This document shows positions 1-64,000 of a stretch of DNA of 64,000 bases, piece after piece. Where the stretch lies: positions 32,001-96,000 of the IMG/VR virus record IMGVR_UViG_3300034152_001291; one strand, given 5' to 3'. Below the pieces are notes generated by a model. The model saw nothing but the letters and a program-made list of their open reading frames with translations. It ran no database searches and was not told the origin of the DNA. Position numbers and translations under genes: made by a program. The number at the start of each line of letters is the position of its first letter. Within the stretch, counting starts at the first letter, position 1. The stretch comes from a virus.

Positions 1-235
1 GAGGGAGATGGGTCTCCTCTCGCCCCCGGCGGGAATGCTTCCCCAGGGGGCTCCGCCGATGCCCATGCCGGCCCCTCCGGCCGGACCGATGCCGGCGCCC
101 GTGCCGGGAGCCGCGCCCCTGCCGGGAGCAGCGTCCCCGGCGGCACCCGCGCCGCCTCCGCCGCCCCCGCCCTCGCCGGGTCCCGGAGTTCCCGAAAGTC
201 CCATGGAGGCGGCGTCGCCTCCTCGAAGAATGTAG
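1..235 (+). CDS. 3' end of a protein with a Pro/Ala-rich C-terminal tail (probably partial)
   Basis: Frame is open from the window edge to TAG at 233-235; low-complexity PAPPAG tail resembles the Pro-rich tail of the portal ORF. Confidence 0.55.
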   Translation, partial: REMGLLSPPAGMLPQGAPPMPMPAPPAGPMPAPVPGAAPLPGAASPAAPAPPPPPPPSPGPGVPESPMEAASPPRRM

Positions 236-237
236 GT

Positions 238-260
238 TTGGACCCGCACGACGGGACCAA
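238..260. promoter_or_regulatory. 23-bp palindromic motif, copy 1 (TTGGACCCG-cacga-CGGGACCAA)
   Basis: Intergenic, just upstream of a GGAGG RBS; same 9-5-9 dyad at 20985, 46251 and 53059. Confidence 0.65.
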
Positions 261-272
261 ACGGAGGTGAGC

Positions 273-1436
273 ATGATGTTCAAGATGGCAGGAGCCGTCG
301 TCGACTTCTACGACGACCCCGACTTCCATTCCTCGTCCCGAGCCCAGGAGTTGATGAAGGAAGGGATGGTCACGCCCGTAGAGGACCTCGATTCCCTTCG
401 GGACAAGGACTTCGCGGTCAAGATCATCACCAAGGTCGGCCAGCACCGGAAGTTCCCGATCAACACGCCGGCCGCAGCGGCTCTCTCCGGGAGGTACTTC
501 GAGGAGATCGAGTCCCGCCTTCCTGAAGGAATCCGGAAGGTGGCGGGGTTCTTCCTGAAGAGAGCTCACGACCTCTACGGTCTCGACTTCCCCCCGTCCC
601 TCCTCGAGCCCTTCGAGCCCGTGCCTCACAACGAGGCCGAGATGGAGCCGGCCGTCCCGCCCCTCCACGCCTCGTCGGACGGAGTGGCCAAGCTCGCTCA
701 GCACGGTTTCGTCTCGCGGGCGAGGAGCACGCCTCCCCTGGAGAAGGTGGCGAGGGCCCGGGAGGTCGCCCAGATTCTCCAGAAGGTCGGCGAGCCCCTG
801 ACCGAGCAGGAGGTCTGGGACTACGTCCCGAAGTACGAGTACGGGCCCCATGCCGAGGAGATGCTTCGACAGAGGGTCTCCCTGGCGAAGAACGCGGGCC
901 TCTCGAAGCAGGCGGCACTGAAGGGAATCCTCAAGGAGGCGGCCAAGATGTCACCCCTGGAGGCTCCCTTCCTGATCCACCAGTACGACAAGACCGCGGG
1001 GCTCGATCTCCGCTACGGGATGGGCGGGGTCGTCGATCCCTTCTTCGGGGCCTGGGGAGGCTTCCCGCTCCCGAAGGCCGCTGGCGTCAAGGAGGACCTC
1101 CTGAAGTACAAGCTGGAGACGATCGCGATCTACGATCAGCTTCTCCGCCGGAACTTCGGGGAGCCCTTCGTCACGAAGTTCACGCAGGACCCCAAGGGAA
1201 CCTACGAGACGGCTGACGAGGCCCACAAGAAGGTTCTCGACTACTTGATGGAGAACATCCCGACCAAGCGCAGCGAGGACGACCAGGACCCCGAGAAGGC
1301 GGGGCGGCAGCACGACAAGATCGAGGGGAGCGTCACCAAGGCCCTCGAGAAGGAGCAGGCGAGGCCGTCCGAGAAACCCCGCGGGAGCGTCTGGAACGCC
1401 AGCAGTCTGTTAGGGGCCACGAATGACGGTCTCTGA
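273..1436 (+). CDS. K-x-A-motif-rich putative virion head protein
   Basis: GGAGG RBS then ATG at 273; motifs FKMAG, RKVAG, AKLAQ, EKVAR, SKQAA, DKTAG; phage-like codon usage. Confidence 0.7.
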   Translation: MMFKMAGAVVDFYDDPDFHSSSRAQELMKEGMVTPVEDLDSLRDKDFAVKIITKVGQHRKFPINTPAAAALSGRYFEEIESRLPEGIRKVAGFFLKRAHDLYGLDFPPSLLEPFEPVPHNEAEMEPAVPPLHASSDGVAKLAQHGFVSRARSTPPLEKVARAREVAQILQKVGEPLTEQEVWDYVPKYEYGPHAEEMLRQRVSLAKNAGLSKQAALKGILKEAAKMSPLEAPFLIHQYDKTAGLDLRYGMGGVVDPFFGAWGGFPLPKAAGVKEDLLKYKLETIAIYDQLLRRNFGEPFVTKFTQDPKGTYETADEAHKKVLDYLMENIPTKRSEDDQDPEKAGRQHDKIEGSVTKALEKEQARPSEKPRGSVWNASSLLGATNDGL

Positions 1437-2049
1437 GGTCATTCTTCACGAGGAGGTCCTGCCGAGGACCCTGAAGTCCCTTCTCGACGCGAGGTTTCCG
1501 GAGTGGCACAAGTGGGAGCCGGAGACGCTCGAGACGGAGCTTCGTGACCTCATCGGGGCCCCGGTCCTTCCGGAAGTATTCGAAAGGATCATGGCCCTCC
1601 AGACCTTCCTCAACACGGAGCTGTTCTGGGACGACGTTCTCGTCTTCGAGAACATCTGCCTGGCGTTCAACGGTTCTCACGTGGACCCCGACCTCATCCA
1701 GGGGGCGTCGCCGCGAGAGATCGCCTTCGGCGTCATGGCGGCGAATCAGGTGCGAAAGCATGACAACTACGTCTCCGACATCCTGGAGTACATCCGGCAG
1801 TCTCACAAGACCCACGGGGTGCTCGTCTACCACCCGATCCTCCGGTTCGCGCAGCCCCATTACGACGGCTTCCGCGAGCAGATCGCCAGGTTCGTGAAGA
1901 ACCGGGTTCGGAAGAGCGAGCCTCCCCCGGAAGAGATCGACCAGAAGAGCCCAATCGAAGTCCAGTACATGAAGACCTTCGATTGCATCGCCTACGTCCG
2001 GGAAAAGATGGAACTCGGTGAGCAGGTAGAGCGGCAAACAGGCCGATGA
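1423..2049 (+). CDS. hypothetical phage protein
   Basis: 208-aa ORF overlapping the upstream stop, GC3-rich codons, in the structural operon. Confidence 0.75.
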   Translation: MTVSEVILHEEVLPRTLKSLLDARFPEWHKWEPETLETELRDLIGAPVLPEVFERIMALQTFLNTELFWDDVLVFENICLAFNGSHVDPDLIQGASPREIAFGVMAANQVRKHDNYVSDILEYIRQSHKTHGVLVYHPILRFAQPHYDGFREQIARFVKNRVRKSEPPPEEIDQKSPIEVQYMKTFDCIAYVREKMELGEQVERQTGR

Positions 2050-2059
2050 GGAGTAAGTC

Positions 2060-3937
2060 TTGTCCACCGCCGATATTCGAGGACAGGTGAGCGATCGCGC
2101 CTACCCGGCGCCGAACTACCGTAGACTCGGTCTGGACATCTACCCGAGTCCGTATTTCGACCCTTCCAGCTGGTACATGCCCCCGACCATCAAGGAGCTG
2201 TTCCGCTGGTGCCTGTTCTTCTACCTGACCAACTCCACGATCGGTCCGATCATCCGGAAGAAGGCCTCCTACCTGATCACGGACCTGATCTACAGCACCA
2301 TGTCCTCGCGGACGAAGGACATCTGGAAGAACCTTCTCGAGAAGAGCCTCAAGATCAAGGAGTTCGAGTTCATCCTGATGATCGACTTCGAGGTGTTCGG
2401 GAACGCCTACGCCTCGATCATCTACCCCTTCGACCGCTTCCTGGTCTGCAAGAGCTGCGGCTTCGAGAACCTCATCGGGTCTTCCAAGTGGGAATACGAC
2501 GGGGCCAACTTCATCGTCAAGTGCAAGGAGTGCCACACGAAGCAGACGGCGAAGGTCAAGGACGTCCCCGTCAGGAACCGGAACCGGGTCCGCCTCCACA
2601 GGTGGTTCCCGATGTACATCGATCCCAAGAAAAACCCGATCACGGGGAAGACCCGGTACATCTACCGGATTCCGGGCTGGATCAAGAACAAGGTCAAGGA
2701 CCAGAAGATCAACAAGATCTACGTGGAGGACACGCCGCTCGAATTCCTCGAGGCGATCAAGAAGAACCAGGTGATCGAGCTGGACCCCGACAACCTCTAC
2801 CACTTCAAGCACGAGTCCGTCTCCATGGACGACGACTCGCTGGGGATTCCGCAGCTCCTCAACGTCATGAAGGACGCCTGGCTCTACTCCACCTACAACA
2901 AGTCCCAGGAGGCGGTGGCACTCGAGCACGTCCTTCCCCTCGACCTCATCTCGCCGGCGCCGGCGGCGGGGGCTCCCGCTCCGCACATGAGCACGGACCT
3001 CGGGACGTGGCGGGGCAGGATACAGAACATCATTTCCAACTGGCGCCGCGACCCCAACGCCCTGTTTCCCGTTCCCTTCCCGGTACAGGTGTCCCGTGTT
3101 CGCGGCGACGCGCAGGCCCTGACGCTTCACAACGACCTCCAGATGGTCCGGCAGCAGATCGCCGGCGGCCTCGACGTCCCTCCGGACTTCGTCTACGGGA
3201 ACATGACCTGGAGCGGAGGAAACGTCACGCTTCGGGTCCTCGAGAACCTCCTGATCAACCGCCTGTCCCGTCTCGAGTTCTTCGTTTCGGAATGGGTCGT
3301 TCCGCGGATGCGGAGATTCTTCCTTCTCCCTGCATGCGAGATCCGCCACCAGGAATTCAAGATGGCGGACGACGTGCAGCAGAAGCGGATCGCCATGGAG
3401 CTGCGCGCGACGAATACCGTGTCCGACAAGACCGTCCTCGAGGAGCTCGGCTTCGACCCGCACAAGGAGGAGGTCCGGAAGAACAAGGAGATGGAGCAGC
3501 GCCTGGCCGACATGAGGAAGCAGCAGATCGCCCAGGCCGAGATCGAGGCCGAGGTCAACATCATCCGGGCGAAGGCGGAGGCCGAGATCAGGAAGGTTCA
3601 GCAGGAGAGCATGGGGCAGCCCGGAATGGAGGGGCAGATGCCCGCGGAGCAGATTCCCACGGAGGTGCAGCCCGCGCAGGCTCCCGCGCCTCAGGCGCCT
3701 GCGCGTCCTCAAGCGCCCCCGCCGGAGGTTCTTGAAGCTCAGGTCATGAACTTCATGAAAAGCGTGCCTCCGGAGCAGCAGGAGTACCAGCTGAACGTGC
3801 TTGCCCAGCAAGATCCCATGTTGGCGAGGGCGATCCGCAGTCACCTGCTCCGGATTCAGAAGGGAAACCGGGAAGCATTTCGACCTCTTCCGGAACAGAA
3901 GCCCCCGGCAAGAGGGCCCGAGACGGCTCTTGTATAA
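2060..3937 (+). CDS. putative portal protein with Zn-ribbon insertion
   Basis: 625 aa, GAGGAG RBS; portal-like layout (FEVFGNAY, LYHFKH...LGIPQL, IAGGLDVPPDFVYG, C-terminal Q/P-rich coil); CKSC...CKEC insertion. Confidence 0.65.
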   Translation: MSTADIRGQVSDRAYPAPNYRRLGLDIYPSPYFDPSSWYMPPTIKELFRWCLFFYLTNSTIGPIIRKKASYLITDLIYSTMSSRTKDIWKNLLEKSLKIKEFEFILMIDFEVFGNAYASIIYPFDRFLVCKSCGFENLIGSSKWEYDGANFIVKCKECHTKQTAKVKDVPVRNRNRVRLHRWFPMYIDPKKNPITGKTRYIYRIPGWIKNKVKDQKINKIYVEDTPLEFLEAIKKNQVIELDPDNLYHFKHESVSMDDDSLGIPQLLNVMKDAWLYSTYNKSQEAVALEHVLPLDLISPAPAAGAPAPHMSTDLGTWRGRIQNIISNWRRDPNALFPVPFPVQVSRVRGDAQALTLHNDLQMVRQQIAGGLDVPPDFVYGNMTWSGGNVTLRVLENLLINRLSRLEFFVSEWVVPRMRRFFLLPACEIRHQEFKMADDVQQKRIAMELRATNTVSDKTVLEELGFDPHKEEVRKNKEMEQRLADMRKQQIAQAEIEAEVNIIRAKAEAEIRKVQQESMGQPGMEGQMPAEQIPTEVQPAQAPAPQAPARPQAPPPEVLEAQVMNFMKSVPPEQQEYQLNVLAQQDPMLARAIRSHLLRIQKGNREAFRPLPEQKPPARGPETALV

Positions 3938-3949
3938 AGGAGAAGCACG

Positions 3950-4078
3950 ATGGGATTCGAGGAGACTTTCGTCCTGAGCCGCGGAACCGTCGTAGGCACC
4001 CGGGGCCTCAAAGGGGCCCTGAAGGGGGCACTCTATGGCGGGGCCGGGGGATTCCTTCTCCGGAAGAAGAGAGACTGA
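3950..4078 (+). CDS. 42-aa glycine-zipper peptide (not in ORF track)
   Basis: AAGGAG RBS; MGFEETFVLSRGTVVGTRGLKGALKGALYGGAGGFLLRKKRD; fills the gap between portal and next gene. Confidence 0.6.
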   Translation: MGFEETFVLSRGTVVGTRGLKGALKGALYGGAGGFLLRKKRD

Positions 4079-4084
4079 CGAGCG

Positions 4085-4822
4085 ATGCCGAAACCCACAA
4101 CGGAAAATTTCGACATCCCGAAAGAGATCTTCGGGACGGGAATCGCCGACGCCGAGACCTACAACGACGCTATGGACCGGATCGATGACATCCTTCTCCG
4201 TGGCAAAAATTGGAAGGAGCCCGTCGCGACAATCCTGGATCTCCCTTTATCAGGCAACGATGACGGTGACACTCGCGTGGTCCTGGCCGACGCCGAGATC
4301 TACGTCTGGGTGACCGCCCTCGGCGGCTGGCAATCCTCGACGGTGGGCGGCGATTCGCACTGGAAAGCTCCCGTTACGTCTCCGCTGGCTCTGCCCACCA
4401 CCGGCAACAGCCCTGGCGATGTCCGGGTGGTTCTGAGCGATCTAGCGGCCTACGTCTGGAGCGGTACGGGTTGGCAGTACCTGGTGGCCCTGGACAAGAC
4501 CCACGAGACCTACCCGTTCGCCCGGGCCGCGATTCTGACGAACGGCTTCACCAATGTGGTGGACGCGGTGCCGTCCAACTTGATCGGGTACCCCCAGCGG
4601 ACCAACGGCCTGCTCATTGCCGTGACGGCGGCCTTCTTCCTCCCATCCACCTGCACGGTGAGGATCTGGAACAAGGGCGTGGCCGTGTTGGATTCCCTGA
4701 ACGTGGTGAACACCACCTTCGCCACGAAGGTCAGCAGCGTGGCCATCACGCAGGGAATGGAGTTGTCCTGCGACGTGGTGGGGACGGCGAACGGAATCGT
4801 GGCAACGGCGATCGTGGAGTGA
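4085..4822 (+). CDS. virion fibre/accessory protein with a duplicated module
   Basis: Two copies of WKxPV...LPxxGNxxGDxRVVL...YVW...W, a module typical of phage fibre proteins. Confidence 0.65.
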   Translation: MPKPTTENFDIPKEIFGTGIADAETYNDAMDRIDDILLRGKNWKEPVATILDLPLSGNDDGDTRVVLADAEIYVWVTALGGWQSSTVGGDSHWKAPVTSPLALPTTGNSPGDVRVVLSDLAAYVWSGTGWQYLVALDKTHETYPFARAAILTNGFTNVVDAVPSNLIGYPQRTNGLLIAVTAAFFLPSTCTVRIWNKGVAVLDSLNVVNTTFATKVSSVAITQGMELSCDVVGTANGIVATAIVE

Positions 4823-4826
4823 TCCA

Positions 4827-6176
4827 ATGGCGCGATCTGTCATCTTCGTGAACAACAGCGGCACCGACTGGGATCTTCCCGGTCTCGGGGGCCGTATCGT
4901 CCCGGCCGCCGGCACTCTCGACGTCACCAACGAGATCACCGACGACGAATTGATCGCCGCGCTCCAGAACCCGCTCGCCGGGATCGTGTTCGCGGCCGAT
5001 CGCTTCCTGCGCGTCAACGGCGTGGACTGGACACAGGCGCAGTCCGAGAACTACGGGAACCAGGCCGACCCTACGGCCACTCCGGCGGCGAACCACGCGC
5101 TGGGGGGCACTCAGCACGAGACCGACACGCTTGCCAACCTCAACGCCAAGATCAGCGACGACGATGTCCAAGGCACCTCTCAGAAAGGAGCGGCGAACGG
5201 TTACGCTTCTCTGGGTGCAGCCGCGGAGGTTCCTAACATCGAACTTCCGGGCCACCCTGACTTCCACGAGGCCGGAGGAAAGGGCGAGATCAGCATCTCT
5301 GGATTGGCGGGCGTGGCTGGAGATCCGCAGGTTCCTCAGGCCCACGCCCCCAATCATGAAGGTGGATCCGACCCCATCTCTCCCGCAGGAATAGGAGCCG
5401 AGTCGGCGTTCTCCAAGAATACGGCCTTCAACAAGAACTTCGGGTCAGGCGCGGGAACGGTGTGTGAAGGGGATGACGCCCGGCTTTCCGACGCTCGCGA
5501 TCCCACGGCTCACCCGCTCGCTTCCGGTGCGGGGCCGCACACGGGCGATCTCCCCTGGAGCGAACTCAACAAGACTGGCTCCAGCCTCGCCGATCTCGCC
5601 ACCCGAGCGCACGCGAACCTCACGGGGGTCGGCGCGGACGATCACCACAACCGGCAGCACGCCCTGGACAGCGGCTCGGATCACACAGGCGCGATTACGG
5701 ATGCCCAGCATGGCTCTCGTGGCGGGAGCGCCCTTCACTCCGCCGCCACTCCGAGCGTCAACGGGTTCATGTCCTCGGCGGACAAGACGAAACTGGACGC
5801 TTTTGGGACGCCCCAGCAGGCCAGCGCCACGAGCAATGCTACCACGTCCAGCGGCGGGGACGTGCTGATGGCCGGGATGACCCTGACGCCCGGCGCGGGC
5901 AACTACATCGTCAACTTCAGCACGTCGCTGAACATCAATGCCAGCAACCAGACCGGGTTCATCTCGGTGTATGTCAACGGCGTTCAGGTGACCCACACGG
6001 AGCGTAGATATGCCAGCCCGGGTTTCGTCGGAGCCCAGCTGATCATCCCGATCTCCGTCTGCGCCTACATCACCGGAGTCGGCGCGGGACAGGCCGTGGA
6101 GATTCGGTGGCGCAGCACCGGCGGCGCGACTCTCACGGTGCCCCAGAGGACCCTCGTTCTTCAGAAGGTGATGTAA
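4827..6176 (+). CDS. tail-fibre-like protein with His-rich repeats
   Basis: KGAANGYASL, GDDARLSDAR, GFMSSADKTKLD fibre motifs; multiple HxxxH motifs; beta-rich C-terminal domain. Confidence 0.7.
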   Translation: MARSVIFVNNSGTDWDLPGLGGRIVPAAGTLDVTNEITDDELIAALQNPLAGIVFAADRFLRVNGVDWTQAQSENYGNQADPTATPAANHALGGTQHETDTLANLNAKISDDDVQGTSQKGAANGYASLGAAAEVPNIELPGHPDFHEAGGKGEISISGLAGVAGDPQVPQAHAPNHEGGSDPISPAGIGAESAFSKNTAFNKNFGSGAGTVCEGDDARLSDARDPTAHPLASGAGPHTGDLPWSELNKTGSSLADLATRAHANLTGVGADDHHNRQHALDSGSDHTGAITDAQHGSRGGSALHSAATPSVNGFMSSADKTKLDAFGTPQQASATSNATTSSGGDVLMAGMTLTPGAGNYIVNFSTSLNINASNQTGFISVYVNGVQVTHTERRYASPGFVGAQLIIPISVCAYITGVGAGQAVEIRWRSTGGATLTVPQRTLVLQKVM

Positions 6177-7102
6177 TGACCCTGACCAAGTATGAATACG
6201 CGTACTCGGCCTTCACGGGGCTCACTCCCCCGCACACGAAGCCGAATTCTGGCCGCTTGAAGGACGACATCCGGAAGAGCACGATCGTCACGGCCGAAGA
6301 CTACATCGACACCGATGACGGCACCCAGGCCTGCGACATTTGGTTCAAGGACGCTTTGAGCCAGGATGACCAGACTACGCTGGACGCGGTCGTGGCGGCC
6401 CACAGTGGGATCCCGATGACTCCGGCGCTTCCTGTTCAGCCGGTCAAGGAGATCGACGTTGCCGATCTCGACTCCAACTACGCCAGGACCAAGGTGCAGG
6501 GCGTCAATTTTAGCGCCGATCCCGGGATGTGGACCAAGAAGGTCGAGTCTTGGCCTTATTCCGTCGACATCCTGAACGGGGAGGGATACGCCGGATTTGC
6601 TGATGACGGCGACAAGTCTGCCTTCCGGATTGTGCCCACGTTGGTAGGCGTGGCGGTGGCCCCGGCTTCGCAGGACGCCACACAGATCGTGGTCGACGAT
6701 GGGATCAAGGCTCTGTTTGTCAACAAGACGATCTTTCCGGGCATGTACCTCAAGTTCGAGCGCGGCGGAGACCCCCAGGATCCTCAGGGTCCCGATAATC
6801 CAGATCCGGAGACCGACGAATACGAGATCGTGTCTTTCGATCCCGATACGAACACCGTGACGCTGGGAACCGGGCTGTCGACCGGAATCAGCGCGATGGA
6901 TCTCGTCTACCTGGTGATCTACTACGGGGAGTCGATCGAGCTCCAGCAGGGGGAGAACGTGGATGTCGGGGGGAGGGCCGCCGGTGCCGCTCCGGTTCCT
7001 GCCGATACCGAATTCGAGATCTGGTACTACAACGTCGGAGCGTCACAGAAGAGGGCTCGGCTGCGGCTGAACTACAAGTACGGGCCTTTGAAGGAGGAGT
7101 AG
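6176..7102 (+). CDS. putative virion structural protein
   Basis: ATG overlaps the upstream stop (TAATG); acidic, beta-rich sequence. Confidence 0.65.
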   Translation: MTLTKYEYAYSAFTGLTPPHTKPNSGRLKDDIRKSTIVTAEDYIDTDDGTQACDIWFKDALSQDDQTTLDAVVAAHSGIPMTPALPVQPVKEIDVADLDSNYARTKVQGVNFSADPGMWTKKVESWPYSVDILNGEGYAGFADDGDKSAFRIVPTLVGVAVAPASQDATQIVVDDGIKALFVNKTIFPGMYLKFERGGDPQDPQGPDNPDPETDEYEIVSFDPDTNTVTLGTGLSTGISAMDLVYLVIYYGESIELQQGENVDVGGRAAGAAPVPADTEFEIWYYNVGASQKRARLRLNYKYGPLKEE

Positions 7103-7104
7103 GT

Positions 7105-8160
7105 ATGGGAATCAGTGATCGAGTCAGATTCCCGCAGGCCTTCCCTACGGGTCTGGTCGTGGGGGACGAGTTTTCCGAATTTTCCGAGTCTCTGCTGAGA
7201 TTTCTCAGTCTTTTCGTGAACATGGGCGCATACGTCGTGCACCCTTCGGGGGAGGGGGGTTCGATCGAGACGTTCGCCAAGGTGATGGCCCAGGCTCGAG
7301 AGGTGCCTGAGGGCTGGCCGGTCATCATCAACCTCGTTCCCAACACTGAGTACACCGAAGACCTGGTGGTCCCCCAAGAACTCGCCGAGACTCACGACTT
7401 CTACGTGATGAATCCCTTCGAGGATTACACGGAGTCCGAGCACACCATCAACTTCACCGGCGATATCATCCTTCCCGAGATCCATACCTGGCCGACGCGC
7501 CGCAAGATGTTCAACCTTTTCGGGATTCAGACCCAGAACATCGAGTTCCAGACCGACAGCGGGTGGGACTGCAATGTGCGCCGCGGTCAGCACAGCAATA
7601 TGACGGTCAAGCGCCGCCACCAGGCCGAGGGCTCCAAGATGTGGTTCCACGACTGCATCCTCGACGGGAACTTCACAATGGAGGATCTCGACAACGGGAC
7701 AGCCGGCTCCCACCTCTACATCAGCCACTGCTCGATGATCAATTCGGACAATCCCGAGGCTGCATTCAAACTCCGTGGGAGCTACACCTTCCAGATCATC
7801 GAGAGCTACGTCCAGTGGTTCTTCAGTACCGGAGGCGGGCTGTTCAATTTCAACAGTGGGGCTTTTTTCACCGGCTACGTCAAGCTCACCGGCAACAGCT
7901 TCATCTGCTGGATGTCGGGATCTCCTCTTCTGTTCCGGAACGGGATCAACACCAACATCGAATGGGAAGGCAACAACACCATCCAAAAGAGATCCGGCGG
8001 TGCGTCCTCCTTCGATTTTGGTGCCGTACAGAAGAACACCGGATGGCCCGATTGCCGTCTTGAAGGAATCCTTCCCACGAACCCTCCGAATGGTTGCCGA
8101 GCTTCGGACGACAAGAGCGACTACAAGGACAAGGTCTGGAACGGCACCGCTTGGGGATAG
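7105..8160 (+). CDS. putative beta-helix/receptor-binding-like protein
   Basis: 351 aa, GGAGG RBS; Asn/Phe/Ile-rich beta pattern; visibly lower GC than neighbours. Confidence 0.5.
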   Translation: MGISDRVRFPQAFPTGLVVGDEFSEFSESLLRFLSLFVNMGAYVVHPSGEGGSIETFAKVMAQAREVPEGWPVIINLVPNTEYTEDLVVPQELAETHDFYVMNPFEDYTESEHTINFTGDIILPEIHTWPTRRKMFNLFGIQTQNIEFQTDSGWDCNVRRGQHSNMTVKRRHQAEGSKMWFHDCILDGNFTMEDLDNGTAGSHLYISHCSMINSDNPEAAFKLRGSYTFQIIESYVQWFFSTGGGLFNFNSGAFFTGYVKLTGNSFICWMSGSPLLFRNGINTNIEWEGNNTIQKRSGGASSFDFGAVQKNTGWPDCRLEGILPTNPPNGCRASDDKSDYKDKVWNGTAWG

Positions 8161-8169
8161 GAGGCCGAG

Positions 8170-8358
8170 ATGCTCACGTACAGGTACCAGGATTTCTGGG
8201 ATGCCGTGGACGGCGGCGTCCTCACGGGCGGCGAGCCTGACGATCTCAAGACCGCGGCCGAGAACGGTACGGTAGCAGTGCTGCTTGCTGACTGGGCCCA
8301 AAACCATGCGGATGAGGATTTCAGGGCCGTCTGCGAGGCCACTCTGGGTCTGTTGTAG
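8170..8358 (+). CDS. small hypothetical protein
   Basis: GGAGG RBS, 62 aa, tightly packed. Confidence 0.6.
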   Translation: MLTYRYQDFWDAVDGGVLTGGEPDDLKTAAENGTVAVLLADWAQNHADEDFRAVCEATLGLL

Positions 8359-8383
8359 GAGCAATGTTGCGGGAGGCCGAACA

Positions 8384-8650
8384 ATGGAATCCGAAGAGCT
8401 GCCGATCGAGAAAATCAGGGAGGACTGTCCGAGCGCGGCGGCCAGTCTGGAGATTGCGAACTCCATTATTCTCAAACTGGAGGAGTTTCTCGATGGCGGG
8501 AGAAACGGACGCAATGTGGGAGGGGTTCGAGCGTCGACTGGCACGGATCGAGCAGCTCGTGACCCAATTACTGGACCGTTTGAGTTCGACTCAAGCAAAC
8601 GTGTCCTCCGTCGAGCGGACCGTCACTGCGGTCCAGAAGGATCTGGTTGA
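8384..8650 (+). CDS. possible small protein overlapping the next gene
   Basis: GGAGG RBS before ATG 8384; first ~38 aa (MESEELPIEKIREDCPS...LEEFL) look protein-like. Confidence 0.35.
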   Translation: MESEELPIEKIREDCPSAAASLEIANSIILKLEEFLDGGRNGRNVGGVRASTGTDRAARDPITGPFEFDSSKRVLRRADRHCGPEGSG

Positions 8651-9047
8651 CCTTCGGGCCAGGATTCCGAGGGAATGCGAGGACCACAGAAGGAAAGTCA
8701 TCGAGGACATTCACGGGCAGATGGTTTCGTTGGAAAAGAGGATTCTCAGGGAGGTCGAGGACGTCGAGGAAAATTTGTCCGTCACCAAGGACGGGTTGAA
8801 CGGAAAAATGGAGAGAGAAGTCGGAAAAACCGTCGGGTACAAGGTCAGCGGCATCGAGTCGAGGATGAACAACCTGGCGGATGCTTTCGGGAATCTCGTG
8901 ACCAGGATCAAGTATCTCGAGGAGAATCCCCGCATTCCGGTGAAAGAAGAGAAGAAGATCGAGGTGGTTTCTCTTCTTTCTCTCCTGGTGTCCGTGGGAG
9001 TGGCCGTGGCCGCAATCATCTTCGGGATTCTGAACTCGACAGGATGA
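8493..9047 (+). CDS. coiled-coil protein with C-terminal transmembrane helix (holin/XhlA-like topology)
   Basis: GGAGGAG RBS before ATG 8493; heptad coil then VVSLLSLLVSVGVAVAAIIFGIL. Confidence 0.6.
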   Translation: MAGETDAMWEGFERRLARIEQLVTQLLDRLSSTQANVSSVERTVTAVQKDLVDLRARIPRECEDHRRKVIEDIHGQMVSLEKRILREVEDVEENLSVTKDGLNGKMEREVGKTVGYKVSGIESRMNNLADAFGNLVTRIKYLEENPRIPVKEEKKIEVVSLLSLLVSVGVAVAAIIFGILNSTG

Positions 9048-9051
9048 GAGC

Positions 9052-9285
9052 ATGAATGCCATCGAGCGAGCCTTCCGGGGAGAATTGGCCAAGATCGCCA
9101 AGATGGAGATCGAGGACCTTCGTCCTCCGATTGTGAAGTCCCGCCCCAAGGACCAGGATATCAAACCTCCCAAGAGGAAGGGCCCCGTCGCTCTGATCAT
9201 GGGCCCGAAAGGAGGATCAGAGGCGACGAAGAGCATGGGCAAGGCGATGGCGGCGATGGGCAAGCGCCCGGTGAGGTTCGTATGA
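9052..9285 (+). CDS. small basic protein with AF-x-x-E-L-x-K-I-A leader
   Basis: MNAIERAFRGELAKIAK followed by a Lys/Pro-rich tail. Confidence 0.7.
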   Translation: MNAIERAFRGELAKIAKMEIEDLRPPIVKSRPKDQDIKPPKRKGPVALIMGPKGGSEATKSMGKAMAAMGKRPVRFV

Positions 9286-9437
9286 CGGCGCTGGAGAGAG
9301 CGTTCCGGGAAGAGATGGCCAAGATCGCCCGGAAAGAGATTCCGAAGAACAGGGGGGCCGTGAAGACCGACGATGTTCCGGCCAAGACTAAGAAGGGTTT
9401 CGACTTCCTGTACGTCCATAGGAAGACTCGAGAATGA
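9282..9437 (+). CDS. 51-aa basic protein with AF-x-x-E-M-x-K-I-A leader (not in ORF track)
   Basis: MTALERAFREEMAKIARKEIPKNRGAVKTDDVPAKTKKGFDFLYVHRKTRE; ATGA overlaps with both neighbours. Confidence 0.75.
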   Translation: MTALERAFREEMAKIARKEIPKNRGAVKTDDVPAKTKKGFDFLYVHRKTRE

Positions 9438-10063
9438 ACAAGATCCACTTCGTCTTCACGAGAAACGACGAGTCCTTCGTGAGCCGGGCCATCATGTGGT
9501 TCGAGCAGCGGCGGACCGATAAGGAGCGGCGGACGTCTCACGGCCTGATGAAGTTCTGGCCCGGGGGTCCTGTGTTTTCGGCCCTCCCCGTGTCCTTCGA
9601 GGCCGCGGAGCGCGGAGTCTGGATGGATCTCTACCACAAGTCGATCGGCAAGCAGACGATCGTGGCCGAGTTCGAGCTTCTCCTCGACGACGACTATTCC
9701 CTCTGGGCGGTCCAGGAGTCGCTGCGCCGCTACTCGGACTGGTACTACGACTTCGAGGGCGTGGCGCAGAATGCGGTCTGGATCCTCATGAAGAAGTGGT
9801 TCGGCACGATTCTGAGGTGGACCAAGTTCGTGTGGAAGTTCGAGACGGACGAGAAGTCGCTCTTCTGCACGGGCCTTCTCTACGAAATCGCGAAGCTGGC
9901 CGAGACCGCTTCTCCCGATCCGGGATGGGTCGGCCCCATCGAGAGCGCTCGAGAAGCCACGCCCCGAAAACTCATCGATGTTTGCTACGCGAACCCCAAC
10001 GTGTATAAATTGATAAGGGAGAATGTGGCTCCCGGTTCACCGGAACACCCGTCGACGAAGTAG
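9434..10063 (+). CDS. permuted papain-like NlpC/P60 (YiiX/C92-like) protein
   Basis: His (TSHG) before YDF and Cys (LFCTGL), the circularly permuted order; TP motif near the C-terminus. Confidence 0.65.
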   Translation: MNKIHFVFTRNDESFVSRAIMWFEQRRTDKERRTSHGLMKFWPGGPVFSALPVSFEAAERGVWMDLYHKSIGKQTIVAEFELLLDDDYSLWAVQESLRRYSDWYYDFEGVAQNAVWILMKKWFGTILRWTKFVWKFETDEKSLFCTGLLYEIAKLAETASPDPGWVGPIESAREATPRKLIDVCYANPNVYKLIRENVAPGSPEHPSTK

Positions 10064-10068
10064 CAGCC

Positions 10069-10521
10069 ATGAAGAACAACCGAAGCTTGGTGAGTTCCGC
10101 CGAGACCCAGACGCTTCTCAGAAATCTCGGGGAGCCCGCCCTCATCGCGGGTAGGATCGATCCCCTCGAGGAAGAAGGGCAGGCTACGATCGTCGAGCTG
10201 GTCCCCTCCATTCCCGAGCACAGGGCGGCGTACGAGGAGATCCACAACAACCCGGACAAGTTCGAGGTCGTGCATGAGACGGACTTCGGAGGGCGGGGCA
10301 AGTGCCACGTGCTGGTGAGATTCGTGAGGAAGGGTCCATGGGACATCAATCTTCCTTCGCCTTCCGGGGATTCGCCGAAGAGATCCAGAAGATCGCCGAC
10401 TGGAGGGAAGAAGTCCTCGGTGATGGGGTTCGGAGCGACGCCCAAGAAGTCCTCCCCGAAGAAGGAGGCGCCCAAGAAAAAATCGCCCGCAAAAAGAAAA
10501 AGGAAGAAGACGGGGCGCTGA
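10069..10521 (+). CDS. hypothetical protein
   Basis: First ~90 aa protein-like; the basic tail overlaps the next gene. Confidence 0.55.
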   Translation: MKNNRSLVSSAETQTLLRNLGEPALIAGRIDPLEEEGQATIVELVPSIPEHRAAYEEIHNNPDKFEVVHETDFGGRGKCHVLVRFVRKGPWDINLPSPSGDSPKRSRRSPTGGKKSSVMGFGATPKKSSPKKEAPKKKSPAKRKRKKTGR

Positions 10522-10790
10522 CGCTCGGCGCGGCGGGCGCCGGGCTGGGGATCGGCGGGGGGCTTGCCTCCCATCTCAGGAAGTACCGGGCTCAGAAGAA
10601 GGAGTGGCTCGCAGGACGGGCCAGTCCTCCCATCCACCCCAAGAGCGTCAAGGTCTGGGATTACCTCAGGCGTCCTTCCATGATCACGCCGAGCCTGGCC
10701 CGTCGCATCATGGGCGGGGCCGCCGCCGGGGCCGGGACCGCTCTCGCCTTGAATGAGATCCTCAAGCGTCTAAAGAAGCGCAAGAAATGA
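10338..10790 (+). CDS. GF-x-E-E-I-x-K-I-A leader protein with glycine-zipper hydrophobic segments
   Basis: MGHQSSFAFRGFAEEIQKIADW...GALTLGAAGAGLGIGGGL...IMGGAAAGAGTALAL; stop overlaps the RNAP start. Confidence 0.7.
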   Translation: MGHQSSFAFRGFAEEIQKIADWREEVLGDGVRSDAQEVLPEEGGAQEKIARKKKKEEDGALTLGAAGAGLGIGGGLASHLRKYRAQKKEWLAGRASPPIHPKSVKVWDYLRRPSMITPSLARRIMGGAAAGAGTALALNEILKRLKKRKK

Positions 10791-13700
10791 TCAACGCCGA
10801 CCAGCAGTTTCCGGAGATGATGAAGCGGGTGGAGAACGCGATCTCCCGCGCTTTTCCCATCGAGTCCAAGCGGCACGTCATGGACGTCCGGAACCTGCGT
10901 TGGAAGAACTTCGGGCCTTCGATCCGGGACAACATCCGGCTTCAGAAAGAGTTCAAGAACAAGGACAAGACCCTCTCCGCCGACCTGGTCGGGGACGTGA
11001 GGATCCGGTCGAGAGCGGGGAGGGTGGTCGACACCAAGCCCGGCATGGTGCTCGTCACCCTCCCTCACATTACCAACCGGGCCTCCTACATCGTCAACGG
11101 CCACGAGGTGCAGACGGTGAACCAGCTCCGGCTGCGCCCGGGCCCCTACTCGAGGTTCACCTCCGACGACAACACGGAGACCTTCATCAATGCGGCGGGC
11201 GGAGGTTATAAGATCATCTTCAACCGCCAGACGGGCGTGCTCCGCTTGAAGTCCGGCTCCTCATTCTTCTACCTCTACCCGATCCTGAAGAGCCTCGGCG
11301 TCACGGACGCGCAAATGAAGTCGGCGTGGGGTGGCGATATCTTCACCGCTAACAAGGCGCACGACAAGAGCGATCAGGTTACGCGCCTCTACCGGAACAT
11401 GCGTCCTTACGCCGAGATCCCGGAGGATCCGGAGGAGCTGTCCACCGCCGTCGACACCTTCTTTCGTTCGAAGCAGCTCGACCCGAAGATCTCCAAGATC
11501 ACGATGGGGAAGGAATACGATCGGATCTCTCCCGACCTTCTTCTCCGGTCCAGCGGGAAGGCGATCGACCTGGCCAAGGGCAGCGTGGAGATGGACGACA
11601 CCGAGTCGCTCGCTTTCAAGTCCATCCACAGCGTCGAGGATTTCATCCCCGAGAGAATCGAGAAGGCCATCCCGAGCGTGAAGCGCGCGATCCAGTTCAA
11701 GATGGACAGGGCCCCCAAGATCTCGAGCCTTCTCTCTCCCGCGTCCTTCTCCAATCCCGTGATCGATTGGTTCATCACGAGCGAGTTCACCCGCTACTCG
11801 GACCAGCAGAATCCCGTGGACATGGCGTCGACGAGCCAGCTAACGACCACCATGGGAGAGGGAGGAATTCGAAGCGCCCACGCCGTGACCGACCAGGTGC
11901 GCATGGTTCACCCCTCCCAGATGGGTTTCTTGGATCCCATTCACAGCCCGGAGGGTGGTCGGATCGGTGTGACGGGGCACCTCACGATCGGAGCGGAGAA
12001 GAAGGGCGACAGCCTCTACACCAAGGTCATCGACGCGAAGACCGGCCGCCAGGTCTCGAAGAGCGCTCAGGACCTCGAGAACGCGGTCATCGCCTTCAAT
12101 GACCAGTACGACCTGACTGGGGACCGGCCACGTCCCTTGAAGCCGAGGGTGGAGGTCCGGGCAAAGGGGAAAATTCAGATTGTTCCAGCGTCGCAGGTCG
12201 AGTACGTCTTCAGGGATCCCAGGTCGTTCTTCTCGGTCACGTCGAACGCGATTCCCTTCCTCCACAACAACAACCCCAACCGCGGGCAGATGGCGGACCG
12301 CCACATCGAGCAGACCGTCCCCCTGACCGATCCGGACAGTCCCGTGGTTCAATCCAAGTTTCAAGGCAAGGAGGGCTTCGACGACTTCTTCGGCCGGAAC
12401 GTGAGCATCCAGTCCCCGGTGGATGGGACGGTCACCCTGGTTCGGAACGACCGGCTCAAGATCCGGGGAGACGACGGAAAGATGTACCTGGCCTACCTTC
12501 ACTACCAGTACCCCCTGAACGGAGGTTCGTTCCTCACGGACAGGCCGACCGTGAAGGCGGGGGACCGCGTCAAGAAAGGGCAGGTCATCGCGGAGAACAA
12601 CTTCTCGAAGGGAGGGGCGCTGGCTCTCGGCAAGACGCTCAGGACAGCTTACGTTCCTTACAAGGGCTACAACTTCGAGGACGGGGTGGTCATCTCCCAG
12701 GCCGCCGCGAGGAAGCTGACTTCCGAGCACCAGTATCAGCTCAGGCTCGACATCGACAGGAACACCAGGGTGGGGCTCGACATCTTCCTCGCGCACTTCC
12801 CGGACGAGATCGTGAACATCGATCGGGCCAAGTACGATCGGGACGGGATAGTCAGGAAGGGAAGCCGGGTCACCAAGGATGAGATCCTGGTCCCGGCCGT
12901 GTCCCAGACCGAGGTCAGCGAAGAATTCGACTACGCCCGTCTTCACAAGTCGCTGAAGAAGCCGTGGCGCAACGCCTCCATCGTGTGGGAGAGCGACTTT
13001 CCGGGTGAGGTCGTGGACGTCGTGAAGACCTCGAAATTCATCAAGGTGTTTCTTCGAACGGAGGAAGCTGCGCAGGTGGGCGACAAGGTCTCCCAGCGAT
13101 CAGGCGGGAAGGGAATCATCGTCAACATACTCCCGGATAATGAGATGCTCCAAGGAGAGGACGGGAAGCCGGTGGATGTCCTCTTCAATCCCGGGGGCGT
13201 CACGGGGCGCGTGAATCCGGGACAGCTCTACGAAGCGAGCATGGGGAAGGTCTCGAGGAAGACCGGCGAGAAGTACCTGGTGGAGAACTTCTCTCCGGAG
13301 TCGTCTCTCGACCGCGTTCAGGCGGAGATGCGAAAAGCGGGCGTCAAGGATACCGAGACGCTCACGGATCCCGGCACGGGGAACAAGATCAACGATATTT
13401 TTACGGGCGACATTCACTTCCTGAAGCTCCAGCATCAGGTTCGGAACAAGTTCAAGGCGAGAGGCCTCGGCAGTTACACGACGGACGAGCAGCCGAGCAA
13501 GGTCGGGAAGGAGTCGGCACAGAACATCGGATCTGGGGAGCTCTACGCTCTTCTCGCCTCGGGAGCCATGCACTTCCTGAAAGACACGACGACACTGAAG
13601 TCGCAGTCGAATCCTGAATACTGGCGCGCCCTTCAGACCGGCCTCCCCACGCCGCCCCCGCAGCAGCCTTTCATTCTCGACAAGTTCGTCACGAGTCTGG

Positions 13701-16700
13701 AGGGGGCCGGCGTCAACCTGGCCCGCGAAGGATCGAAGGTGAAGGCCCTCCCCATGACGGACAAGGACGTGGAGTCCCGGTCCAGGGGAGAGATCAAGAA
13801 CTTCACCGTGGTCCGGGCGTCAGACTTGAAGCCGGAGGCCGGAGGGCTCTTCGACAAGGGGATCACGGGAGGCTACGACGGGGTCCACTGGGCCCATATC
13901 GATCTCGAGACCCCCATGCCGAGCCCGCTCATGGAGAAGGCCCTGATCGCGGTCGCGGGCCTGAAGCCCGCCGAGTACAAGTCGATCATGCGAGGCACGC
14001 TCTTCGTGACGAGGGACGGGCACTTGACGACGGACTCGAAGAAGGGGGCGCCGGCGGGAGAAGGCCTGAAGATTCTCCTCGATAAGGTCAATGTGGAGAG
14101 GGATCTCGAGGATACGATTTCCCAGATCCGGATCGCCCGGGGCAGCAGGCTGGACGACCTGAACAAGAAGCGTCGCTACCTCCAGGCCCTGAAATCGTCG
14201 AAGCTCACGCCCTCCGAGGCCTACATCACAAGCAAGGTCCCCGTGATCCCGCCCAAGTTCAGGCCGGTCTACCCCCTGCCGGACGGGTCTCTGAACGTGG
14301 CCGACCCTAATCACGGGTATCGTGAAGTCCTGATGATCAACAATCAGCTGAAGGCGCTGAGGAATCAGGGTGTCGACAACAGGAATCTCGCTTCCATGCG
14401 GGCGGATCTCTACGGGGCTCTCCAGGGGTTGACGGGCATGACGGAGCCTCTCACCAGGGCCAAGAACTTCAGGGGCTTCGTCTCGACCATCAAGGGGAGG
14501 TCGAACAAGAGAGGGCTGTTCCAGGGAAAGGTGGTGAAGAGGCCCCAGGACCTCTCCGGGCGCTCTACGGTGATCCCCGATCCGAATCTCGGAATCGACG
14601 AGGTGGGTCTTCCGGCCGACATGGCGCTGACCATCTACAAGCCGTTTTTGGTGCGCCGTCTCGTGGGCATGGGCTACAAGCCCACCGAGGCCATGGATCT
14701 CGTCGACAAGAAAGATCCGAAGGTTTTGGACATCCTGAAGGACGAGGCGGCGGAGCGCCCGGTCTGGATGAATCGCGCGCCGAGCCTTCACAAATTCAGC
14801 ATGCTTCCCTTCAGGCCGAGGATCGCTCCCGGCAAGGCGATCCAGGTCAATCCCCTCATCGTGAAGGGGTTCAACATGGACTTCAACGGGGATTCCTGCT
14901 CGCCCGATACCGTCGTTTACGTTCGGCGTGTCTCCGATAGAACATTATTCGTGGGGTCTTTCGATGAATTTGTGAAGAACGAGCTCTTGCCTGGAATCGA
15001 TGACGCCGGTTTGGAGGAGATAGCCGGGGGCGTCACTGGAATTCTTGAGTTCGCTGATTCAGCTTATGAGGTCCTGGGACTTTTCGAGGGGAAAATTGCG
15101 TGGCAGCCTTTGAACCAGATAACGATACACACATCTCACGGGCCATGCTTTGAAGTCTCGTTCAAATCCGGTGACACTTTGATCTGTTCCGAGCACCACA
15201 ATCTATTCGGGGTGGATCCAGATACCCTCGATCTTTTCACTTTCAAAACCGAAAAGCATGAGGAGTATCCCGACGTTGTCGTCCCTATCGTCTCATTGTG
15301 GGATTCCGAACCGGTCGGCAACGCAAGGATTCCGGCCCTGGACTCGGGCAGGCGGCTGGATACTGTCCCTGTCGATGACGATTTGGCCTGGTGGACGGGA
15401 GTCTATGTTGGGGAGGGAAGCCTGACCGGACGGAATGATATCGTATCCTGTTCGTCTTCCGATCCGGAGATGCTTGGCCAGATCAAGATCGCTATGGAAC
15501 GCATTGGGCCCGTGTGGGAAACAGATAACCAGGTGAGGATAACAAGTAAAGATCTCTTCAAGGCTTTTGAGAGTGCTTTCGGAAAGGGAAGCCAGAACAA
15601 GAAGTTTCCGGATTTCGTCTTCGAGATGCCTCCGGCGCTTCGGTTGCAGGCCGTTGTCGGTTTCCTCGACGCGGAAGCACAGGCCGCATTTGATATCAAC
15701 GGTCGTCCATTCTTGACGGTAGAATTGACGAGTCTCCAGGCTCTCCGGCAAGTATCCATGTTGATGAGAAGCGTAGGCATCCGGAGCTCCATAAGAGAAG
15801 GTCGACCGGAAAAAACCGGAAGGAAGAAGACCTGGATTCTTTACGTTGAGAAATCCGGATTCGGGCTTCTTCCAAACTTTCGATCAAAATCGAAAAAAGA
15901 ATGGCAGGCTAAAGTTCGAAACTTTTCTGAAATCTCCAGAAGTCGGATGGATATGGTTCCAATGTTCGATTCGGTCTTCTCGGCTCTCACGAAGAAAGGC
16001 CTGGAGAATAGGACAGAGGATAAAAAGACGCGGGCCGAACGCAGAGCGTGGGCGAAAGAGTATGCTTCCAGCCATGGAGTTCCTTTCGGGCCTGTATCGA
16101 AAAGCGATCTTGTCGGGCATTCTTTGATAACACGTCGAGCCGCGTTCAGAATTGCGGCCTGGTACGGTCCATTCGAGAAGGATTCTCTTCTCGACAAGTG
16201 GAGATCCCTGGTGGAGAACACTTCCGTATCGTACACGGAGATTTCTTGCCGAGAAATCGACCGGCTCCCGATCCTTTACGATTTCAGCGTTCCTCCGAAT
16301 GAAGCCTTTGTTGTCAACTCTGGAATCGTGACGCACAACACCGTCGGCATCCATGTCCCCGTCAGCGAGGAGGCCCGGCAGGAGGCTTTCCAGAAGCTTC
16401 CGTCCAAGCAGCTGCTCTCGGTCCGGGAGCAGTCGGCGGTCCACACTCCGTCGAAGGAATATGTCCTCGGTCTCTACCTCATGACGCATCCCAAAGGAAA
16501 GACTGTCACGGCGAAGTCTCGTACCGACATGATGGCCCAGTATCAGGCCAAGAAGATCAAGGTGAACACGCCCGTGAAGATAGGGTCGGATATCTGGACG
16601 CCGGGCCAGGCTCTGGTCGACGATGTCTTTCCCGTAGGGCTGAAGCCCGGCAACAGGGTGATGGACAAGAGGACGGTGGAGACCCTTCTCTTCGAGGTCG

Positions 16701-18247
16701 CCAGAAAGGAGCCCAACAAGGCCGGTGACGTCATCAGCAGGATCAAGGACCTCGGCGCTCATTTCGTGACCGAGATCGGCTACTCCTTCGGGCTCGAGGA
16801 CCTCAAGTTCGACTACAAGAAACGCGAGCAGATCCTGGATGAGGCCGAGAAGAAAACGCCCAAGATCGGTTTCGAGAAGGCCTACGGGCAGGCTCTTGAC
16901 AAGATGAACAGCGAGATTCGGAAGACGAAAGGGAATCGGGTCGTCGAAGGCAGCATCACTTCGGGAGCTTTCGGCAAGGCCGACATGGTCACGCAGATGA
17001 TTGCCACGCCCGTGGCGGTCCGGGACCACAAGAATGAGATCATCCCGGTCCCTATCAAACGATCGTTTGCGGAAGGGCACGGAATTTCGAGCTACTGGGC
17101 AACGGCGCCGGGGGCTCGCAAGGGTCTGATCGAGAAGGGCCTCGGCACGGCGGAGACGGGAGCGCTGAGCAAGCGCCTGATCAACACCACCGTCACGCAG
17201 ACAATCAGCATGAAGGACTGCGGCACGACCGAGGGAACTCTGATGCCGATCGAGTCCCGCGACGCGCTGGACCACTTCGTCGCCGACGGCCCGTTCAAGA
17301 AGGAGGCGATCACGTCCGAGCTCGTGACACAGATGAAGCGACGCGGCCTGAAGCAGGTGCTCGTTCGGTCTCCGCTGAAGTGCGAGGCTCCCCAGGGAGT
17401 CTGCGCGATGTGCTTCGGCCTGCTGGAAAACGGGAAGGTCCCGCCGATCGGCTACAACGTGGGCGTCCTTTCGGGCCAGGCCGTCTCGGAACCCATGACC
17501 CAGCTCACTCTGAGGGCCTTCCATACGGGCGGAGCAATGGCGCAGAAGGCGGTCGGCTTCGACCGGATCAAACAGATTTTCGAACTCCCGGAGAATCTCC
17601 CTGGACGCGCCCCGCTCGCTCAGACCACGGGCAAGGTCGAATCGATCGACCCGGCTCCCGGCGGGGGTTGGATCGTGGTCATCGGGGGTGTGGACCATTT
17701 CGTGCCTCAGGAGCGCGGGCTCGGGGTGAAGAGAGGCGACAGGGTCTTGGCGGGTCAGCAGATCTCCAAGACCGGGGTCATTCGCCCTCAGGAACTACTC
17801 GCAGCCACGAACGACATCGATAAGGTTCGTGGCCAGATGGTGAAGGATCTCAACAAGGAGTTCGGGACGGGTGGTGTCCATATTCAGCGAAAGCTCCTCG
17901 AGACCGTCGTGCGCCCGATGACTGATCGAGCTGAGGTGACGGACGCCGGCGACGGAGAAAAGAAGGGCTACTTCAAGGGGGACGTCGTCGCCATAAACAA
18001 GCTCGAGAAGACGAACAAGGAGATCCGTAAGGCCGGCGGGAAACCGATCGAATATCAGCCCACTCTTTTGTCCATCCGCGTCGCCCCGTATCATAGCGGC
18101 GACTTCATCGGGAAGCTGATGTTCGAGCGTCCTCACGAGACGATCTCGGCCGCCCCGAGGATCGGCGCCGAGGCGGATGTGGTGAAGGGACACCCGATCA
18201 CGCGCCACACGTTCGGTCGCTACTTTGGAGCTCGGAATAAGAAATGA
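10787..18247 (+). CDS. rpoBC: DNA-directed RNA polymerase beta-beta' fusion, intein-containing
   Basis: beta motifs (YIVNG..Q.R.PG, VHPSQMG..SPEG, GYNFED, GDK...KG, KLQHQV) then beta' motifs (PEAGGLFD, VIPPKFRP, DLSGRS, NRAPSLH, NMDFNGD, GARKG, CEAPQGVCAMC, EPMTQLTLRAFHTGG) in one frame. Confidence 0.95.
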   Translation: MINADQQFPEMMKRVENAISRAFPIESKRHVMDVRNLRWKNFGPSIRDNIRLQKEFKNKDKTLSADLVGDVRIRSRAGRVVDTKPGMVLVTLPHITNRASYIVNGHEVQTVNQLRLRPGPYSRFTSDDNTETFINAAGGGYKIIFNRQTGVLRLKSGSSFFYLYPILKSLGVTDAQMKSAWGGDIFTANKAHDKSDQVTRLYRNMRPYAEIPEDPEELSTAVDTFFRSKQLDPKISKITMGKEYDRISPDLLLRSSGKAIDLAKGSVEMDDTESLAFKSIHSVEDFIPERIEKAIPSVKRAIQFKMDRAPKISSLLSPASFSNPVIDWFITSEFTRYSDQQNPVDMASTSQLTTTMGEGGIRSAHAVTDQVRMVHPSQMGFLDPIHSPEGGRIGVTGHLTIGAEKKGDSLYTKVIDAKTGRQVSKSAQDLENAVIAFNDQYDLTGDRPRPLKPRVEVRAKGKIQIVPASQVEYVFRDPRSFFSVTSNAIPFLHNNNPNRGQMADRHIEQTVPLTDPDSPVVQSKFQGKEGFDDFFGRNVSIQSPVDGTVTLVRNDRLKIRGDDGKMYLAYLHYQYPLNGGSFLTDRPTVKAGDRVKKGQVIAENNFSKGGALALGKTLRTAYVPYKGYNFEDGVVISQAAARKLTSEHQYQLRLDIDRNTRVGLDIFLAHFPDEIVNIDRAKYDRDGIVRKGSRVTKDEILVPAVSQTEVSEEFDYARLHKSLKKPWRNASIVWESDFPGEVVDVVKTSKFIKVFLRTEEAAQVGDKVSQRSGGKGIIVNILPDNEMLQGEDGKPVDVLFNPGGVTGRVNPGQLYEASMGKVSRKTGEKYLVENFSPESSLDRVQAEMRKAGVKDTETLTDPGTGNKINDIFTGDIHFLKLQHQVRNKFKARGLGSYTTDEQPSKVGKESAQNIGSGELYALLASGAMHFLKDTTTLKSQSNPEYWRALQTGLPTPPPQQPFILDKFVTSLEGAGVNLAREGSKVKALPMTDKDVESRSRGEIKNFTVVRASDLKPEAGGLFDKGITGGYDGVHWAHIDLETPMPSPLMEKALIAVAGLKPAEYKSIMRGTLFVTRDGHLTTDSKKGAPAGEGLKILLDKVNVERDLEDTISQIRIARGSRLDDLNKKRRYLQALKSSKLTPSEAYITSKVPVIPPKFRPVYPLPDGSLNVADPNHGYREVLMINNQLKALRNQGVDNRNLASMRADLYGALQGLTGMTEPLTRAKNFRGFVSTIKGRSNKRGLFQGKVVKRPQDLSGRSTVIPDPNLGIDEVGLPADMALTIYKPFLVRRLVGMGYKPTEAMDLVDKKDPKVLDILKDEAAERPVWMNRAPSLHKFSMLPFRPRIAPGKAIQVNPLIVKGFNMDFNGDSCSPDTVVYVRRVSDRTLFVGSFDEFVKNELLPGIDDAGLEEIAGGVTGILEFADSAYEVLGLFEGKIAWQPLNQITIHTSHGPCFEVSFKSGDTLICSEHHNLFGVDPDTLDLFTFKTEKHEEYPDVVVPIVSLWDSEPVGNARIPALDSGRRLDTVPVDDDLAWWTGVYVGEGSLTGRNDIVSCSSSDPEMLGQIKIAMERIGPVWETDNQVRITSKDLFKAFESAFGKGSQNKKFPDFVFEMPPALRLQAVVGFLDAEAQAAFDINGRPFLTVELTSLQALRQVSMLMRSVGIRSSIREGRPEKTGRKKTWILYVEKSGFGLLPNFRSKSKKEWQAKVRNFSEISRSRMDMVPMFDSVFSALTKKGLENRTEDKKTRAERRAWAKEYASSHGVPFGPVSKSDLVGHSLITRRAAFRIAAWYGPFEKDSLLDKWRSLVENTSVSYTEISCREIDRLPILYDFSVPPNEAFVVNSGIVTHNTVGIHVPVSEEARQEAFQKLPSKQLLSVREQSAVHTPSKEYVLGLYLMTHPKGKTVTAKSRTDMMAQYQAKKIKVNTPVKIGSDIWTPGQALVDDVFPVGLKPGNRVMDKRTVETLLFEVARKEPNKAGDVISRIKDLGAHFVTEIGYSFGLEDLKFDYKKREQILDEAEKKTPKIGFEKAYGQALDKMNSEIRKTKGNRVVEGSITSGAFGKADMVTQMIATPVAVRDHKNEIIPVPIKRSFAEGHGISSYWATAPGARKGLIEKGLGTAETGALSKRLINTTVTQTISMKDCGTTEGTLMPIESRDALDHFVADGPFKKEAITSELVTQMKRRGLKQVLVRSPLKCEAPQGVCAMCFGLLENGKVPPIGYNVGVLSGQAVSEPMTQLTLRAFHTGGAMAQKAVGFDRIKQIFELPENLPGRAPLAQTTGKVESIDPAPGGGWIVVIGGVDHFVPQERGLGVKRGDRVLAGQQISKTGVIRPQELLAATNDIDKVRGQMVKDLNKEFGTGGVHIQRKLLETVVRPMTDRAEVTDAGDGEKKGYFKGDVVAINKLEKTNKEIRKAGGKPIEYQPTLLSIRVAPYHSGDFIGKLMFERPHETISAAPRIGAEADVVKGHPITRHTFGRYFGARNKK
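14894..16339 (+). mobile_element. intein (482 aa) with LAGLIDADG homing endonuclease in the RNAP catalytic loop
   Basis: Starts SCSPDTVV directly after DFNGD, ends VTHN followed by Thr; block B CSEHH; TGVYVGEGS and VGFLDAEA; lower GC. Confidence 0.92.
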
Positions 18248-19545
18248 TCTCTGTGGGAGAGGTTACGCAGCCCGTCCCCAGCAAGAGAGCCTACCTTGTC
18301 AGCTTCTACAACGGGACCGAGCAGCTCTGCCAGACGGGAAATTTCGGGATCGAGGTCACCTATGATGTAGGAGACCAGGTCGTCTGCGTGACCCCCACCT
18401 CGGGCGTGCGGCAGGGTCCCATCATCCTCTGCCGGATAAATCCGCCCGCCATCCCCAACAAAGACAAGGAGAACCTGGGCAAGAGCGTCTTGCAGCTCCT
18501 CGCCGAGGAGGAAGAGAATCTCATCGCAAACGCCGTTCAGGGGTACCAACCGGACGGCATCCCCGACTGGGGGCGGGTCGAGGACAGGAACCCCCTCTCG
18601 ATCGGTGATATCCAGACGAGGAGCCGGACGTCGGAGGCCTTCAGCCAGATCACACCGGACGGGTCCATCATCAACTTCGTGAACGAGCTCCTACACCTCG
18701 TCCTGGCTTCCAGGAAGAGCGCCGCGATCCTCCGGATGAAAGAGCTGTTCATGGATGTGATCCCGGGCTTCCGCCTGAACGTCGGCGAGGTCTCGGATCC
18801 CGAGATTCAGAAGCCGGACGCCCCCAAGAGGATCGAAGACAAGAAGGTGAGGCTGGAATCTTTCCTGGCTTCGGATCCGGAGGAGCCCAATACGCTGGAT
18901 TTCGGCGCGCTTCTGGGGGCCTTGAATCCGAATGACGACCCCAAGTTCGGGCAGAGTCAGGCCACTCGGGGAAAGAGGTTCAAGAGAGGAGGCAGGATCC
19001 GTCTCGGCGATCTCGGGGTTTTCGAGGTGGACCTGGACCAGAACGAGATCCGCTTCACCCTGAGCCGCAGCGATGCCCCCGGTCTTTACCAGATACGCCT
19101 GAACAAGGAGGAGGCTGTCTTCTCCTGGGGGAGCCAGTTCGTGTCGTTCAGAGACGAGGGCCTTCTGATCAAGGCCGACATGATCGGCCTCGCGGGCCCA
19201 TGGGGGATGTGGTCACCCGAGACCGTGGCCGGCTTCACACACGATGTTCAGCCGGACGAACAGACCTTCCAGCCGATCGCCGAGTGGAAGACTTCGGCGG
19301 GGGAGAGCGGCATCAAGTTCAGCCGGAGCGTATACTTCGGTAGTAAAGAGGAGCCGGCGATCCTGGAGGGATACATTGACACGTTCTTGAAGCCCCAGCT
19401 GGAACTGTTGGGCGCCCACACGCACAATGTGACGGCTGTCGGGGCCCCCACGGGGCCCATGCTGCCGCCGATAACGGTGCTGAACTCCTTGATCCAGGAA
19501 CCGACGGTTGACACGTACCTCAGCCTGGTGAAAATCGCTCTGTAG
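18244..19545 (+). CDS. baseplate central spike (gpV/gp5-like)
   Basis: N-terminal OB-fold-like region (YDVGDQVVC), beta repeats, C-terminal HTH..V...GAPTGP spike-apex motif. Confidence 0.65.
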   Translation: MISVGEVTQPVPSKRAYLVSFYNGTEQLCQTGNFGIEVTYDVGDQVVCVTPTSGVRQGPIILCRINPPAIPNKDKENLGKSVLQLLAEEEENLIANAVQGYQPDGIPDWGRVEDRNPLSIGDIQTRSRTSEAFSQITPDGSIINFVNELLHLVLASRKSAAILRMKELFMDVIPGFRLNVGEVSDPEIQKPDAPKRIEDKKVRLESFLASDPEEPNTLDFGALLGALNPNDDPKFGQSQATRGKRFKRGGRIRLGDLGVFEVDLDQNEIRFTLSRSDAPGLYQIRLNKEEAVFSWGSQFVSFRDEGLLIKADMIGLAGPWGMWSPETVAGFTHDVQPDEQTFQPIAEWKTSAGESGIKFSRSVYFGSKEEPAILEGYIDTFLKPQLELLGAHTHNVTAVGAPTGPMLPPITVLNSLIQEPTVDTYLSLVKIAL

Positions 19546-19555
19546 GAGGCATTCG

Positions 19556-21319
19556 ATGACGACGAGTATCGACGGAAAGCCCCTCTTCATCACGAAAGAC
19601 GCCATCGCCGGCGACTTCGAGAAGACGGCGATGTACCGTTTGAGCCGCGACCCCTCCCAGTGGGAGAGGGAGATTCTGACCTTCCTGCACGAGCAGCAGC
19701 CCTTCCTCCAGGACTACGACGTGCGCGTTCACATGAACAAGACCGATCCTGATACTGGGGCCGGGGTGGGCCAAGTCGTCATCGAGGACAAGGTCGCCGT
19801 CCCCGTCATCATCGAGAACTTCAAGCTCTACCCTCTCGACATCTTCTGGCACGAGGACAAGCTGAAGCCCATGACCAAGCCGTCGATCATGTCGGCGCTC
19901 CAGACGATCTCCATCGGCAAGTCGGTGGAGCCGGGGCGGGGCGAGATCAGCGACATGAGCATCTACAACCTGACCCGTGCCCCCTTCTCGGGGAAGTACA
20001 GCTTCGCCGAGGGGCTCACGTACTCGCTCGACGATCTCCAGAGGATGGTCGAGACCCTCGGGGACGAGGGCTTCGAGTACGCGATGCGGTCCAACTTGAT
20101 GTTCAAGGAGGCCTTCGTCTCCTACGTCACGGGGGCGCAGGAAGGTCCCATCGAGAAGACCGCCCAGGACGAGAAGGGAGACGTCAGGGAGGTGGATTTC
20201 ACGCCCTACTACCCCGTCCAGTCAGCGGGCCTCCACGCGGTGGTCCGCGGCGGCCTCGACAAGGCGGCGGCCTTCGTCTTCGACCAGGTCATGGACTGGG
20301 ACGGAAATCTCGAGGAAGGTCGGAAGATGGCTCTCTGCCTGGACGACGGGTCGTACGCGATCCAGGAGTCCTTCGCCGGGCTCCCCATCGAGTCCGATGG
20401 GCTCGAGAAGAACGCGGAGGCCATGGATCCCTCCCGTCCGAGAAAGGGGGATGTGGGATTTTTCTGGCGCGTCAAGGAGGGCAGCGCCGTGGCTATGCGC
20501 CCGGCGGCGGTTCTCTATTCGGGAAGCGGGGAGGACTACGTGCCCTACGTCAAGGTGGCTGCATTGGGGTTCGATGGGAAGGAGAGAAGCATCTACCAGG
20601 GAGAGGCCTACCGGGACGCACTCGTCGTGGGTGAGGGGGTTTTCCTCTCCTCCGACTGGAACTGGACCAAGCTGGGGCGGGCCCGCACGCTCTCCGACCC
20701 TGCGGAGGCCAACCGGTTCGAGTGGCCGGATGGGGTTGCGAGCATTCACCGCCAGGGCTCCGGTCTCCGGGTCGAGGGTCTCGACGGATTTCCCAAGTAC
20801 GCCGAGAGCGAGAAGGTGGTGAAGGGAAAGCTCGAGAAGATCATGGCCCCGGAGATTCTCGGCACACTCCTCAAGAAGGCCAAGGGCGGCGGGAGCGTCT
20901 ACTTCGTCTTCACCAAGAGAGGGGTGGTCAAGGAGGCGTCCGAGCGTAAGCGCGACGCCCTGGTCAAGGTGGCCGGCACCCGGCTTGGACCCGTGAACCT
21001 GGTCCAAGCGGCAGCTCACCTGAAGCCGGCCCGCTATGACTTCTTCAAGCTGGCGGTCGACTTCGACGAGGAGAAGACCAAGAAGACCATCGACTCGGTC
21101 CTGAGCCTGAACTTCATCAATGATGACAACCTCTACAAATTCGTGGAGAATACATCGGATCTGGAGGAGGCAGTCGATGCCCTGGCGAAACTCCTGATCG
21201 GGGCGCGCCTCGGTCTCGACATCGAGGACTCTCCCATTCGGACCGCCCTCTTCTCGATGGACGAGGTGGTCAGGCAGCTGAAGCACTTGGGGTCCCAGGT
21301 GTATGGCGAAGAAAGCTAA
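19556..21319 (+). CDS. K-x-A-rich putative head/inner-core protein
   Basis: 587 aa; FEKTAM, IEKTAQ, LDKAAA, LEKNAE, VKEASE, LVKVAG, FFKLAV. Confidence 0.7.
   Translation: MTTSIDGKPLFITKDAIAGDFEKTAMYRLSRDPSQWEREILTFLHEQQPFLQDYDVRVHMNKTDPDTGAGVGQVVIEDKVAVPVIIENFKLYPLDIFWHEDKLKPMTKPSIMSALQTISIGKSVEPGRGEISDMSIYNLTRAPFSGKYSFAEGLTYSLDDLQRMVETLGDEGFEYAMRSNLMFKEAFVSYVTGAQEGPIEKTAQDEKGDVREVDFTPYYPVQSAGLHAVVRGGLDKAAAFVFDQVMDWDGNLEEGRKMALCLDDGSYAIQESFAGLPIESDGLEKNAEAMDPSRPRKGDVGFFWRVKEGSAVAMRPAAVLYSGSGEDYVPYVKVAALGFDGKERSIYQGEAYRDALVVGEGVFLSSDWNWTKLGRARTLSDPAEANRFEWPDGVASIHRQGSGLRVEGLDGFPKYAESEKVVKGKLEKIMAPEILGTLLKKAKGGGSVYFVFTKRGVVKEASERKRDALVKVAGTRLGPVNLVQAAAHLKPARYDFFKLAVDFDEEKTKKTIDSVLSLNFINDDNLYKFVENTSDLEEAVDALAKLLIGARLGLDIEDSPIRTALFSMDEVVRQLKHLGSQVYGEES
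20985..21007. promoter_or_regulatory. 23-bp palindromic motif, copy 2 (TTGGACCCG-tgaac-CTGGTCCAA), intragenic
   Basis: Matches the dyad at 238, 46251 and 53059; about 300 bp upstream of the gene preceding terminase. Confidence 0.6.
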
Positions 21320-22373
21320 GCGAGAAGAACTGTCCAGGGTACGGATTCTGACCAAGTACGACTTGAGTTCGGTATCGCTGGATGTTCTGGAGGGGATGGG
21401 CCTCCTCAAGGGAGACTTCGAGTACAAGAGGGGCAAGGCGTACCTCGAGGTAACCAAGGAGGACGACTTCACGCTTCGCTGCGCCAGGAACGACCTCAGG
21501 AGCTTTCCCGGGACGACACTTCCCTTCCACCGCTTTCTCTGTCTCCGTTTCATCAACACGTCCATCGAGGAGATCCAGGAGGAAATCTTCAGGCTCGATC
21601 TCCTTCCGTCCAGAAAGGTCTTCACGATCGCCGCGCTGAAGAAGATCAAGGCGGAGTTCATGAAGCGGCTTCCCAAGGAGCTGTCGGATCTGGTCAAGAA
21701 AGGGAGAGAGCCCAAAAACAAGACGGAGACTGCGAGGCTCGATCATTTCCTGACGGTCCTCGGGGTGTCCGCCTACTACGCCCGTCCCGACCTCCTGGAG
21801 GATCTGCGGTCCCTCATGCCTCTCAAGAGTACGGTCGATCCATTCCTGACCACGGCCTGCCTCGACCATGAAGTCTCGGAGGCGTTGAGCAAGATCGTCG
21901 GGGAGAAGGTCCCCGATATCGCGGTCTCTTCCTACCGGATCGTCTTTCACGCTGTTGGGGAGATGAACGATCAGGCCTTCGAGAAATACCTGACCTTCGT
22001 CGAGCCTACGAGGGCTCGGATGTTTCGGGAGGCGCGCCGCCTGACGTTCCAGGAGTTCGCCGCGAAGAGGGGCCTCGACGTCGTCGAATATCAGGAAGTC
22101 CTGAAGCGCTTGATGATGGAGAAGCAGAAGCTGATTCTCAACGCCGGGCGTTTCAAGAGCGCGGAAATGGTGCAAGCCCATCGCGCGGCCGTGGACGCCT
22201 ACCTGAAGATCTACAAGGTCCTCGAGGACGCCGGTTCGGTCGGGAAGGAAAGTCGCAAGAAGATCTCGGACATCTTCGGCAAGTTCATTGTGAAGAAAGT
22301 CTCCGGGCAGGGAGACGTCCCTCTCAGGAGGATCACCGACCTCGAGGGGGAAGCGGAAGCTGACGTCGGCTGA
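21303..22373 (+). CDS. hypothetical protein, candidate terminase small subunit
   Basis: 356-aa basic helical protein immediately upstream of the large terminase (positional inference only). Confidence 0.45.
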   Translation: MAKKAKREELSRVRILTKYDLSSVSLDVLEGMGLLKGDFEYKRGKAYLEVTKEDDFTLRCARNDLRSFPGTTLPFHRFLCLRFINTSIEEIQEEIFRLDLLPSRKVFTIAALKKIKAEFMKRLPKELSDLVKKGREPKNKTETARLDHFLTVLGVSAYYARPDLLEDLRSLMPLKSTVDPFLTTACLDHEVSEALSKIVGEKVPDIAVSSYRIVFHAVGEMNDQAFEKYLTFVEPTRARMFREARRLTFQEFAAKRGLDVVEYQEVLKRLMMEKQKLILNAGRFKSAEMVQAHRAAVDAYLKIYKVLEDAGSVGKESRKKISDIFGKFIVKKVSGQGDVPLRRITDLEGEAEADVG

Positions 22374-22378
22374 GGTTC

Positions 22379-24184
22379 ATGAAAATCTCCTACGAAGATC
22401 CCGTCTCCAGCGGAATCCGCCGCGCGATCAATCCGGACAAGTTCCGGGTATGGGACACCCCTTCCTGTTCGGGAGACCTGGTCCAGGAGGGGGTGGTCGA
22501 TGTCGCCAAGGATTTCGAGTTCGAGCAGGCCTTCGAGGATAATGAGATCCTCCTCGAGGGGAAATACTCGGACTTCGCCCAGCACCTCGTGACGATCAAC
22601 CGGAAGCCCTTGTCTCTCGAGGGGCGGGAATACCTGAAGCCGATCTACGACCAGTACGAGGAGTTTCCCCGGGGATCGAAAGACATCGTCCTTGTCGCGG
22701 GAAGGCAGGTCGAGAAGTCCAGCTCGATGGCGTCCATTGCCATCACGCGCTGCTGTGTGATCCCCTCCCATACCGTGCTGGTCATCCAGCCCCGGGACGC
22801 CCAGACCAAGATCTTCAGCCAGCAGCGCTTCGACCCGATGGCCACCGACTCCGAGGTCCTTCAGGAGCTTTTCCTCGGGACCAAGAACGTGTGGCAGGTC
22901 GGCGCCAAGATCTTCAACAACGGTTCGGTCGCCAACTTCAAGTCCTGCTTCTATTCGGCGGACCCCATCCGGGGCATCACGTCGGGCGATCTCTTCATCG
23001 ACGAGTTGCAGGACGTGATATCGGACAACATCCCCGTTCTCGAGGAGTGCCAGTCCCACATCTTCCCCGAGGACCGGTTCAACCTCTACGCCGGGACGCC
23101 GAAGACGACCTCCAACACCCTGAACCTCCACTACAAGGAGACATGCCAGTTCGAGTGGATGGTGAAGTGCCAGGGCTGCAAGCACTACAACTTTCTCGAT
23201 GCGAAGGTCATCGGGAAGCACCACTACATCTGCTCGAGGTGCGGGAAGCAGATCTATCCTCTCCTGCACGGGGAGTGGGTCGCGATGCGCCCGAGCAAGA
23301 TCGACGATCGGTGGGGATTTCGCGTGTCGCAGATCATGGTCCCCTTCATGCGTCACAGCGAGGTCCTCAACAAGATGGAGAACCCGAACATCCCGACACG
23401 GGTTTTCCACAACGAGGTCCTCGGCCTCTCTTACGACGTGGGGCAGCTTCTCCTGACGGAGGGGGACATCCTCCGTCGTTGCGAGCCCAGGGTCCCCGAC
23501 ACGCACGAGACGATTCACAAGAGGAGGGATGTCTTCCTCTGCGCCGGGGTGGATCACGGGACCGGGGACTTCGCGGCAGGGGGCATGACGGATCTGGGTG
23601 TGGCCCGGAAGGCCTCCACCCGCCCCTCGTTCACTGCGATAGCGCTCGGCGGTTTCTGCTCCGACAACAAGTTCAGGATCTTCCGGCTGATCAAGTTCAC
23701 GGGGGAGATGGCGAATCTCGCCCGGCAGCCCGAGTTCATCGACGAGGTCATCCGATCCTATGGGGCGAAGTGGATCATGTCCGACCACGGTTTCGGCGCC
23801 CATACGAACGCCAGACTGGTGTCGGACCATGGCTGGACCCGCGTGGAGGACGAGCTGAATCCCCTTCTCATGGAGTGCGAATACTCGGGGATCCAGAAGA
23901 TTCCCGTGAAGTGGCACTCCCGAGCCTACCGCTACATCGTCCAGCGGAACTTCGCGATCGAGCACACCGTGGACGGGATCAAGAAGGGCGAGATCCTCTT
24001 CTTCAACGAGGGGGAGATGAAGCCCTACCTGGACGACTTCACGACCATGTTCACGGAGTACGATTTCAGGAGCAAGTCGGTTCGTTACGACCACGTCCTG
24101 CCGGACGACTGTTTCCAGGCCGTGGTCTACTGTTATCTGGCCGCCTTGCAGCGGCGGGGGAGGCTCACCCCCAGCTACGGTTAG
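22379..24184 (+). CDS. terminase large subunit (lambda gpA-like)
   Basis: Walker A variant AGRQVEKS, Walker B LFIDELQD, GTPK, Zn knuckles CQGC/CSRC, nuclease AGVDHG...MSD...PDD. Confidence 0.9.
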   Translation: MKISYEDPVSSGIRRAINPDKFRVWDTPSCSGDLVQEGVVDVAKDFEFEQAFEDNEILLEGKYSDFAQHLVTINRKPLSLEGREYLKPIYDQYEEFPRGSKDIVLVAGRQVEKSSSMASIAITRCCVIPSHTVLVIQPRDAQTKIFSQQRFDPMATDSEVLQELFLGTKNVWQVGAKIFNNGSVANFKSCFYSADPIRGITSGDLFIDELQDVISDNIPVLEECQSHIFPEDRFNLYAGTPKTTSNTLNLHYKETCQFEWMVKCQGCKHYNFLDAKVIGKHHYICSRCGKQIYPLLHGEWVAMRPSKIDDRWGFRVSQIMVPFMRHSEVLNKMENPNIPTRVFHNEVLGLSYDVGQLLLTEGDILRRCEPRVPDTHETIHKRRDVFLCAGVDHGTGDFAAGGMTDLGVARKASTRPSFTAIALGGFCSDNKFRIFRLIKFTGEMANLARQPEFIDEVIRSYGAKWIMSDHGFGAHTNARLVSDHGWTRVEDELNPLLMECEYSGIQKIPVKWHSRAYRYIVQRNFAIEHTVDGIKKGEILFFNEGEMKPYLDDFTTMFTEYDFRSKSVRYDHVLPDDCFQAVVYCYLAALQRRGRLTPSYG

Positions 24185-24186
24185 GA

Positions 24187-24214
24187 TTGACACGGGCGGA
24201 TCGGGGCGTACCCT
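24187..24214 (+). promoter_or_regulatory. sigma70-type promoter TTGACA-N16-TACCCT
   Basis: In the intergenic gap before GAGGAG RBS and ATG 24239. Confidence 0.6.
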
Positions 24215-24238
24215 TTTGATGCTACGAGGAGAAACGCC

Positions 24239-25360
24239 ATGAACATCGATCCCATGAAGCTGGCCGACCTGGCCAAGATCGCGAGCGAGCGGTACCTCTC
24301 GGAAGGGAAGCCCCTGAAGGAGGTGGTCGCCGCCCTGGCGGAGGAGCACGAGCTCTCCCCCATGCAGATTCGCAGGGTCGCGGAGTTCGCCAACCACGAG
24401 ACCAACCTGGCGCTCCTGAAACGCTCCGAGGACAAGAATTACACCTTCGATCTGGCCGATCCCGACCAGATCATCCAGGAGGTCCAGTCGGGGACCGTCA
24501 AGACGGCCTCCGTCACGGAGATGGACCTCCTCTCCGTCCTCGACATCTTCCGTCCCTCCCAGGACATGACGAAGGTCGCCGAGGAGATCGAGGGCGTCCG
24601 GAACGACGCCCCGTGGAACAAGGAGGCCTGTGAGCGGCAGGTCGAAATGCTTCTCGAGGACCTCCTCCGGGAGACCGTGTCCCTCAAGAAGGAGGGGGAG
24701 GCGCGGGGTTTCCAGATCCGTGCGGAGATGGAGGTCTGCTTCGAGAAGATCGCTGGGATGGCGCGGGAGCACCTTCAGCAGAATCGTGGAAAGCTGTCCG
24801 ACCTCCTGAAGTTCGCCTGCTCTTACGATCCCGAGAGTTCGGAGGTCTGGAAAGCGCTCTTCGGAGGGCTGAAGGACGAGCTGATGAAGCTGGGCTCCCC
24901 CGTGGACGCCAGGCTCATCGCCGACGACCTGGAGATTCCGGACGGTACGCTTGAGATCGTGAACGGCGAGCACACGCTCGCCATCCAGCTGGACACCCTG
25001 AAGAACAAGATCAGCGACGAGGACCGCTGCAAGAGGAAGACCGCCGTTCTCGGCACCTTTGGCAACGCGGTCATCGACCAGATGGAAATCCTGAAGACGC
25101 CGGAGGACGTGGACCGGAACATGGCCGAGTCCCTGGAGTACCTCTCGAAGAAGGCTTCCGAGGGGTTCGACGCGTTCACGGACTTCCTCCTGAAGGAATC
25201 GAAGCTTCTCGGTCCCACCGGGAAGATTCTTCTCCTCCTCGGCGGCGCCGGCGCCGTGAAGACGCTCGGCGACATCGAGAAGGAGACGGTGAAGGGAACG
25301 ATCAAGGGCACGGCCCGGGAACGGGACGAGCGTCGGAGGCTCCGCGAACTCACCCGATAG
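24239..25360 (+). CDS. K-x-A-rich putative head/ejection protein
   Basis: LAKIASE, VKTASV, MTKVAE, FEKIAG, SKKASE; hydrophobic ILLLLGGAGAV near the C-terminus. Confidence 0.7.
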   Translation: MNIDPMKLADLAKIASERYLSEGKPLKEVVAALAEEHELSPMQIRRVAEFANHETNLALLKRSEDKNYTFDLADPDQIIQEVQSGTVKTASVTEMDLLSVLDIFRPSQDMTKVAEEIEGVRNDAPWNKEACERQVEMLLEDLLRETVSLKKEGEARGFQIRAEMEVCFEKIAGMAREHLQQNRGKLSDLLKFACSYDPESSEVWKALFGGLKDELMKLGSPVDARLIADDLEIPDGTLEIVNGEHTLAIQLDTLKNKISDEDRCKRKTAVLGTFGNAVIDQMEILKTPEDVDRNMAESLEYLSKKASEGFDAFTDFLLKESKLLGPTGKILLLLGGAGAVKTLGDIEKETVKGTIKGTARERDERRRLRELTR

Positions 25361-25391
25361 CTCGATGGTTCTGCTCGTGAGGAGATGCTGG

Positions 25392-26066
25392 ATGTCTCTT
25401 CTGAAGAAATACTCCTGCCTGTACGGCGATCTCGACTTCACCCCCGAAGAGGAGGCGGATCTCGGGGCGTTCGCCGCGCGCCTGATCAAGGTGGCCGTGG
25501 ACGGAAATCCGGAGGCGCTCGAAGAGTTCTTCCGGAGGGAGTTCGAGGGGGAAATGGACAAGGTGGCGTGCGAGCGCGTCCTGGACTACGGGAACTGGAT
25601 CGTCGAGTTCGACAAGACGGCCGCGCCGCTGGGAGCCGTGATGTCCACCCTCGGGAAGGCATTGGCTCCGCTTTCGCTCGCGCTTGCCGCTGCGCCCCTC
25701 GTTGGACACGGCGTGAAGGCGCTCGGCCGCAAGGGGGGCCTGGAGAAGTCCCTGGAGCAGATCTACAAGCAGAAGCCCCACCTTCGCCAGGACCCCCACA
25801 CGAAGGACTACTTCGAGTCGATCGCATCGTTTGCCCCCGAGGTCGCGAGGAGTCCGCTTCTGGCGGGGAACGTGATCGACCAAATGCACCGGGTCGGTCC
25901 GTCCTACGTGACGCCCCAGCTGATCCGGGAACTGGTGGGGCTCCAGACCCAGACCCAGATGCAGGGTCCGATGGCGACGCCGACGGGGGCGGCGGCCGGC
26001 ATGGCCAAGCCCACCATGGACCTCGCCCAATTTCTCTCGCAGCAGTACGGCAAGGGAGGTCGGTAG
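25392..26066 (+). CDS. K-x-A-containing putative ejection protein with hydrophobic segment
   Basis: LIKVAV, MDKVAC, FDKTAA followed directly by PLGAVMSTLGKALAPLSLALAAAPLVGHGV. Confidence 0.7.
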   Translation: MSLLKKYSCLYGDLDFTPEEEADLGAFAARLIKVAVDGNPEALEEFFRREFEGEMDKVACERVLDYGNWIVEFDKTAAPLGAVMSTLGKALAPLSLALAAAPLVGHGVKALGRKGGLEKSLEQIYKQKPHLRQDPHTKDYFESIASFAPEVARSPLLAGNVIDQMHRVGPSYVTPQLIRELVGLQTQTQMQGPMATPTGAAAGMAKPTMDLAQFLSQQYGKGGR

Positions 26067-29000
26067 ATGGGCTACTACCAGGGCCCCCAGATGTACGTGC
26101 TTCCCCGCGAAGAATTGAACCGCCTCTACGACAGGGTCGGCGTGAAAGGGAATCCCCCGTCCAAGGCCGCCCCCGACGTGGAGGATCTGAAGAAGACCGC
26201 GTCGGATCGGTTCGCCAGTTCCTTCGCCGCGCGCCAGATGGGAATGCTGGTGAAGAAGGCCCAGACGCCGGGACGTATTGGGCCGTTGTCGAGAAGAGGG
26301 CTGCCGAAGATGACGCCTGAGTCTCGTGAGGCAGCCCGGAAACGTCTCGCGGAACGAGAACGTCCACCGCGCGGCACCCTTCCCGGCGGCCGCACCCAAG
26401 GTACCAACCCCTTTTCCGAGTGGCCGTCGCCGGGACCTGAGCCGGGGTCGGAACCCGGCGGGAGGACCACGCCTCAACTTGCGCAGCGTGAGGCTGCCCG
26501 AAAGCGTCGTGCGACAAGAATAGGGCGGGAGAAGATCGAAGAGGCCAGGGCGAAGGTCTCGAGGCCGTCCGTGGCGAAAGAGCCCCCGCTTGAGCTTCCC
26601 AGGGCAGCGTTGAAAGGTGTGGGGCGTGGAGTTCGCGCACTCGGAAAAGGGGTTGGTACCTTGGGTGCGGCCGCCGGGAAGGGTGCCGCACGGTACGCCA
26701 AGGGGGTAGCCGGGAAGGGCCTGCCGGCAATGGTCGCGGGTGCGGCTCCCATCGCCCTGGCTCCTTTCAGAGCGGCTTCGTCCGGACTGGCAGCCGTATC
26801 TCCCGGCTACAAGGAGCATATCTACAAGACCGTGCAAAAAGAGAAGGCCGGTCTTCACCCCGGGGTCAGCGGCGTTTTTCAGAGGAGAAGCGCCGAGGGT
26901 CTTCCCGAGAAGATGAAACCCGAGCCCGAAACGATCCCGAAGAAACCTCCGACCACTATGGAATTCGGAGGGAAGAAGGTCACCTACGAGAGGACGCCGG
27001 AGGGCGAACTCCGTCCGGCCAAGCCTCTCCCCGAGCCCGGTCGTCTCGGACGGGTGTTTCAGAAGGTTCCAGGAATGCGCCCCCTCGCGCGCCCCGAGCA
27101 GGCCGAGGCCTACCCGGAGCGTCAGACAAGAGCTCTCCGGGCGGAGAAGGCCGTGAAGGCTCCTTTCGCGGCTATCAGAAGAGTGGTCGGGCGTGGACCC
27201 GAGCGCGCCGCCTGGGGAGAGCTTACGAAAGCATTCGAAGCCCTCCCGGAAAAGGAAAAAGGGAAGGTCCTCGGTCTTCCAGAAAAGGAGCAGCTCGAGT
27301 ATATCAGGAAGAAGATCTCCAAAAAACCAGAGGAACAGCTCCTGAAGGGAAGAATGGGAAAGACGCCCGAAGTGCAGCAGCGCATTCTCGAGGCGGTGGA
27401 GGAGCAGCGCAGGCGCGAGCAGATTCCCCTCCCGGAGAGGGCCAGGGGCATCGCCGAGCGGAAAGAGATCGTGTTTCCCGAGGTCAAGGGGAAAAAGACT
27501 TTTGAGCGCCCCGCGACGGAGGAGGAAGTCCGCCGGTATCTCGAGACCAGAAAGCTCCCGGAGGGCGCAGAGTACAGGGGAAAGCTCAAGGAGATCAAGG
27601 ACATCGAGAAAGCCGTGGCGACCGGTCAGCCCCCGGAGTGGATCAGATCTCGAAAAGGTAAGGTCACCATCACTCCTCCTGGAACGCCTGCCGAGGAGGC
27701 GGCCAAGCAGCGGCTACAGGGAGTCCAGAAGACCAGGGCGGAAGAGCGGCGCCGCGCCAGGATGACGGCGGGCTATCCCGAGGAAAGGGAAGGTCTCGAG
27801 GGACTCCGCCCCGGGAAGGAGAAGGCTCCTCCCGTCGAGAAGCCCGAAGCCAAGAAGCCGGCCGGTGAGCCGAAGCCTCCGCCGCCATCCGGGGCCCCGA
27901 AGGAGGCTCCCGCAGGAGAGAGGCCGACCACCACTGAAGGATTGCGCCGGTGGGCCAACCAGGGGACGCTACATCAGATTCCCAAAGCCGAGATCCAGGC
28001 GATCGTGGCGAAGGAAGGCCTCACCAATCCGGAGGGAATCACGCAGAGTCTCCTGGCCCAGAGCAACCGGATGCGCGAAGCGGGGGCGGCGCAGCGAGGC
28101 CGGCCGCAGGCTGCTCAAGCCGCTCCCAGCGCCGAGGAGATGGCCCAACTGGGGAGGCGGGCGGCGGAGACTTCCCGACCAGGCGACGCCCTCGATCCTG
28201 CTGCTTATATGCTCAACAGGGCGGCAGAGATTCGAGAAATGACACCGAAGGAGATGCAGCCTCTCATCGACCTGGCGAGGAAAATGAGAAACACTCCTCC
28301 GAGGAAGCAGGGCGAAGTTCTTTCCGAGTTCCTCTCCAAAGCTCCCGAAGACAAAAGGGGGTTTTACAGAAGCCTCCTCGAGGAGTACGGGACCGCCTCC
28401 CAGACATCCGGGCGCGTCCGGGTGATGACGGAGGAGGCGGCCCGGGGGAGACTTCCCGAGGTCCAGTTCCGGCCCACGGGATCGCAAGCACAGATGAACG
28501 AGCAGGTCAGCAAGTACAACAAGTGGGCCGAAGAGATGAAGCGCGAGATCCCCGACTTCGATCCGAAAAGGGCGGAGGATGTCGCGGCGGCCCGGCAGCA
28601 CTTCCCGGAGCTTTTCCCCAAGGGTCTCGAGGAAGCGCTCCATGTGACCGAACCGGCCGCGCCTCAGATGCGCCAGGTCGTAGTGGAGTCGGCCCCCCTG
28701 TCTTCCCAGATCACGGCTCCGCAGGCCGAGGCCCGCCAGGCCGCCACGCAGCGCCTGATGGAAAGCGGCTGGACCCCGGAGCAGGCTCAGCAGATGACCG
28801 CGTTCATGGAGGGTCTGGGAGCCTTCCGGTCCACCGGAGTTCCGACCACACCGGCCCAGGGCCCTCCCGCCCCGGGAACTGCGCCCCCGGCCACCGGGGC
28901 CCCCGCTCCGGGGCAGATTCCCGTCGAGGAACTTGGGCAGCTGATCGGAGGGGGAGTGCCTCCCGGGCTTCAGCAGGCATTCGAGCAGGCCGGGGTCCGC

Positions 29001-29270
29001 CAACCCTCGGGGATAATGCGGACCGTTCTCGATATCGCTCCCTACATCGGTCTCCCGATGGCGGCTTCCATGCTCGGGCTGGAGGGAATCGTTCCCCAGC
29101 TCGGAGCCTTCGCGCTCGCTCCCTACGCCGGAGGCCGGCTCCAGTCCATGATGGGGTACGACCCGGCGATGGCGGAGCAGGTCAGGCAGCAGTATGCTCA
29201 ACAGCTCCTTCAGGGATTTCAGCAGGGGATGGGAAGGCAACGGACACTTCCCCCTCCTTCCATGAGTTAG
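26067..29270 (+). CDS. large (1067 aa) low-complexity putative internal/ejection protein
   Basis: LKKTAS and VKKAQ near the N-terminus; charged Pro/Ala-rich body; C-terminal hydrophobic hairpin IAPYIGLPMAASMLG...LGAFALAPYAGG. Confidence 0.65.
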   Translation: MGYYQGPQMYVLPREELNRLYDRVGVKGNPPSKAAPDVEDLKKTASDRFASSFAARQMGMLVKKAQTPGRIGPLSRRGLPKMTPESREAARKRLAERERPPRGTLPGGRTQGTNPFSEWPSPGPEPGSEPGGRTTPQLAQREAARKRRATRIGREKIEEARAKVSRPSVAKEPPLELPRAALKGVGRGVRALGKGVGTLGAAAGKGAARYAKGVAGKGLPAMVAGAAPIALAPFRAASSGLAAVSPGYKEHIYKTVQKEKAGLHPGVSGVFQRRSAEGLPEKMKPEPETIPKKPPTTMEFGGKKVTYERTPEGELRPAKPLPEPGRLGRVFQKVPGMRPLARPEQAEAYPERQTRALRAEKAVKAPFAAIRRVVGRGPERAAWGELTKAFEALPEKEKGKVLGLPEKEQLEYIRKKISKKPEEQLLKGRMGKTPEVQQRILEAVEEQRRREQIPLPERARGIAERKEIVFPEVKGKKTFERPATEEEVRRYLETRKLPEGAEYRGKLKEIKDIEKAVATGQPPEWIRSRKGKVTITPPGTPAEEAAKQRLQGVQKTRAEERRRARMTAGYPEEREGLEGLRPGKEKAPPVEKPEAKKPAGEPKPPPPSGAPKEAPAGERPTTTEGLRRWANQGTLHQIPKAEIQAIVAKEGLTNPEGITQSLLAQSNRMREAGAAQRGRPQAAQAAPSAEEMAQLGRRAAETSRPGDALDPAAYMLNRAAEIREMTPKEMQPLIDLARKMRNTPPRKQGEVLSEFLSKAPEDKRGFYRSLLEEYGTASQTSGRVRVMTEEAARGRLPEVQFRPTGSQAQMNEQVSKYNKWAEEMKREIPDFDPKRAEDVAAARQHFPELFPKGLEEALHVTEPAAPQMRQVVVESAPLSSQITAPQAEARQAATQRLMESGWTPEQAQQMTAFMEGLGAFRSTGVPTTPAQGPPAPGTAPPATGAPAPGQIPVEELGQLIGGGVPPGLQQAFEQAGVRQPSGIMRTVLDIAPYIGLPMAASMLGLEGIVPQLGAFALAPYAGGRLQSMMGYDPAMAEQVRQQYAQQLLQGFQQGMGRQRTLPPPSMS
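26371..26689. repeat. perfect 52-bp inverted repeat (26371-26422 / 26638-26689) enclosing 215 bp
   Basis: gcggcacccttcccggcggccgcacccaaggtaccaaccccttttccgagtg and its exact reverse complement. Confidence 0.95.
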
Positions 29271-29277
29271 AGGGAAA

Positions 29278-31890
29278 ATGATCACCGACGAAGGTCTTCT
29301 GATCACGCCTCTGGGGATGGACGTTCCCGAGTGGGGCCCGACGGCCATCCCGCTCCACCCCCGCGCCATGGAGAAGATCGCGTCGGGCATCTACATCCCG
29401 GATCGTCTCCTGGAGTTCATGGACCAGGTTCGGCCGAGGGATGACGGCCGCTACGTTCTTTTGCACGCGATCGGGGCGGGAGAGTATTGGGGATGTTTTC
29501 TGCCGGGCTCCCCTGTATTGACGGAAAGCGGTAGGTACCTTCCCATCGAAAAGATCTCTAAGGGGATGCGGGTGATGGGCCGCAGCGGCCTTTTCAGGGA
29601 AGTCCTCACTACATGGGAATACCGTCATCACCGTAGCGGTGTCCGGATCTCGGTGGAAGGTCTTGTCGATGATATAGGAACAACCCCAAACCACGAATTT
29701 CTCTCCCTCTCACATGAGGAGATTCTGTGCGCAAGAGATCGGACTGCGAGGTGTATTCCGGAGACGCAGGGCGCTCAAGGTATCTGCAAACGCCCCCAGT
29801 CGGTCGCTTGCGCCAAGAAGCCCAGGATCCTGACCGGGAAGTGGAGGCGTGCCGATAGCCTTGCCTTGAAGGATTTTCTGCTGTGCTCCATTCCGAAGCA
29901 CGACGCGCCTGCAATCTTCACCGAGGCGGAGGCTCGAGTAGTCGGTCTCTGGGTTGCTGACGGCAATTTCGTGTCGAATGGTGGTAGTGTCGACCTGGAG
30001 TTCTCAGTCTCCGATTCCGAGGCCTATCTGATCGACGACCTTCGGGCTCTCGGGTCTCCCCAGGTTTATAGAGGGCATGGGGCTTGTAAGTCTGTCCGGT
30101 TGAGGAACCACGAATTAGTGTCCAGAATCTATCGGCTGTTCGGCGAGTATTCTCATGGTAAACGGATTCCCGGAGACTTCGCCCGTCAGCCGGAGAACGT
30201 CATACTGGCTTTCCTTTCCGGCTACTTCGACGGCGATGGTTCTCAAAATCTGAAGGATGGCAGCGCCTACGCCCACACTGTCTCGAAGGATCTGGCTCTC
30301 GGAGTTCAGAGGCTTCTTTGGTCCGTCAGGATTCCGTCCACTGTCTGTCCCGCTCCGAAGGCCTATCATGTTCATTTCTCGCTCAGTAGAGGTAGAAGTC
30401 TGGCCGAGAAGTGTCGGAAATTCCGGAGGCACGCTCCGAAAGGACGGCCGCGTTACAGGCAGTTTTTCATCGATGACTACGTTTGTCTTCCGATTCGAAA
30501 GATGGAGAGATTCGAGATCGACGGCCCGGTCTACGATCTCGAAGTGGAAGAAGAGCACACTTATAACGTGGCTCAAGTCGTCTGTCACAACAGCAACAAA
30601 AATTCGGACTACTTCCCCGAGTGGAGTCTGAAGGGCGAGGAGATGCCTCCGGATGTGAAGGAGTACATCCGGGAGCACCGTCTGCCGATTCCGATCGAGT
30701 ACGGGCACAAGACGTTCGAGAGGTACGGGTATCCTTACTTCCATCACAACAACCACGACCCGATCCATTCGATCGGCGAGCGAGTCTGCTGCTCGGCCTA
30801 CAACGACAGGATGCACCGGGTCGAGCTGATCGTTTTCATCCTGAAGAGAAAGGCCCCAGATGTGATTCGAAGGATCGACCGGGGCGAGCCGGTTCCCTGG
30901 TCAATGGGGGCCAAGTTGCCTTTCGACGTGTGCGTGGTTTGCCGCCACCCGGCCCGGAAGAGGAGCGACTACTGTGAGCACCTTCGAAGCATGCTGGGGA
31001 GGATTCTTCCTGACGGTCAGAGGGTTTTCTCCCTGAACTACTTCCCCAGGTTCTTCGACATCAGCGTGGTGAGCGTTCCGGCGGACCGCAGTGCCTACTC
31101 CTTGAAGAAGGTCGCCTCCTATCTCCAGGAAGGGAAGGCCAGGGTGGTCTGGACCCCGGGCATGGACCACGCGTCGGTAGAGCCGGTCCCCGTGGGAGGT
31201 TCAGAAGAGATGGAAAAGTTCGCCGGCATGCTCGACTACCTGGCGAGCGGAGGGGAGAAGTCCGCGGACATCGAGAAAGAGGTTCCGGCCCAGGAGCCCG
31301 CCAAGGACCTCGGAGAGAGTCCGATCCACCCTGATCTCTGGAAGGTCCTCTACGACATGGCGGCCAAGGATCGCGCCGGGACCCCCGAGATGGAGGGCGG
31401 TCTCCTCTCCAGCCTGAGGAGCGAACCCCTGAGAAAGGCCCTGACCGCCCTCACCTCCCTGGGGATCATGTTGAAGCCCAGGGAGGCTGACAGCCTGATC
31501 GGGGATCAGGAAATGCCAGACGGACTTGACGAAGAGGAACCTTCCTCTAAACTGTTAGATGAGTTGACGGGGCTGGTTCCGGAGCGATCCATGGTCGAGC
31601 CTCATTTCTCGATCAGGATCATCCGGATTCGACGTCCGGATTCGTCCCCTTCGGACATCGTCAAGGAAGGGGGCGCCTACGACAGGTACCTGAAGTGGCT
31701 GAGATCGATCGACCTCGAGAAGTTCGCGGAACTGGCGGAGCGTCCCGAGGTCGAGGCCGCGATGGCCGGGAAGGCGCTGAAAGAGAAAAGCCTGAACTTC
31801 CTGGACAAGACGGCCGGAAGGGACTTCGGTCCTTTCCTTCCTTTCGTCGCAGCCATGATGGTCGAGTCGGATCTCCGACCAACCCCGTAG
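29278..31890 (+). CDS. prohead (capsid maturation) protease, intein-containing
   Basis: After intein removal: NKNSDYF...HHNNHDP...PWSMGAK (catalytic Ser motif of phage SH-clan proteases) and CVVC...CEH; upstream of scaffold and capsid genes. Confidence 0.75.
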   Translation: MITDEGLLITPLGMDVPEWGPTAIPLHPRAMEKIASGIYIPDRLLEFMDQVRPRDDGRYVLLHAIGAGEYWGCFLPGSPVLTESGRYLPIEKISKGMRVMGRSGLFREVLTTWEYRHHRSGVRISVEGLVDDIGTTPNHEFLSLSHEEILCARDRTARCIPETQGAQGICKRPQSVACAKKPRILTGKWRRADSLALKDFLLCSIPKHDAPAIFTEAEARVVGLWVADGNFVSNGGSVDLEFSVSDSEAYLIDDLRALGSPQVYRGHGACKSVRLRNHELVSRIYRLFGEYSHGKRIPGDFARQPENVILAFLSGYFDGDGSQNLKDGSAYAHTVSKDLALGVQRLLWSVRIPSTVCPAPKAYHVHFSLSRGRSLAEKCRKFRRHAPKGRPRYRQFFIDDYVCLPIRKMERFEIDGPVYDLEVEEEHTYNVAQVVCHNSNKNSDYFPEWSLKGEEMPPDVKEYIREHRLPIPIEYGHKTFERYGYPYFHHNNHDPIHSIGERVCCSAYNDRMHRVELIVFILKRKAPDVIRRIDRGEPVPWSMGAKLPFDVCVVCRHPARKRSDYCEHLRSMLGRILPDGQRVFSLNYFPRFFDISVVSVPADRSAYSLKKVASYLQEGKARVVWTPGMDHASVEPVPVGGSEEMEKFAGMLDYLASGGEKSADIEKEVPAQEPAKDLGESPIHPDLWKVLYDMAAKDRAGTPEMEGGLLSSLRSEPLRKALTALTSLGIMLKPREADSLIGDQEMPDGLDEEEPSSKLLDELTGLVPERSMVEPHFSIRIIRIRRPDSSPSDIVKEGGAYDRYLKWLRSIDLEKFAELAERPEVEAAMAGKALKEKSLNFLDKTAGRDFGPFLPFVAAMMVESDLRPTP
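29494..30591 (+). mobile_element. intein (366 aa) with LAGLIDADG endonuclease in the protease
   Basis: CFLPGSPV...TTPNH...VGLWVADG...LSGYFDGDG...VYDLEV...VCHN followed by Ser. Confidence 0.93.
31526..31553 (+). promoter_or_regulatory. candidate internal promoter TTGACG-N16-TAAACT
   Basis: Inside the protease gene with locally atypical AT-rich codons (TCT AAA CTG TTA); spacer contains the dyad GAGGAA-cc-TTCCTC; upstream of the head gene block. Confidence 0.5.
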
Positions 31891-31930
31891 AACGGAGGTG
31901 AGAAGGTCTCAACCTTCACAAGGAGGACCC

Positions 31931-32338
31931 ATGAAACTGGACTTCGAAAAGCTGATGACCGAGATCAGGACCAAAGGCCTCGACAAGAAGGCCGAGGCCC
32001 AGGGAGGTCTCGCCGGGGAAGACGAAGCGATGCAGAAGATCGCCGAGGACCTGGTCCATTCCGGCAAAATCTTCGGCCGCGCCCTGGTCGACGGTCTCCT
32101 CGAGAAGGCCGCGGAAGCCCCCGTCGGCGCGACGGGAGCGGCGTCCTCGTCCGAAGGCGACCCGGGGAACGACGACAGCCTCTGGAAGAAGATCTCCGAC
32201 AAGGTGATGAACTTCCAGGGCCACGAGTCGGCGGGCTCCGCTCCTTCGGTGCCAGGCACCAATCCCAACGTGGTCGCCGAGAGCACCCAGCCGGCCCAGG
32301 AGAAGAAACCGAATCCGCCGGAACCCACCGGGGGGTAG
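31931..32338 (+). CDS. putative scaffold/head protein (K-x-A motifs)
   Basis: AGGAGG RBS; LDKKAE, MQKIAE, LEKAAE. Confidence 0.7.
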   Translation: MKLDFEKLMTEIRTKGLDKKAEAQGGLAGEDEAMQKIAEDLVHSGKIFGRALVDGLLEKAAEAPVGATGAASSSEGDPGNDDSLWKKISDKVMNFQGHESAGSAPSVPGTNPNVVAESTQPAQEKKPNPPEPTGG

Positions 32339-32372
32339 GTTCTCTTCCCCGCGAACCGGGAGGACTGGCTGC

Positions 32373-32585
32373 ATGATCGACATGAAGAAATTGGCGGAAG
32401 CGTTCAAGTCCGGGTCTCGTTTTCTGGACGACGACGAGACCGTCCTTCTCGGCTCCGCCGTCGAGACGATCGCCCTCGAGAAGAAGGCAGGAAGACTGGA
32501 GGGGTTCGAATCGATCGATGAGAAGGGGATCGTGCTGCTGGGAGCGGCAGTCATGGACGACGTTCTGAGGAGTGTCTCAACATGA
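32373..32585 (+). CDS. small head-associated protein
   Basis: GGAGG RBS; MKKLAE, LEKKAG. Confidence 0.65.
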   Translation: MIDMKKLAEAFKSGSRFLDDDETVLLGSAVETIALEKKAGRLEGFESIDEKGIVLLGAAVMDDVLRSVST

Positions 32586-32992
32586 GCCTCAAAGACATCT
32601 ACAACGACATGATCACCAAGGAGGCCGAGTACAAGATGGACCACGTGCGCGAGTTGTACGGCGAGGACCAGGAGCGGATCCAGGTCTTCGACCGGGCCCT
32701 CGACCTCCTGAAGGAAGCGGAGGAAAAGGGAACCATCCGCTCCCTTTCGCCCTCCGAGAAGATCTCGCTGGCCTTCGAGGTCACCGAGGAGGAGATGGCG
32801 GAAAAGGACGCCGAGGCCTGGCGTCAGATCGGGGAGACGGTCTCCGAGCTGCTTCGGGACGAGTTCGACATCACCAAGGAGGACATCGAGAAGATGTCCG
32901 ACGAGGAGGCCGAGGAGTTCGGCGTGTTCTGCGCCCGCCTCTACGCCACCGCGGTGACGGGGGACAACTACATCGGCGACTACGCGAAGTAG
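32582..32992 (+). CDS. acidic putative scaffold/core protein
   Basis: ATGA overlap; ITKEAE, LLKEAE, AEKDAE. Confidence 0.7.
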   Translation: MSLKDIYNDMITKEAEYKMDHVRELYGEDQERIQVFDRALDLLKEAEEKGTIRSLSPSEKISLAFEVTEEEMAEKDAEAWRQIGETVSELLRDEFDITKEDIEKMSDEEAEEFGVFCARLYATAVTGDNYIGDYAK

Positions 32993-33017
32993 GAACGCCG
33001 TTTCGAGGAGACCCTCG

Positions 33018-33284
33018 ATGGATCAGGTCGAGCTGCACAAGATGATCGAAGACGCGAAAAAGCAGGCCGAGGAAGTCGGACTTCCGAAGCCGAGGCAGGA
33101 CCAGGCGCCCGAGGAGGAGATCACCTCAGAGGCCTCTGCCCTGGCCGACCTGATCGACCAGACCGCACAGGACGCGGAGATGGCCGACGAACTCAAGAAG
33201 CAGGCTCAGGAGGATCGTGCCCGCAACCTTTGCGTGGCGAAACTTCTGACCGCCTTCGACGTTCTTTCGGAGGTGGGTCGATGA
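33018..33284 (+). CDS. small acidic head-associated protein
   Basis: GAGGAG RBS; AKKQAE, LKKQAQ. Confidence 0.7.
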   Translation: MDQVELHKMIEDAKKQAEEVGLPKPRQDQAPEEEITSEASALADLIDQTAQDAEMADELKKQAQEDRARNLCVAKLLTAFDVLSEVGR

Positions 33285-33655
33285 GCAACGAGAAAGAAAT
33301 CGTTTCTCGGATCGGGAATCTCATCCGACGCCAGGAGAACATGATCAAGGAAGCGGGGTTTCGCGAAACGGACCTCAGGACCAAGGTCGCCTCCTTGACG
33401 GGAGAGAATCAGATCCTCCGGGACGTTCTGGGTCTCGTCGCCGACGGGATGATCGATCCGAGGGATGCCGCCGAGAAGGCAGCCGAGTTCATCGAAGAAC
33501 CGGACCAACTGCAAGCGCTCAAGGCGGCGGTCGCCATGGGATTCAACCAACTGCCGGCTGTGGGAGTCCCCACCGGCGAGGAACCGAGACTGGACGAGGA
33601 CGATCCCATCGGGAGAGTCCTCTCCGACCACGAAAGCCAGCTGCGGGGACTCTGA
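33281..33655 (+). CDS. putative scaffolding protein
   Basis: GGAGG RBS before ATG 33281; coiled coil; MIKEAG, RTKVAS, AEKAAE. Confidence 0.65.
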   Translation: MSNEKEIVSRIGNLIRRQENMIKEAGFRETDLRTKVASLTGENQILRDVLGLVADGMIDPRDAAEKAAEFIEEPDQLQALKAAVAMGFNQLPAVGVPTGEEPRLDEDDPIGRVLSDHESQLRGL

Positions 33656-33684
33656 AACAGCGGCCCTTGTGATGGGAGGAAATC

Positions 33685-34197
33685 ATGCCTCAGTCCGACT
33701 ACGACGCGCGGAAGACCACGTCGATCGTTCGTCTGAACTCGAAGCTGTCCGCGGCCAACCTGGAGCACCTGGAGGACGGCGGGGTCGACATCGACGAGGG
33801 GATCTTCATCGCCGAGGACACCAACGGGAAAGCGAAGATCGCCGTGTCCACGGACCAGGCGGTCTTCATGAACTTCCTGGACACCGACAACCAGACGGTC
33901 CGGGACGTCCAGAAGGACCACTTCGACGACACCGCCCCGGAGCTCCCGGCCCAGGGCGGCGGTCTCACGGGCATCATCGGGAGCGACATACCCATCGGCC
34001 TCCACAAGAGCCGCTGGGACGTCCAGGGAACCCCCGTGCGGGGCGACCTGGTCATCGTGGGCACCGGGGGAAAACCGAAGAACCAGCCCTACGCGAGCAT
34101 CGGCGCGAACACCCCGTACTTCGGGGTGGTTCACAGGATCCGGGGGGAGTACCTCTGGTTCCTCTTCAGCTCGGCCGGACGCGTGAAGGGGTCGTAG
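33685..34197 (+). CDS. putative capsid decoration/cement protein
   Basis: 170-aa beta-rich protein directly before the capsid gene; strongly biased codons. Confidence 0.55.
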   Translation: MPQSDYDARKTTSIVRLNSKLSAANLEHLEDGGVDIDEGIFIAEDTNGKAKIAVSTDQAVFMNFLDTDNQTVRDVQKDHFDDTAPELPAQGGGLTGIIGSDIPIGLHKSRWDVQGTPVRGDLVIVGTGGKPKNQPYASIGANTPYFGVVHRIRGEYLWFLFSSAGRVKGS

Positions 34198-34285
34198 GGA
34201 CGACCTTTCTCGGAGTGAGGGCTGAGCGTGGTGAGCAAGCCCTATTCTGAGGGCGAACAGGCCCCAATCTGAGAAGGAGAAAGCC

Positions 34286-35464
34286 ATGGACATGACTCCC
34301 GAACGGTTCAACGCCCTCTTCGGCGAGGCCGTGCGCAGGGGCGGAGAGCTCCTGGAGAAGGTCGCCGATGCCGGCGATCTCTACGTGCAGAAGAAGCTGC
34401 GCGAGAACGCGTTCTGCCGGCGCATCGTCCCTCCGAAAACGGTAACGGAGCGCGAGTGTCAGCGCTCCCTGGTCCACGATTCGCTGGAATACGTGGACGA
34501 CATCGAGCCCGATTCCGTCGCCATGCACATCAACTGGCGGGGGGAGCCGGAGAAGTCGTGGATCCGCGGAGACCGCTACGCGATCCGCTTCCACACCATC
34601 TCCTCCGACATCTTCCAGAAGACGGAGTCGGAGCTCCGGGCATACCGCATGCCCATCACCAAGATCATCGAGCAGAACACCATCCGGGACATCCAGGAGC
34701 AGGAGGACGTGGCCTTCATGAGCCATGTCTACGCGGCCCTGTTCCTCGCCACGCGCGCCCGCTACAACAAGCTGGTCGCCCGCGGCGTCCTCTCCACGTC
34801 CAAGAACTTCACCGACGAGCTGGAGCTCGCCAACTTCCTGTTCACGCAGAACAAGGCGTACCAGGGGGTGTGGGCGGCGATCCCGAACAACGCCCTCAAC
34901 CGGGCGAAGGCCTTCCACTCGAACATCCTCTTCTCGGACCAGACCGAGTTCTCCCGCATCGTGCTGCGGGACCTCACCCGTGTCGGGTCCGCGCGGGAGA
35001 TGGACTCGAAGGTCTTCCTGATGCACAAGTACGACCACGACGCGACCATCGCGTGGTCGCTGAACGAGGCGGGTCTCGAGATCACCTCGGAGATCGTCCG
35101 GGACGGGTTCAAGTACACGACGATCGCGGGGTTCACCTACGTGACCACGATCCGCGACAACCCCGACCTCGTCCAGCCCGGGCAGATCTTCTCCTTCCCG
35201 AGCCCGCAGTTCCTGGGGAAGATCCTGATCCTGGACAACACCAAGTTCTACATCAACCGGCGCGGGCGCTTCATCGAGATGGAGGCCTGGGAAGAGATCG
35301 GGGCCGGCTTCGGCAACATCCTGGGCATCGGCTGCATCCTCCTGAAGGGTGCTGAGCTGACCATCCCGGTGCAGTTCCAGGACCCCGACGACTCGCTGAC
35401 GGGCAAGGGGAGTCTCCGGATCATCAACGACAACACCCTCTCGTCCATCCCGTCGCCGGTGTAG
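34286..35464 (+). CDS. major capsid protein
   Basis: 392 aa, extreme codon bias, AAGGAG RBS, position after protease/scaffold, terminator downstream; LREnaFCRRIVP, IQEQED, AWEEIGAGFGN consistent with the HK97 fold. Confidence 0.85.
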   Translation: MDMTPERFNALFGEAVRRGGELLEKVADAGDLYVQKKLRENAFCRRIVPPKTVTERECQRSLVHDSLEYVDDIEPDSVAMHINWRGEPEKSWIRGDRYAIRFHTISSDIFQKTESELRAYRMPITKIIEQNTIRDIQEQEDVAFMSHVYAALFLATRARYNKLVARGVLSTSKNFTDELELANFLFTQNKAYQGVWAAIPNNALNRAKAFHSNILFSDQTEFSRIVLRDLTRVGSAREMDSKVFLMHKYDHDATIAWSLNEAGLEITSEIVRDGFKYTTIAGFTYVTTIRDNPDLVQPGQIFSFPSPQFLGKILILDNTKFYINRRGRFIEMEAWEEIGAGFGNILGIGCILLKGAELTIPVQFQDPDDSLTGKGSLRIINDNTLSSIPSPV

Positions 35465-35491
35465 TAGCCGCATGACGGCCGGAAAAACAGG

Positions 35492-35532
35492 AGCAGGCCC
35501 GCCCGCCGCCCGGCGGCGGGCCTGCTTTTGTT
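35492..35532 (+). terminator. intrinsic terminator after the capsid gene
   Basis: AGCAGGCCCGCC...GGCGGGCCTGCT stem followed by TTTGTT. Confidence 0.75.
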
Positions 35533-35567
35533 AGAATCGAGGTGGAGCAGGAGAAAGGTAGGAGATC

Positions 35568-36122
35568 ATGGAACAGGTACAGGTCTACTCGATGGAAGGG
35601 AAGAAGATCGATCTGACCACCCTGGAGCTGTATCCCGGGAAGGTCACCGAGACCCAGAAGGACCAGCTCAACGAGAACGTCATGGCCGACCACGGGAAAT
35701 CCCTGGTGGTGGCGGACATGGACGGGCGGGTGGTGCACCTCGGCAGCGCGGTCAGCGCGAAGTTCGTGGTCGAGCGCCTGGGCTGGCACGTGGAAGGCTA
35801 CGTCGCCGAAAAGGCCAGGCCGTCCAAGACCGACGAGGCCAAGAAGGCCATGCCCGAGGTGGTGAGCAGAAGCGTGGAGGCCGAGAAGGAAGACAAGACG
35901 GAGATGACCTCGACCGACGGCAACCGCGTGGAGAAGATCACGCCGGTCAAGGCCCGGGAGATGGCGGCGGCCACGGTCAGCGCAGCCGTCGAAACCGACG
36001 CGCCCAAGAAGGAGACCGACGAGGTTTCCGAAAAGGTCGAGGAGGAGGTCGAGGAGAAGGCCGAGGAGGTCCCCGAGGACAAGTCCAAGACCAAGAAGAC
36101 GAAGAAGAACAAGAAGTCCTGA
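35568..36122 (+). CDS. hypothetical protein with acidic/Lys-rich tail
   Basis: AGGAG RBS, 184 aa. Confidence 0.7.
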   Translation: MEQVQVYSMEGKKIDLTTLELYPGKVTETQKDQLNENVMADHGKSLVVADMDGRVVHLGSAVSAKFVVERLGWHVEGYVAEKARPSKTDEAKKAMPEVVSRSVEAEKEDKTEMTSTDGNRVEKITPVKAREMAAATVSAAVETDAPKKETDEVSEKVEEEVEEKAEEVPEDKSKTKKTKKNKKS

Positions 36123-36132
36123 GGACAGCCCG

Positions 36133-36624
36133 ATGGAGATTCGGGTACCCAAGCCGCTCGTCAGGGAGATGAGGGCCATGACCCGGGATTATCCCGAGGT
36201 CAACTACATCGAGAAGAAGGAGGAGTCCCGGGATACGCAGCTCGCCAGGATTCTCTTCGAGGCCCTGGAAGAGCTGAACCTGGTTCCTCCCGTCTTCGAC
36301 GATCTCTGGACTTTCGAGGCCCTGCCGGTCAAGGCGGTCCGACCGCTCTTGGATTTGGCGAGGCTTCGGCTTCTCAACGAGCTCTGTCAATGGATGGTCC
36401 GGAACGACTTCCGGTGGCAGGCTGGGGATGTTCAGGTGAACCTGTACGATCGGTGGAGGAGTTACCTCCAACTGTCCGCGCAGCTGGCGCCCCAGGCCCA
36501 GGCCATGGCCGCCAACATGAAGACGGCCGAAAACATGGGGAGGGCCTGGGGCGAGAACCTGACGGAGATGTACGACGCCTGGCGCGGGCTCCAGAACGCC
36601 GACTGGCTCGTCGTGAACGTGTGA
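36133..36624 (+). CDS. putative head-tail adaptor
   Basis: Helical 163-aa protein after the capsid gene with a short beta hairpin (FRWQAGDVQVN) typical of adaptors. Confidence 0.5.
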   Translation: MEIRVPKPLVREMRAMTRDYPEVNYIEKKEESRDTQLARILFEALEELNLVPPVFDDLWTFEALPVKAVRPLLDLARLRLLNELCQWMVRNDFRWQAGDVQVNLYDRWRSYLQLSAQLAPQAQAMAANMKTAENMGRAWGENLTEMYDAWRGLQNADWLVVNV

Positions 36625-36634
36625 GGACGATCCC

Positions 36635-36964
36635 ATGCAATACGAGGTCAACGGAAGAGACGATGTCGAGGCGGCCGGAACCGACGCCAACGACGTTCAC
36701 GTCACGGGGATCGGGTCCACCCATGCCAAAATCCGGAATCGGGACACGACCCAACACGTCATCTTCTCCCTGGGTCTCGCACCGACCTTTCCGGCAAGCT
36801 GGTCGAGGGTCGAACCGGAGAAGGAAGTTGAAGTCTTTCTGAACGGCGCGACCCAGATAAACCTTCGGAAGAAGGTGTACTACAGGAACATCGGCTGGAA
36901 TCCGGACGAGACGACGAGGCTGAATGACGTGCCCGTCACCATCGAGGTGGAAGAGAAGGACTGA
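36635..36964 (+). CDS. virion protein, tandem paralog A
   Basis: MQYE..GRDDVEAAGTDA...NLRKKVYYRNIxWNPDETTR shared with the next ORF. Confidence 0.75.
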   Translation: MQYEVNGRDDVEAAGTDANDVHVTGIGSTHAKIRNRDTTQHVIFSLGLAPTFPASWSRVEPEKEVEVFLNGATQINLRKKVYYRNIGWNPDETTRLNDVPVTIEVEEKD

Positions 36965-36969
36965 TCGTC

Positions 36970-37329
36970 ATGCAGTACGAACTCCACGGAAGAGACGACG
37001 TCGAGGCGGCTGGAACCGATGCCGATGACCTCCAAATCACGGGGATTGCAACGGATTACGTGCGAATTACAAACATGGACGGAACTCAGCACGTGATCTA
37101 TTCGCTCGGACCCTACGACGTCGGTCCTCCCATCACTCCGAAATTTCCTGACGACTGGACTCGAGTGGAGCCCGGCGCCAACATCAAGGTCCCCATGGGA
37201 GCCGAGACCCAGCTGAATCTTCGGAAGAAAGTGTATTACCGAAACATCGATTGGAATCCGGACGAGACGACGCGAGTGCTCGATGTGCCCGTCACCGTCG
37301 AGGTGGAGCAGGTCAACGACCCCGCGTGA
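36970..37329 (+). CDS. virion protein, tandem paralog B
   Basis: Near-identical N- and C-terminal blocks with the previous ORF. Confidence 0.75.
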   Translation: MQYELHGRDDVEAAGTDADDLQITGIATDYVRITNMDGTQHVIYSLGPYDVGPPITPKFPDDWTRVEPGANIKVPMGAETQLNLRKKVYYRNIDWNPDETTRVLDVPVTVEVEQVNDPA

Positions 37330-37369
37330 GAGTTCTTCTTCTGCTCTTTCGTAAAAGTTCCGGGTCTAC

Positions 37370-37504
37370 TCGGTCAGAAGGATGCGAGGAGGATCGAGCC
37401 CTGCGGGACATACTGCTCCTCGGCGTGTGGCGCTGTAAGCGTGAGTGCAGTCGCCCAGGCCGGTAGCGAGTGAGAGCCGGAAACCCCTCACGCGCGGTGA
37501 CCGA
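37370..37504 (+). ncRNA. candidate structured RNA / 5' leader
   Basis: Nested stems TCGGTCA/TGACCGA, CGAGGAG/CTCCTCG, GCGTGAG/CTCACGC in an unusually long intergenic gap. Confidence 0.4.
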
Positions 37505-38383
37505 ATGCAGACGGATCAGGTCCAGTTCGAAGACTTCAAGGTCTACCGCCCGTCCCCCGGGATGCTGGTGGCGTACTGGACCTTTCGTCCCACCATTCAC
37601 AGCCTCGAAGAAGTATCGGTCAAGGTCTTCCGCTCGGATCATCCGGAAAGCGGTTTCGAGGAGGTCGGGGAGATCGCCTACCCGCAGACCTACTTCGTGG
37701 ACCAGACCGCGAACCAGTACGACTTCTGGAGGCAGTTCTACTACAAGGTCACTGTTGTGGTGGACGACCGCACGATCGAGGCAGGGCCTGCGAAGGTGGG
37801 CTCCGACGCGGCGCCGATGACCGAGGAGATGGTGCGTCAAATCTCCATCACCCTTCGTTTCGGCGGCGAGCCTGTTTTCGTCTACATGAAGATTCATGGC
37901 GAGGTCCGCTGCCCGAATTGCTGGGATCCCGCCCTGAAAAAGGTGACGAGGAGCAAGTGCCCGACGTGTTTCGCTACCGGCTGGCTGGGCGGGTTCCGGC
38001 CCCCCGTCCTGACTTGCGGGCTTTTGATCAGCGAGGCGGAGACAGATCATCCCGATCAGACGAGCCGCCAGCCCGCTCAGACGACACTCCGAATCTCGAA
38101 CTTTCCAGAGGTGAGATCGAGGGACATTATCCGGGAAGTGAACTCGGGAGAGATATGGAGGATCGTGAATGTCTCTCCCGTCAGGATGCACGACTATGTC
38201 ACCCACCAGAATCTTACCTTGAAACGACTCGTGGCCTCCGAGGTGGAGCACTCGCTCCCCATCCCGGAGAACCTCGACTTCGTCATAACTCCTCATTGGG
38301 CCCACGTGATTCGGCCCAACGTGGACAAGATCGCTCTCAATGACCCGGAAAAACCCATCGAAGACCGGAGGATTTGGCGATGA
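37505..38383 (+). CDS. putative neck/head-closure protein with Zn finger
   Basis: N-terminal Ig/FN3-like region, CPNC...CPTC..TGW.GGF, then a closure-type beta barrel (DIIREV...WRIVNV). Confidence 0.6.
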   Translation: MQTDQVQFEDFKVYRPSPGMLVAYWTFRPTIHSLEEVSVKVFRSDHPESGFEEVGEIAYPQTYFVDQTANQYDFWRQFYYKVTVVVDDRTIEAGPAKVGSDAAPMTEEMVRQISITLRFGGEPVFVYMKIHGEVRCPNCWDPALKKVTRSKCPTCFATGWLGGFRPPVLTCGLLISEAETDHPDQTSRQPAQTTLRISNFPEVRSRDIIREVNSGEIWRIVNVSPVRMHDYVTHQNLTLKRLVASEVEHSLPIPENLDFVITPHWAHVIRPNVDKIALNDPEKPIEDRRIWR

Positions 38384-38742
38384 AAGACGCAAACGCGAAC
38401 CCCGAAGTCCATCTGCCCAAGATCATCGAGGAAAAGATCAAGAAGCAGATCGACGAATCGGCGAAAGAGCCTGAGGGCGCCCACGAGGACGCTCGGGTGG
38501 AACGAGAGCCCACGATCACGAAGATGTCCTCGTCACAGTTCTACGCCGAGGCCGGCCAGGCTCTGAGAAATCTGGTCGAGAAGGTCGCGGCCGAGAAGCC
38601 GTGCCCCGGAGGAAAGATCCGCTCCAAGGGGAAGGGAAGAGGGGCTGGAGTCGGGGGCGGGAAGGGGCCTCTCGGCGTCCCCATCGGGAAGAAGGGAGTC
38701 CTGACCCTCGAGGACATCAAGAAGAAACTCAAGGAGAAGTAG
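38380..38742 (+). CDS. small protein with K-x-A site and Gly/Lys-rich basic C-terminus
   Basis: LVEKVAAEKPCPGGKIRSKGKGRGAGVGGGKGPLG. Confidence 0.65.
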   Translation: MKDANANPEVHLPKIIEEKIKKQIDESAKEPEGAHEDARVEREPTITKMSSSQFYAEAGQALRNLVEKVAAEKPCPGGKIRSKGKGRGAGVGGGKGPLGVPIGKKGVLTLEDIKKKLKEK

Positions 38743-38751
38743 AGGGAGACG

Positions 38752-39189
38752 ATGCCCGTTGCTGTGATCGAGATGACCGAGGGGGTGGATCCTGAGATCA
38801 TGCAGGAGTTCGCCTCCGAGGTGGTGACGGGGATGCGGGAGGTGATCTACCGCACGGCCAAGCACAGATCAGGCCGGCTGGAGGAGAGTCTCAGGGCGAT
38901 TGTGTACGGGAGAACCATCGTGGTGGAGTCGAGCGAGCCGTACGCGGAGGTCCTGAACAAAGGCACGCACTGGTCCAGGGTGATGTGGGATTTGATTGGA
39001 AAAGTCATCCCGATAAAATTAGATGACGGTCGGATCATCTTCAGGAAAGCGACCCTGGACAGTGTTCTGAGGGGAAAGTGGAGAACCAAGCCCCGGACCG
39101 GCACCGAGTTCGTCCGGAAGGGGGCGGAGATAGCGAGATCGAGAATGTCCGCCAGGGCGTTCCTGAATTTTTCGGTCCGCGCAGTCTAA
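38752..39189 (+). CDS. putative tail-completion/neck protein (HK97 gp10-like)
   Basis: RSGRLEESL...PYAEVLNKGT...FVRKG pattern. Confidence 0.55.
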   Translation: MPVAVIEMTEGVDPEIMQEFASEVVTGMREVIYRTAKHRSGRLEESLRAIVYGRTIVVESSEPYAEVLNKGTHWSRVMWDLIGKVIPIKLDDGRIIFRKATLDSVLRGKWRTKPRTGTEFVRKGAEIARSRMSARAFLNFSVRAV

Positions 39190-39199
39190 GGAGGAGAAG

Positions 39200-39481
39200 A
39201 TGCCTTACGATCAGTTCGACGAAGCGGAACAGGCTTTCGGAGAGGATCTCGCCGGCTTGCTCGGCGTGTCCGACCTCTCCAAGCTAGCGGAGTTCTCGAC
39301 CCCTGTCGGGACCCCGCAGGAGAAGGAGATCCCCAAGACGGCATCGGGACCGAGGTCAGTCGCCGGGATGTCGCTCCGGGAAGTCTTCGACAACCCCTAC
39401 TTCCGTCAGGGCCTGGCGGAGGAGTGGGACAGTCTCCGTTCCATCTGGGAACCGGTTTTGCTGAACCTCCTGGGAAGGTAG
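39200..39481 (+). CDS. small K-x-A protein
   Basis: AGGAGG RBS; AFGEDL...LSKLAE, PKTASG. Confidence 0.65.
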   Translation: MPYDQFDEAEQAFGEDLAGLLGVSDLSKLAEFSTPVGTPQEKEIPKTASGPRSVAGMSLREVFDNPYFRQGLAEEWDSLRSIWEPVLLNLLGR

Positions 39482-39484
39482 CGG

Positions 39485-40147
39485 ATGTCGTCCACCCCCG
39501 ATTACGGCGACAAGTTCACCAGGGTCGGGGACTATATCCGCTACCCGAAGAGGGTCCTACTCCAGGCGCTGACGGAAGGCTTCAAGCAGGAATACCTCTT
39601 CACGGACGGGAATTCGGGTGAGCGGTTCCCAAATCCGTACCTCTACAAGGAAACGCCTGACGGCGAGACGGCCCCGGAGAGTGAGATTGAACTGGCAGAC
39701 GCGTGGACCGACGAGCTGAACAAGACCGATCCGAGACCCATGGTCATCGTGAGACGGGACCAGTTCGTCTGGACCGAGTCTTCCATCAACAGCCTGCGGG
39801 ATCCGGACGTTCCGAGGGGCAGGATTCAGAAGTTCAACGACCTCGTGAACATGCCGCTCGTCTTCAACTGTTTCGCCAGGGAGGACGTGGAGTCGGAAGA
39901 GTTGGCTCTCGTGGTCGGGATGTTCCTCCGGCTTTTCCGGGACATTCACATGCAGCGTACCCGGCTCCAGAAGATGTCCGTTCCGATCATCGGGTCGACC
40001 ACGCCCGTGCTCTCGGACTCCGAAATCGAACTGTTCGTGACGCCGGTCAGCCTGACCACTTACATGACCATCGCCTGGCAGGTCCAGTACCAGGAACTTC
40101 GGGAGGTGAAGTCCTTCCAGGTGAACATCTCTACAGAGGGAGATTGA
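39485..40147 (+). CDS. putative tail terminator
   Basis: RPMVIV.R motif, alpha/beta pattern, directly upstream of the sheath. Confidence 0.55.
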   Translation: MSSTPDYGDKFTRVGDYIRYPKRVLLQALTEGFKQEYLFTDGNSGERFPNPYLYKETPDGETAPESEIELADAWTDELNKTDPRPMVIVRRDQFVWTESSINSLRDPDVPRGRIQKFNDLVNMPLVFNCFAREDVESEELALVVGMFLRLFRDIHMQRTRLQKMSVPIIGSTTPVLSDSEIELFVTPVSLTTYMTIAWQVQYQELREVKSFQVNISTEGD

Positions 40148-40148
40148 G

Positions 40149-43100
40149 ATGAGCCTCAGAACTTCGGTCGAGATCACCCAGCGGTTCGTGACGCCCGCGC
40201 CCATCGTGGAGGACGCGCAGAATCCTCTCGTCCTGATCGGTGTCAATCGCCAGATGGTCTGGAGAGGAAACGCTGGCTACTACGAGGGCGGCCAGTCCAA
40301 CAGCCCCTTCAACTTCCCAGGCCTGGAGGCCGGCGCCAAGGTGGAACAGCCGTCCGCGGTCGACGAGATCTTGCGGCCCCACGTCTTCATCTCGAACCGA
40401 TTCGGGGTGGCCGAGGTCTCTCCCTCGTACAACTTCAGCGTGGACCCCCCGGTCTACACTCTCTCCCCGACCCTCTCAGCCACCTTCGAGGTTTCGGAAG
40501 GAGCCACGGGGGCCTACTCCTCGACCTCCGGGAAGTTCATCGACGCCAACGCCGACTTCATCATCGACGAGGTGGCCGCGGGTGACGTGATCCTGGTGGA
40601 TGGGTACCCCACCTTCGACGTCGACGCCATCGTCTCGGACACGGAGCTCGACGTCACCCGAATCAACAAGGGCGCGGACACCTGGACCGGGGATCTCGGC
40701 GACGAGGACGCCAGCCTGGACCGGACTTTCGTCGACCTCACCTTCGATTTCGAGGCCTCCGGGGTCGTCGCCGGCGACGTCCTCACCGTCGAGGGGTGGG
40801 ACATCCTGATCCAGGGGGACGGGATCGACTACTCGGTGGAGACGGGCGGCGTCCGCACGATCACGGGAACCCAGTACGACTTCACCGCCGCGGGCATTCA
40901 GCCCCCGATCACGGGCCCTCCCTACCAGGTGGACATCGTTTGGGTCCAGGACGCGGATCTCGACTGGGTGCCGGCCTTCAAGGTGAGCGCCAACGTCGGG
41001 ACGACGACGATGGACGCCGTGAACCTGATCACCTCTCCGGCGTGGCCTGCGTCGACGGCCGAGGAGACCGACAAGGTCTTCGAGGTCTTCCACTACACGC
41101 AGATCGATCTCACGGGCGGCTCGCTCTACTCGGACTCCAACGGCGCCTACACCGCCGAGACGGGAGGGAACCGCACCTTCAACATCGGCGGCGGGAACCC
41201 GAACGCCATCGACCTCACGACCCTGGGACTGGTTCCCGGCCAGCACAGCGTGGTGGTGCACGGGATCAACGACGCGGGAGGGACGACGAACGCCCGGCCG
41301 ATCTTCAAGATCGTCTCCGTGGATTCGGCGACCCAGCTGACGGTTCAGAACTGGGATCCCGACCGCCCGCAGTCGTCTGCGACGGGCACGGGTGTGACCT
41401 GGGAGATCTGGAATGACGGGGGATCCCCGCTCCTGAGCTCTCTCGGCGCCTCGATCACGGCCGAGAGCGTCCCGAACGTGCCGGCGGGAGAGCGGTACAT
41501 GACGGCCGTCAACAAGGACTTCGAGGCTGCGGGCGTGGCCGTGGGCGACACGGTCTACAGCGCCTCGGGGCAGGCCATGTTCGAGGTCACGGTCGTCGGC
41601 GCCAGCACCAACCCCGGTTTCCCCGGGGCCCTGAACCAGTACGAGATGTTCATCAAGAACCTGGTTCCCGGGACGCCTCCCTCGAGCTGGACGGATTCGA
41701 ACTTCGCCTTCTACGTGGCCGATCAGACGGAGGCCGACCTGACGGTGAGCCGGGTCGTCGACGCCAACAACCTGATCGTCCGGAATCTCAACGCCGGGAC
41801 GCCTCCGGACCAGGCCTTCACCGACCTGAAGTACACCATCACCGCCTACGACAACCTCTCGAACCTGGACTACACGATCGAGAAGACGATCTCGGGCTCC
41901 AGCCTGGCTGGAACCGTTCTGACCACGTTCACCGCGCGCCGGAACGTCTACGCCTCCAACCCGGTCCAGGTGAACGACGACACCTGGGAGGACCTATTGG
42001 GGTTCCCCGTGCCCGCCAATCCTCTCGGGATGGCAGCCCGAATCGCGACCCTGAACTCGACCTTCCCGGTCTACGCCCTCCAGGTCGAGGACGACACCGT
42101 GCAGTCCTGGACGGACGCGATCGAGCACCTGAAGAGCGACCTCTTCTACATCCTGGTCCCGCTGACGCAGAACGAAAGCGTCCTCTCGGCCTTCCGCAAC
42201 CACGTGGACGAGCAGTCCACGCCGGAGGTGAAGCGCGACCGGATCATGTTCCAGAACCATCTCTTCGAGCGCCAGACCACCCGGGCCACGGGAAGCACGT
42301 CCACCTTCAACAAGACCACGACGACCACGACCGTCACCGTGGCGGAAGATCTCGTGGCGCAGGGCGTGATCGTCGGGGACCTGATGGAAGGCACCGCCGA
42401 CGTGTCCGGAACCGAGTACGACTTCTCGGCCCGGATCATCTCGATCCAGTCGGGAGCGACCACGATCCTGACCGTGGTCAACGACAACGGAATCGGAGGG
42501 GCGCCTCCGGTCAGTGGAACGATCGACGACTGGACGATCAAGTCCAGGTCCCTGACCGACGCCGAGTACGCCGGAGAGATCGCCGAATACGCGGAGGGCA
42601 TCGCGAACCGGCGCATCCGGAACGTCTTCCCCTACAACATCGAGGTGGAGTTCACCGACGAAACCGACCCAACCGAGCAGTCCGGTTTCTACGGGGGCGG
42701 CGACGTCATCCAGCAGGTTCCGGCCTACTTCCTGGCCGCGATGTTCGGCGCCATGCGCGCGACCGAGAAACCGGCGCAGTCTCTCACCAAGATTCCCGGC
42801 ACGGGGATCTACCGTCTCCTGAATCCCTTCGGGGACTTCTACGGCGGAAACGAGGAGTTGAACGACGTCGTCCTCGACGGCGGGAACTGGGTGGCCTCCC
42901 AAGCCCAGGCGGGCGGGGATGTCATCGCGGGGCGCGCCGTGACCACGGACACGAGCGACGTCCTCAAGCTCGAGGATTCGGTCACCGTCCAGATCGACAA
43001 CCTGGCCCGCTTCCTGCGCAGGCAGATGGACCCCCTCCTCGGCCCGTACAACATCGAGGGGAGCTATTTCGACATCGTGAGCGCCAACGTGGAGAGTGTC

Positions 43101-43253
43101 CGGACCAAGGTCGTGGACGAGGACAGGGATCTCCGGGAACTCGATTTCCTGGACATCCGGGAGGTCGAGAACCTTCCCAACACGATCGCCCTGGATTTCG
43201 ACGCAACTCCGTTCGTGGGCGCCGCGTCCATGAAGATCACGATCTACATCTGA
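40149..43253 (+). CDS. contractile tail sheath protein with large inserted domains
   Basis: N-terminal VEITQRF..PLVLIG; C-terminal YILVPLT, HVDEQS, PAYFLAA, GNWV..Q, TTD...E.SV, TPF..MKITIYI typical of sheaths. Confidence 0.85.
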   Translation: MSLRTSVEITQRFVTPAPIVEDAQNPLVLIGVNRQMVWRGNAGYYEGGQSNSPFNFPGLEAGAKVEQPSAVDEILRPHVFISNRFGVAEVSPSYNFSVDPPVYTLSPTLSATFEVSEGATGAYSSTSGKFIDANADFIIDEVAAGDVILVDGYPTFDVDAIVSDTELDVTRINKGADTWTGDLGDEDASLDRTFVDLTFDFEASGVVAGDVLTVEGWDILIQGDGIDYSVETGGVRTITGTQYDFTAAGIQPPITGPPYQVDIVWVQDADLDWVPAFKVSANVGTTTMDAVNLITSPAWPASTAEETDKVFEVFHYTQIDLTGGSLYSDSNGAYTAETGGNRTFNIGGGNPNAIDLTTLGLVPGQHSVVVHGINDAGGTTNARPIFKIVSVDSATQLTVQNWDPDRPQSSATGTGVTWEIWNDGGSPLLSSLGASITAESVPNVPAGERYMTAVNKDFEAAGVAVGDTVYSASGQAMFEVTVVGASTNPGFPGALNQYEMFIKNLVPGTPPSSWTDSNFAFYVADQTEADLTVSRVVDANNLIVRNLNAGTPPDQAFTDLKYTITAYDNLSNLDYTIEKTISGSSLAGTVLTTFTARRNVYASNPVQVNDDTWEDLLGFPVPANPLGMAARIATLNSTFPVYALQVEDDTVQSWTDAIEHLKSDLFYILVPLTQNESVLSAFRNHVDEQSTPEVKRDRIMFQNHLFERQTTRATGSTSTFNKTTTTTTVTVAEDLVAQGVIVGDLMEGTADVSGTEYDFSARIISIQSGATTILTVVNDNGIGGAPPVSGTIDDWTIKSRSLTDAEYAGEIAEYAEGIANRRIRNVFPYNIEVEFTDETDPTEQSGFYGGGDVIQQVPAYFLAAMFGAMRATEKPAQSLTKIPGTGIYRLLNPFGDFYGGNEELNDVVLDGGNWVASQAQAGGDVIAGRAVTTDTSDVLKLEDSVTVQIDNLARFLRRQMDPLLGPYNIEGSYFDIVSANVESVRTKVVDEDRDLRELDFLDIREVENLPNTIALDFDATPFVGAASMKITIYI

Positions 43254-43268
43254 GAAAAGGAGCAGAAC

Positions 43269-44015
43269 ATGGCCCGCACCAGCTTCGTCAACTGGAACTT
43301 CGCCTCGGAGCATGTCCAGGCGGAACTCCAGAACGGTGAGTACGTCACGGCGGAGTCCGCCCTGATCTTGGCGGGCCCCTCGCGCCTGGCCATGGTCCAG
43401 GACGACAACGCGGACGCCTTGGCCGCCAAGAGCTACTTCTATCCGATCGGTCTCTTGCAGACCTTGCAGGTGGCCCAGAACCGCCAGGTAGCTCGTCTTT
43501 TCGAGATCGGATCGAAGCGGTCCTACTTCGTCCCTGGGCGCCTCTTCGCCAACTTCCAGGTCAACCGCATCCTCTTCTACGGGCCGAGCCTCCTGCGGCT
43601 TATGTACGCCGTGGCGCCCAGAAGGGGCTACGGGCAGCCGTTCAACTTCGCCGCGGACGGAACGACTCCCCGGCAGCAGGACCAGCTGCGAACGCCGCCG
43701 AGCTACGAGAGCCTCTTTCCGGCGGCCGGGAGCCGGTTCCAGCTCGCTCCTGGTTTCGGGGCGCGTTCGAACAACGACAACCGGGACTTCTTCATCAACC
43801 TGGCGAGCGAGCTCTTCAACATCCCGACCGGCCTCTGCCCGTTCTTCAAGGACGCCCGGAACCGTCCCTATGGGGCGTTCTACATGGAGGACTGCATGAT
43901 CGAGGCGCACTCGATCGGCGTCGACTCCAACAACGTGATCATCGCCGAGGGTGTGAACGGGCAGTTCGACATGGTCCGCCCGATCCAGGTGTACGACTTG
44001 AGACAGGCGGCGTAG
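43269..44015 (+). CDS. tail tube protein
   Basis: Follows the sheath; PIGLLQ...QNRQVARLFEIGSKRSYFVPG and YMEDC.I.AHS...IAEGV motifs. Confidence 0.8.
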   Translation: MARTSFVNWNFASEHVQAELQNGEYVTAESALILAGPSRLAMVQDDNADALAAKSYFYPIGLLQTLQVAQNRQVARLFEIGSKRSYFVPGRLFANFQVNRILFYGPSLLRLMYAVAPRRGYGQPFNFAADGTTPRQQDQLRTPPSYESLFPAAGSRFQLAPGFGARSNNDNRDFFINLASELFNIPTGLCPFFKDARNRPYGAFYMEDCMIEAHSIGVDSNNVIIAEGVNGQFDMVRPIQVYDLRQAA

Positions 44016-44023
44016 AAACTCGC

Positions 44024-44875
44024 CTATTCCTCTTCATCCTGCGGACCCCCTGGTTTTTCCGGGGGGTTCGCTCTCATTTCCGGGGGGATATCAGATTCCT
44101 TGAGAAGGATGAAGAGTTTTCTCAAAGCAGTCGATTCGATCTGGCGGATCCTCTCCCTCGATTTCTTGTAGACCAGGGATATGTCCGCCAGTGTCTGTTC
44201 CTGGCAGCCGATTCCGTAGCGCCGGCGGATGACGTCCTCTTCAAGCGTGGTGAGCCTCTTTAGAACACGCCCTATGCTCTCTCTTACTTCCTTTCCGACA
44301 GACTGGCTGATGGGGCTCTCCTGGGTATCGGCCGGGATCTCGCCGGAAAGATTGTGGGCAATCATGGCTCGGTCTTCCTTGTACTTCTGGAAGACCCGCG
44401 TTTTGTAGGAGGACCACCCGAGGTACTCGGCCACTTCCCTGTCCGTCGGGGATCGTCCGAGCATTTCCGTCAGGTCTCTCTTGCCCGTCTTGTAGGCGTG
44501 AGCCATGTTGGTGAGGGACGCCACGGTTTCCTTCTCGAAGAACTTCAGTCCCTTCCGTATCCCGGACTCTATCCAGCAGACCGCGTAGGTAGAGAACTTG
44601 AAACCGAGCTCGACCTTGAACCGGTCTATCGCCGTGAACAGGCCTCGGATCCCGTCGCTGATGAGAGTCATGGTGCGGGGGTCGTTCGGGGAGCAGAAGC
44701 GAAGGACTCTCGAGATGACCAACCGGATGTTGGCTTTGATGAAGTGCTCTTTTGCTTCTTGGTCTCCCTTCTTGATTCGGAGGAGGAGGCGCTTCTCCTC
44801 TGCGGGAGTTAGAACTTCGACCCCCTCGAACATCCTGCAAAAGTCTCCGAAGTCGGAGTCTTCGTACTTCTTCAT
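44024..44875 (-). CDS. sigma70-family RNA polymerase sigma factor
   Basis: Region 1.2 (LTPAEE), 2 (NIRLV...GLFTAIDRF...GFKFSTYA), 3 (LGRSPTDREVA), 4 (TLADI...SRERIRQIE..ALRKL). Confidence 0.93.
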   Translation of the reverse strand: MKKYEDSDFGDFCRMFEGVEVLTPAEEKRLLLRIKKGDQEAKEHFIKANIRLVISRVLRFCSPNDPRTMTLISDGIRGLFTAIDRFKVELGFKFSTYAVCWIESGIRKGLKFFEKETVASLTNMAHAYKTGKRDLTEMLGRSPTDREVAEYLGWSSYKTRVFQKYKEDRAMIAHNLSGEIPADTQESPISQSVGKEVRESIGRVLKRLTTLEEDVIRRRYGIGCQEQTLADISLVYKKSRERIRQIESTALRKLFILLKESDIPPEMRANPPEKPGGPQDEEE

Positions 44876-45333
44876 TTCCTGAAGTCTTCGAAGTGGTCAA
44901 CCTGGGAGAGGATGCGGTTCCTCAGCATGGGTGCTTCGAACTTGGTGGTGAAGATGATCAGGTCCCACTGGGATCTGTAGACCGGACTTCTTCCAGCCTC
45001 TGCCTGCACCGACATCGACGTCCCCTGAAGTGTCCGGTAGACCACCTCGCCGAGCGTCTCCATGTCTTGGGGGCTGATCTTCTTGAAGTGCATTACGATT
45101 TTTGACTGGGTCGGCGAGAGGTCCATGATGGTGTGGTTCAGGTGGAATCGAGGGTACTCCCTGTGGACCCACGTAGGCTCGAGTCCTGAGGGTTCGTCGC
45201 CCATGCTCTCGAGCCCCCCGCTGTCCTTCAGGTAGCTTTTGAAGGCGCCTGGCGCGTAGGTCTCGAGGGCCTTCTTGAACTTGGGGTCGGTCGGGAGGAT
45301 TATCTTGTGCTCGCTTTTCTTCTCCTCACTCAT
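44872..45333 (-). CDS. hypothetical protein
   Basis: Start MSEEKK overlapping the upstream stop; ATGA coupling to the sigma gene. Confidence 0.65.
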   Translation of the reverse strand: MSEEKKSEHKIILPTDPKFKKALETYAPGAFKSYLKDSGGLESMGDEPSGLEPTWVHREYPRFHLNHTIMDLSPTQSKIVMHFKKISPQDMETLGEVVYRTLQGTSMSVQAEAGRSPVYRSQWDLIIFTTKFEAPMLRNRILSQVDHFEDFRK

Positions 45334-45679
45334 CCTCGCCGCCCTCCATGATCTTCTTGTGGACGATGTCCTTGATCGCGGCACGGGCGTTGTCCAGGGC
45401 CATGTTGTAGGCGATCTTGCGGTGCTCGACTTTGTTGTTCTCCCGCATCTCCCCGCGAATTTGATCGAGCTTCCCGCTCAAATCCTCGAGAGTCTTGTTC
45501 AGCGTCTCGACTCCCTTTATCGCTCGAACCGCCAGGGACATCACCCCGTTCATCAGCGAGCCGAGGTCTCCCCCCTCGCCGATCGTGATCAGGTCATTTC
45601 CGCAGGTGGGGCAGACGGGCTTTCCCGTTTCGGTGGGAAACTTGATTCTCGATTCGCACGCCTCGCAGTAGTAGTACAT
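45326..45679 (-). CDS. Zn-ribbon/coiled-coil protein
   Basis: CEAC...CPTC then a coiled coil. Confidence 0.7.
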   Translation of the reverse strand: MYYYCEACESRIKFPTETGKPVCPTCGNDLITIGEGGDLGSLMNGVMSLAVRAIKGVETLNKTLEDLSGKLDQIRGEMRENNKVEHRKIAYNMALDNARAAIKDIVHKKIMEGGEDE

Positions 45680-46146
45680 TCGATCGTCTCCAGAATTCTC
45701 GCCTGTCGGTCGACCTGCTCTCTAAAAACCGAGACAAGCGTTTCAAATGGGACCCTGGCGAAGATAGCCTCCGCCAGGGCCCCGAGAAAGTGATTACGCC
45801 TGATTCTTCGATGCCACGCCCAGTCAAGGGAGAGGTCCGCGTCGCGCTGGCTCAGTCGGACCGAAACGGTCACAGGGCGGTGTCTTTTGACGGCAGGAAG
45901 ATACTCCGGGTACGCTTCATAGACGGCCAGGAATACCCTGAAAATGTCCTGGCTGGTGCGTCCGGAGAGGCGGGAAAGGAGGGTCAGTTTCGCGTGAGTC
46001 AGCCGGTCGAAGGCCGCCCGGACGAGAAATCCGAACCGGACATCCTTCAGTCCGGAATCGAGGATGTCCGACCGCAGGACTGACAGAGGTACTTCGTTCC
46101 TTTCTGTTTGATCCCGTCCGTCTCGATGTCTGTGGTCTTCAAGCAT
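45589..46146 (-). CDS. possible DNA-binding (ribbon-helix-helix-like) protein; start uncertain
   Basis: VTVSVRLS..DA.L pattern; fills the gap between two Zn-ribbon genes. Confidence 0.4.
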   Translation of the reverse strand: MLEDHRHRDGRDQTERNEVPLSVLRSDILDSGLKDVRFGFLVRAAFDRLTHAKLTLLSRLSGRTSQDIFRVFLAVYEAYPEYLPAVKRHRPVTVSVRLSQRDADLSLDWAWHRRIRRNHFLGALAEAIFARVPFETLVSVFREQVDRQARILETIECTTTARRANRESSFPPKRESPSAPPAEMT

Positions 46147-46211
46147 CTGAGGATCGTGGACCCGCAGTAAGGACAGCGTACGGCCCCGTCTTTGAATAGT
46201 TCCTGCTCCAC
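46047..46211 (-). CDS. 54-aa Zn-ribbon protein (not in ORF track), probably leaderless
   Basis: GTG start; CPYCG...CQSCG; start lies 6 nt after a -10 element. Confidence 0.65.
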   Translation of the reverse strand: MEQELFKDGAVRCPYCGSTILRCLKTTDIETDGIKQKGTKYLCQSCGRTSSIPD

Positions 46212-46217
46212 GCTTTG

Positions 46218-46246
46218 AGCCTATATTGTCGGTGCCTCCGTGTCAA
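46218..46246 (-). promoter_or_regulatory. sigma70-type promoter TTGACA-N17-TAGGCT
   Basis: Perfect -35, 17-bp spacer, TAnnnT -10; points toward the operon ending in the sigma gene. Confidence 0.7.
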
Positions 46247-46250
46247 CGAC

Positions 46251-46273
46251 TTGGACCGGGATTCCGGGTCCAA
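46251..46273. promoter_or_regulatory. 23-bp palindromic motif, copy 3 (TTGGACCGG-gattc-CGGGTCCAA)
   Basis: 4 bp upstream of the -35 element of the leftward promoter. Confidence 0.7.
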
Positions 46274-46274
46274 A

Positions 46275-46483
46275 GATCAGAGGAACCTGAGGATGAACTT
46301 ACCATCAACCAAAAGCAGAGTTGGTCCATGAATAGTCACCTATTTCACCGACCTTTGAGGCCTGGGGGACTCTACGCTCCCCAGGGTCGCTAGTGTGCGA
46401 GCGAGGATGTTCTGCGCGCCGATCGTGTACCCACCCTTTAGCGCGACAAAACTCCAACGAGAGATCCTGGTTTACGGAACCTC
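46275..46483 (-). ncRNA. candidate structured non-coding RNA
   Basis: About 210-nt gap with hairpins CCTGGGG/CCCCAGG, CGACC/GGTCG, AATAG-GTGA-CTATT (GNRA loop on - strand), ACCAA/TTGGT. Confidence 0.35.
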
Positions 46484-46756
46484 CTACCCAAGATGACTCT
46501 TCTCGATCTCTTCCCATGTAGGGCCGTCCTCGTCCGGGACTTCCTCGACTTCAATTCTTCGAGGTTTTCGGGATCTCTTTTCCTGAGGCACGCCGTAGAA
46601 GGGATGATTCATTCCCTTCTTGAAGGCTCGCGTTTTTTGACACTGAGGGCAGTCGACGTCGCAGAACCTCATGGTGGCCTCAGAGTCCTTCAGATTCTTG
46701 GCGCCGCACTCTCCGACGGCTTTCTTGTCCTCGTAGTCCCTGAGAAGGTGCATCAT
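46484..46756 (-). CDS. small Cys-containing hypothetical protein
   Basis: MMHLLRDY...C...C..DCPQC. Confidence 0.55.
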   Translation of the reverse strand: MMHLLRDYEDKKAVGECGAKNLKDSEATMRFCDVDCPQCQKTRAFKKGMNHPFYGVPQEKRSRKPRRIEVEEVPDEDGPTWEEIEKSHLG

Positions 46757-46757
46757 G

Positions 46758-47291
46758 TCAGGGCCCGGTCCTTTCCGTTTGAGCCTTTCTGAGACGTCCG
46801 GCACCCACGATCGCCACCGCCACCGCATCTCCCTCGTCGTCGTTCTCCACCTCTACGCCGTAGTCGTCCCGCAAGATCCGCATGATCTCTTCCTTCGCTT
46901 CCTTCCTCGTCCTTGGGACGCACCCCAGGACGCTTCGGATGGTCTCCTGATTGATCTCGTCGACCTCGCGGCTGGTCGCCGCCGCGGCCTCCGTGATGGC
47001 TACGCCGGCGAACTTGAAAAGAGTCTGGGCCGTCTTCACGAACCGGAGGTGGTGGCGCTCGATCGCGGCTGTGTCCGGCTTGTTCCTCTCGAGGATGCGC
47101 CGGATCTCCTTTTGGAACCGGACGAGCCGCTCCCCGATTCCGCCCTTGCCGACCTGAAATGAGCCATGGTCGAGGAACTCGATCTTCTTTCGCTTCCTCA
47201 GATCGATCTGGACCACGGCATACCCTGTTCTCACCGACGACGTGTCGAGACCCAGGATCTTCGGCCGGTCAATTTTCTTCTTCTTCGGCAT
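46758..47291 (-). CDS. ruvC: RuvC-like Holliday junction resolvase
   Basis: ILGLDTS..TGYAV, AAIE, K..I, DDEGDAVAVA. Confidence 0.9.
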   Translation of the reverse strand: MPKKKKIDRPKILGLDTSSVRTGYAVVQIDLRKRKKIEFLDHGSFQVGKGGIGERLVRFQKEIRRILERNKPDTAAIERHHLRFVKTAQTLFKFAGVAITEAAAATSREVDEINQETIRSVLGCVPRTRKEAKEEIMRILRDDYGVEVENDDEGDAVAVAIVGAGRLRKAQTERTGP

Positions 47292-47706
47292 CGGGAGGCC
47301 TCTCGATCAAATCGGCGTTCTGCTGCTTGAGCAGCTTGCTGATGATCTCCTTCCGCTTGGAGGGAGGGAGTTTGTGCCAAGGCAGATCCAGCGGCCGCGG
47401 GGGGATGACCTCGACGGGGACCTTCATGAGACGGATGAACTGGTTCACCACGTCCCGCGCAGTGATCTTGTCGACCGTCTTGTCCTCGAAGAACCAGGAA
47501 GGGACGTCGAACTCGAACGGACGGTCTCTCGGCGTCAGGTAGTGATAGTTGAGGGACCGGTTGTTTTTCCCCGCCCTCATGATGACGTAGATGAACCAGC
47601 CGAGAACCCGCGCTCGAATGCCCATCTGGGCAGTTGGGGAGATCTCGATTTTATTGATGATGATCGACCAGAACTTCTTCACCTTTGCCGGATTCGGCTG
47701 GTCCAT
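47269..47706 (-). CDS. hypothetical protein
   Basis: 145-aa ORF tightly packed between RNase H and RuvC. Confidence 0.6.
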   Translation of the reverse strand: MDQPNPAKVKKFWSIIINKIEISPTAQMGIRARVLGWFIYVIMRAGKNNRSLNYHYLTPRDRPFEFDVPSWFFEDKTVDKITARDVVNQFIRLMKVPVEVIPPRPLDLPWHKLPPSKRKEIISKLLKQQNADLIERPPDAEEEEN

Positions 47707-48125
47707 GCGAACCTCGCTTCTACGGCTGGGTCGTGCGCCAGGTTCTCCCCGCTCTTCAAGGGCTCGATTCTCCAGCCGCTGAAGATTCCTTTCTCGACGG
47801 ACTTGTTCAGTTCCTTGACAGCGGTCCGGATCACGGCCTCGGCCGTCCTGGGCCTCTTCTCAGAGTCGTACACTCCTTCGATCAGGGAGAGACAGTCCGT
47901 GTGGATTATAAGGGATTGGGTCTTTTTCGGGGGACGAATACGTGCCTCCGATATCGCGAGATCGAGGCCGAAGAGCACGGCGCAAGCCTCCGCTTCGATA
48001 CTCGATCTCGAGAGGGAGGAGGGGACCGTGCCCTCCGCGCGCTGGTAGATCTTCTTGTTCTTCAGGATCACCACCCCAACCCCGGACCGGTGCTTGGTGA
48101 ACGCTGCATCCACATGGATGATCAT
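47679..48125 (-). CDS. ribonuclease HI-like protein
   Basis: MIIHVDAA...GVGVV...EAEACA...IHTDC...NLAH; true start at 48125. Confidence 0.8.
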   Translation of the reverse strand: MIIHVDAAFTKHRSGVGVVILKNKKIYQRAEGTVPSSLSRSSIEAEACAVLFGLDLAISEARIRPPKKTQSLIIHTDCLSLIEGVYDSEKRPRTAEAVIRTAVKELNKSVEKGIFSGWRIEPLKSGENLAHDPAVEARFAWTSRIRQR

Positions 48126-49465
48126 CCGCGGCTCGCCTCCAACGTGTAGAGCCACGCGAGGATGGCGCGGTTGACGTGAAGTCCCTGGGGACGCTTGTTC
48201 TCGAGGATGCGCTTGTGCGTCTCGTAGACGTCCTGGGTCACGCCCATCTTCTTGACCATCTCGGCGATCTTCTTGTTGACGGCCGGGCTCGACTTGATCG
48301 CCTGGGCCTGCTGGATCGCCTTCTCGGAGAGGTCCACCTGGTCGGTGCGCAGCGGGACGTACTCGCCCATCTTGATGCCTTCCCCGACGATGATGGGGAA
48401 CTCGCGGACGTGCTTCACGCCCATCGTCTTCTTGGCATGCGCGACCGAGTTGGCCAGGCACATGAGCGGCTCCTTCTCGCCGTCCTTGTAGCCCTGGTAG
48501 ATGAGGGAGGTGGGGGCGACGCCGATGCGCTCGGCGGTGATCTCGTCGGAGAGGGGGATGAACACGCAGACGACGGGGGCGGCGCGCTCCGCCACCTCCT
48601 TGAGGACCGTGAGGCCGCGCGACTTCCAGTACAAGTGGTCCTTCCCCTCGAGGGTGTTGGCGTAGTTGGACGCGAACTCGGTCAGAGCCTGGAGATACCA
48701 CTCCCCGCGGGCGTCCGACTCGAGGGCCTTGGAGGCGACGTCCTCGAAGGTGTGGATGAGGTGCATCTCGTTCCCGGGGATCTTGAAGCTCACGCTCTTG
48801 AGCTTGTCCGGCATCTCCTTGGCGTCCTTGCCCTCCTTGTCCCTGAGCTGGCGTTCGAGGCTCTCCAGGGTCGTGTACCCCCGCGCCTTGGGATCGGCGA
48901 TGCACTTCCCGAGCCACAGGTCGATGGTGGACGCGTTGATGAGGTCCTTGGCGATCCCGCGCTTCACGATCTTCAGCTTCTCCCACGAGAGGCCGATCAG
49001 GCGCTTCACGTTCTTCACGCCGACCAGGATCAGCATCTCCCAGGTCTTGATCATCTCGAAGGCGCGGGTGTGGCTGATCCCGATCTGCTCCCGGAAGTAG
49101 TCCTTGGGATCGAATCCGTGGGAGACCGGGATGTTCTTCTTCTCGATGGCGTAGAGGGTCGCCGCCAGCTCCGCGTCGTTCTGGGAGCGGTCTCGCACGA
49201 GCTTGATCGCCTTCTCCTCGAGGTCCATCGAGGACAGGGTCATGGGGTCCTTGAAGGCCTTGATGCCGACGTCGATGCCCAGCTCCGTGATCAGGGACTC
49301 GGAGTCGGACATGGGGGTGGTCTCGATTTCGACCTTCTCCGGTTTGGCCGGTTTCTTCGCCGGTTTCTTCGCCGGTTTCTTCGCCGGTTTCTTCGCTGCC
49401 TTTTTCGAGGCCTTCTTCTTTGACGTCTTCTTCGAGGGCTTCTTTGGCGTCTTCTTTCCCTTCAT
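48122..49465 (-). CDS. putative DNA-binding protein with histone-H1-like PAKK N-terminus
   Basis: MKGKKTPKK...KKPAKKPAKKPAKK; central YFREQIGISHTRAFEMI...LSWEKL HTH-like segment; strong codon bias. Confidence 0.65.
   Translation of the reverse strand: MKGKKTPKKPSKKTSKKKASKKAAKKPAKKPAKKPAKKPAKPEKVEIETTPMSDSESLITELGIDVGIKAFKDPMTLSSMDLEEKAIKLVRDRSQNDAELAATLYAIEKKNIPVSHGFDPKDYFREQIGISHTRAFEMIKTWEMLILVGVKNVKRLIGLSWEKLKIVKRGIAKDLINASTIDLWLGKCIADPKARGYTTLESLERQLRDKEGKDAKEMPDKLKSVSFKIPGNEMHLIHTFEDVASKALESDARGEWYLQALTEFASNYANTLEGKDHLYWKSRGLTVLKEVAERAAPVVCVFIPLSDEITAERIGVAPTSLIYQGYKDGEKEPLMCLANSVAHAKKTMGVKHVREFPIIVGEGIKMGEYVPLRTDQVDLSEKAIQQAQAIKSSPAVNKKIAEMVKKMGVTQDVYETHKRILENKRPQGLHVNRAILAWLYTLEASRG
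49347..49394. repeat. 12-bp tandem repeat x4 (GCCGGTTTCTTC)
   Basis: Encodes KKPA repeats on the - strand. Confidence 0.9.
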
Positions 49466-50355
49466 TTCTTCCTTCCTCCACGCTTCTTGGGGAAGCACAG
49501 ATCCCGTCCGCCGCAGGTCGGTGCTTTCCCGCTGTTCCGTGACTTGCAGATCCCAGGCGCCAGCATGGGATTCCCGCCGGTCGCTTCCATGATCGAGGCC
49601 AGAATGGCGGTGTTCTGGGTTACCAGGGTTATGCCCCCATCCGTTGCCTTCCGGATGAAGGGCTTGAAGTCCCACGACCCTCGGTCGATGTACCCCACCA
49701 GGATTCTTTTGATGCCCCAGATCCAGGAGTAGATCTCAGCCTGATGAACATCTCTCGGGCGCGCTTTCTTGGTCTCTTCCCAGAGATTCGTCTTCATGGA
49801 CTTCAGCTCGAGGAGAGTATCCTCGGAGAGTAGGAGCACGCCGTCGGAATATCCTACCAGGGGTATGCCGTTGATCTCCATCTCCAAGCGAACTTCCTTG
49901 AACTTCCACTCGGCCTTGAGATCGTTGCAGGTCTTGACCTCTGGTTCCCAGGTTTTCAGACCCTCTTCGGGTACGAGAGAGTGCTCCGTCATGCAGGGTT
50001 CGGTCGGCATCGTCCCGCGGACGATCCTCTTGCAGCAGGAGCACTCCCAGTCTCCGTGGAGGATGCCCATGGGGCCGAAGTATCGGTTTTGCCACCATTC
50101 ATGGCACGCCGTCCCCGCGTTGAACATCTTCTGGCTTTTGGGAGGGCCCATCGGATCGGTGAGACTGTCCTTGAGCTTGAACATCATCCTTCTGTAGCAG
50201 GGGTAGAGGAGGTCGCTGACCGAGACGCGCTTGCTCGATCTGCGGTTGGTTCTTCCCGAGAGGAAAGACGAGAGAAGCTTGGTGACTTCCTTGTCCGTCT
50301 CGTCGAACAGGATGCTTCGATTGAAGTTTCCCAGTAACTCTGCCAGAGCATTCAT
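49462..50355 (-). CDS. Cas4-like PD-(D/E)xK exonuclease
   Basis: SVSDL..CYRR, GTACHE, GYSDG, LELKS, QAEIY, three C-terminal Cys (Fe-S pattern). Confidence 0.8.
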   Translation of the reverse strand: MNALAELLGNFNRSILFDETDKEVTKLLSSFLSGRTNRRSSKRVSVSDLLYPCYRRMMFKLKDSLTDPMGPPKSQKMFNAGTACHEWWQNRYFGPMGILHGDWECSCCKRIVRGTMPTEPCMTEHSLVPEEGLKTWEPEVKTCNDLKAEWKFKEVRLEMEINGIPLVGYSDGVLLLSEDTLLELKSMKTNLWEETKKARPRDVHQAEIYSWIWGIKRILVGYIDRGSWDFKPFIRKATDGGITLVTQNTAILASIMEATGGNPMLAPGICKSRNSGKAPTCGGRDLCFPKKRGGRKK

Positions 50356-50552
50356 GCAGGTTCCCCTTCCTTCAGGCGATCGCCCAGTTCGAGGAGGCTC
50401 ATCCTGGGCAAGGCCTCCTTGGGAATTTCGGTGTCAGGCTTGCCGGGCCTTTTCACAGTCACTTTTTCTTCACCGATCGTGATCCTTCCGAGATCGGTAT
50501 CGGCGAAGAAGGCGGCCAGCAGAAACATCTGATGGATCTCGGTGTCGCTCAT
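50352..50552 (-). CDS. small hypothetical protein
   Basis: ATGA overlaps at both ends. Confidence 0.6.
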   Translation of the reverse strand: MSDTEIHQMFLLAAFFADTDLGRITIGEEKVTVKRPGKPDTEIPKEALPRMSLLELGDRLKEGEPA

Positions 50553-51166
50553 CCGGGCTGGCTCTCGGTCCATTCTCTTATCCTTCTGAACAAATCGACA
50601 TACTTGATTCGGAGGTCCCGGTCTCCTTGACGGTACCCGAGGTATTGGGGGTGGTAAGTGATGACGGAGGGGATGATTTCTCCGCTCAATGTGGTGTAGG
50701 GGATCTGGCGCCCGAACCAGGGACTGAAGGGCCTGGCTTCGACGCCGAAGAGCCCGAAGAGCGGAACCCGCCCCAGGACAATGATGATTCTCGGCCTGAT
50801 GATGTCGATCTGCCTGTGCAGGAATGGAAGACAGTTCTGGATCTCGACCGGGTCGGGTGCCCTATTTCCCGACGGGGGCGTGAGTTCCTTCGGCGGGTGG
50901 CATTTCACGCAGTTCGTTATGAAGATGGTCCGGCGATCGATCCCGGCTTCGGAGAGGCATGACGTCAGCGTGACGCCGGCGCGGCCAATGAAGGGGTGGC
51001 CGGAGGCGTCCTCGCCCTCTCCAGGAGCCTCTCCCACGGCCACGATCCGGGCTTTTGCGTTGCCGTCTCCGAATACCTTGTTCCTGGCGTACTGCGAGAT
51101 GGCGCACGAGTTGCAAGCCACCACCTCGGGCCACATCGCCAGGAGTCGTTGTTTTTCTTCGCTCAT
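50549..51166 (-). CDS. uracil-DNA glycosylase family 4
   Basis: CNSC, VGEAPG..ED..G.PF.GRAG, TNCVKC.PP..NR.P, TYHP. Confidence 0.92.
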   Translation of the reverse strand: MSEEKQRLLAMWPEVVACNSCAISQYARNKVFGDGNAKARIVAVGEAPGEGEDASGHPFIGRAGVTLTSCLSEAGIDRRTIFITNCVKCHPPKELTPPSGNRAPDPVEIQNCLPFLHRQIDIIRPRIIIVLGRVPLFGLFGVEARPFSPWFGRQIPYTTLSGEIIPSVITYHPQYLGYRQGDRDLRIKYVDLFRRIREWTESQPG

Positions 51167-51609
51167 CTCTCCTCGATCCAGTCCCCCAGAGGAACCGCCA
51201 CGAAAACCCTCGAGGGCGTGAAGACCCCATTCTCCTCGAATCCGATGATGAAGAGCGGAGATCTTCCTGCCCTTTCGGCGTTCTGTACGAGCTTCTTCAG
51301 GGCGGACGACTTGACCTGCATGGATGCCTTGGAGGTGGCCTTCAGCTGGCAGAGAAAGTCGTCTCCGAGGATCAGGTCCTCCCTGTCGATCAGGCCTGAC
51401 CCGGACCCCCTCTGAATCTCGGCGCCGAGGTAATTGGAGAGGAACCGCTCGAATGCGTTTCCCATCTCCCTGTTCTTCCTCGAGGTCTCACGACTCCTGT
51501 CCGATGTTTCCCCAATCCGGGCCTTCTCCCTCGCCAGGATCTCCTCCTTCCGGTCCGCTCTCACTTTCGTCAACGGAAGTCGAATCCGCCTCTTCGATCT
51601 GTTCGACAT
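51163..51609 (-). CDS. PD-(D/E)xK nuclease, Hjc-like resolvase
   Basis: GNAFER...GSG...D...QLKAT. Confidence 0.6.
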   Translation of the reverse strand: MSNRSKRRIRLPLTKVRADRKEEILAREKARIGETSDRSRETSRKNREMGNAFERFLSNYLGAEIQRGSGSGLIDREDLILGDDFLCQLKATSKASMQVKSSALKKLVQNAERAGRSPLFIIGFEENGVFTPSRVFVAVPLGDWIEER

Positions 51610-53017
51610 AGGGATCGAGCCCCCAAGGTGAATAGTTGTAGTGTTCGAGCCTGAGATGATCTTTCGCGCTGGTCTGGAGCATCTCCCTGAAGATGAGGTA
51701 CCTGGAGAGGTAGGCGATGTCGTCCCGCATGAGGAACTGCTTCATGTCCGAGACGCGGGAGAACTTCCGGCCCATGAGAACGTGGGATCCCTTCTCCTGC
51801 TTGTAGTGCCCGAGATCGTGGAGGTACGCGAACAGGCGGTCGTAGTCGTCGGTCTGCCCCGCGTGCATGAAGTCGTGCCGGGTCTTGGTGGTGTCCAGGT
51901 AGAGGCGGAACTGCCCTTCTCCGAGAGGAGGTCCTCCTCCCTTGGACTTTCTTCCTTGGAACGTGACGTCCACGTAGCGGGCTGATCTGTCGTGCCCCAC
52001 CCGGCTCTTCCTGGCGTCCATGTCGTACCGGGCACTCGTGATTCTCATTTCGTAGTCGGCCGTGTACTTCGCCTTGAGCCCCGCCGAGAGCCTGTTGGGG
52101 TTCTGCCTCGGGTTCTTCGTCGGGCCCTGGTAGAACTGGTTTGTCCAGATCGTGGTGGCTCTCGCGTTGAAGGACTGGCGGGCGATGATCTGGGCATTCA
52201 CGATTCGGCGGAGCCCGTCGGAGGCAAGCCGCGCCAGGGGCGAGATCCGGCCCTCGCCCGTCCCTGTCTCGGTGGACTCCCTCGGCATCAGCATGGCCAG
52301 GGAGTCGAAGATCACCACGTCGACCGCGTTGCACTTGATGGCGTCAACGGCGAAATCGAACGCGAAGTTCCCGTCGCTCGGGAGGCAGACCCAGAAGGAC
52401 TCGTCCTTGCTCTTCATGATCTCGAAGCCCTGCCTCTTGATCTTCTTGTCCTCCACGCGGACTCCCCATCTCCTGGCCCACGGAGGATCGAAGGAGTCCT
52501 CGACATCCAGGTGCAGAACGACCATCGGCTGGCACTTTCCACACTTGCAGGCAGCCTTGATCTCCCCCGTTTCCTCGTTGGTCCAGTTGATGATGGGGAG
52601 GAAGCAGTGGCGGCAGGTTCTCTGCGCTGCGCCGGCGATGATGTGGCAGAGAACCGTCTTACCCACGGACTCATCGCCACTGATGCAGATCCTCTTTCCG
52701 AAGGCGAGCTTCATGACGAAGTCCACTTCGAAGATCGAGGTGTAGATCCTGTTCATCGAGAAGACGTCGAAATCTTCGGAGCCGACCAGGAAGTTGTCCC
52801 CGTATGTTGCCTGGTACTTCTTGGCGAGTTCCGACATCTCCATCCGCACGACGGTCTTGGGAGCCTCCTTCTTTCCCTTGAACTTCGAACAGGTCTCGGC
52901 GTGGTCGTACGTCCGGCCGGTCTTTTCGCCGCCGCACTCCGGGCATACCTTCTTCTTCGCCTTCTTTTTCTTGGAGGTCTTTGCCGCGGCCTTCTTGAGG
53001 GTCTTCTTTTTTGCCAC
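51488..53017 (-). CDS. recA: RecA/UvsX-like recombinase
   Basis: ISGDESVGKT, DVEDSFDP.WA, FDSLAML.P, ARL, TNQ, G...KY. Confidence 0.88.
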   Translation of the reverse strand: MAKKKTLKKAAAKTSKKKKAKKKVCPECGGEKTGRTYDHAETCSKFKGKKEAPKTVVRMEMSELAKKYQATYGDNFLVGSEDFDVFSMNRIYTSIFEVDFVMKLAFGKRICISGDESVGKTVLCHIIAGAAQRTCRHCFLPIINWTNEETGEIKAACKCGKCQPMVVLHLDVEDSFDPPWARRWGVRVEDKKIKRQGFEIMKSKDESFWVCLPSDGNFAFDFAVDAIKCNAVDVVIFDSLAMLMPRESTETGTGEGRISPLARLASDGLRRIVNAQIIARQSFNARATTIWTNQFYQGPTKNPRQNPNRLSAGLKAKYTADYEMRITSARYDMDARKSRVGHDRSARYVDVTFQGRKSKGGGPPLGEGQFRLYLDTTKTRHDFMHAGQTDDYDRLFAYLHDLGHYKQEKGSHVLMGRKFSRVSDMKQFLMRDDIAYLSRYLIFREMLQTSAKDHLRLEHYNYSPWGLDPYVEQIEEADSTSVDESESGPEGGDPGEGEGPDWGNIGQES

Positions 53018-53058
53018 GTCTTCTCTCCCAGACCGGTTACGACGGGCCCAAGCAGGGC

Positions 53059-53081
53059 TTGGACCCGTCGCTCCGGACCAA
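53059..53081. promoter_or_regulatory. 23-bp palindromic motif, copy 4 (TTGGACCCG-tcgct-CCGGACCAA)
   Basis: In the intergenic gap upstream of recA; extra half-site CGGGCCCAA at 53043-53051. Confidence 0.7.
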
Positions 53082-53083
53082 CG

Positions 53084-53581
53084 CTACGACTGGGTAAATC
53101 CCGGAGGGGTCGTCGGCGGGACCTGTCCCTGCTGTCCCTGCTGTCCCTGCTGTCCCTGCTGGGGCTGCCCCTGGCCGTACTGCTGCTGTCCGAACTGGGG
53201 GCGGCCTCCCTGGGGGCCAAACTGCGGGCCGCCCGCGGGGGTCGCCGGCGCGGGCCCGAAGTTCTGGCCCTGCGGCGGCTGGGGCTGCGTGGCCTGCTGC
53301 CCCCACGGGGCGGGCCAGCCGGATCCCTGGACGATCTGGTTCATGGTCGTCTGGATCTTCTGGACGATCCTGGGCATGAGGTCGTCGACCGCCTTCTCGA
53401 AGTCCTTTCCCGCGTAGATCGGGATGTCGAACCCGACTTCCAGACTCGAGTAGTCGCCGAACACGTTGGCGAGCTTCTCGTTGATCCGGAAGTACATGGG
53501 CATCGCGAAGGGCGCCGACACCGGGGGAGCCTCCTGTTTCTTCTCCGTCGTTTTCTTCTTGCCTGCCGATTTCTTCGCCAT
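53084..53581 (-). CDS. hypothetical protein with Q/G/P-rich C-terminal tail
   Basis: MAKKSAGKKK...; tail QQGQQGQQGQQGQ. Confidence 0.65.
   Translation of the reverse strand: MAKKSAGKKKTTEKKQEAPPVSAPFAMPMYFRINEKLANVFGDYSSLEVGFDIPIYAGKDFEKAVDDLMPRIVQKIQTTMNQIVQGSGWPAPWGQQATQPQPPQGQNFGPAPATPAGGPQFGPQGGRPQFGQQQYGQGQPQQGQQGQQGQQGQVPPTTPPGFTQS
53123..53158. repeat. 9-bp tandem repeat x4 (CTGTCCCTG)
   Basis: Encodes QGQ repeats on the - strand. Confidence 0.9.
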
Positions 53582-53633
53582 CACTTCCTCCATGTCGATT
53601 TCCTGTTCGAAAAGGACGCGCTCCCGAATGACT

Positions 53634-55217
53634 TCATCGGGACGTCCCCGAACATGCTTGACGAACCTGAGCGATCCAACGAGCGGCATCGCCAGGGTCG
53701 CACTGGACGATTTCATAGCCTCTGCTCCTATAGAACTTGACGTGGTTCTGGTGCTGGTGAACGAAGGTCTCCGTGCCCCGAATGATCGGATCGATGAGGA
53801 TGGGACGGGACTTTCCCTCGACGTACCGCTCGATCCTGCCCCCGACCTGCTCCACCCTGTTGATGGGCATGCAGAACAGCGCCGCGTCCTTGTGCGGGGC
53901 GTTTATCGCATGCTCGGTGTTCTTGTAGGTCGTGAAGGTCATCTGCTTGGCGAGGCACGATGTCTTTTCCATCCCTCCAAAGAACAGGGAAGTCATCTCC
54001 TCCGGGATGCCCCGTCGCACGGACTCGTTTCGCAGGTCCTCCAGGTGGGCCTTGAACTTGGAGAAGATGAGAGCCTGGCGGCCATTCTCGTACAAGGCCC
54101 TGATCAGGTAGAGCAGGCCCTCCCGGTAGAGAGGGTCCTCGACGAGGGCGTGCCACATGTCGTTGTAGTGGATCGAGTTTCCGGTTCCTTGCCACTCGCA
54201 TTTCCCGTCGAGGGCGCAGAAGTCCCTGCATCGGGACTTGGTCATCGTCTTGTAGAGGTTCTGGCAAAAGAAGATCTTGTGATCCTCCTCGCTGATCCTG
54301 GCTTGGAGAGGAGTGTCCACCAAGAGGACGAAGGGGCTCATCCGTCTTCCTTCCACCTCGACGACGTTGGGTCCGAGCGTGTACTTGAAGATCCAGGAGA
54401 GCCTGTCGGGACGCTCGTCGGTCGCGGTGAGCCCGACCGAGTAGGAGAAGCAGAAATTGAAGATGCTTCTGATGAAGCTGTTGGCCGAGAATTTGTGGGC
54501 CTCGTCCACCACCAGGAGCCCGCACTCCACCGGGTTCGCCGGGTTCAGGTGCTTGAAGGCCGTCTGAGCCATGACAATGACGATGTTGCCTGAGAAGTCG
54601 ACGTTGGACGGGGCCTCCCCTTCGATGCCGATTTTCTTTCTGATCCTGTTTTGGGTCGCCTTTGGCATCACGAACGAGATACGCGCCTGGGGAAGGAACC
54701 GCGTGATCTCCTCGGCCCACTGCTCCGCTACGTGGTTCTGGTCCACCAGGACGACCGACCGTCTCGATCCGAGTCTGGCAAGGAGATAGACGCCGATCAC
54801 GGTTTTTCCGGAGCCGCACTTCCCACGGATGATCGCTCCCCTCCATTTCCGGAGCATCTCTACCGCGGCGTTCACGCCGGGAATCTGCTCGTCCCTGAGG
54901 CTTCCCTTGAACTCGATGGGCCTGTCGAGGTCGAGGCCCCGGAAGCAGACGGAGTCCGTCTCGTTCCTGATCTTGGTTTTGTTCCTGAGGTAGAGGTACT
55001 TGGGGACCAGACACCGGGTCTCGTCGAGGCTGTAGAAGACGGGAAAGGTCGTGGCCTTGCCGGGGGCCCGCTTGGATCGTCTTGGCTTGGCCACGAAGTG
55101 ATCCATCCTCTGCTCGATACGTTTCCGAGGTACCTCGGCAAGGCCCCGGAATACGATCACTTGGTCAGGAGGGAGAGGATCGGAATTATCCCAGAGGGTT
55201 TTCTGTCTTTGACCCAT
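53634..55217 (-). CDS. superfamily 2 DEAH helicase (UvsW/ResIII-like)
   Basis: LRDEQ, CGSGKT, VDEAH, GLTAT, Q..GRIER. Confidence 0.9.
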   Translation of the reverse strand: MGQRQKTLWDNSDPLPPDQVIVFRGLAEVPRKRIEQRMDHFVAKPRRSKRAPGKATTFPVFYSLDETRCLVPKYLYLRNKTKIRNETDSVCFRGLDLDRPIEFKGSLRDEQIPGVNAAVEMLRKWRGAIIRGKCGSGKTVIGVYLLARLGSRRSVVLVDQNHVAEQWAEEITRFLPQARISFVMPKATQNRIRKKIGIEGEAPSNVDFSGNIVIVMAQTAFKHLNPANPVECGLLVVDEAHKFSANSFIRSIFNFCFSYSVGLTATDERPDRLSWIFKYTLGPNVVEVEGRRMSPFVLLVDTPLQARISEEDHKIFFCQNLYKTMTKSRCRDFCALDGKCEWQGTGNSIHYNDMWHALVEDPLYREGLLYLIRALYENGRQALIFSKFKAHLEDLRNESVRRGIPEEMTSLFFGGMEKTSCLAKQMTFTTYKNTEHAINAPHKDAALFCMPINRVEQVGGRIERYVEGKSRPILIDPIIRGTETFVHQHQNHVKFYRSRGYEIVQCDPGDAARWIAQVRQACSGTSR

Positions 55218-55855
55218 CTATTCATTTCCTGAACGGCTCTGATCAACCAGTCCTCGATTGTGGTCCCGGACTCCGGAGGGATCGTATCGTTGAACTCGGG
55301 GTGTTGATTTCCGAATCGGAGAACCTGACGGATTCCCTCGTTGGCCATCTCAGGGATCGGAGCAGGAGTCCTGTGCTTGAAGGGACGGCACACCTGGTAA
55401 GCGCCGACTCGACAGAAGATGGGGCGGCTTTTGTAGACGAGGCAGTGTCCCAGGAAAAAGGGACACCATTCGTTCTCTTCGGTCCACTCGAACTGGAAGA
55501 GGTCCGATTTCGGGGGATGGGCCCACGGCACGCCGTAGTCCCCGCAGAACCTCTTCCACTTCTCGAGCAAAGCGGCCGCCCGGTCCTCCACATGCTCGCG
55601 GACCGGCCTGACCATCTTGGCGATCTCGTTTTCGAGGATGATCTTCTCGATCGGAGCGTAGAGGATGGGCATGCGCTTGCAGCAGTCCACGCACAGGCCA
55701 CAAGAGTAGCCCATGCCCGCCAGGTCGTTCCGGCGCCAGTCCTCCGCCGTGGAGACGGCCGACAAGAACTCCTTGCGAATCTTGCTGAGGCGCTTGCCGG
55801 CGATGTATTTGTACATCTTCTGGAGGGCGCGCGTCGTTTTCTTGATGTCGCTCAT
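55157..55855 (-). CDS. YkgJ-like Cys-cluster (Fe-S/Zn) protein
   Basis: CGLCVDCC and CPFF...CLVY..RP..CR. Confidence 0.75.
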   Translation of the reverse strand: MSDIKKTTRALQKMYKYIAGKRLSKIRKEFLSAVSTAEDWRRNDLAGMGYSCGLCVDCCKRMPILYAPIEKIILENEIAKMVRPVREHVEDRAAALLEKWKRFCGDYGVPWAHPPKSDLFQFEWTEENEWCPFFLGHCLVYKSRPIFCRVGAYQVCRPFKHRTPAPIPEMANEGIRQVLRFGNQHPEFNDTIPPESGTTIEDWLIRAVQEMNRWVKDRKPSGIIPILSLLTK

Positions 55856-56109
55856 CCGATCTCCGGGAAGTAGACGTGGCAGTAGGTCGACTTCCTTCGA
55901 AGGTTCTCGATGAATTCCTTCGTCTTTTTGTCGTCCTCGGCCGCCTCCAGGAAGTGGAAGTCGTCGCAGTTTCGGGCGAATACGACGCCCTCAGGAAGAT
56001 TCCCTTCGTCGTGGTACAGGAGGCCCTCGTCGCTCGCGATGGCTTCGGCCTCCTCGAGTGTCATGAGGCGCGTCTGGACGGATGTTACCCGCACCGTTTT
56101 CTTGGCCAT
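55852..56109 (-). CDS. small hypothetical protein
   Basis: GGAGG RBS, 85 aa. Confidence 0.65.
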   Translation of the reverse strand: MAKKTVRVTSVQTRLMTLEEAEAIASDEGLLYHDEGNLPEGVVFARNCDDFHFLEAAEDDKKTKEFIENLRRKSTYCHVYFPEIG

Positions 56110-56172
56110 TTCAGTCCTCCCCTGACGACCCTCCCGAGGAGCATGGGGGCTCCCCGGGAGGGCGGGTTCTTC

Positions 56173-57405
56173 TCACTTCACTTCCACGTCGATGGTTTTG
56201 GCGAAGTCCCTCTGCGCCATCCGCAGGAGGTTCGAGCCGATCTCCTGAAGACCGACGGCCCTCTCGAAGTCGGTTTCCGCGACCTCGCGGCCCTCGGCGG
56301 TGAACGCCTGTGCCAGCGCGAACCGGCTGTTGCCGACCTCGTCCGCCTCCTTCACGAACCGGTCCAGGATGCTGGTCCCCGTCGATTCGGGGAGGGAGAA
56401 CTTCTTCGAGACGTTCTCGATGGTGAAGCGGGGGTTTTCCACCGGGTAGCCCGCGTTCTCGGAGAAGATCTCGACGACCTTGTCGAACTCGTCCTTGACC
56501 ATCGTCGCCCTGACGACGTCTCGGAGACGCGCGAACAGGGACTCGTTCATCTTCCTGATCGTGCTCTCGGACAGGACCGTCAGGTCCGAGTAGTCGGCGC
56601 CGATGTGGATCTGCCTCAGCTCTTCGGTACTGACCAGCAGGTTGGAGCAGGAGTAGACCATGAGGAGGGGGCAGGCGACCAGCGTGGAGAGCCCCACGTC
56701 CGAACCCTTCAGACGCAGCCCGGCCCCGCAGGGGACACGGATCATCTTGTGCCCCCGTCCCTTCTCGGGGAAGGTGATTTCGGAGCGGACATCCGTCATG
56801 ATGTCGAGGAACATCGTCCGGTCGGACAGAGCGCCCGAGACCGTCAGGTTGTTCCCGGTCTTCGCGGCTTCGTCCAGGCCCACGCTCGCCACGTCGTGGT
56901 TGTCGATGATCCTGTACGAGCTCGAGAGGATCGCCCGCATGACACCGCCGTCTCCGTTGGTCGGAAGGAAGTTCCGGATCAGCTGGCGATGGATGTTCGG
57001 ATCCACCTTCTTCTTCCTCTGACGGGCCGTTCCGGTCCGGTTGAGGATGTCCGCGTCGTGCCACCAGGTGTTGAAGATGTCGGCCGCGAGCGCGGGATAG
57101 CGCGCCGCGGTCCGCCGGAAGTCATCCAGGTGGACCTTCGTCAGGCTGGCGGCCTGCGAGAGTCCGACCCCGGTGGGGCGGAAGGGATCGCCCTGCCCCG
57201 ACACCTTGAAGCCGAATCGGGGGCCGTCCCCCGTCTCGACCACGGCCGCCTCGAAGTCGCGGCGCCTGAGGATCAGGTCGAGGCGGGCCCGGCTCCTCTT
57301 GACGAGGGTTCCGGCCAGGTCCTCCGCGTTCAGGATCCTGTTGGACCGGTTGCCGTAGGGCTGGACGACCGCGTCGTCCAGGTTGATTCCGTTGGTCTGG
57401 ACCAT
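56173..57405 (-). CDS. DUF932-like phage protein
   Basis: RAILSSSY..IDN, GSDVG.S, CSN.L, H.G motifs; strong codon bias. Confidence 0.65.
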   Translation of the reverse strand: MVQTNGINLDDAVVQPYGNRSNRILNAEDLAGTLVKRSRARLDLILRRRDFEAAVVETGDGPRFGFKVSGQGDPFRPTGVGLSQAASLTKVHLDDFRRTAARYPALAADIFNTWWHDADILNRTGTARQRKKKVDPNIHRQLIRNFLPTNGDGGVMRAILSSSYRIIDNHDVASVGLDEAAKTGNNLTVSGALSDRTMFLDIMTDVRSEITFPEKGRGHKMIRVPCGAGLRLKGSDVGLSTLVACPLLMVYSCSNLLVSTEELRQIHIGADYSDLTVLSESTIRKMNESLFARLRDVVRATMVKDEFDKVVEIFSENAGYPVENPRFTIENVSKKFSLPESTGTSILDRFVKEADEVGNSRFALAQAFTAEGREVAETDFERAVGLQEIGSNLLRMAQRDFAKTIDVEVK

Positions 57406-57409
57406 GTGC

Positions 57410-57820
57410 TCACTCCTTCTTGTTCATCTTCCCGTCCAGGGTGTCCCGGAGGACTTGGCCGAGACGATTCAGAACTGACCTCATCATGATCTTGTCTTTT
57501 CCCAGCACGATCCTCAGGAACGGGAAATCGTACTTCAGGCAGCGCCAGGTCACGCCGGCGTCTCCGTCTTCAGGGGTGAAGACGACGTCATCCATGGAGA
57601 GATGAGGGGCGAACCGGTCGAGGACGAGGGATAGATCTTCGAGAAGAGGTTCTACGTCGTACCACATTGTGGATTGTGTAGGCTTCGGGCGCTTGTCATC
57701 GATCTTCTCGAATCTCGAGAGGCCGATATTCCTCTGGTAGCGGAACGTGTTGATGGTCACGCTTCCGCCGGTCTGGATGTGGGCCCCGCACAGAGCCAGG
57801 AAGAGATCCTTCTCCATCAT
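57410..57820 (-). CDS. hypothetical protein
   Basis: ATGA-coupled to the DNA polymerase gene. Confidence 0.65.
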   Translation of the reverse strand: MMEKDLFLALCGAHIQTGGSVTINTFRYQRNIGLSRFEKIDDKRPKPTQSTMWYDVEPLLEDLSLVLDRFAPHLSMDDVVFTPEDGDAGVTWRCLKYDFPFLRIVLGKDKIMMRSVLNRLGQVLRDTLDGKMNKKE

Positions 57821-60800
57821 CGCCCTCCAGTTCTCAGGTACTCCTCAACCGACATCGTGTCGGGCTCGGATCGGGCCGTCCGATACTGCCGGTAGTCGGA
57901 GACGTACTTTGACGCCCAGACCCTCTGGGCATCGGACAGCATCGCGACGGAAGGCTTGATTCCGGTCTCGGCCGGAGGGACGGATCCTACCTCGGGAACG
58001 TCATCGTTGTCCTTCTCGCTCCAGTCGTCGCAGACCTTCACGGATGCGAGAACCGGAACGACGATGTCGAACCAAGGAAGCTCCATGATGTACTTGGTCA
58101 GGACGGCGATGTCTTCTGCCAGACTCTCCGGCACGTCGAGCATGATCTCGTCGTGAACCTGGAGGACGATCTTGGAATCGCCGAACGCCCCTGACCTCAC
58201 GATGTTCGCGTAGACCGACGAGATGATGCACTTCAAGAAATCGGCCGCGCTTCCCTGGATGATCGAGTTGAAGATCTTACCAGGCTGCACGTCGTCCTTC
58301 GGATTGAAGTGGCGCTGCCGGCCGGATACGAGCGTGAACTTATGGACACCCCTGAGCCACTGCTCCTCGAGGTCCTCGATCGTCTCGGGGATTTTCACGT
58401 ACAGACGCATGAATGCGTTTATGAACTTCGTCGACGATTGAACGTCGTAGCTCATGTCCGGGAGGAAGAGTCCCGCGTACCGTGCGAAGCCTTCGGCACC
58501 CAAGCCGTACATCAACCCGAAATTCAGATTGTTGTGGCCCAGGAGACCTCCTTGGAGATAGAGGTGGTCATCGTTTTCGATGTGAAAATCGTAGACGGTC
58601 CGCCTGCCCGCATCGATGACAAGTCGAACTTCGTCTTCGATCTTTCGAGCCCGCTTACAGACCTTGGCGGCTCGTGCCTCGAGTCTCGCTTTCTTGTTCT
58701 GCTCTCGAAGGGGGATTTCGTCGTTTGCAGTTTCAAACCCGGGAGCAAGAAGATGCAGACGGTAGTACCACCGTCTGTACGTCTTGTTCCATGACGGTTC
58801 GATGCTTATCGGGCAGCCGATGGATCGGAGCAGAACGGCGATCTGTCCGATGAAGATGGGATCCTTCTGGGTGATGCTCACGTCGACGCCTACCGTCCCA
58901 TCCGTGTCTATGAGTCCGGCCAGATAGGCGCAGATGATTCGGCGCCCTCCTTCGACGACCCACCAGGGAACACGCATGTCCTTGTTCCTGCCCTTGACGA
59001 GGCCGAGATCGGCCAGAAGGCGCACGACCGTTCTTGATCCGAGGTAGGTGTATCTGAGATCCCCTGAACGGGAAGGATTCAAGCCGATCTTCTTGCATGC
59101 TTCGCTCACGGTGCATCGCCACGGCGCGTACCTGTCGTCGCTCCCATGGGTGATGCAGCAGGCATGATCATTGGTCATGGACCCATCCCCGTGGAACAAG
59201 CCGGCGAAGTAGGCCCAGTCCTCGTTCAGAGCCAGGGATGCTCCTCGTTCTTCGATTCGTCGGGTGAACGGATTGACGCGAACCGTCCTGGGGTGCGTGT
59301 CTCTGATGATCGGAATTTCCGCGACGGGAATCTTCATGCCCGGCTTGAGATGCCTGGCCTCGATGAGATAGCCGTCCTCGGTTTTCCAGCGGTGGTCGTC
59401 CGTACAGCATACGACGCCTCTTTTGGTGACGACGATTCTGCACGGCCTGTCGTGTCGGACCAGGCCCTGCCTGGACTTCACGAATCCGCCGCGGCCGTCT
59501 GCGAGGTCGATCGGAGGTATGGATCGGTGTTCGTCGGGCTCGATTCCTACGAGGATCGATTCGATCAATCGAAGCGTCCCGTCGGCGTGGACAATCGTGG
59601 AGCCGTCCAGACATTTTGCCAGCTTCCTTCCGATGTCGAAACCGACGATCTCGGAGACGGCTCGGCGCGTTGTTTCGTGGACGTCACCCGTGTAGTAGAG
59701 GATGTTGTTGTGGACCGCCCGCTCGCTGTAGATCTTCAGGAAGACAGGGTCCCTCGTTACGTAGGCGATGAGCCTGAGTTCGATCTGGGAGAGGTCGGCA
59801 CAGATGAGCTTCCGCCCTTTCGCCGCGTTGAACACCCACCGAATCTTCGGGCCTAGGCCCTGGATCCTCTCGTCGTATTCCTTCGGTTTCTTCCGCGACG
59901 GGATATTCTGGAGGTTCGGGTTGCTCGAGGAGGCGCGGCCCGTGACGGCCCCCACCGGGTTGAACCTGGCGAAGATCCGATGTTCCGGGTCCTGGAGGGA
60001 TCTCTCGAGCAGTTTCACGACGTAGGTCGACCGCAACTTCGTGATCGACCTGTAGTTCAGGATCGCCTGGGCGATCGGGTGCTTGAGCCTCGATAAGATG
60101 TGGACGTTCGTCTTGCGCTTTCCGCCGCTGTAGTCCGGGAGCCGGAGAACGTCATAGAGGATGTGCCCGACCTGGTCGGTCGAGTTGGGGTTGAACTCCG
60201 TGTGGGCGAGGTTGAACAGGTCCGCCTCGAATTCCTCGATCAGAGGATCGAAGACCGCGTCGAGTTCCTGGAGACGCTCGGGCTCCACGTGGATGCCGGC
60301 AGCCTCCATCGCAGCGGCGCCGAAGACCGACTGGATCTCCCGCTCGGCCCAGTCGGGGATCCCCTCCTCGTAGATCCTGTTTCGGCAGTAGTAGTAGAGC
60401 CGCAGGGTTTGCTTGGCGTCGTCACAGGCGTAGGTCCTCTTGTCCCGGTCGGCCTCGGCTCTCAGGTGGACGATCGATCCCTGAAGGTCGTCGATTTGGT
60501 TTTGGATCTTCTCGCGGAGTGCCTCCCGCACCTGCTCCCCGTACCCGCTCTCCACGTAGAGATCGATCTTTTCCTTGAGGTTCGCGATCTTCTCGCGGTT
60601 CTCTTTTTTCCGGGCGTTGTACTTGCTCTTGAGCTCCGCGAGAAGCCGCCGTCTTTCGGCCTCTCCCTCTTTCCTCAGACGGTCGTCGATCTCGCCCTTC
60701 TGCCTCTCGGCGTCTGCGATGACGCGCTCGGCAGCCTGCATCTGCCGGATAGCGTTCGAGTAGAGGAATGCCTCCTCGTACTCGACCATGTCGTGCCGGA

Positions 60801-61200
60801 AGACCTTCTTCACGAGAAATTTCAGGCCGTGGGGAATCTCCTCGTTCAGGAGCCAGGAGAGTACCAGAGTGTCAATGACCTTGGCTCTCACCTGATGGAT
60901 GTCGTAGATGCCGCGGTGGTGGAGAACTCTGAGGTCGAACTGGACGATGTTGTGGCCGACGACCCGGAGACCGGGATTGGCCAGGCACTGCCTGGTGAAG
61001 TCCACGGCCTCCGGTGTCGGGTCCACGGCGATGGAGTAGTAGTCGCTCCCCCGTCCCGCCGCAAGGGCGATGAGCTCGAGATGGGCCTTGCGGGGGTTCT
61101 TGCTTTCCTTGGGATCTTCCCCGGGGGGAGCTTTGGTCTCGAGGTCGATCGAGACGACCCCGTGGCGTTCGATTCTTTTTCTGAGCTCTCCGAACTTCAT
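57817..61200 (-). CDS. polA: family A DNA polymerase with 3'-5' exonuclease, intein-containing
   Basis: DLET, GHN..FD, Y..DD; TGR.SS.NPNLQNIP; motif A ADLSQIELR; motif B RKLAK|NLNFGLMYG; motif C QVHDE. Confidence 0.95.
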   Translation of the reverse strand: MKFGELRKRIERHGVVSIDLETKAPPGEDPKESKNPRKAHLELIALAAGRGSDYYSIAVDPTPEAVDFTRQCLANPGLRVVGHNIVQFDLRVLHHRGIYDIHQVRAKVIDTLVLSWLLNEEIPHGLKFLVKKVFRHDMVEYEEAFLYSNAIRQMQAAERVIADAERQKGEIDDRLRKEGEAERRRLLAELKSKYNARKKENREKIANLKEKIDLYVESGYGEQVREALREKIQNQIDDLQGSIVHLRAEADRDKRTYACDDAKQTLRLYYYCRNRIYEEGIPDWAEREIQSVFGAAAMEAAGIHVEPERLQELDAVFDPLIEEFEADLFNLAHTEFNPNSTDQVGHILYDVLRLPDYSGGKRKTNVHILSRLKHPIAQAILNYRSITKLRSTYVVKLLERSLQDPEHRIFARFNPVGAVTGRASSSNPNLQNIPSRKKPKEYDERIQGLGPKIRWVFNAAKGRKLICADLSQIELRLIAYVTRDPVFLKIYSERAVHNNILYYTGDVHETTRRAVSEIVGFDIGRKLAKCLDGSTIVHADGTLRLIESILVGIEPDEHRSIPPIDLADGRGGFVKSRQGLVRHDRPCRIVVTKRGVVCCTDDHRWKTEDGYLIEARHLKPGMKIPVAEIPIIRDTHPRTVRVNPFTRRIEERGASLALNEDWAYFAGLFHGDGSMTNDHACCITHGSDDRYAPWRCTVSEACKKIGLNPSRSGDLRYTYLGSRTVVRLLADLGLVKGRNKDMRVPWWVVEGGRRIICAYLAGLIDTDGTVGVDVSITQKDPIFIGQIAVLLRSIGCPISIEPSWNKTYRRWYYRLHLLAPGFETANDEIPLREQNKKARLEARAAKVCKRARKIEDEVRLVIDAGRRTVYDFHIENDDHLYLQGGLLGHNNLNFGLMYGLGAEGFARYAGLFLPDMSYDVQSSTKFINAFMRLYVKIPETIEDLEEQWLRGVHKFTLVSGRQRHFNPKDDVQPGKIFNSIIQGSAADFLKCIISSVYANIVRSGAFGDSKIVLQVHDEIMLDVPESLAEDIAVLTKYIMELPWFDIVVPVLASVKVCDDWSEKDNDDVPEVGSVPPAETGIKPSVAMLSDAQRVWASKYVSDYRQYRTARSEPDTMSVEEYLRTGGR
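58531..59613 (-). mobile_element. intein (361 aa) with LAGLIDADG endonuclease in polymerase motif B; +1 residue is Asn
   Basis: CLDGSTIV...CTDDH...AGLFHGDG...LAGLIDTDG...VYDF...LGHN then NLNFG. Confidence 0.92.
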
Positions 61201-61209
61201 CGCTCCTCG

Positions 61210-62769
61210 TTAGAGAGGTTTCTGTTCGAACGGGTTGTAGGCATTCGACTCGTTCAGGTCTTCCAGGTCCTCGATGGAGGGCTGGCCCTGCATCTGGGTG
61301 GGCGTGGGGGCCTGCTGAGGCATCTGGCCCTGCTGGGGCTGTTGCTGCCCCTGGGAGGTCTGGAACATGGTCCCACGGGGCCCTGCCATATTGGCAGAGG
61401 AGGGACCGGCCTGCTGGCCGAACTGCGGCTGGGCGGGGCCGAATCCTTGCGCGTGGGCGGGCGCAGGCCGCTGCTGGGACTGGTTCTGGCCCTGGAAGGA
61501 CTGGTTGCCGGGGCCGGGGCCCTGAAAACCGCTCTGAGGGGCAAAACCTTGTTGACCCTGGTCGACATTCTGCCCGAACCCGGGCCCGGAGAGTCCTTGC
61601 TGGGTCGGCTGTTGGCCGAAGGGATTCTGCCCCGTCTGCGGCCTCTGCTGAGGCTGGAAGCCCTGCTGGGACTGGGGGCCCTGCGGGGACTGCTGGAAGC
61701 CGCCCTGGCTCTGCTGCTGAGGGTTCTGGGAGAAGCCGCCTTGGCTCTGCTGCTGGAAACCCTGCTGGGAACCGCCCTGGAACATCGTCCCCCTGGAGCT
61801 CTGGGCCTGGTTCATGGGGCGGCCGAAGACCTCGAGAGCGCCATCCTCGGAGTAGGTCCACCGCCCGCCGGTGTCGTGGGTGTTGCAGAGGTTGATGTGG
61901 GTCGTCAGGATCTGCTTCAGGGATTCATCGTCCATCAGAGGCCACCCCTGCTCCAGATCGGGGATCTGGTTGAGGAGGGGCTGGCAGTTCGCCGGATTCT
62001 CGTAGCCCCTGAAGATCCAGGAGTCTCCGATTCTCGGCGTCCGGTCCCCCTGCGAGCGGCTGACCGAGAAGCGCGCGAACTGGCGCGTCGAGCGCCCGCC
62101 GGTCTGGCTCGCGTAGGCGTCGATGCTCTTCCCGATGTGGGCGAGCGTCCCGCTGTCGGAGCAGACGAGCAGCCGGATCATGTAGGAATACTGTTGGCCG
62201 CTGATGATGGCGGGTCGGAGGTCGACGACCGGCCAGACCATGTAGAAGCGGGGGTCCCGCGTCAGGACCTTGCAGACCGGACACGGACGACCCTGGGGAT
62301 TCCGGATGTACTGGGTCCCGTCGGCGCTGAGCATCCAGTAGACGCACCGAACGGTCTCGACATCGGGGAAGCTGTGCCCGCCGGCCTGGACCCACTTGCG
62401 GAAGACCTCATGGGCCAGGATTCTGCTGCCCTCCGTCAGGAGGATGAGGTCGGTGCTCTGTCCTTTCTTGAGGTAGAAGTCCCGGAGGTTCCCCCTGAGC
62501 CTCCAGATCTGGTTCCAGATCGCGCTGCCAGTCGAGACGTTGCGTCGCTTCGACTCCTCGCTTGCCGCCAGCATCGCTTGGGTCTCGGGGGACACCTGGG
62601 CCTGGGTCGAGAACTGCGGGCCGCCCTGCTGGGGTTGCGGGCCGCCCTGCTGGAACTGCCCGGCCTGCTGGAACTGACCTCCCTGCGGAGAGCCGTGTCC
62701 CTGGAACTGGCCCTGCTGATTCGGAAAGGGCTGGCCCTGTCCGAAGCTCTGGTTGGGATTTCCGTTCAT
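61210..62769 (-). CDS. gp32-like single-stranded DNA-binding protein with Q/G/F-rich tails
   Basis: Central core with HEV...C...CPVC and FSVSR...GDSW.F; acidic C-terminal tip; between primase and polymerase. Confidence 0.65.
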   Translation of the reverse strand: MNGNPNQSFGQGQPFPNQQGQFQGHGSPQGGQFQQAGQFQQGGPQPQQGGPQFSTQAQVSPETQAMLAASEESKRRNVSTGSAIWNQIWRLRGNLRDFYLKKGQSTDLILLTEGSRILAHEVFRKWVQAGGHSFPDVETVRCVYWMLSADGTQYIRNPQGRPCPVCKVLTRDPRFYMVWPVVDLRPAIISGQQYSYMIRLLVCSDSGTLAHIGKSIDAYASQTGGRSTRQFARFSVSRSQGDRTPRIGDSWIFRGYENPANCQPLLNQIPDLEQGWPLMDDESLKQILTTHINLCNTHDTGGRWTYSEDGALEVFGRPMNQAQSSRGTMFQGGSQQGFQQQSQGGFSQNPQQQSQGGFQQSPQGPQSQQGFQPQQRPQTGQNPFGQQPTQQGLSGPGFGQNVDQGQQGFAPQSGFQGPGPGNQSFQGQNQSQQRPAPAHAQGFGPAQPQFGQQAGPSSANMAGPRGTMFQTSQGQQQPQQGQMPQQAPTPTQMQGQPSIEDLEDLNESNAYNPFEQKPL

Positions 62770-62777
62770 GTCTCCTC

Positions 62778-63773
62778 CTAAAATCCTAAGAGGTTCCTGA
62801 GATCGTCCTTGGTCATCAGTTTGGGGTCCTTCGGAGGAACGATGTTCTGCGCCGCGACTCCATGAGCTACGAGCTCCTTCACGACTGTCGTTGCGGCGTT
62901 CTGCCCCTCTTGATCCGGATCGAGCATGACGTACACCACTCTCGGGGCCGCCTGGATGATCTTCCGGATCTTGCTCTTACCCAGGAAAAGTCCGATGAGG
63001 GCGACTGCTCTTTCTCCCAGAGACAGGAAGTGCGCTGCGTCGAACGAGCCCTCGTGTACGAAGAGCCGCTCGCCCCTGGCGTAGTCGAGGAGGTGCTCTC
63101 CGTAGAGAAAGTGGCCCGAACTGAATTTGAAGAACGTCCCGTACTTCGCTCGTTTTCCCTCACGCTGGAGCGGTCGGTACTGGGCGCCGACGCATATCGT
63201 CCGTCCCTGAATTCTCGAAAGAACCGGGATGAGGACGGCATTCCTGATCTCGTAGGGTTCCTTGTCGTACCGGTAGCGGGTGGCCTGCTCGATCCACGAA
63301 AATTTGAGCCAGCGAGCCACGCCGATCGGGACGCCTTTCGACTCGATGAACGAGACGCCTTCCGGCGGGATCCCCGTTCGGAAATACTGGGTCAGTTCGT
63401 TGTTGTAGTTGTTGATCTTGACTTTCTTTTCGACCTTCGGAGCAGGCGGCCTCGCCTTCCGGGTCTCGTCCTCGATCGTTCGGCTCGTGTCGAGGAGATT
63501 CAGAACCGCTCCCTGTGTGAGCGCGTTCAGGTCTTCCAGGGCGGTGACGAATTTCTTCCTGTAGCCGCAGGCGAAGCACTTCACGGAGGACGGTCCGTCC
63601 GGGCATATGTATGCGGTCATGGAAGGAGAGCGGTCATCTCCGTCGTCGTGGCGGTAGGCGGCCATGAAGCAGGAGAACTTGAAGTGGCTCTCCCCGGATT
63701 CGTGAATGTGACTCCTGATGATTCCGAGGTTCCGGAGTCCCTCGAGAATCGAGTACAGAGAATTTCGGTCCAT
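62778..63773 (-). CDS. DNA primase (Zn finger + Toprim)
   Basis: C...H..D..PS...CFACG; LYG, HEGSFDA, G, LDPDQEG, KDP. Confidence 0.88.
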   Translation of the reverse strand: MDRNSLYSILEGLRNLGIIRSHIHESGESHFKFSCFMAAYRHDDGDDRSPSMTAYICPDGPSSVKCFACGYRKKFVTALEDLNALTQGAVLNLLDTSRTIEDETRKARPPAPKVEKKVKINNYNNELTQYFRTGIPPEGVSFIESKGVPIGVARWLKFSWIEQATRYRYDKEPYEIRNAVLIPVLSRIQGRTICVGAQYRPLQREGKRAKYGTFFKFSSGHFLYGEHLLDYARGERLFVHEGSFDAAHFLSLGERAVALIGLFLGKSKIRKIIQAAPRVVYVMLDPDQEGQNAATTVVKELVAHGVAAQNIVPPKDPKLMTKDDLRNLLGF

Positions 63774-63781
63774 GAGACTTC

Positions 63782-64000
63782 CTATCCGCATGTTCCTTCC
63801 GTGAACAGACAGACCGCACACCTCTTGCAGGTTCCGTTGACCCGGATCATGAGGCTTCCGCATTGAGGACAGACGTCGCCGAGCGTTTGGGAGTTCGTTT
63901 CCGGCGCGGGATTTTTCTTGGGCATCTTTTCCTGGGAGGAGGTGCCTCCGCCGAGAAGTGCCGAGGACTCCTCGTCGAACTGCGCGAGGAACTTGAAGAT
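63782..64000 (-). CDS. C-terminus of a class II ribonucleotide reductase/TSCPD-type protein (partial, not in ORF track)
   Basis: IFKFLAQF...GDVCPQCGSLMIRVNGTCKRCAVC...CG-stop, like the Zn-ribbon tail of NrdJ. Confidence 0.6.
   Translation of the reverse strand: MFKFLAQFDEESSALLGGGTSSQEKMPKKNPAPETNSQTLGDVCPQCGSLMIRVNGTCKRCAVCLFTEGTCG

What the first reader, a model, noticed from the sequence alone, without database searches (positions are those of the whole stretch)
10787..44875. Phage-encoded single-chain beta-beta' RNA polymerase plus its own sigma70: a possible two-protein holoenzyme
Seen: beta and beta' are fused (2004 aa after intein removal, much shorter than bacterial beta plus beta'). 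The beta' N-terminal Zn-binding domain is missing (PEAGGLFD runs almost directly to WAHIDL). The flap-tip region and clamp coiled coil, which bind sigma, appear retained. A sigma with regions 1.2-4 lies at 44024-44875, and no alpha or omega gene is visible in the window. The RNAP gene sits in the virion operon, translationally coupled to a leader-bearing cargo gene and the spike gene. Established: cellular-like multisubunit RNAPs are known from some metagenomic phages, so the enzyme class is not new. Inference: an alpha-independent, possibly virion-packaged enzyme working with a phage sigma.
Basis: partly seen in the sequence, partly recalled or inferred. Interest (0 to 1): 0.82.

Follow-up and report, generated by a model that had tools for sequence, protein, structure and literature searches.

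The report
Single-chain phage RNA polymerase with sigmas
An uncultured phage encodes both large subunits of a bacterial-type RNA polymerase as one protein among its particle genes, plus two sigma factors and no alpha or omega, so it probably carries its own transcription enzyme into the host.

Summary
ORF 10787-18247 encodes one 2486-aa beta-beta' chain. A 482-aa LAGLIDADG intein follows the catalytic loop, leaving 2004 aa after removal. The beta' zinc ribbon is absent and the clamp coiled coil is kept. The fusion is not an assembly artefact: at least 543 IMG/VR loci encode relatives, and all 80 inspected give one continuous match.

No alpha or omega was found in this record or in 26 large relatives. 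The gene lies between portal and terminase, a layout conserved across the family. In the cultured relative Salmonella phage Arash, the polymerase and one sigma (gp10) were found in virions by mass spectrometry.

The interpretation needs correcting. The sigma at 44024-44875 matches Arash gp196, which is absent from that virion table, and only a subset of relatives have it. The family-wide sigma is a second, cysteine-free gene outside the window. A two-sigma cascade is my inference.

Binding, independence from host alpha, and packaging are untested here. The catalytic triad reads D-N-D. In the family, Asn variants occur only beside an intein (11 of 37 against 0 of 80), which I cannot explain.

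This scan has followed up the same enzyme family on other genomes with similar conclusions.

The parts
2060..3937 (+). portal gene, the upstream anchor of the conserved portal - RNAP - terminase cluster
   Evidence: tblastn gives 27% identity, E 8e-63, to Arash gp204, annotated portal. No Pfam or PHROG hit. A homologue lies upstream on the same strand in 62 of 80 IMG/VR loci.
10338..10790 (+). small ORF with an N-terminal F-x-x-E-I-x-K-I-A motif; its stop overlaps the RNAP start
Evidence: The strict motif has 5 hits in the genome, all on the + strand in the structural block, and 4 sit at ORF N-termini. ATGA overlap at 10787-10790. No family hit.
10787..18247 (+). single-chain beta-beta' RNA polymerase gene (2486 aa precursor, 2004 aa without the intein)
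12917..12964 (+). flap-tip-like stretch (residues 711-726), shorter than and divergent from bacteria
   Evidence: Aligned to the flap-tip region of chain 8i23_C. The AlphaFold model has pLDDT below 50 at residues 711-724. Coordinates.
13697..13768 (+). beta / beta' joint (residues 971-994), with almost no linker
   Evidence: The end of bacterial beta aligns up to about residue 978. Beta' residue 26 aligns to residue 1001.
13832..13906 (+). site where the beta' zinc ribbon is missing (residues 1016-1040)
   Evidence: The same short G-G-x-x-G-x-x-W-x-H loop is conserved in all 26 aligned family members.
14306..14431 (+). clamp coiled coil (residues 1174-1215), the site that binds sigma region 2 in bacteria
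   Evidence: Sequence alignment. Helices at model residues 574-594 and 599-617.
14873..14893 (+). catalytic loop N-M-D-F-N-G-D, with the middle Asp encoded as Asn (AAC at 14885-14887)
   Evidence: All 25 other sequences in alignment A3 have Asp here.
14894..16339 (+). intein with LAGLIDADG homing endonuclease (Ser1370 to His-Asn1851, then Thr+1)
   Evidence: Pfam LAGLIDADG_3 at 1.9e-7; Intein_splicing at 0.001, below cut-off. Intein-free relatives such as P0003 (86% identical) close the gap exactly. Choosing Ser rather than Cys1371 as residue 1 rests on the recalled block A pattern.
17219..17419 (+). second zinc site of beta' (Cys2145, 2199, 2206, 2209), the only cysteines of the mature enzyme
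   Evidence: Invariant in alignments A1 and A3. Cys count.
18244..19545 (+). 433-aa ORF of unknown function; its start overlaps the RNAP stop
   Evidence: A homologue was found in only 2 of 80 related loci.
19556..21319 (+). 587-aa conserved neighbour, probably a virion protein
   Evidence: A homologue lies downstream of the RNAP in 64 of 80 loci. Weak pairwise match, E 2e-4, to Arash gp218, a protein detected in virions. The Atlas search gave nothing usable.
22379..24184 (+). terminase large subunit
   Evidence: phrog_675 at 8.5e-57. PF05876 at 5.7e-12.
34286..35464 (+). major capsid protein
   Evidence: tblastn E 1e-22 to Arash gp226, annotated major capsid protein. No Pfam or PHROG hit.
44024..44875 (-). 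sigma-70 family factor, RpoD-like and lacking region 1.1; last gene of the minus-strand replication block; probably the second, non-virion sigma
   Evidence: The partner sigma that matches Arash gp10 lies outside the window at G000:C1:121121-121819 (+), equal to L088:1432-2130.

Best explanation
The window belongs to a large, mostly uncultured family of tailed phages of roughly 180-200 kb where complete. These phages run their own bacterial-type transcription system.

Shown here:
- Beta and beta' are one chain with almost no linker.
- The beta' zinc ribbon is deleted.
- The clamp coiled coil and the second zinc site are kept.
- No alpha or omega gene exists in this record or its relatives.
- The gene sits between portal and terminase.
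- The genome has two sigma-70 family genes.

Inferred from a cultured relative and from sequence properties: the polymerase is made late with the particle proteins and spliced free of its intein. It is then packed into the capsid with the family-wide, cysteine-free sigma encoded outside the window, which matches Arash gp10, and is delivered with the DNA.

Inferred, weaker: that holoenzyme starts the leftward early and replication units, which carry a phage-specific motif (GTCATAAGA). The RpoD-like sigma at 44024-44875 is the last gene of one such unit. It then directs the same core to the rightward particle genes, including the polymerase gene itself.

That no further subunit is needed is a hypothesis only.
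For: Family and fusion:
- 263 homologues at E<=1e-3 were found, and the best 120 were listed. 117 of these 120 are about 1890-3020 aa; 3 are shorter, 1448-1549 aa.
- At least 543 IMG/VR loci encode relatives. Each of the 80 kept is one continuous match.
- In a beta' tree, 86 family rows separate from 76 bacterial rows on one branch with SH-aLRT 100.

No alpha or omega:
- 0 of 1 in the own record and 0 of 26 relatives for each. All 14 control genomes were positive.

Particle-gene context:
- Portal lies upstream in 62 of 80 loci, the 587-aa neighbour downstream in 64 of 80, and terminase downstream in 47 of 80. Many loci are cut by contig ends.

Virion evidence in a relative, the Arash virion mass spectrometry (PMC10585845, passages seen):
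- gp206: 128 unique peptides, 3516 spectra, the most detected protein.
- gp216: 40 unique peptides, 1210 spectra.
- Sigma gp10: 24 unique peptides, 467 spectra, 100% coverage.
- gp196 is not in the table.

Orthology:
- The outside sigma and gp10 match at E 5e-15.
- gp196 hits only the window sigma, at 1.5e-7.

Co-occurrence in both directions:
- The gp10-type sigma is in 21 of 26 relatives, in 8 of 8 records at least 90% complete, and in both isolates.
- Of 14 IMG/VR contigs found through that sigma alone, 12 carry the fused polymerase. The 2 without it are 47% and 56% complete.

Cysteine depletion:
- The mature polymerase has 4 Cys, all zinc ligands, against 23.5 expected (Poisson 9e-7).
- The outside sigma has 0 Cys. 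Its large neighbours have 0 and 1.
- The window sigma has 4 Cys, and replication proteins have 13-18.

Promoter-like motif:
- GTCATAAG occurs 9 times, all on the minus strand ahead of leftward units, against 2.4 expected on both strands.
- One relative has 8 forward copies and 0 reverse, with 0 in the control.

Contrast with known jumbo phages:
- Those with their own multisubunit polymerase have no sigma, and those with sigma have no polymerase (PMC7824862, passage seen).
Against: - No direct evidence exists for this phage: there are no virion, expression or binding data.
- The Arash preparation yielded 116 proteins, including ribonucleotide reductases and ligases. Its authors themselves allow carry-over of abundant proteins.
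- Arash is only about 30% identical, and its beta' is split.
- Co-occurrence of the polymerase and the gp10-type sigma is also what any two core genes of one phage lineage would show.
- The catalytic loop of this copy reads D-N-D, which by recalled work on E. coli should cripple catalysis.
- The flap tip, the docking site of sigma region 4, is divergent and modelled with low confidence.
- A functional alpha substitute without sequence similarity cannot be excluded, and the record is only 63% complete.
- The motif is not conserved in most relatives.
- The rightward TATACT motif has only 5 copies.
Confidence: 0.55

Rival explanations
1. The polymerase is a non-virion enzyme. It is encoded among particle genes and made late, but it works only inside the infected cell, for example for late transcription. 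The Arash signal would then be carry-over.
For: The Arash virion list holds 116 proteins, including evident non-structural enzymes, and its authors name carry-over as a possibility. No packaging signal was found on the polymerase itself: the leader-like motif is absent from it.
Against: gp206 is the most detected protein of the Arash preparation. One sigma is present while the other is absent, which argues for selectivity. An enzyme made only from late operons could not start the infection, and no second polymerase gene is in the record: tblastn of P0001 against the genome finds only itself. The Cys depletion is shared with other likely particle proteins.
Confidence: 0.15
2. The phage sigmas redirect the host core polymerase, as T4 gp55 or SPO1 gp28/gp34 do (recalled). 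The phage polymerase would use another specificity factor, or none.
For: The window sigma is RpoD-like: the next relatives after its own phage clade are bacterial primary sigmas at 31-36% identity. Its region 2.2 core-binding helix would fit any bacterial-type clamp coiled coil. Jumbo phages with sigma but no polymerase exist.
Against: The gp10-type sigma and the fused polymerase co-occur in both directions. gp10 is in Arash virions together with the polymerase. The polymerase keeps the coiled coil that sigma region 2 binds.
Confidence: 0.12
3. The enzyme is not a two-protein holoenzyme. It needs host alpha or an unrecognised phage subunit, as phiKZ and AR9 non-virion polymerases need a fifth phage-specific subunit (recalled).
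For: Bacterial cores, including artificially fused beta-beta' (recalled), assemble on an alpha dimer. Many conserved neighbours have no known function, such as the 587-aa protein found in 64 of 80 loci. In Arash, gp217 and gp218 show spectral counts similar to gp216.
Against: No alpha-like sequence is in 27 records. The family is reported from Salmonella and Vibrio hosts, and phage-like contigs were binned with cyanobacterial, planctomycete and Bacteroidales genomes. A conserved interface with host alpha across such hosts is less likely.
Confidence: 0.25
4. This particular copy is catalytically weak or dead because the middle metal-binding Asp is Asn. The selfish intein carried that change in through co-conversion of flanking sequence.
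For: Asn variants occur only next to an intein: 11 of 37 intein-bearing against 0 of 80 intein-free proteins, Fisher p 1e-6. Each variant goes with one intein type. D-N-D goes with Ser1...His-Asn (5 of 5). D-D-N goes with Cys1...[Tyr/Trp]-Asp (6 of 6).
Against: The reading frame is intact over 2486 codons. The same D-N-D state is kept in four other proteins only 37-39% identical to this one, which argues for selection. It is the only polymerase gene in the record.
Confidence: 0.15

Closest known systems
RNA polymerase of Salmonella phage Arash (gp206 + gp216, sigmas gp10 and gp196; OQ632216.1; PMC10585845) and of Vibrio phages D69/D181/D148
   Same: Same enzyme clade. Portal lies just upstream. 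There are two sigma genes and no alpha or omega. The polymerase and gp10 were detected in virions.
   Different: Only about 29-30% identical. Beta' is split after the catalytic loop, at about residue 1933 of this protein, into a 1525-aa and a 606-aa chain. There is no intein. The paper annotates them as ordinary beta and beta' subunits and does not discuss composition.
mReC, the multisubunit-RNAP-encoding Caudovirales of Weinheimer and Aylward 2020 (PMC7481178)
   Same: Metagenomic tailed phages that encode beta and beta' homologues branching apart from cellular ones, with the polymerase genes among particle genes.
   Different: The main text does not mention fusion, sigma, alpha, virions or inteins. 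Their filter required NADxDGD, which this protein fails. Their capsid and terminase families (PF07068, PF03237) are not the ones found here. Whether their 97 contigs include this family is in supplements I could not open.
phiKZ and AR9 virion and non-virion multisubunit polymerases
   Same: Phage-encoded two-barrel polymerases without alpha or omega. One set is packaged and injected for early transcription (and recalled).
   Different: Their beta and beta' are split into 4-5 chains. [quoted passage not shown] There are two paralogous enzymes rather than one core with two sigmas.
crAss-like phage gp66 and N4 virion polymerase (recalled, not checked here)
   Same: Single-chain, virion-packaged polymerases ejected into the host to start transcription.
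   Different: gp66 is too divergent to match cellular beta or beta' models (stated in PMC7481178). N4 vRNAP is T7-like. Neither uses sigma.
Natural rpoB-rpoC fusion of Helicobacter and Wolbachia, and engineered E. coli beta-beta' fusions (recalled)
   Same: Beta joined head to tail with beta' in one functional chain.
   Different: Those enzymes are full-size, keep the zinc ribbon, and still assemble with alpha2 and omega.

Membership tests
Bacterial-type multisubunit RNA polymerase core (beta + beta') | beta catalytic barrel region (Pfam Rpb2_6) and Rpb2_3 | tested here: met
   3.1e-52 and 8.8e-12. The model matches bacterial beta chains, TM by query 0.41-0.43.
Bacterial-type multisubunit RNA polymerase core (beta + beta') | beta' domains Rpb1_2 and Rpb1_5 | tested here: met
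   1.3e-20 and 8.9e-24. The model matches bacterial beta' chains, TM by query 0.44-0.47.
Bacterial-type multisubunit RNA polymerase core (beta + beta') | catalytic loop NADFDGD with three Asp | tested here: not met
   It reads NMDFNGD, with AAC at 14885-14887. All 80 intein-free relatives have three Asp.
Bacterial-type multisubunit RNA polymerase core (beta + beta') | N-terminal zinc ribbon of beta' (four Cys) | tested here: not met
   About 64 residues are missing relative to E. coli. There is no Cys in residues 1-1369.
Bacterial-type multisubunit RNA polymerase core (beta + beta') | second zinc site of beta' (four Cys) | tested here: met
   Cys2145, 2199, 2206 and 2209 are invariant in 12 and 26 aligned members.
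Bacterial-type multisubunit RNA polymerase core (beta + beta') | alpha dimer and omega subunits encoded with the core | tested here: not met
   0 hits in the own record and 0 of 26 relatives for each. Use of host alpha is not testable here.
Sigma-70 family (window gene 44024-44875) | regions 2 and 4 above Pfam cut-offs | tested here: met
   r2 at 29.9 bits (cut-off 24) and r4 at 44.7 bits (cut-off 24.1).
Sigma-70 family (window gene 44024-44875) | region 3 and region 1.2 | tested here: inconclusive
   r3 at 21.9 bits is below the cut-off of 25.3. PF00140 (region 1.2) gave no hit.
Arash-like fused-polymerase phage family | polymerase in the phage clade of the beta' tree | tested here: met
   86 family rows against 76 bacterial rows on one branch, SH-aLRT 100, 283 columns, quick search.
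Arash-like fused-polymerase phage family | portal - polymerase - terminase gene order and a gp10-type sigma | tested here: met
   In this record 6.8 kb of extra genes lie between portal and polymerase.
mReC as defined in PMC7481178 | NADxDGD motif; capsid PF07068; terminase PF03237 | tested here: not met
   The motif fails. The capsid has no Pfam hit, and the terminase is PF05876. The COG HMM scores were not run.
Class 1 intein with homing endonuclease | N-terminal Ser/Cys, C-terminal His-Asn, +1 Thr/Ser/Cys, LAGLIDADG domain | tested here: met
   Ser1370, His1850-Asn1851 and Thr1852. LAGLIDADG_3 at 31.7 bits against a cut-off of 22.5. Splicing itself is not testable here.
Virion-packaged, injected RNA polymerases (functional class) | protein present in purified virions and active early without host polymerase | not testable with these tools
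   The only evidence is by analogy to the Arash proteome, together with gene context and Cys depletion.

The most novel reading that the evidence does not exclude
A complete sigma-dependent transcription machine made of just two polypeptides. One is a single-chain beta-beta' without alpha, omega or zinc ribbon. The other is a small dedicated sigma. The machine travels inside the phage particle, starts infection independently of the host polymerase, and is re-aimed at late genes by a second phage sigma. In some members, including this one, it works with an Asn in the universal Asp triad that is tied to an intein.
Probability: 0.3. Interest if true: 0.8.

Novelty: new variant of a known kind. 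Interest (0 to 1): 0.6.

Why it matters
Bacterial polymerase cores are thought to need the alpha dimer as an assembly platform. The known alpha-less phage enzymes (phiKZ, AR9) do not use sigma-70 family factors.

A compact single chain that still uses ordinary sigma factors would be the smallest sigma-dependent polymerase known. It would be a tractable model for how core and sigma work without alpha, omega and the zinc ribbon, and a candidate orthogonal transcription tool.

It would also add a third way for phages to bring their own polymerase into the cell. The family is large, with at least 543 IMG/VR loci, yet I found no description of its enzyme composition in the papers I could search.

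The strict link between inteins and Asn replacements in the catalytic triad is an unexplained rule. It can be tested directly by mass spectrometry and activity assays.

Tried and rejected
Complex prediction. I sent beta' residues 1040-1369 (alignment A3) with the window sigma (alignment A2). The result was 'no answer', score 0.00 in two runs, and controls were not run. This is evidence neither way.

Sequencing runs. For 13600-15100 none was listed and no RNA holder was listed. Read support for the fusion and for the Asn codon could therefore not be checked.

Related loci. The search for related loci with the single protein found no relative. It worked with alignment A1.

Neighbour annotation. 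PHROGs and Pfam on 20 neighbouring ORFs named only the terminase and a second intein. A further Pfam call on 10 proteins named the terminase, the outside sigma, DNA polymerase A and a RecA-like protein. It left the capsid protein and three tail or baseplate-like proteins without a family.

ESM Atlas. The search for the 587-aa neighbour gave nothing usable.

Arash neighbours. No homologue of Arash gp217 was found in this genome at E<=0.01. Pairwise BLAST of the ORF after the polymerase against gp217 to gp220 gave only chance-level matches. A weak SNF2-like match exists elsewhere, at G000:86483-86887 in the minus-strand block, 24.8 bits. Helicase_C gave none.

24187, 31526 and 46218 do not belong to the 9-copy motif. 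The consensus scan of 43000-52000 found 2 sigma-70-like sites against 1.4 expected and did not list 46218.

Rejected readings:
- Assembly artefact or bacterial contamination. The family-wide fusion, the phage gene context and the separate clade argue against both.
- A Cys1371 start for the intein, because four relatives with Ser-Ala or Ser-Ile keep only the Ser.
- Conversion of Asn to Asp by the splicing chemistry. I could think of no route; this is reasoning only.

Literature. Searches returned no paper describing a fused beta-beta' phage polymerase with sigma or its virion packaging, beyond the Arash proteome and the mReC survey. The search for intein + RNA polymerase + NADFDGD found 0 papers. 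Supplements were closed, so the mReC contig lists and the full Arash tables could not be checked. PMC12619734 turned out to be irrelevant.

Papers, and what I saw of each:
- PMC10585845, PMC7481178, PMC7824862 and PMC12619734: passages through 'find' plus the search listings, not the whole text.
- Recalled only, not seen here: the E. coli Asp-triad mutants, the flap-tip hydrophobic patch, extein effects on inteins, fused E. coli beta-beta', the Helicobacter fusion, crAss gp66, N4 vRNAP, and T4 and SPO1 sigmas.

I added it and resent the same report.

Full report
WHAT IS THERE

The window is bases 32001-96000 of a 124,703-bp linear IMG/VR virus record that CheckV rates 63% complete.

ORF 10787-18247 (+) encodes 2486 residues. 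Pfam places beta domains in the front half: Rpb2_3 at 8.8e-12 and Rpb2_6 at 3.1e-52. Beta' domains lie behind: Rpb1_2 at 1.3e-20 and Rpb1_5 at 8.9e-24. Rpb1_1 and Rpb1_3 are below their cut-offs. A LAGLIDADG_3 domain (1.9e-7) lies in between. PHROGs gives two long families of unknown function, at 1.2e-99 and 6.4e-77.

Bacterial beta aligns up to about residue 978, three residues short of the end of the best-matching chain. Beta' residue 26 aligns to residue 1001. The two subunits are therefore joined with almost no linker.

THE INTEIN

Alignment with intein-free relatives shows an insert from Ser1370 to Asn1851 (14894-16339). One of these relatives is P0003, 86% identical and 1998 aa. The insert is followed by Thr1852 and leaves 2004 residues.

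I take Ser, not Cys1371, as the first intein residue for two reasons. The four relatives with the same intein type keep the Ser but have Cys, Ala or Ile next. The recalled block A pattern also fits that register.

Zinc ribbon: absent.
- After G-L-F-D the chain runs through a short glycine-rich loop to W-A-H-I-D-L.
- About 64 residues are missing relative to E. coli.
- Residues 1-1369 contain no cysteine.
- The same loop is conserved in all 26 aligned family members.

Second zinc site: kept. Its four cysteines are invariant.

Clamp coiled coil: kept.
- It aligns to bacterial beta'.
- In an AlphaFold model of residues 600-1369 it forms two helices of 21 and 19 residues. The model used a 38-row alignment and has mean pLDDT 86.4 and pTM 0.77.
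- The model matches bacterial beta and beta' chains, each over about half its length.

Flap tip: less clear.
- Residues 711-726 align to the bacterial flap-tip helix.
- The stretch is shorter and divergent.
- It is modelled with pLDDT below 50.

THE FUSION IS A FAMILY TRAIT

- A word-index search limited to proteins of 1367-4351 aa found 263 homologues at E<=1e-3. Of the best 120 listed, 117 are about 1890-3020 aa and 3 are shorter, 1448-1549 aa.
Each of the 80 loci kept is one continuous match, cut only where contigs end.
- A scan of one genome per prokaryote species found three more phage-like contigs of 163-204 kb binned with a cyanobacterium, a planctomycete and a Bacteroidales genome. Otherwise it found bacterial rpoB-rpoC at 25-30% identity.
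- I built a tree of a 276-residue beta' segment. There were 162 rows: one duplicate Arash locus and one row below 85% coverage were dropped. It used 283 columns, IQ-TREE quick search and LG+G4. The 86 family rows and the 76 bacterial rows sit on either side of one branch with SH-aLRT 100. Arash and Vibrio phage D69 join as long branches next to the bacterial side, so their exact place is unsure.

NO ALPHA, NO OMEGA

- PF01000, PF01193 and PF01192 give nothing in this record.
- PF01000 and PF01192 give nothing in 26 relatives of at least 100 kb. These are 24 IMG/VR records, 8 of them at least 90% complete and 3 with terminal repeats, plus Arash and D69.
- All 14 control genomes scored in each search.
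- tblastn of the polymerase against its own genome finds only itself, so there is no second polymerase.

GENE CONTEXT

The genome falls into blocks:
- A leftward block of small genes (G000 222-19864).
- A 56-kb rightward block (19970-76015) holding portal, polymerase, terminase, capsid and tail-like genes.
- A leftward block (76024-110853) with the window sigma as its last gene, a family A DNA polymerase with an intein, and a RecA-like protein.
- A rightward block (110953-122133) with large proteins and the second sigma.

Portal and capsid are named only through Arash annotation. The terminase is named by phrog_675 at 8.5e-57.

In the 80 related loci, which have flanks of at most 10 kb:
- a portal homologue lies upstream in 62;
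- a homologue of the 587-aa protein at 19556-21319 lies downstream in 64;
- a terminase lies downstream in 47.

The polymerase start overlaps the stop of a small ORF, and its stop overlaps the next start, both as ATGA.

The small upstream ORF begins with F-x-x-E-I-x-K-I-A. That motif occurs five times in the genome, always in the rightward block, and four times at an ORF N-terminus. The polymerase itself lacks it. Its role as a capsid-targeting leader is the first readers' idea and is untested.

The ORF after the polymerase has no recognisable family, so 'spike' is unsupported.

EVIDENCE FOR PACKAGING

The nearest cultured relatives are Vibrio phages D69, D181 and D148 (28.9% identity over 74% of the protein) and Salmonella phage Arash.

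In Arash the portal gene, a small ORF and gp206 follow each other. gp206 covers beta plus the front of beta' up to about residue 1933 of this protein. gp216 covers the rest. There is no intein.

Values from the Arash paper's virion mass spectrometry:

| Protein | Unique peptides | Spectra | Note |
|---|---|---|---|
| gp206 | 128 | 3516 | most detected protein |
| gp216 | 40 | 1210 | |
| sigma gp10 | 24 | 467 | 100% coverage |
| portal gp204 | 32 | 877 | |
| major capsid protein gp226 | 30 | 1333 | |
| sigma gp196 | - | - | not in the table |

The list has 116 proteins, including clear non-structural enzymes, and the authors allow carry-over. This is suggestive, not proof.

An independent hint comes from the sequence:
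- The mature polymerase has only four cysteines, exactly the zinc ligands, where 23.5 are expected from the genome's own proteins (Poisson 9e-7).
- Other likely particle proteins of about 1000 residues have none (26067-29270, 40149-43253, G000:113816-116875).
- Terminase has 16. The replication proteins checked (DNA polymerase A, the large protein that weakly matches Arash ribonucleotide reductase, and the SNF2-like protein) have 13-18.

TWO SIGMAS, AND WHICH IS THE PARTNER

The window sigma (283 aa) has regions 2 and 4 above cut-off. Its closest relatives form a metagenomic clade at 38-75% identity. After them come bacterial primary sigmas at 31-36%. It keeps the F-S-T-Y-A-x-x-W melting motif.

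A second sigma lies outside the window at G000:121121-121819. It has 232 aa, with regions 2 and 3 above cut-off.

Reciprocal searches pair the outside sigma with Arash gp10 (E 5e-15) and the window sigma with Arash gp196. gp196 hits only the window sigma, at 1.5e-7.

Distribution of the gp10-type sigma across the 26 relatives:
- It is found in 21.
- It is found in all 8 records at least 90% complete, and in both isolates.
- Identity falls from 49% to 24%.
- For 16 records with both values, its identity correlates with polymerase identity (Spearman 0.65, p 0.007). Any two core genes would show such a correlation.

Distribution of the window type:
- It occurs as a separate second locus in 10 of 26 records, and in 5 of the 8 near-complete ones.
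- The other five matches fall on the gp10-type gene itself.

In the reverse direction, 14 IMG/VR contigs were found through the gp10-type sigma alone, and 12 of them carry the fused polymerase. The 2 without it are 47% and 56% complete.

The outside sigma has no cysteine and the window sigma has four.

Published overviews of jumbo phages state that phages with their own multisubunit polymerase lack sigma, and those with sigma lack a polymerase. This family combines both.

PROMOTER-LIKE MOTIFS

GTCATAAG occurs nine times, always on the minus strand and ahead of leftward units, usually 17-20 bases after an A run. Shuffles give 2.4 on both strands. None lies inside the window.

One copy, at G000:110865, heads the 35-kb leftward block that ends with the window sigma.

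One relative has 8 forward and 0 reverse copies of GTCATAAGA with 0 in the control. The other relatives are near background.

A weaker rightward motif, [GT]TATACT[TA], has 5 copies, all on the plus strand, and three lie in gaps ahead of rightward genes.

From this I infer, with low confidence, a cascade. The delivered core with the gp10-type sigma reads the leftward units. The RpoD-like window sigma, made last, turns the core to the rightward particle genes.

The consensus scan did not list 46218.

THE ASN IN THE CATALYTIC LOOP

The loop reads N-M-D-F-N-G-D (AAC at 14885-14887).

I classified the 120 family proteins. Eight rows that my pattern wrongly flagged as having an insert were corrected by hand from their lengths:

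| Class | Number of proteins |
|---|---|
| No insert at this site, three Asp | 80 |
| Insert at this site, three Asp | 26 |
| Insert at this site, D-D-N | 6 |
| Insert at this site, D-N-D | 5 |
| Could not be classified | 3 |

- Asn therefore occurs only with an intein: 11 of 37 against 0 of 80, Fisher p 1e-6.
- Each variant goes with one intein type. D-N-D goes with Ser1...His-Asn. D-D-N goes with Cys1...[Tyr/Trp]-Asp.
- The other D-N-D proteins are only 37-39% identical to this one, so the state is either selected or carried along with the intein.
- I have no mechanism. Asn-Gly is prone to deamidation (recalled), but that is a poor way to make an enzyme.
- This leaves open whether this copy is fully active.

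WHAT FAILED

- The complex prediction of the clamp region with the window sigma gave no answer.
- No sequencing run was listed.
- Most neighbours have no family.

COMPARISON WITH WHAT IS KNOWN

The enzyme class is known from the mReC survey and from the Arash genome and proteome. The papers I could search do not describe any of the following:
- the single chain;
- the lack of alpha, omega and zinc ribbon;
- the universal small sigma;
- the inteins in the catalytic loop;
- the Asn rule.

Supplements were closed.

The mReC filter required NADxDGD and found other capsid and terminase families. I therefore cannot say whether this family is part of mReC.

Earlier follow-ups in this scan reached similar conclusions on other genomes.

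VERDICT

The main correction is that the likely packaged partner is the other sigma.

Noticed in passing
window 14873-14893, and family proteins P0016, P0028, P0069, P0070, P0075, P0080, P0094, P0095, P0098, P0111: Asn replaces one Asp of the catalytic triad only in proteins that carry an intein right after the loop (11 of 37 against 0 of 80). D-N-D goes with a Ser1...His-Asn intein and D-D-N with a Cys1...[Tyr/Trp]-Asp intein. At least three intein types target this one site.
   Followed up: partly
G000:C1:121121-121819 (+), outside the window (window coordinate 89121-89819); L088:1432-2130: Second sigma factor (232 aa, no Cys), the reciprocal best match of virion-detected Arash gp10. It is present in 21 of 26 relatives. 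It sits after Cys-poor proteins of 1019 and 960 aa.
   Followed up: yes
G000 positions 1235, 4169, 6569, 18609, 19910, 31285, 31628, 110865, 123473 (none inside the window): GTCATAAG occurs nine times, all on the minus strand ahead of leftward gene blocks, often 17-20 bases after an A run. It is a candidate phage-specific promoter. One relative (G001) has 8 forward and 0 reverse copies.
   Followed up: partly
window 29278-31890 (+): The 870-aa homologue of Arash structural protein gp222 carries its own intein with a LAGLIDADG domain (1.8e-10).
   Followed up: no
window 57817-61200 (-): Family A DNA polymerase (1.7e-66) interrupted by a LAGLIDADG intein. This makes three inteins in the window.
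   Followed up: no
window 9073, 9303, 10371, 25542 and G000:24786 (strict); G000:21235 and 22011 (loose): The N-terminal motif F-x-x-E-[LMIV]-x-K-[ILV]-A recurs on small, otherwise unrelated proteins of the rightward structural block. It may be a targeting or processing signal.
   Followed up: partly
window 26067-29270, 40149-43253, 267-1436; G000:113816-116875: Several large proteins of the structural blocks have no cysteine at all, while terminase has 16 and the replication proteins checked have 13-18.
   Followed up: partly
window 10780-10790 and 18237-18247: Both gene junctions around the polymerase use the same AAGAAATGATC sequence, with stop and start overlapping.
   Followed up: no
L135, L136, L137 (genome contigs): Phage contigs of 163-204 kb with the fused polymerase are binned in published MAGs of a Leptolyngbyaceae cyanobacterium, a Thermoguttaceae planctomycete and a Bacteroidales bacterium. 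This may hint at hosts, or it may be mis-binning.
   Followed up: no

Follow-up and report, generated by a model that had tools for sequence, protein, structure and literature searches.

Multisubunit-type RNA polymerases are all taken to share an invariant core, a loop bearing three Mg-binding aspartates, and in the cellular enzymes this triad has been described as conserved universally, each of its Asp residues coordinating Mg (bioRxiv 10.1101/2024.06.20.599782). The closest described departure is in PolD of archaea, a working two-barrel polymerase whose a-motif reads NxDGD (PMC7708050). There the N962D mutant is stated to give full-length products, as data not shown, the PolD of Thaumarchaeota has DxDGD, and ribonucleotide addition is said to need the third Asp (PMC7708050). 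The PolD catalytic loop is also an intein insertion site (PMC7708050, PMC4996933), with the intein lying between N962 and C963 in about half of PolD species, and work cited in the first of these papers found the Asn and the Cys to be critical for intein excision (PMC7708050). The PolII intein has the extein flanks ...K-R-N / C-D-G-D-E-D (PMC8175363). Splicing is affected by extein residues near the junction (PMC4031507), and the D211N form of Ty1 reverse transcriptase retains activity in vitro (PMC2148107). The relevant literature found on inteins at DFDGD concerned PolD; our searches returned no publication on inteins in the NADFDGD loop and none on an intein N-extein Asp, anhydride and N-terminal cleavage, and the listed titles and abstracts on inteins, virion RNA polymerases and jumbo phages contained nothing on this point.

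The locus described here lies in a window of 64,000 nucleotides, the whole stretch of viral DNA that was analysed, and resembles archaeal PolD DP2 with its PolII intein (Pab/Pho) in that an Asn occupies one of the RNAP Asp positions and the catalytic loop is the intein site, PolD being active. The analogy is inexact because the PolD Asn is at the first triad position, −1 to the intein, whereas the window Asn is at the second, −3 to the intein, and so the loop is not of the PolD NxDGD type. Further, the PolD family has Asn as its consensus whether or not an intein is present, in contrast to the window-type Asn, which is confined to intein-bearing alleles. The PolII inteins run from Cys1 to Gln and reside in a DNA polymerase, while the window intein runs from Ser1 to His-Asn, carries a LAGLIDADG endonuclease and resides in a phage RNA polymerase.

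The polymerase gene and its catalytic loop

The precursor ORF, for a fused beta-beta' RNA polymerase, occupies 10787..18247 on the + strand and encodes 2486 aa, or 2004 aa without the intein. Its N-extein (10787..14893, +) holds beta and the N-terminal part of beta' up to the catalytic loop, and its C-extein (16340..18247, +) holds the remaining beta' and begins with the residues TVGIHVPVSEEA. Pfam recovers on the ORF the two-barrel RNAP beta and beta' domain set (Rpb2_6 at 3e-52, Rpb2_3, and Rpb1 domains 1, 2, 3 and 5) together with LAGLIDADG_3. The loop, NMDFNGD, is at 14873..14893 (+), residues 1363-1369 of the ORF, and its codons read as the first-pass annotation had them: AAC (14873-14875), ATG (14876-14878), GAC (14879-14881), TTC (14882-14884), AAC (14885-14887), GGG (14888-14890) and GAT (14891-14893). 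In its position in beta', its surrounding motifs and its domain order it matches the canonical RNAP loop NADFDGD, and it differs in the second Asp, which the window letters AAC at 14885..14887 (+) replace by Asn, giving D-F-N-G-D instead of the DxDGD of multisubunit RNAP. Intein-less relatives of the window polymerase have N[AM]DFDGD, and the named phage relatives Arash, Vibrio D69 and D181 have DYDGD in a loop without an intein.

The remaining active-site elements, which had been called intact from the sequence, are indeed found: NFEDG at aa 629, GDK...GKG at aa 765, NRAPSLH at aa 1329, a bridge-helix-like GARKGLIEKG at aa 2109 and a trigger-loop-like LTLRAFHTGG at aa 2240, these being motifs that we take, by reference to E. 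coli sequences, to be the counterparts of the named ones. The argument that the gene is not dead also holds up, since among flanking columns at least 95% conserved in intein-less relatives the window polymerase keeps 43 of 44, the one loss being the Asn. Retention of conserved residues is 0.93 and 0.91 in the Asn-bearing groups against 0.94 for intein-bearing alleles with a DDD triad, and no relaxed selection on Asn-bearing polymerases was seen among the 8 DND and 18 DDN proteins with long enough flanks. This is the sole RNAP-domain gene of the 124.7-kb record, which derives from a metagenome and is only 63% complete, so that a second polymerase may be encoded elsewhere in the genome. The gene sits within a block of head and packaging genes, with the terminase large subunit at 22379-24184, and the homologue in phage Arash adjoins portal and structural genes; a location of this kind makes a virion-packaged enzyme with long storage plausible.

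The intein beside the loop

A class-1 intein of 482 aa with a nested LAGLIDADG homing endonuclease is encoded at 14894..16339 (+; aa 1370-1851) and extends from Ser1 to His-Asn. Its first residue is the Ser directly after GD (aa 1370, nt 14894) and not the Cys that follows, and so the intein directly adjoins the loop, where the first-pass annotation had put it two residues away. The position following GD holds S in 28 of the 29 related inteins and C in the remaining one, and the position after that is variable (C 15, V 7, I 3, T 3, F 1). The C-terminal splice junction, His-Asn / Thr(+1), is at 16334..16342 (+) and reads ...IVTHN then T, the +1 residue across the 29-member lineage being T in 27, S in 1 and C in 1. 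Excision of S...HN in silico yields DFNGD-TVGIHVP, of the same length as the DFDGD-TVGIHVP of intein-less relatives. Block B is S-E-H-H (15188..15199, +; intein residues 99-102), aligned to T-S-G-H of PI-PkoII, and two LAGLIDADG-like motifs named by eye, WWTGVYVGEGS and AVVGFLDAEA, are spanned by the region 15389..15679 (+).

On the intein Pfam scores LAGLIDADG_3 at 1.9e-7 and Intein_splicing at 19.3 bits, under the 35.8 cut-off of that family, and a sequence match to PI-PkoII (2cw7) has E = 6e-10. The AF2 model (pLDDT 86.2, pTM 0.87) has 7qss, 1dq3 and 2cw7 as its best PDB matches, and the fold is that of the class-1 LAGLIDADG inteins TliVMA (7qss), PI-PfuI (1dq3), PI-TkoII/PkoII (2cw7) and PI-SceI (1vde), at Foldseek E = 3e-22 to 4e-11. 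With these inteins it has in common the Ser1, the block B x-x-H, the His-Asn C-terminus and the Thr at +1; it differs from them in sharing only 10-17% identity, in having an additional His in block B (position 9), and in lying inside the metal-binding loop of a polymerase with a co-inherited catalytic change in the extein. The class-1 features are thus present throughout, from the Ser nucleophile and block B x-x-H to His-Asn followed by Thr, a HINT fold with LAGLIDADG, and motif spacing that is restored on excision. Judged by its sequence and its modelled fold the intein is canonical and intact, and both splicing and homing are predicted for it.

Distribution of the encoded asparagine

Homologue loops were located by an HMM-anchored search, from which all counts given here come. 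The 335 homologues examined comprise 229 DxDGD, 32 DxNGD, 72 DxDGN and 2 NxDGD loops, NFDGD occurring only in P0245 and P0289; more than 100 natural phage polymerases therefore encode Asn at one triad position, with an intein at the same peptide bond each time. D[FYH]NGD stands beside all 29 inteins of the window lineage, as defined by Ser/Cys1, block B x-x-H-H and a C-terminal HN (23 DFNGD, 3 DHNGD, 3 DYNGD), and a truncated protein, P0232, is an additional DxNGD carrier. The polymerases hosting the 29 inteins are 29-44% identical to that of the window. The Asn codon is AAT in six metagenome loci (L024, L025, L026, L028, L029 and L030; five distinct sequences) against AAC in the window, the Ser1 codons of the lineage include both TCN and AGC, and no reversion of Asn to Asp is seen among the 29 members. 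The use of both AAC and AAT with no return to Asp points to selection on the amino acid. DFNGD is hence not confined to this one sequence, whereas it was uniqueness to this sequence, with relaxed selection on the gene, that the first-pass annotation had named as speaking against its idea; with 29 members, divergent polymerases and both Asn codons, it is confirmed that the Asn is genuinely encoded and that DxNGD is neither unique nor an error. A search of IMG/VR for DFNGD-SC gave 13 matches, none in a related context, and 12 were copies of one repeated sequence; by that pattern, then, IMG/VR contains no further member of the lineage. In a tblastn search with loop, intein and flank none of 50,697 phage records matched at E <= 1e-6, and hence no cultured carrier was found there.

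The survey of homologues with and without the intein that had been suggested at first pass separates the two completely, the Asn accompanying 29 of 29 lineage inteins and none of 107 intein-less loop alleles, a sample drawn mostly from the window polymerase's own clade. In a sample that was not intein-seeded (120 proteins) Asn occurs in 8 of 26 proteins with a loop insertion and in 0 of 94 without (Fisher p = 1.9e-6), the 8 Asn variants representing only two intein lineages. Within IMG/VR, DFNGD-TM has 1 match and DFDGN-TM 5, none in RNAP context, against at least 118 loci for DFDGD-TM, at least 104 of them in RNAP context. The earlier suggestion that the Asn might be a means of homing-site escape finds no support in these counts. 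The proposed connection of the Asn with the intein, on the other hand, is borne out by the trees: on a tree of 227 loop inteins the 29 DxNGD/HN members group together as a single clade with support 96, next to a sister group of three DDD inteins that end in HQ. This tree needs 5 triad-state changes and the extein tree, built from 218 of these proteins, needs 67, and so the Asn belongs to the intein and not to the polymerase lineage. For the window polymerase the nearest 13 exteins (62-85% identical) are all DDD and the nearest DND extein is 44% identical, while the nearest 28 inteins (24-31% identical) are all DND. The triad state is paralleled in block B, where positions 9-10 are HH in 29/29 members of the DxNGD lineage; the three sister inteins and 44/58 of the DDD loop inteins not of the SN type have DH there, and 61/72 of the DxDGN lineage have NE.

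The DxDGN lineage, of 72 members, is monophyletic on the intein tree (support 100) and combines DxDGN, its Asn found in 72/72, with a Cys1...[YWF]D intein followed by Thr; our searches found no paper that describes it. Like the window lineage it has its insertion point directly after the loop, one triad Asp encoded as Asn and a spread over very different polymerases, but it is a separate clade with the Asn at the third position (−1), an intein ending in Asp and no block B His, and the window intein, with Asp at −1, a C-terminal Asn and HH in block B, lies outside it. An Asp at −1 leads to premature cleavage. The idea that Asn at −1 is an invariable consequence of a Cys1 thioester was rejected, as 20 Cys1 loop inteins keep Asp there, and a forcing of Asn by a C-terminal Asp was likewise rejected, as 52 DDD inteins end in Asp.

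Explanations for the asparagine

The Asn is linked to the intein lineage and retained at the level of the amino acid, beside a polymerase and an intein that are both intact. The reading we prefer, to which we give roughly even odds (about 0.5), is that the Asn is kept by selection as the extein component of an intein-extein unit shaped by co-adaptation and that the mature enzyme keeps it as a neutral Mg ligand. The unit would consist of Ser1 (rarely Cys1), block B x-x-His-His, His-Asn and a +1 Thr, always together with D-x-N-G-D, and in phage beta-beta' RNA polymerases would occupy the peptide bond that immediately follows the Mg-binding loop. It would spread by homing of the endonuclease into DFDGD alleles that have no intein, the Asn codon, 7-9 nt from the insertion point, being co-copied, which would place the same Asn in very different polymerase backgrounds. 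The N-terminal splice site appears to have been rewired, with His replacing the usual Asp before the catalytic His of block B, and may function only with an uncharged −3 residue; such a contact between residue −3 and block B is suggested by covariation over few independent origins. In the mature polymerase the catalytic Mg would be bound by two carboxylates and the Asn carbonyl oxygen, and by analogy with PolD the Asn-containing enzyme would be active. The Asn is probably costly there, which may be why it is never seen without an intein. Against this reading it weighs that a conversion mechanism would equally be expected to confine the Asn to intein-bearing alleles, and that in cellular RNAPs all three Asp are described as Mg ligands.

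Of the two mechanisms offered by the first-pass annotation, the two-carboxylate site is thus favoured, PolD with its NxDGD being a working enzyme, and deamidation fails as a general answer. By deamidation, the Asn-Gly would pass after splicing through a succinimide to Asp or isoAsp and so regain the third carboxylate, possibly during virion storage. Asn-Gly is the fastest-deamidating context, Gly follows the Asn in 29/29 lineage members, the position of the gene in the head and packaging block makes a stored virion enzyme plausible, and the want of any Asn in the 107 intein-less alleles indicates that Asn and Asp are not freely interchangeable. Yet we judge it unlikely: the Gly is invariant in all loops anyway, which makes the Asn-Gly no specific adaptation; an intein-less DFNGD would deamidate equally, leaving the restriction to inteins unexplained; and the product is mostly isoAsp, which would alter the backbone of the catalytic loop. 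Moreover Asn before Thr, Ser or Phe deamidates slowly, and 74 of the 107 Asn variants (72 DxDGN with Thr or Ser next, 2 NFDGD) stand in these contexts, so most cases would need another explanation. A broader version, in which the intein lineage forces the encoded Asn and a splicing- or storage-dependent succinimide restores the carboxylate, the virion polymerase being active only after maturation, seems quite improbable. Narrower, and very improbable, is that the intein itself converts its flanking Asn to Asp during splicing or directly afterwards, precise intein loss then giving a dead polymerase and the host an addiction. It would predict the all-or-none pattern observed in both lineages (29/29 and 72/72, against 0/107 intein-less), but we know of no chemistry that deamidates a residue at −3, and the intein is otherwise canonical class-1 with a C-terminus that is not rewired.

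Co-adaptation has also to be set against simple carriage, in which a mildly harmful Asn of single origin and with no role in splicing is carried in the homing co-conversion tract. The distance of 7-9 nt, the absence of Asn from intein-less alleles and the 5 against 67 state changes on the intein and extein trees would all fit. One A-to-G transition would restore Asp, however, and 0/29 have reverted despite an intein identity of 24-31% and changes between AAC and AAT; in addition Asp-to-Asn has arisen at least 5 separate times, each beside a loop intein, and the Asn covaries with intein block B, and we regard carriage alone as improbable. It is scarcely credible that AAC is a sequencing or assembly error or that the gene is a decaying pseudogene, for although the source is a metagenome-derived virus record, the Asn recurs across 29 cluster representatives and in 6 independent metagenome loci, and a 7.4-kb frame stays open with the conserved flanking columns and the intein blocks intact.

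What follows depends on the reading. Two carboxylates and an amide as in PolD, if true, would change what counts as essential in the active site, and co-adaptation would be a clear case in nature of a catalytic residue of the host protein changing to accommodate a mobile intein, paired with the His-His of block B. An Asp rebuilt post-translationally would be a new maturation chemistry, and its restoration by the intein would mean a selfish element made indispensable by editing a catalytic residue, with a dead enzyme upon precise intein loss.

The polymerase and its catalytic loop

The fused β-β' RNA polymerase of the window (protein P0001) is a plus strand ORF of 2486 aa (10787..18247) carrying the complete β and β' domain set in a single chain plus a LAGLIDADG domain, and comes from an IMG/VR virus record of 124.7 kb, estimated to be 63% complete and of around 60% G+C. 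Its catalytic loop NMDFNGD (14873-14893, plus strand; AAC ATG GAC TTC AAC GGG GAT) is confirmed from the codons, the second of the three Mg-binding Asp positions of the DxDGD triad being AAC, and so Asn. No other gene of the 124.7-kb, 63%-complete record has RNAP domains, and no DFDGD-coding stretch is found elsewhere in it. The first-pass annotation held that the gene is not dead, and this is borne out: P0001 is without decay and matches its intein-less relatives in 43 of the 44 flanking positions where at least 95% of them agree, the single difference being the Asn. It also retains what we take to be the NFED, GDK...GKG and NRAPSLH elements and bridge-helix-like and trigger-loop-like stretches. 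Retention of conserved columns, for long-flank proteins only, is 0.93 for 8 proteins with the Asn at the second triad position (DND), 0.91 for 18 with it at the third (DDN) and 0.94 for 69 intein-bearing proteins with the intact triad (DDD). Given a terminase large subunit gene on the same strand (22379-24184), and a homologue adjoining portal and structural genes in Salmonella phage Arash, packaging of the polymerase in the virion is plausible.

Directly after the GD of the loop lies an intein of 482 aa (S-C-S-P-D-T ... I-V-T-H-N), followed by T-V-G-I-H-V-P of the extein, and so it is not two residues away as first annotated. It begins at the Ser, since 28 of 29 related inteins have S here and the other has C, and excising S...HN gives the spacing of intein-less relatives; a start at the following Cys was rejected on the same grounds, that position being variable. 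Block B reads S-E-H-H, aligning with T-S-G-H of PI-PkoII, and an AlphaFold model (13-sequence alignment; pLDDT 86.2, pTM 0.87) resembles endonuclease-bearing class-1 inteins (7qss at 3e-22, 1dq3, 2cw7). The intein is canonical, with a block-B His and a C-terminal His-Asn. Its closest relative may be that of locus L029 (contig VFSW01000434.1, minus strand), which starts SCSPDTRILY as against SCSPDTVVYV in the window, has AGC as Ser1 codon and belongs to a polymerase of different background (…KIHPLVTG GFNADFNGD).

Asn tracks the intein and not the polymerase lineage

Four pooled searches gave 335 homologues with an identifiable loop, placed by HMM, and 7 more proteins without a loop match; the triads are 229 DDD, 72 DDN, 32 DND and 2 NDD, totals enriched for intein-bearing alleles because three of the searches were intein-seeded. 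All 107 homologues without a loop insertion are DDD, none having Asn, whilst those with an insertion comprise 122 DDD, 72 DDN, 31 DND and 2 NDD; the remaining DND protein breaks off after the loop. DFNGD is thus not unique to the window. In the search whose main seed was the N-extein (120 matches listed of 457), Asn occurs in 8 of 26 alleles with an insertion and in none of the 94 lacking one (Fisher p = 1.9e-6), the eight representing two intein lineages only. An intein-blind DNA scan of IMG/VR gave one match to DFNGD-TM and five to DFDGN-TM, with no intein-less Asn loop in polymerase context among these six, and at least 118 loci for DFDGD-TM, 104 being in polymerase-loop context among the matches listed. 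In two loop-intein alleles (P0245 and P0289) it is the first residue of the triad that is Asn (NFDGD); their inteins are of the x1...LSN type in one and of the Ser1...ED type in the other. Asn is possible at any of the three triad positions, with an intein present every time.

Of the 31 DND insertion alleles, 29 have inteins of the form S/C1 ... (T/S/V)-H-N then T/S/C (the DND/HN lineage, which includes the window's) and two the x1...L-S-N type. A FastTree phylogeny built from 497 columns of 227 loop inteins has 5 changes of triad state, as against 67 on the extein tree covering 218 of these proteins and 72 on an extein tree of 326 proteins. The 29 DND/HN inteins form a single clade (support 96), sister to three DDD inteins ending H-Q, and the 72 DDN inteins (Cys1 ... 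(Y/W/F)-D then T/S) another (support 100), sister to six Ser1...(Y/W)D DDD inteins; the other Asn origins are one clade of two DND/SN inteins and two NDD singletons. The 13 exteins nearest to the window's (62-85% identical) are all DDD, 12 of them intein-less, and no DND extein comes closer than 44% identity, whereas every one of its 28 nearest inteins (24-31% identical) is DND. The Asn therefore belongs to the intein: it came with the intein or has remained beside it, and does not follow the polymerase lineage. In this the intein link suggested by the first-pass annotation stands. Since the Asn codon is only 7-9 nt from the insertion point, homing that co-converts the codon together with the intein would be the obvious vehicle.

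The Asn is also under selection. Scanning metagenomes for G-[FY]-N-A-D-F-N-G-D gave seven loci, six being polymerase loops followed by an intein of the DND/HN kind and one a chance match. Its codon is AAT in all six (five distinct sequences) and AAC in the window, and Ser1 codons include TCN and AGC, so both codons have undergone synonymous change; but a return to Asp, a single step from AAY to GAY, is seen in none of the 29 lineage members, despite inteins diverged to 24-31% identity.

Splicing, deamidation and the PolD precedent

Quite why Asn is kept may well lie in splicing. Block B, scored at the catalytic His position and the one before it, is D-H in 44 of 58 non-SN-type DDD loop inteins (the three sisters of the DND/HN lineage among them), but H-H in 29/29 DND/HN inteins, N-E in 61/72 DDN inteins and D-R in x1...LSN inteins. 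Going by these residues, every Asn-bearing lineage has an N-terminal splice site rewired in its own way. Residues of the extein near the junction influence N-terminal splicing steps, as PMC4031507 describes, and DND/HN inteins would require an uncharged residue at extein position -3, where the window has its Asn. The main rival, also proposed in the first-pass annotation, is a switch by Asn-Gly deamidation. Asn here precedes Gly, the pair that deamidates fastest, and inside a virion the enzyme would be given long enough for it; however the Gly is invariant in every loop regardless, Thr, Ser or Phe follows the Asn in 74 of 107 Asn variants, and an intein-less DFNGD allele would deamidate just as well, so the intein link goes unexplained and we consider deamidation unlikely. 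The window's lineage is a second, independent Asn case, in a canonical intein, and so speaks against explanations resting on the odd Asn/Asp 'swap' of the DDN lineage; the data favour a general rule whereby an intein at this bond brings selection for a triad Asn.

As to the mature enzyme, the absence of Asn from intein-less alleles means that it is not equivalent to Asp, and is either costly or needs conversion. In bioRxiv 10.1101/2024.06.20.599782 the RNAP triad is said to be universal and each of its three Asp to bind Mg, which counts against an Asn enzyme working. The closest precedent for a working Asn loop is PolD, with NxDGD in its a-motif versus DxDGD in RNAPs, and by analogy the D-N-D enzyme would be active with Asn. 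According to PMC7708050, PolD N962A is impaired and N962D yields full-length products (data not shown there), Thaumarchaeota have Asp at this position, and in about half of PolD species N962 and C963 are separated by an intein; the authors cite work in which this Asn and Cys matter for intein excision. PMC8175363 gives the flanks as K-R-N then C-D-G-D-E-D, and PMC4996933 places the site within the PolD catalytic loop. A full-text literature search for inteins in the RNAP DFDGD loop found PolD papers only. A two-barrel polymerase loop with an intein and Asn for Asp, as in PolD, is a known kind, of which the window holds a variant in an RNA polymerase.

Other loop inteins and related polymerases

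The peptide bond between GD and T is the precise target of at least five intein lineages. The commonest, 500-530 aa with 62 DDD members, has no Ser/Cys at position 1, ends L-S-N and has block B D-R; judged on position 1, C-terminus and block B it looks like a candidate class-3 intein, a class defined by a block-F Cys. A MAG contig titled Salinibacterium sp. (L158; match at 4829-4855, minus strand) has an ordinary bacterial rpoC context (…NRAPTLHRLGIQAF…) reading NADFNGDQMAVHLP with no intein; it is the sole RNAP-context match for its pattern among representative genomes of 185,579 species, and may be an assembly error or a genuine cellular D-N-D polymerase. Named relatives have the polymerase split into two genes some 85-95 aa past the catalytic loop, as in Salmonella phage Arash (L004; 7917-12494 and 17265-19085) and Vibrio phage D69 (L002; 1920-6503 and 7142-8971), and in Vibrio phage D181 (L003) a homing-endonuclease gene further divides the first piece. 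Many ORFs with DxDGN, such as that of P0148, stop around 90 aa past the intein.
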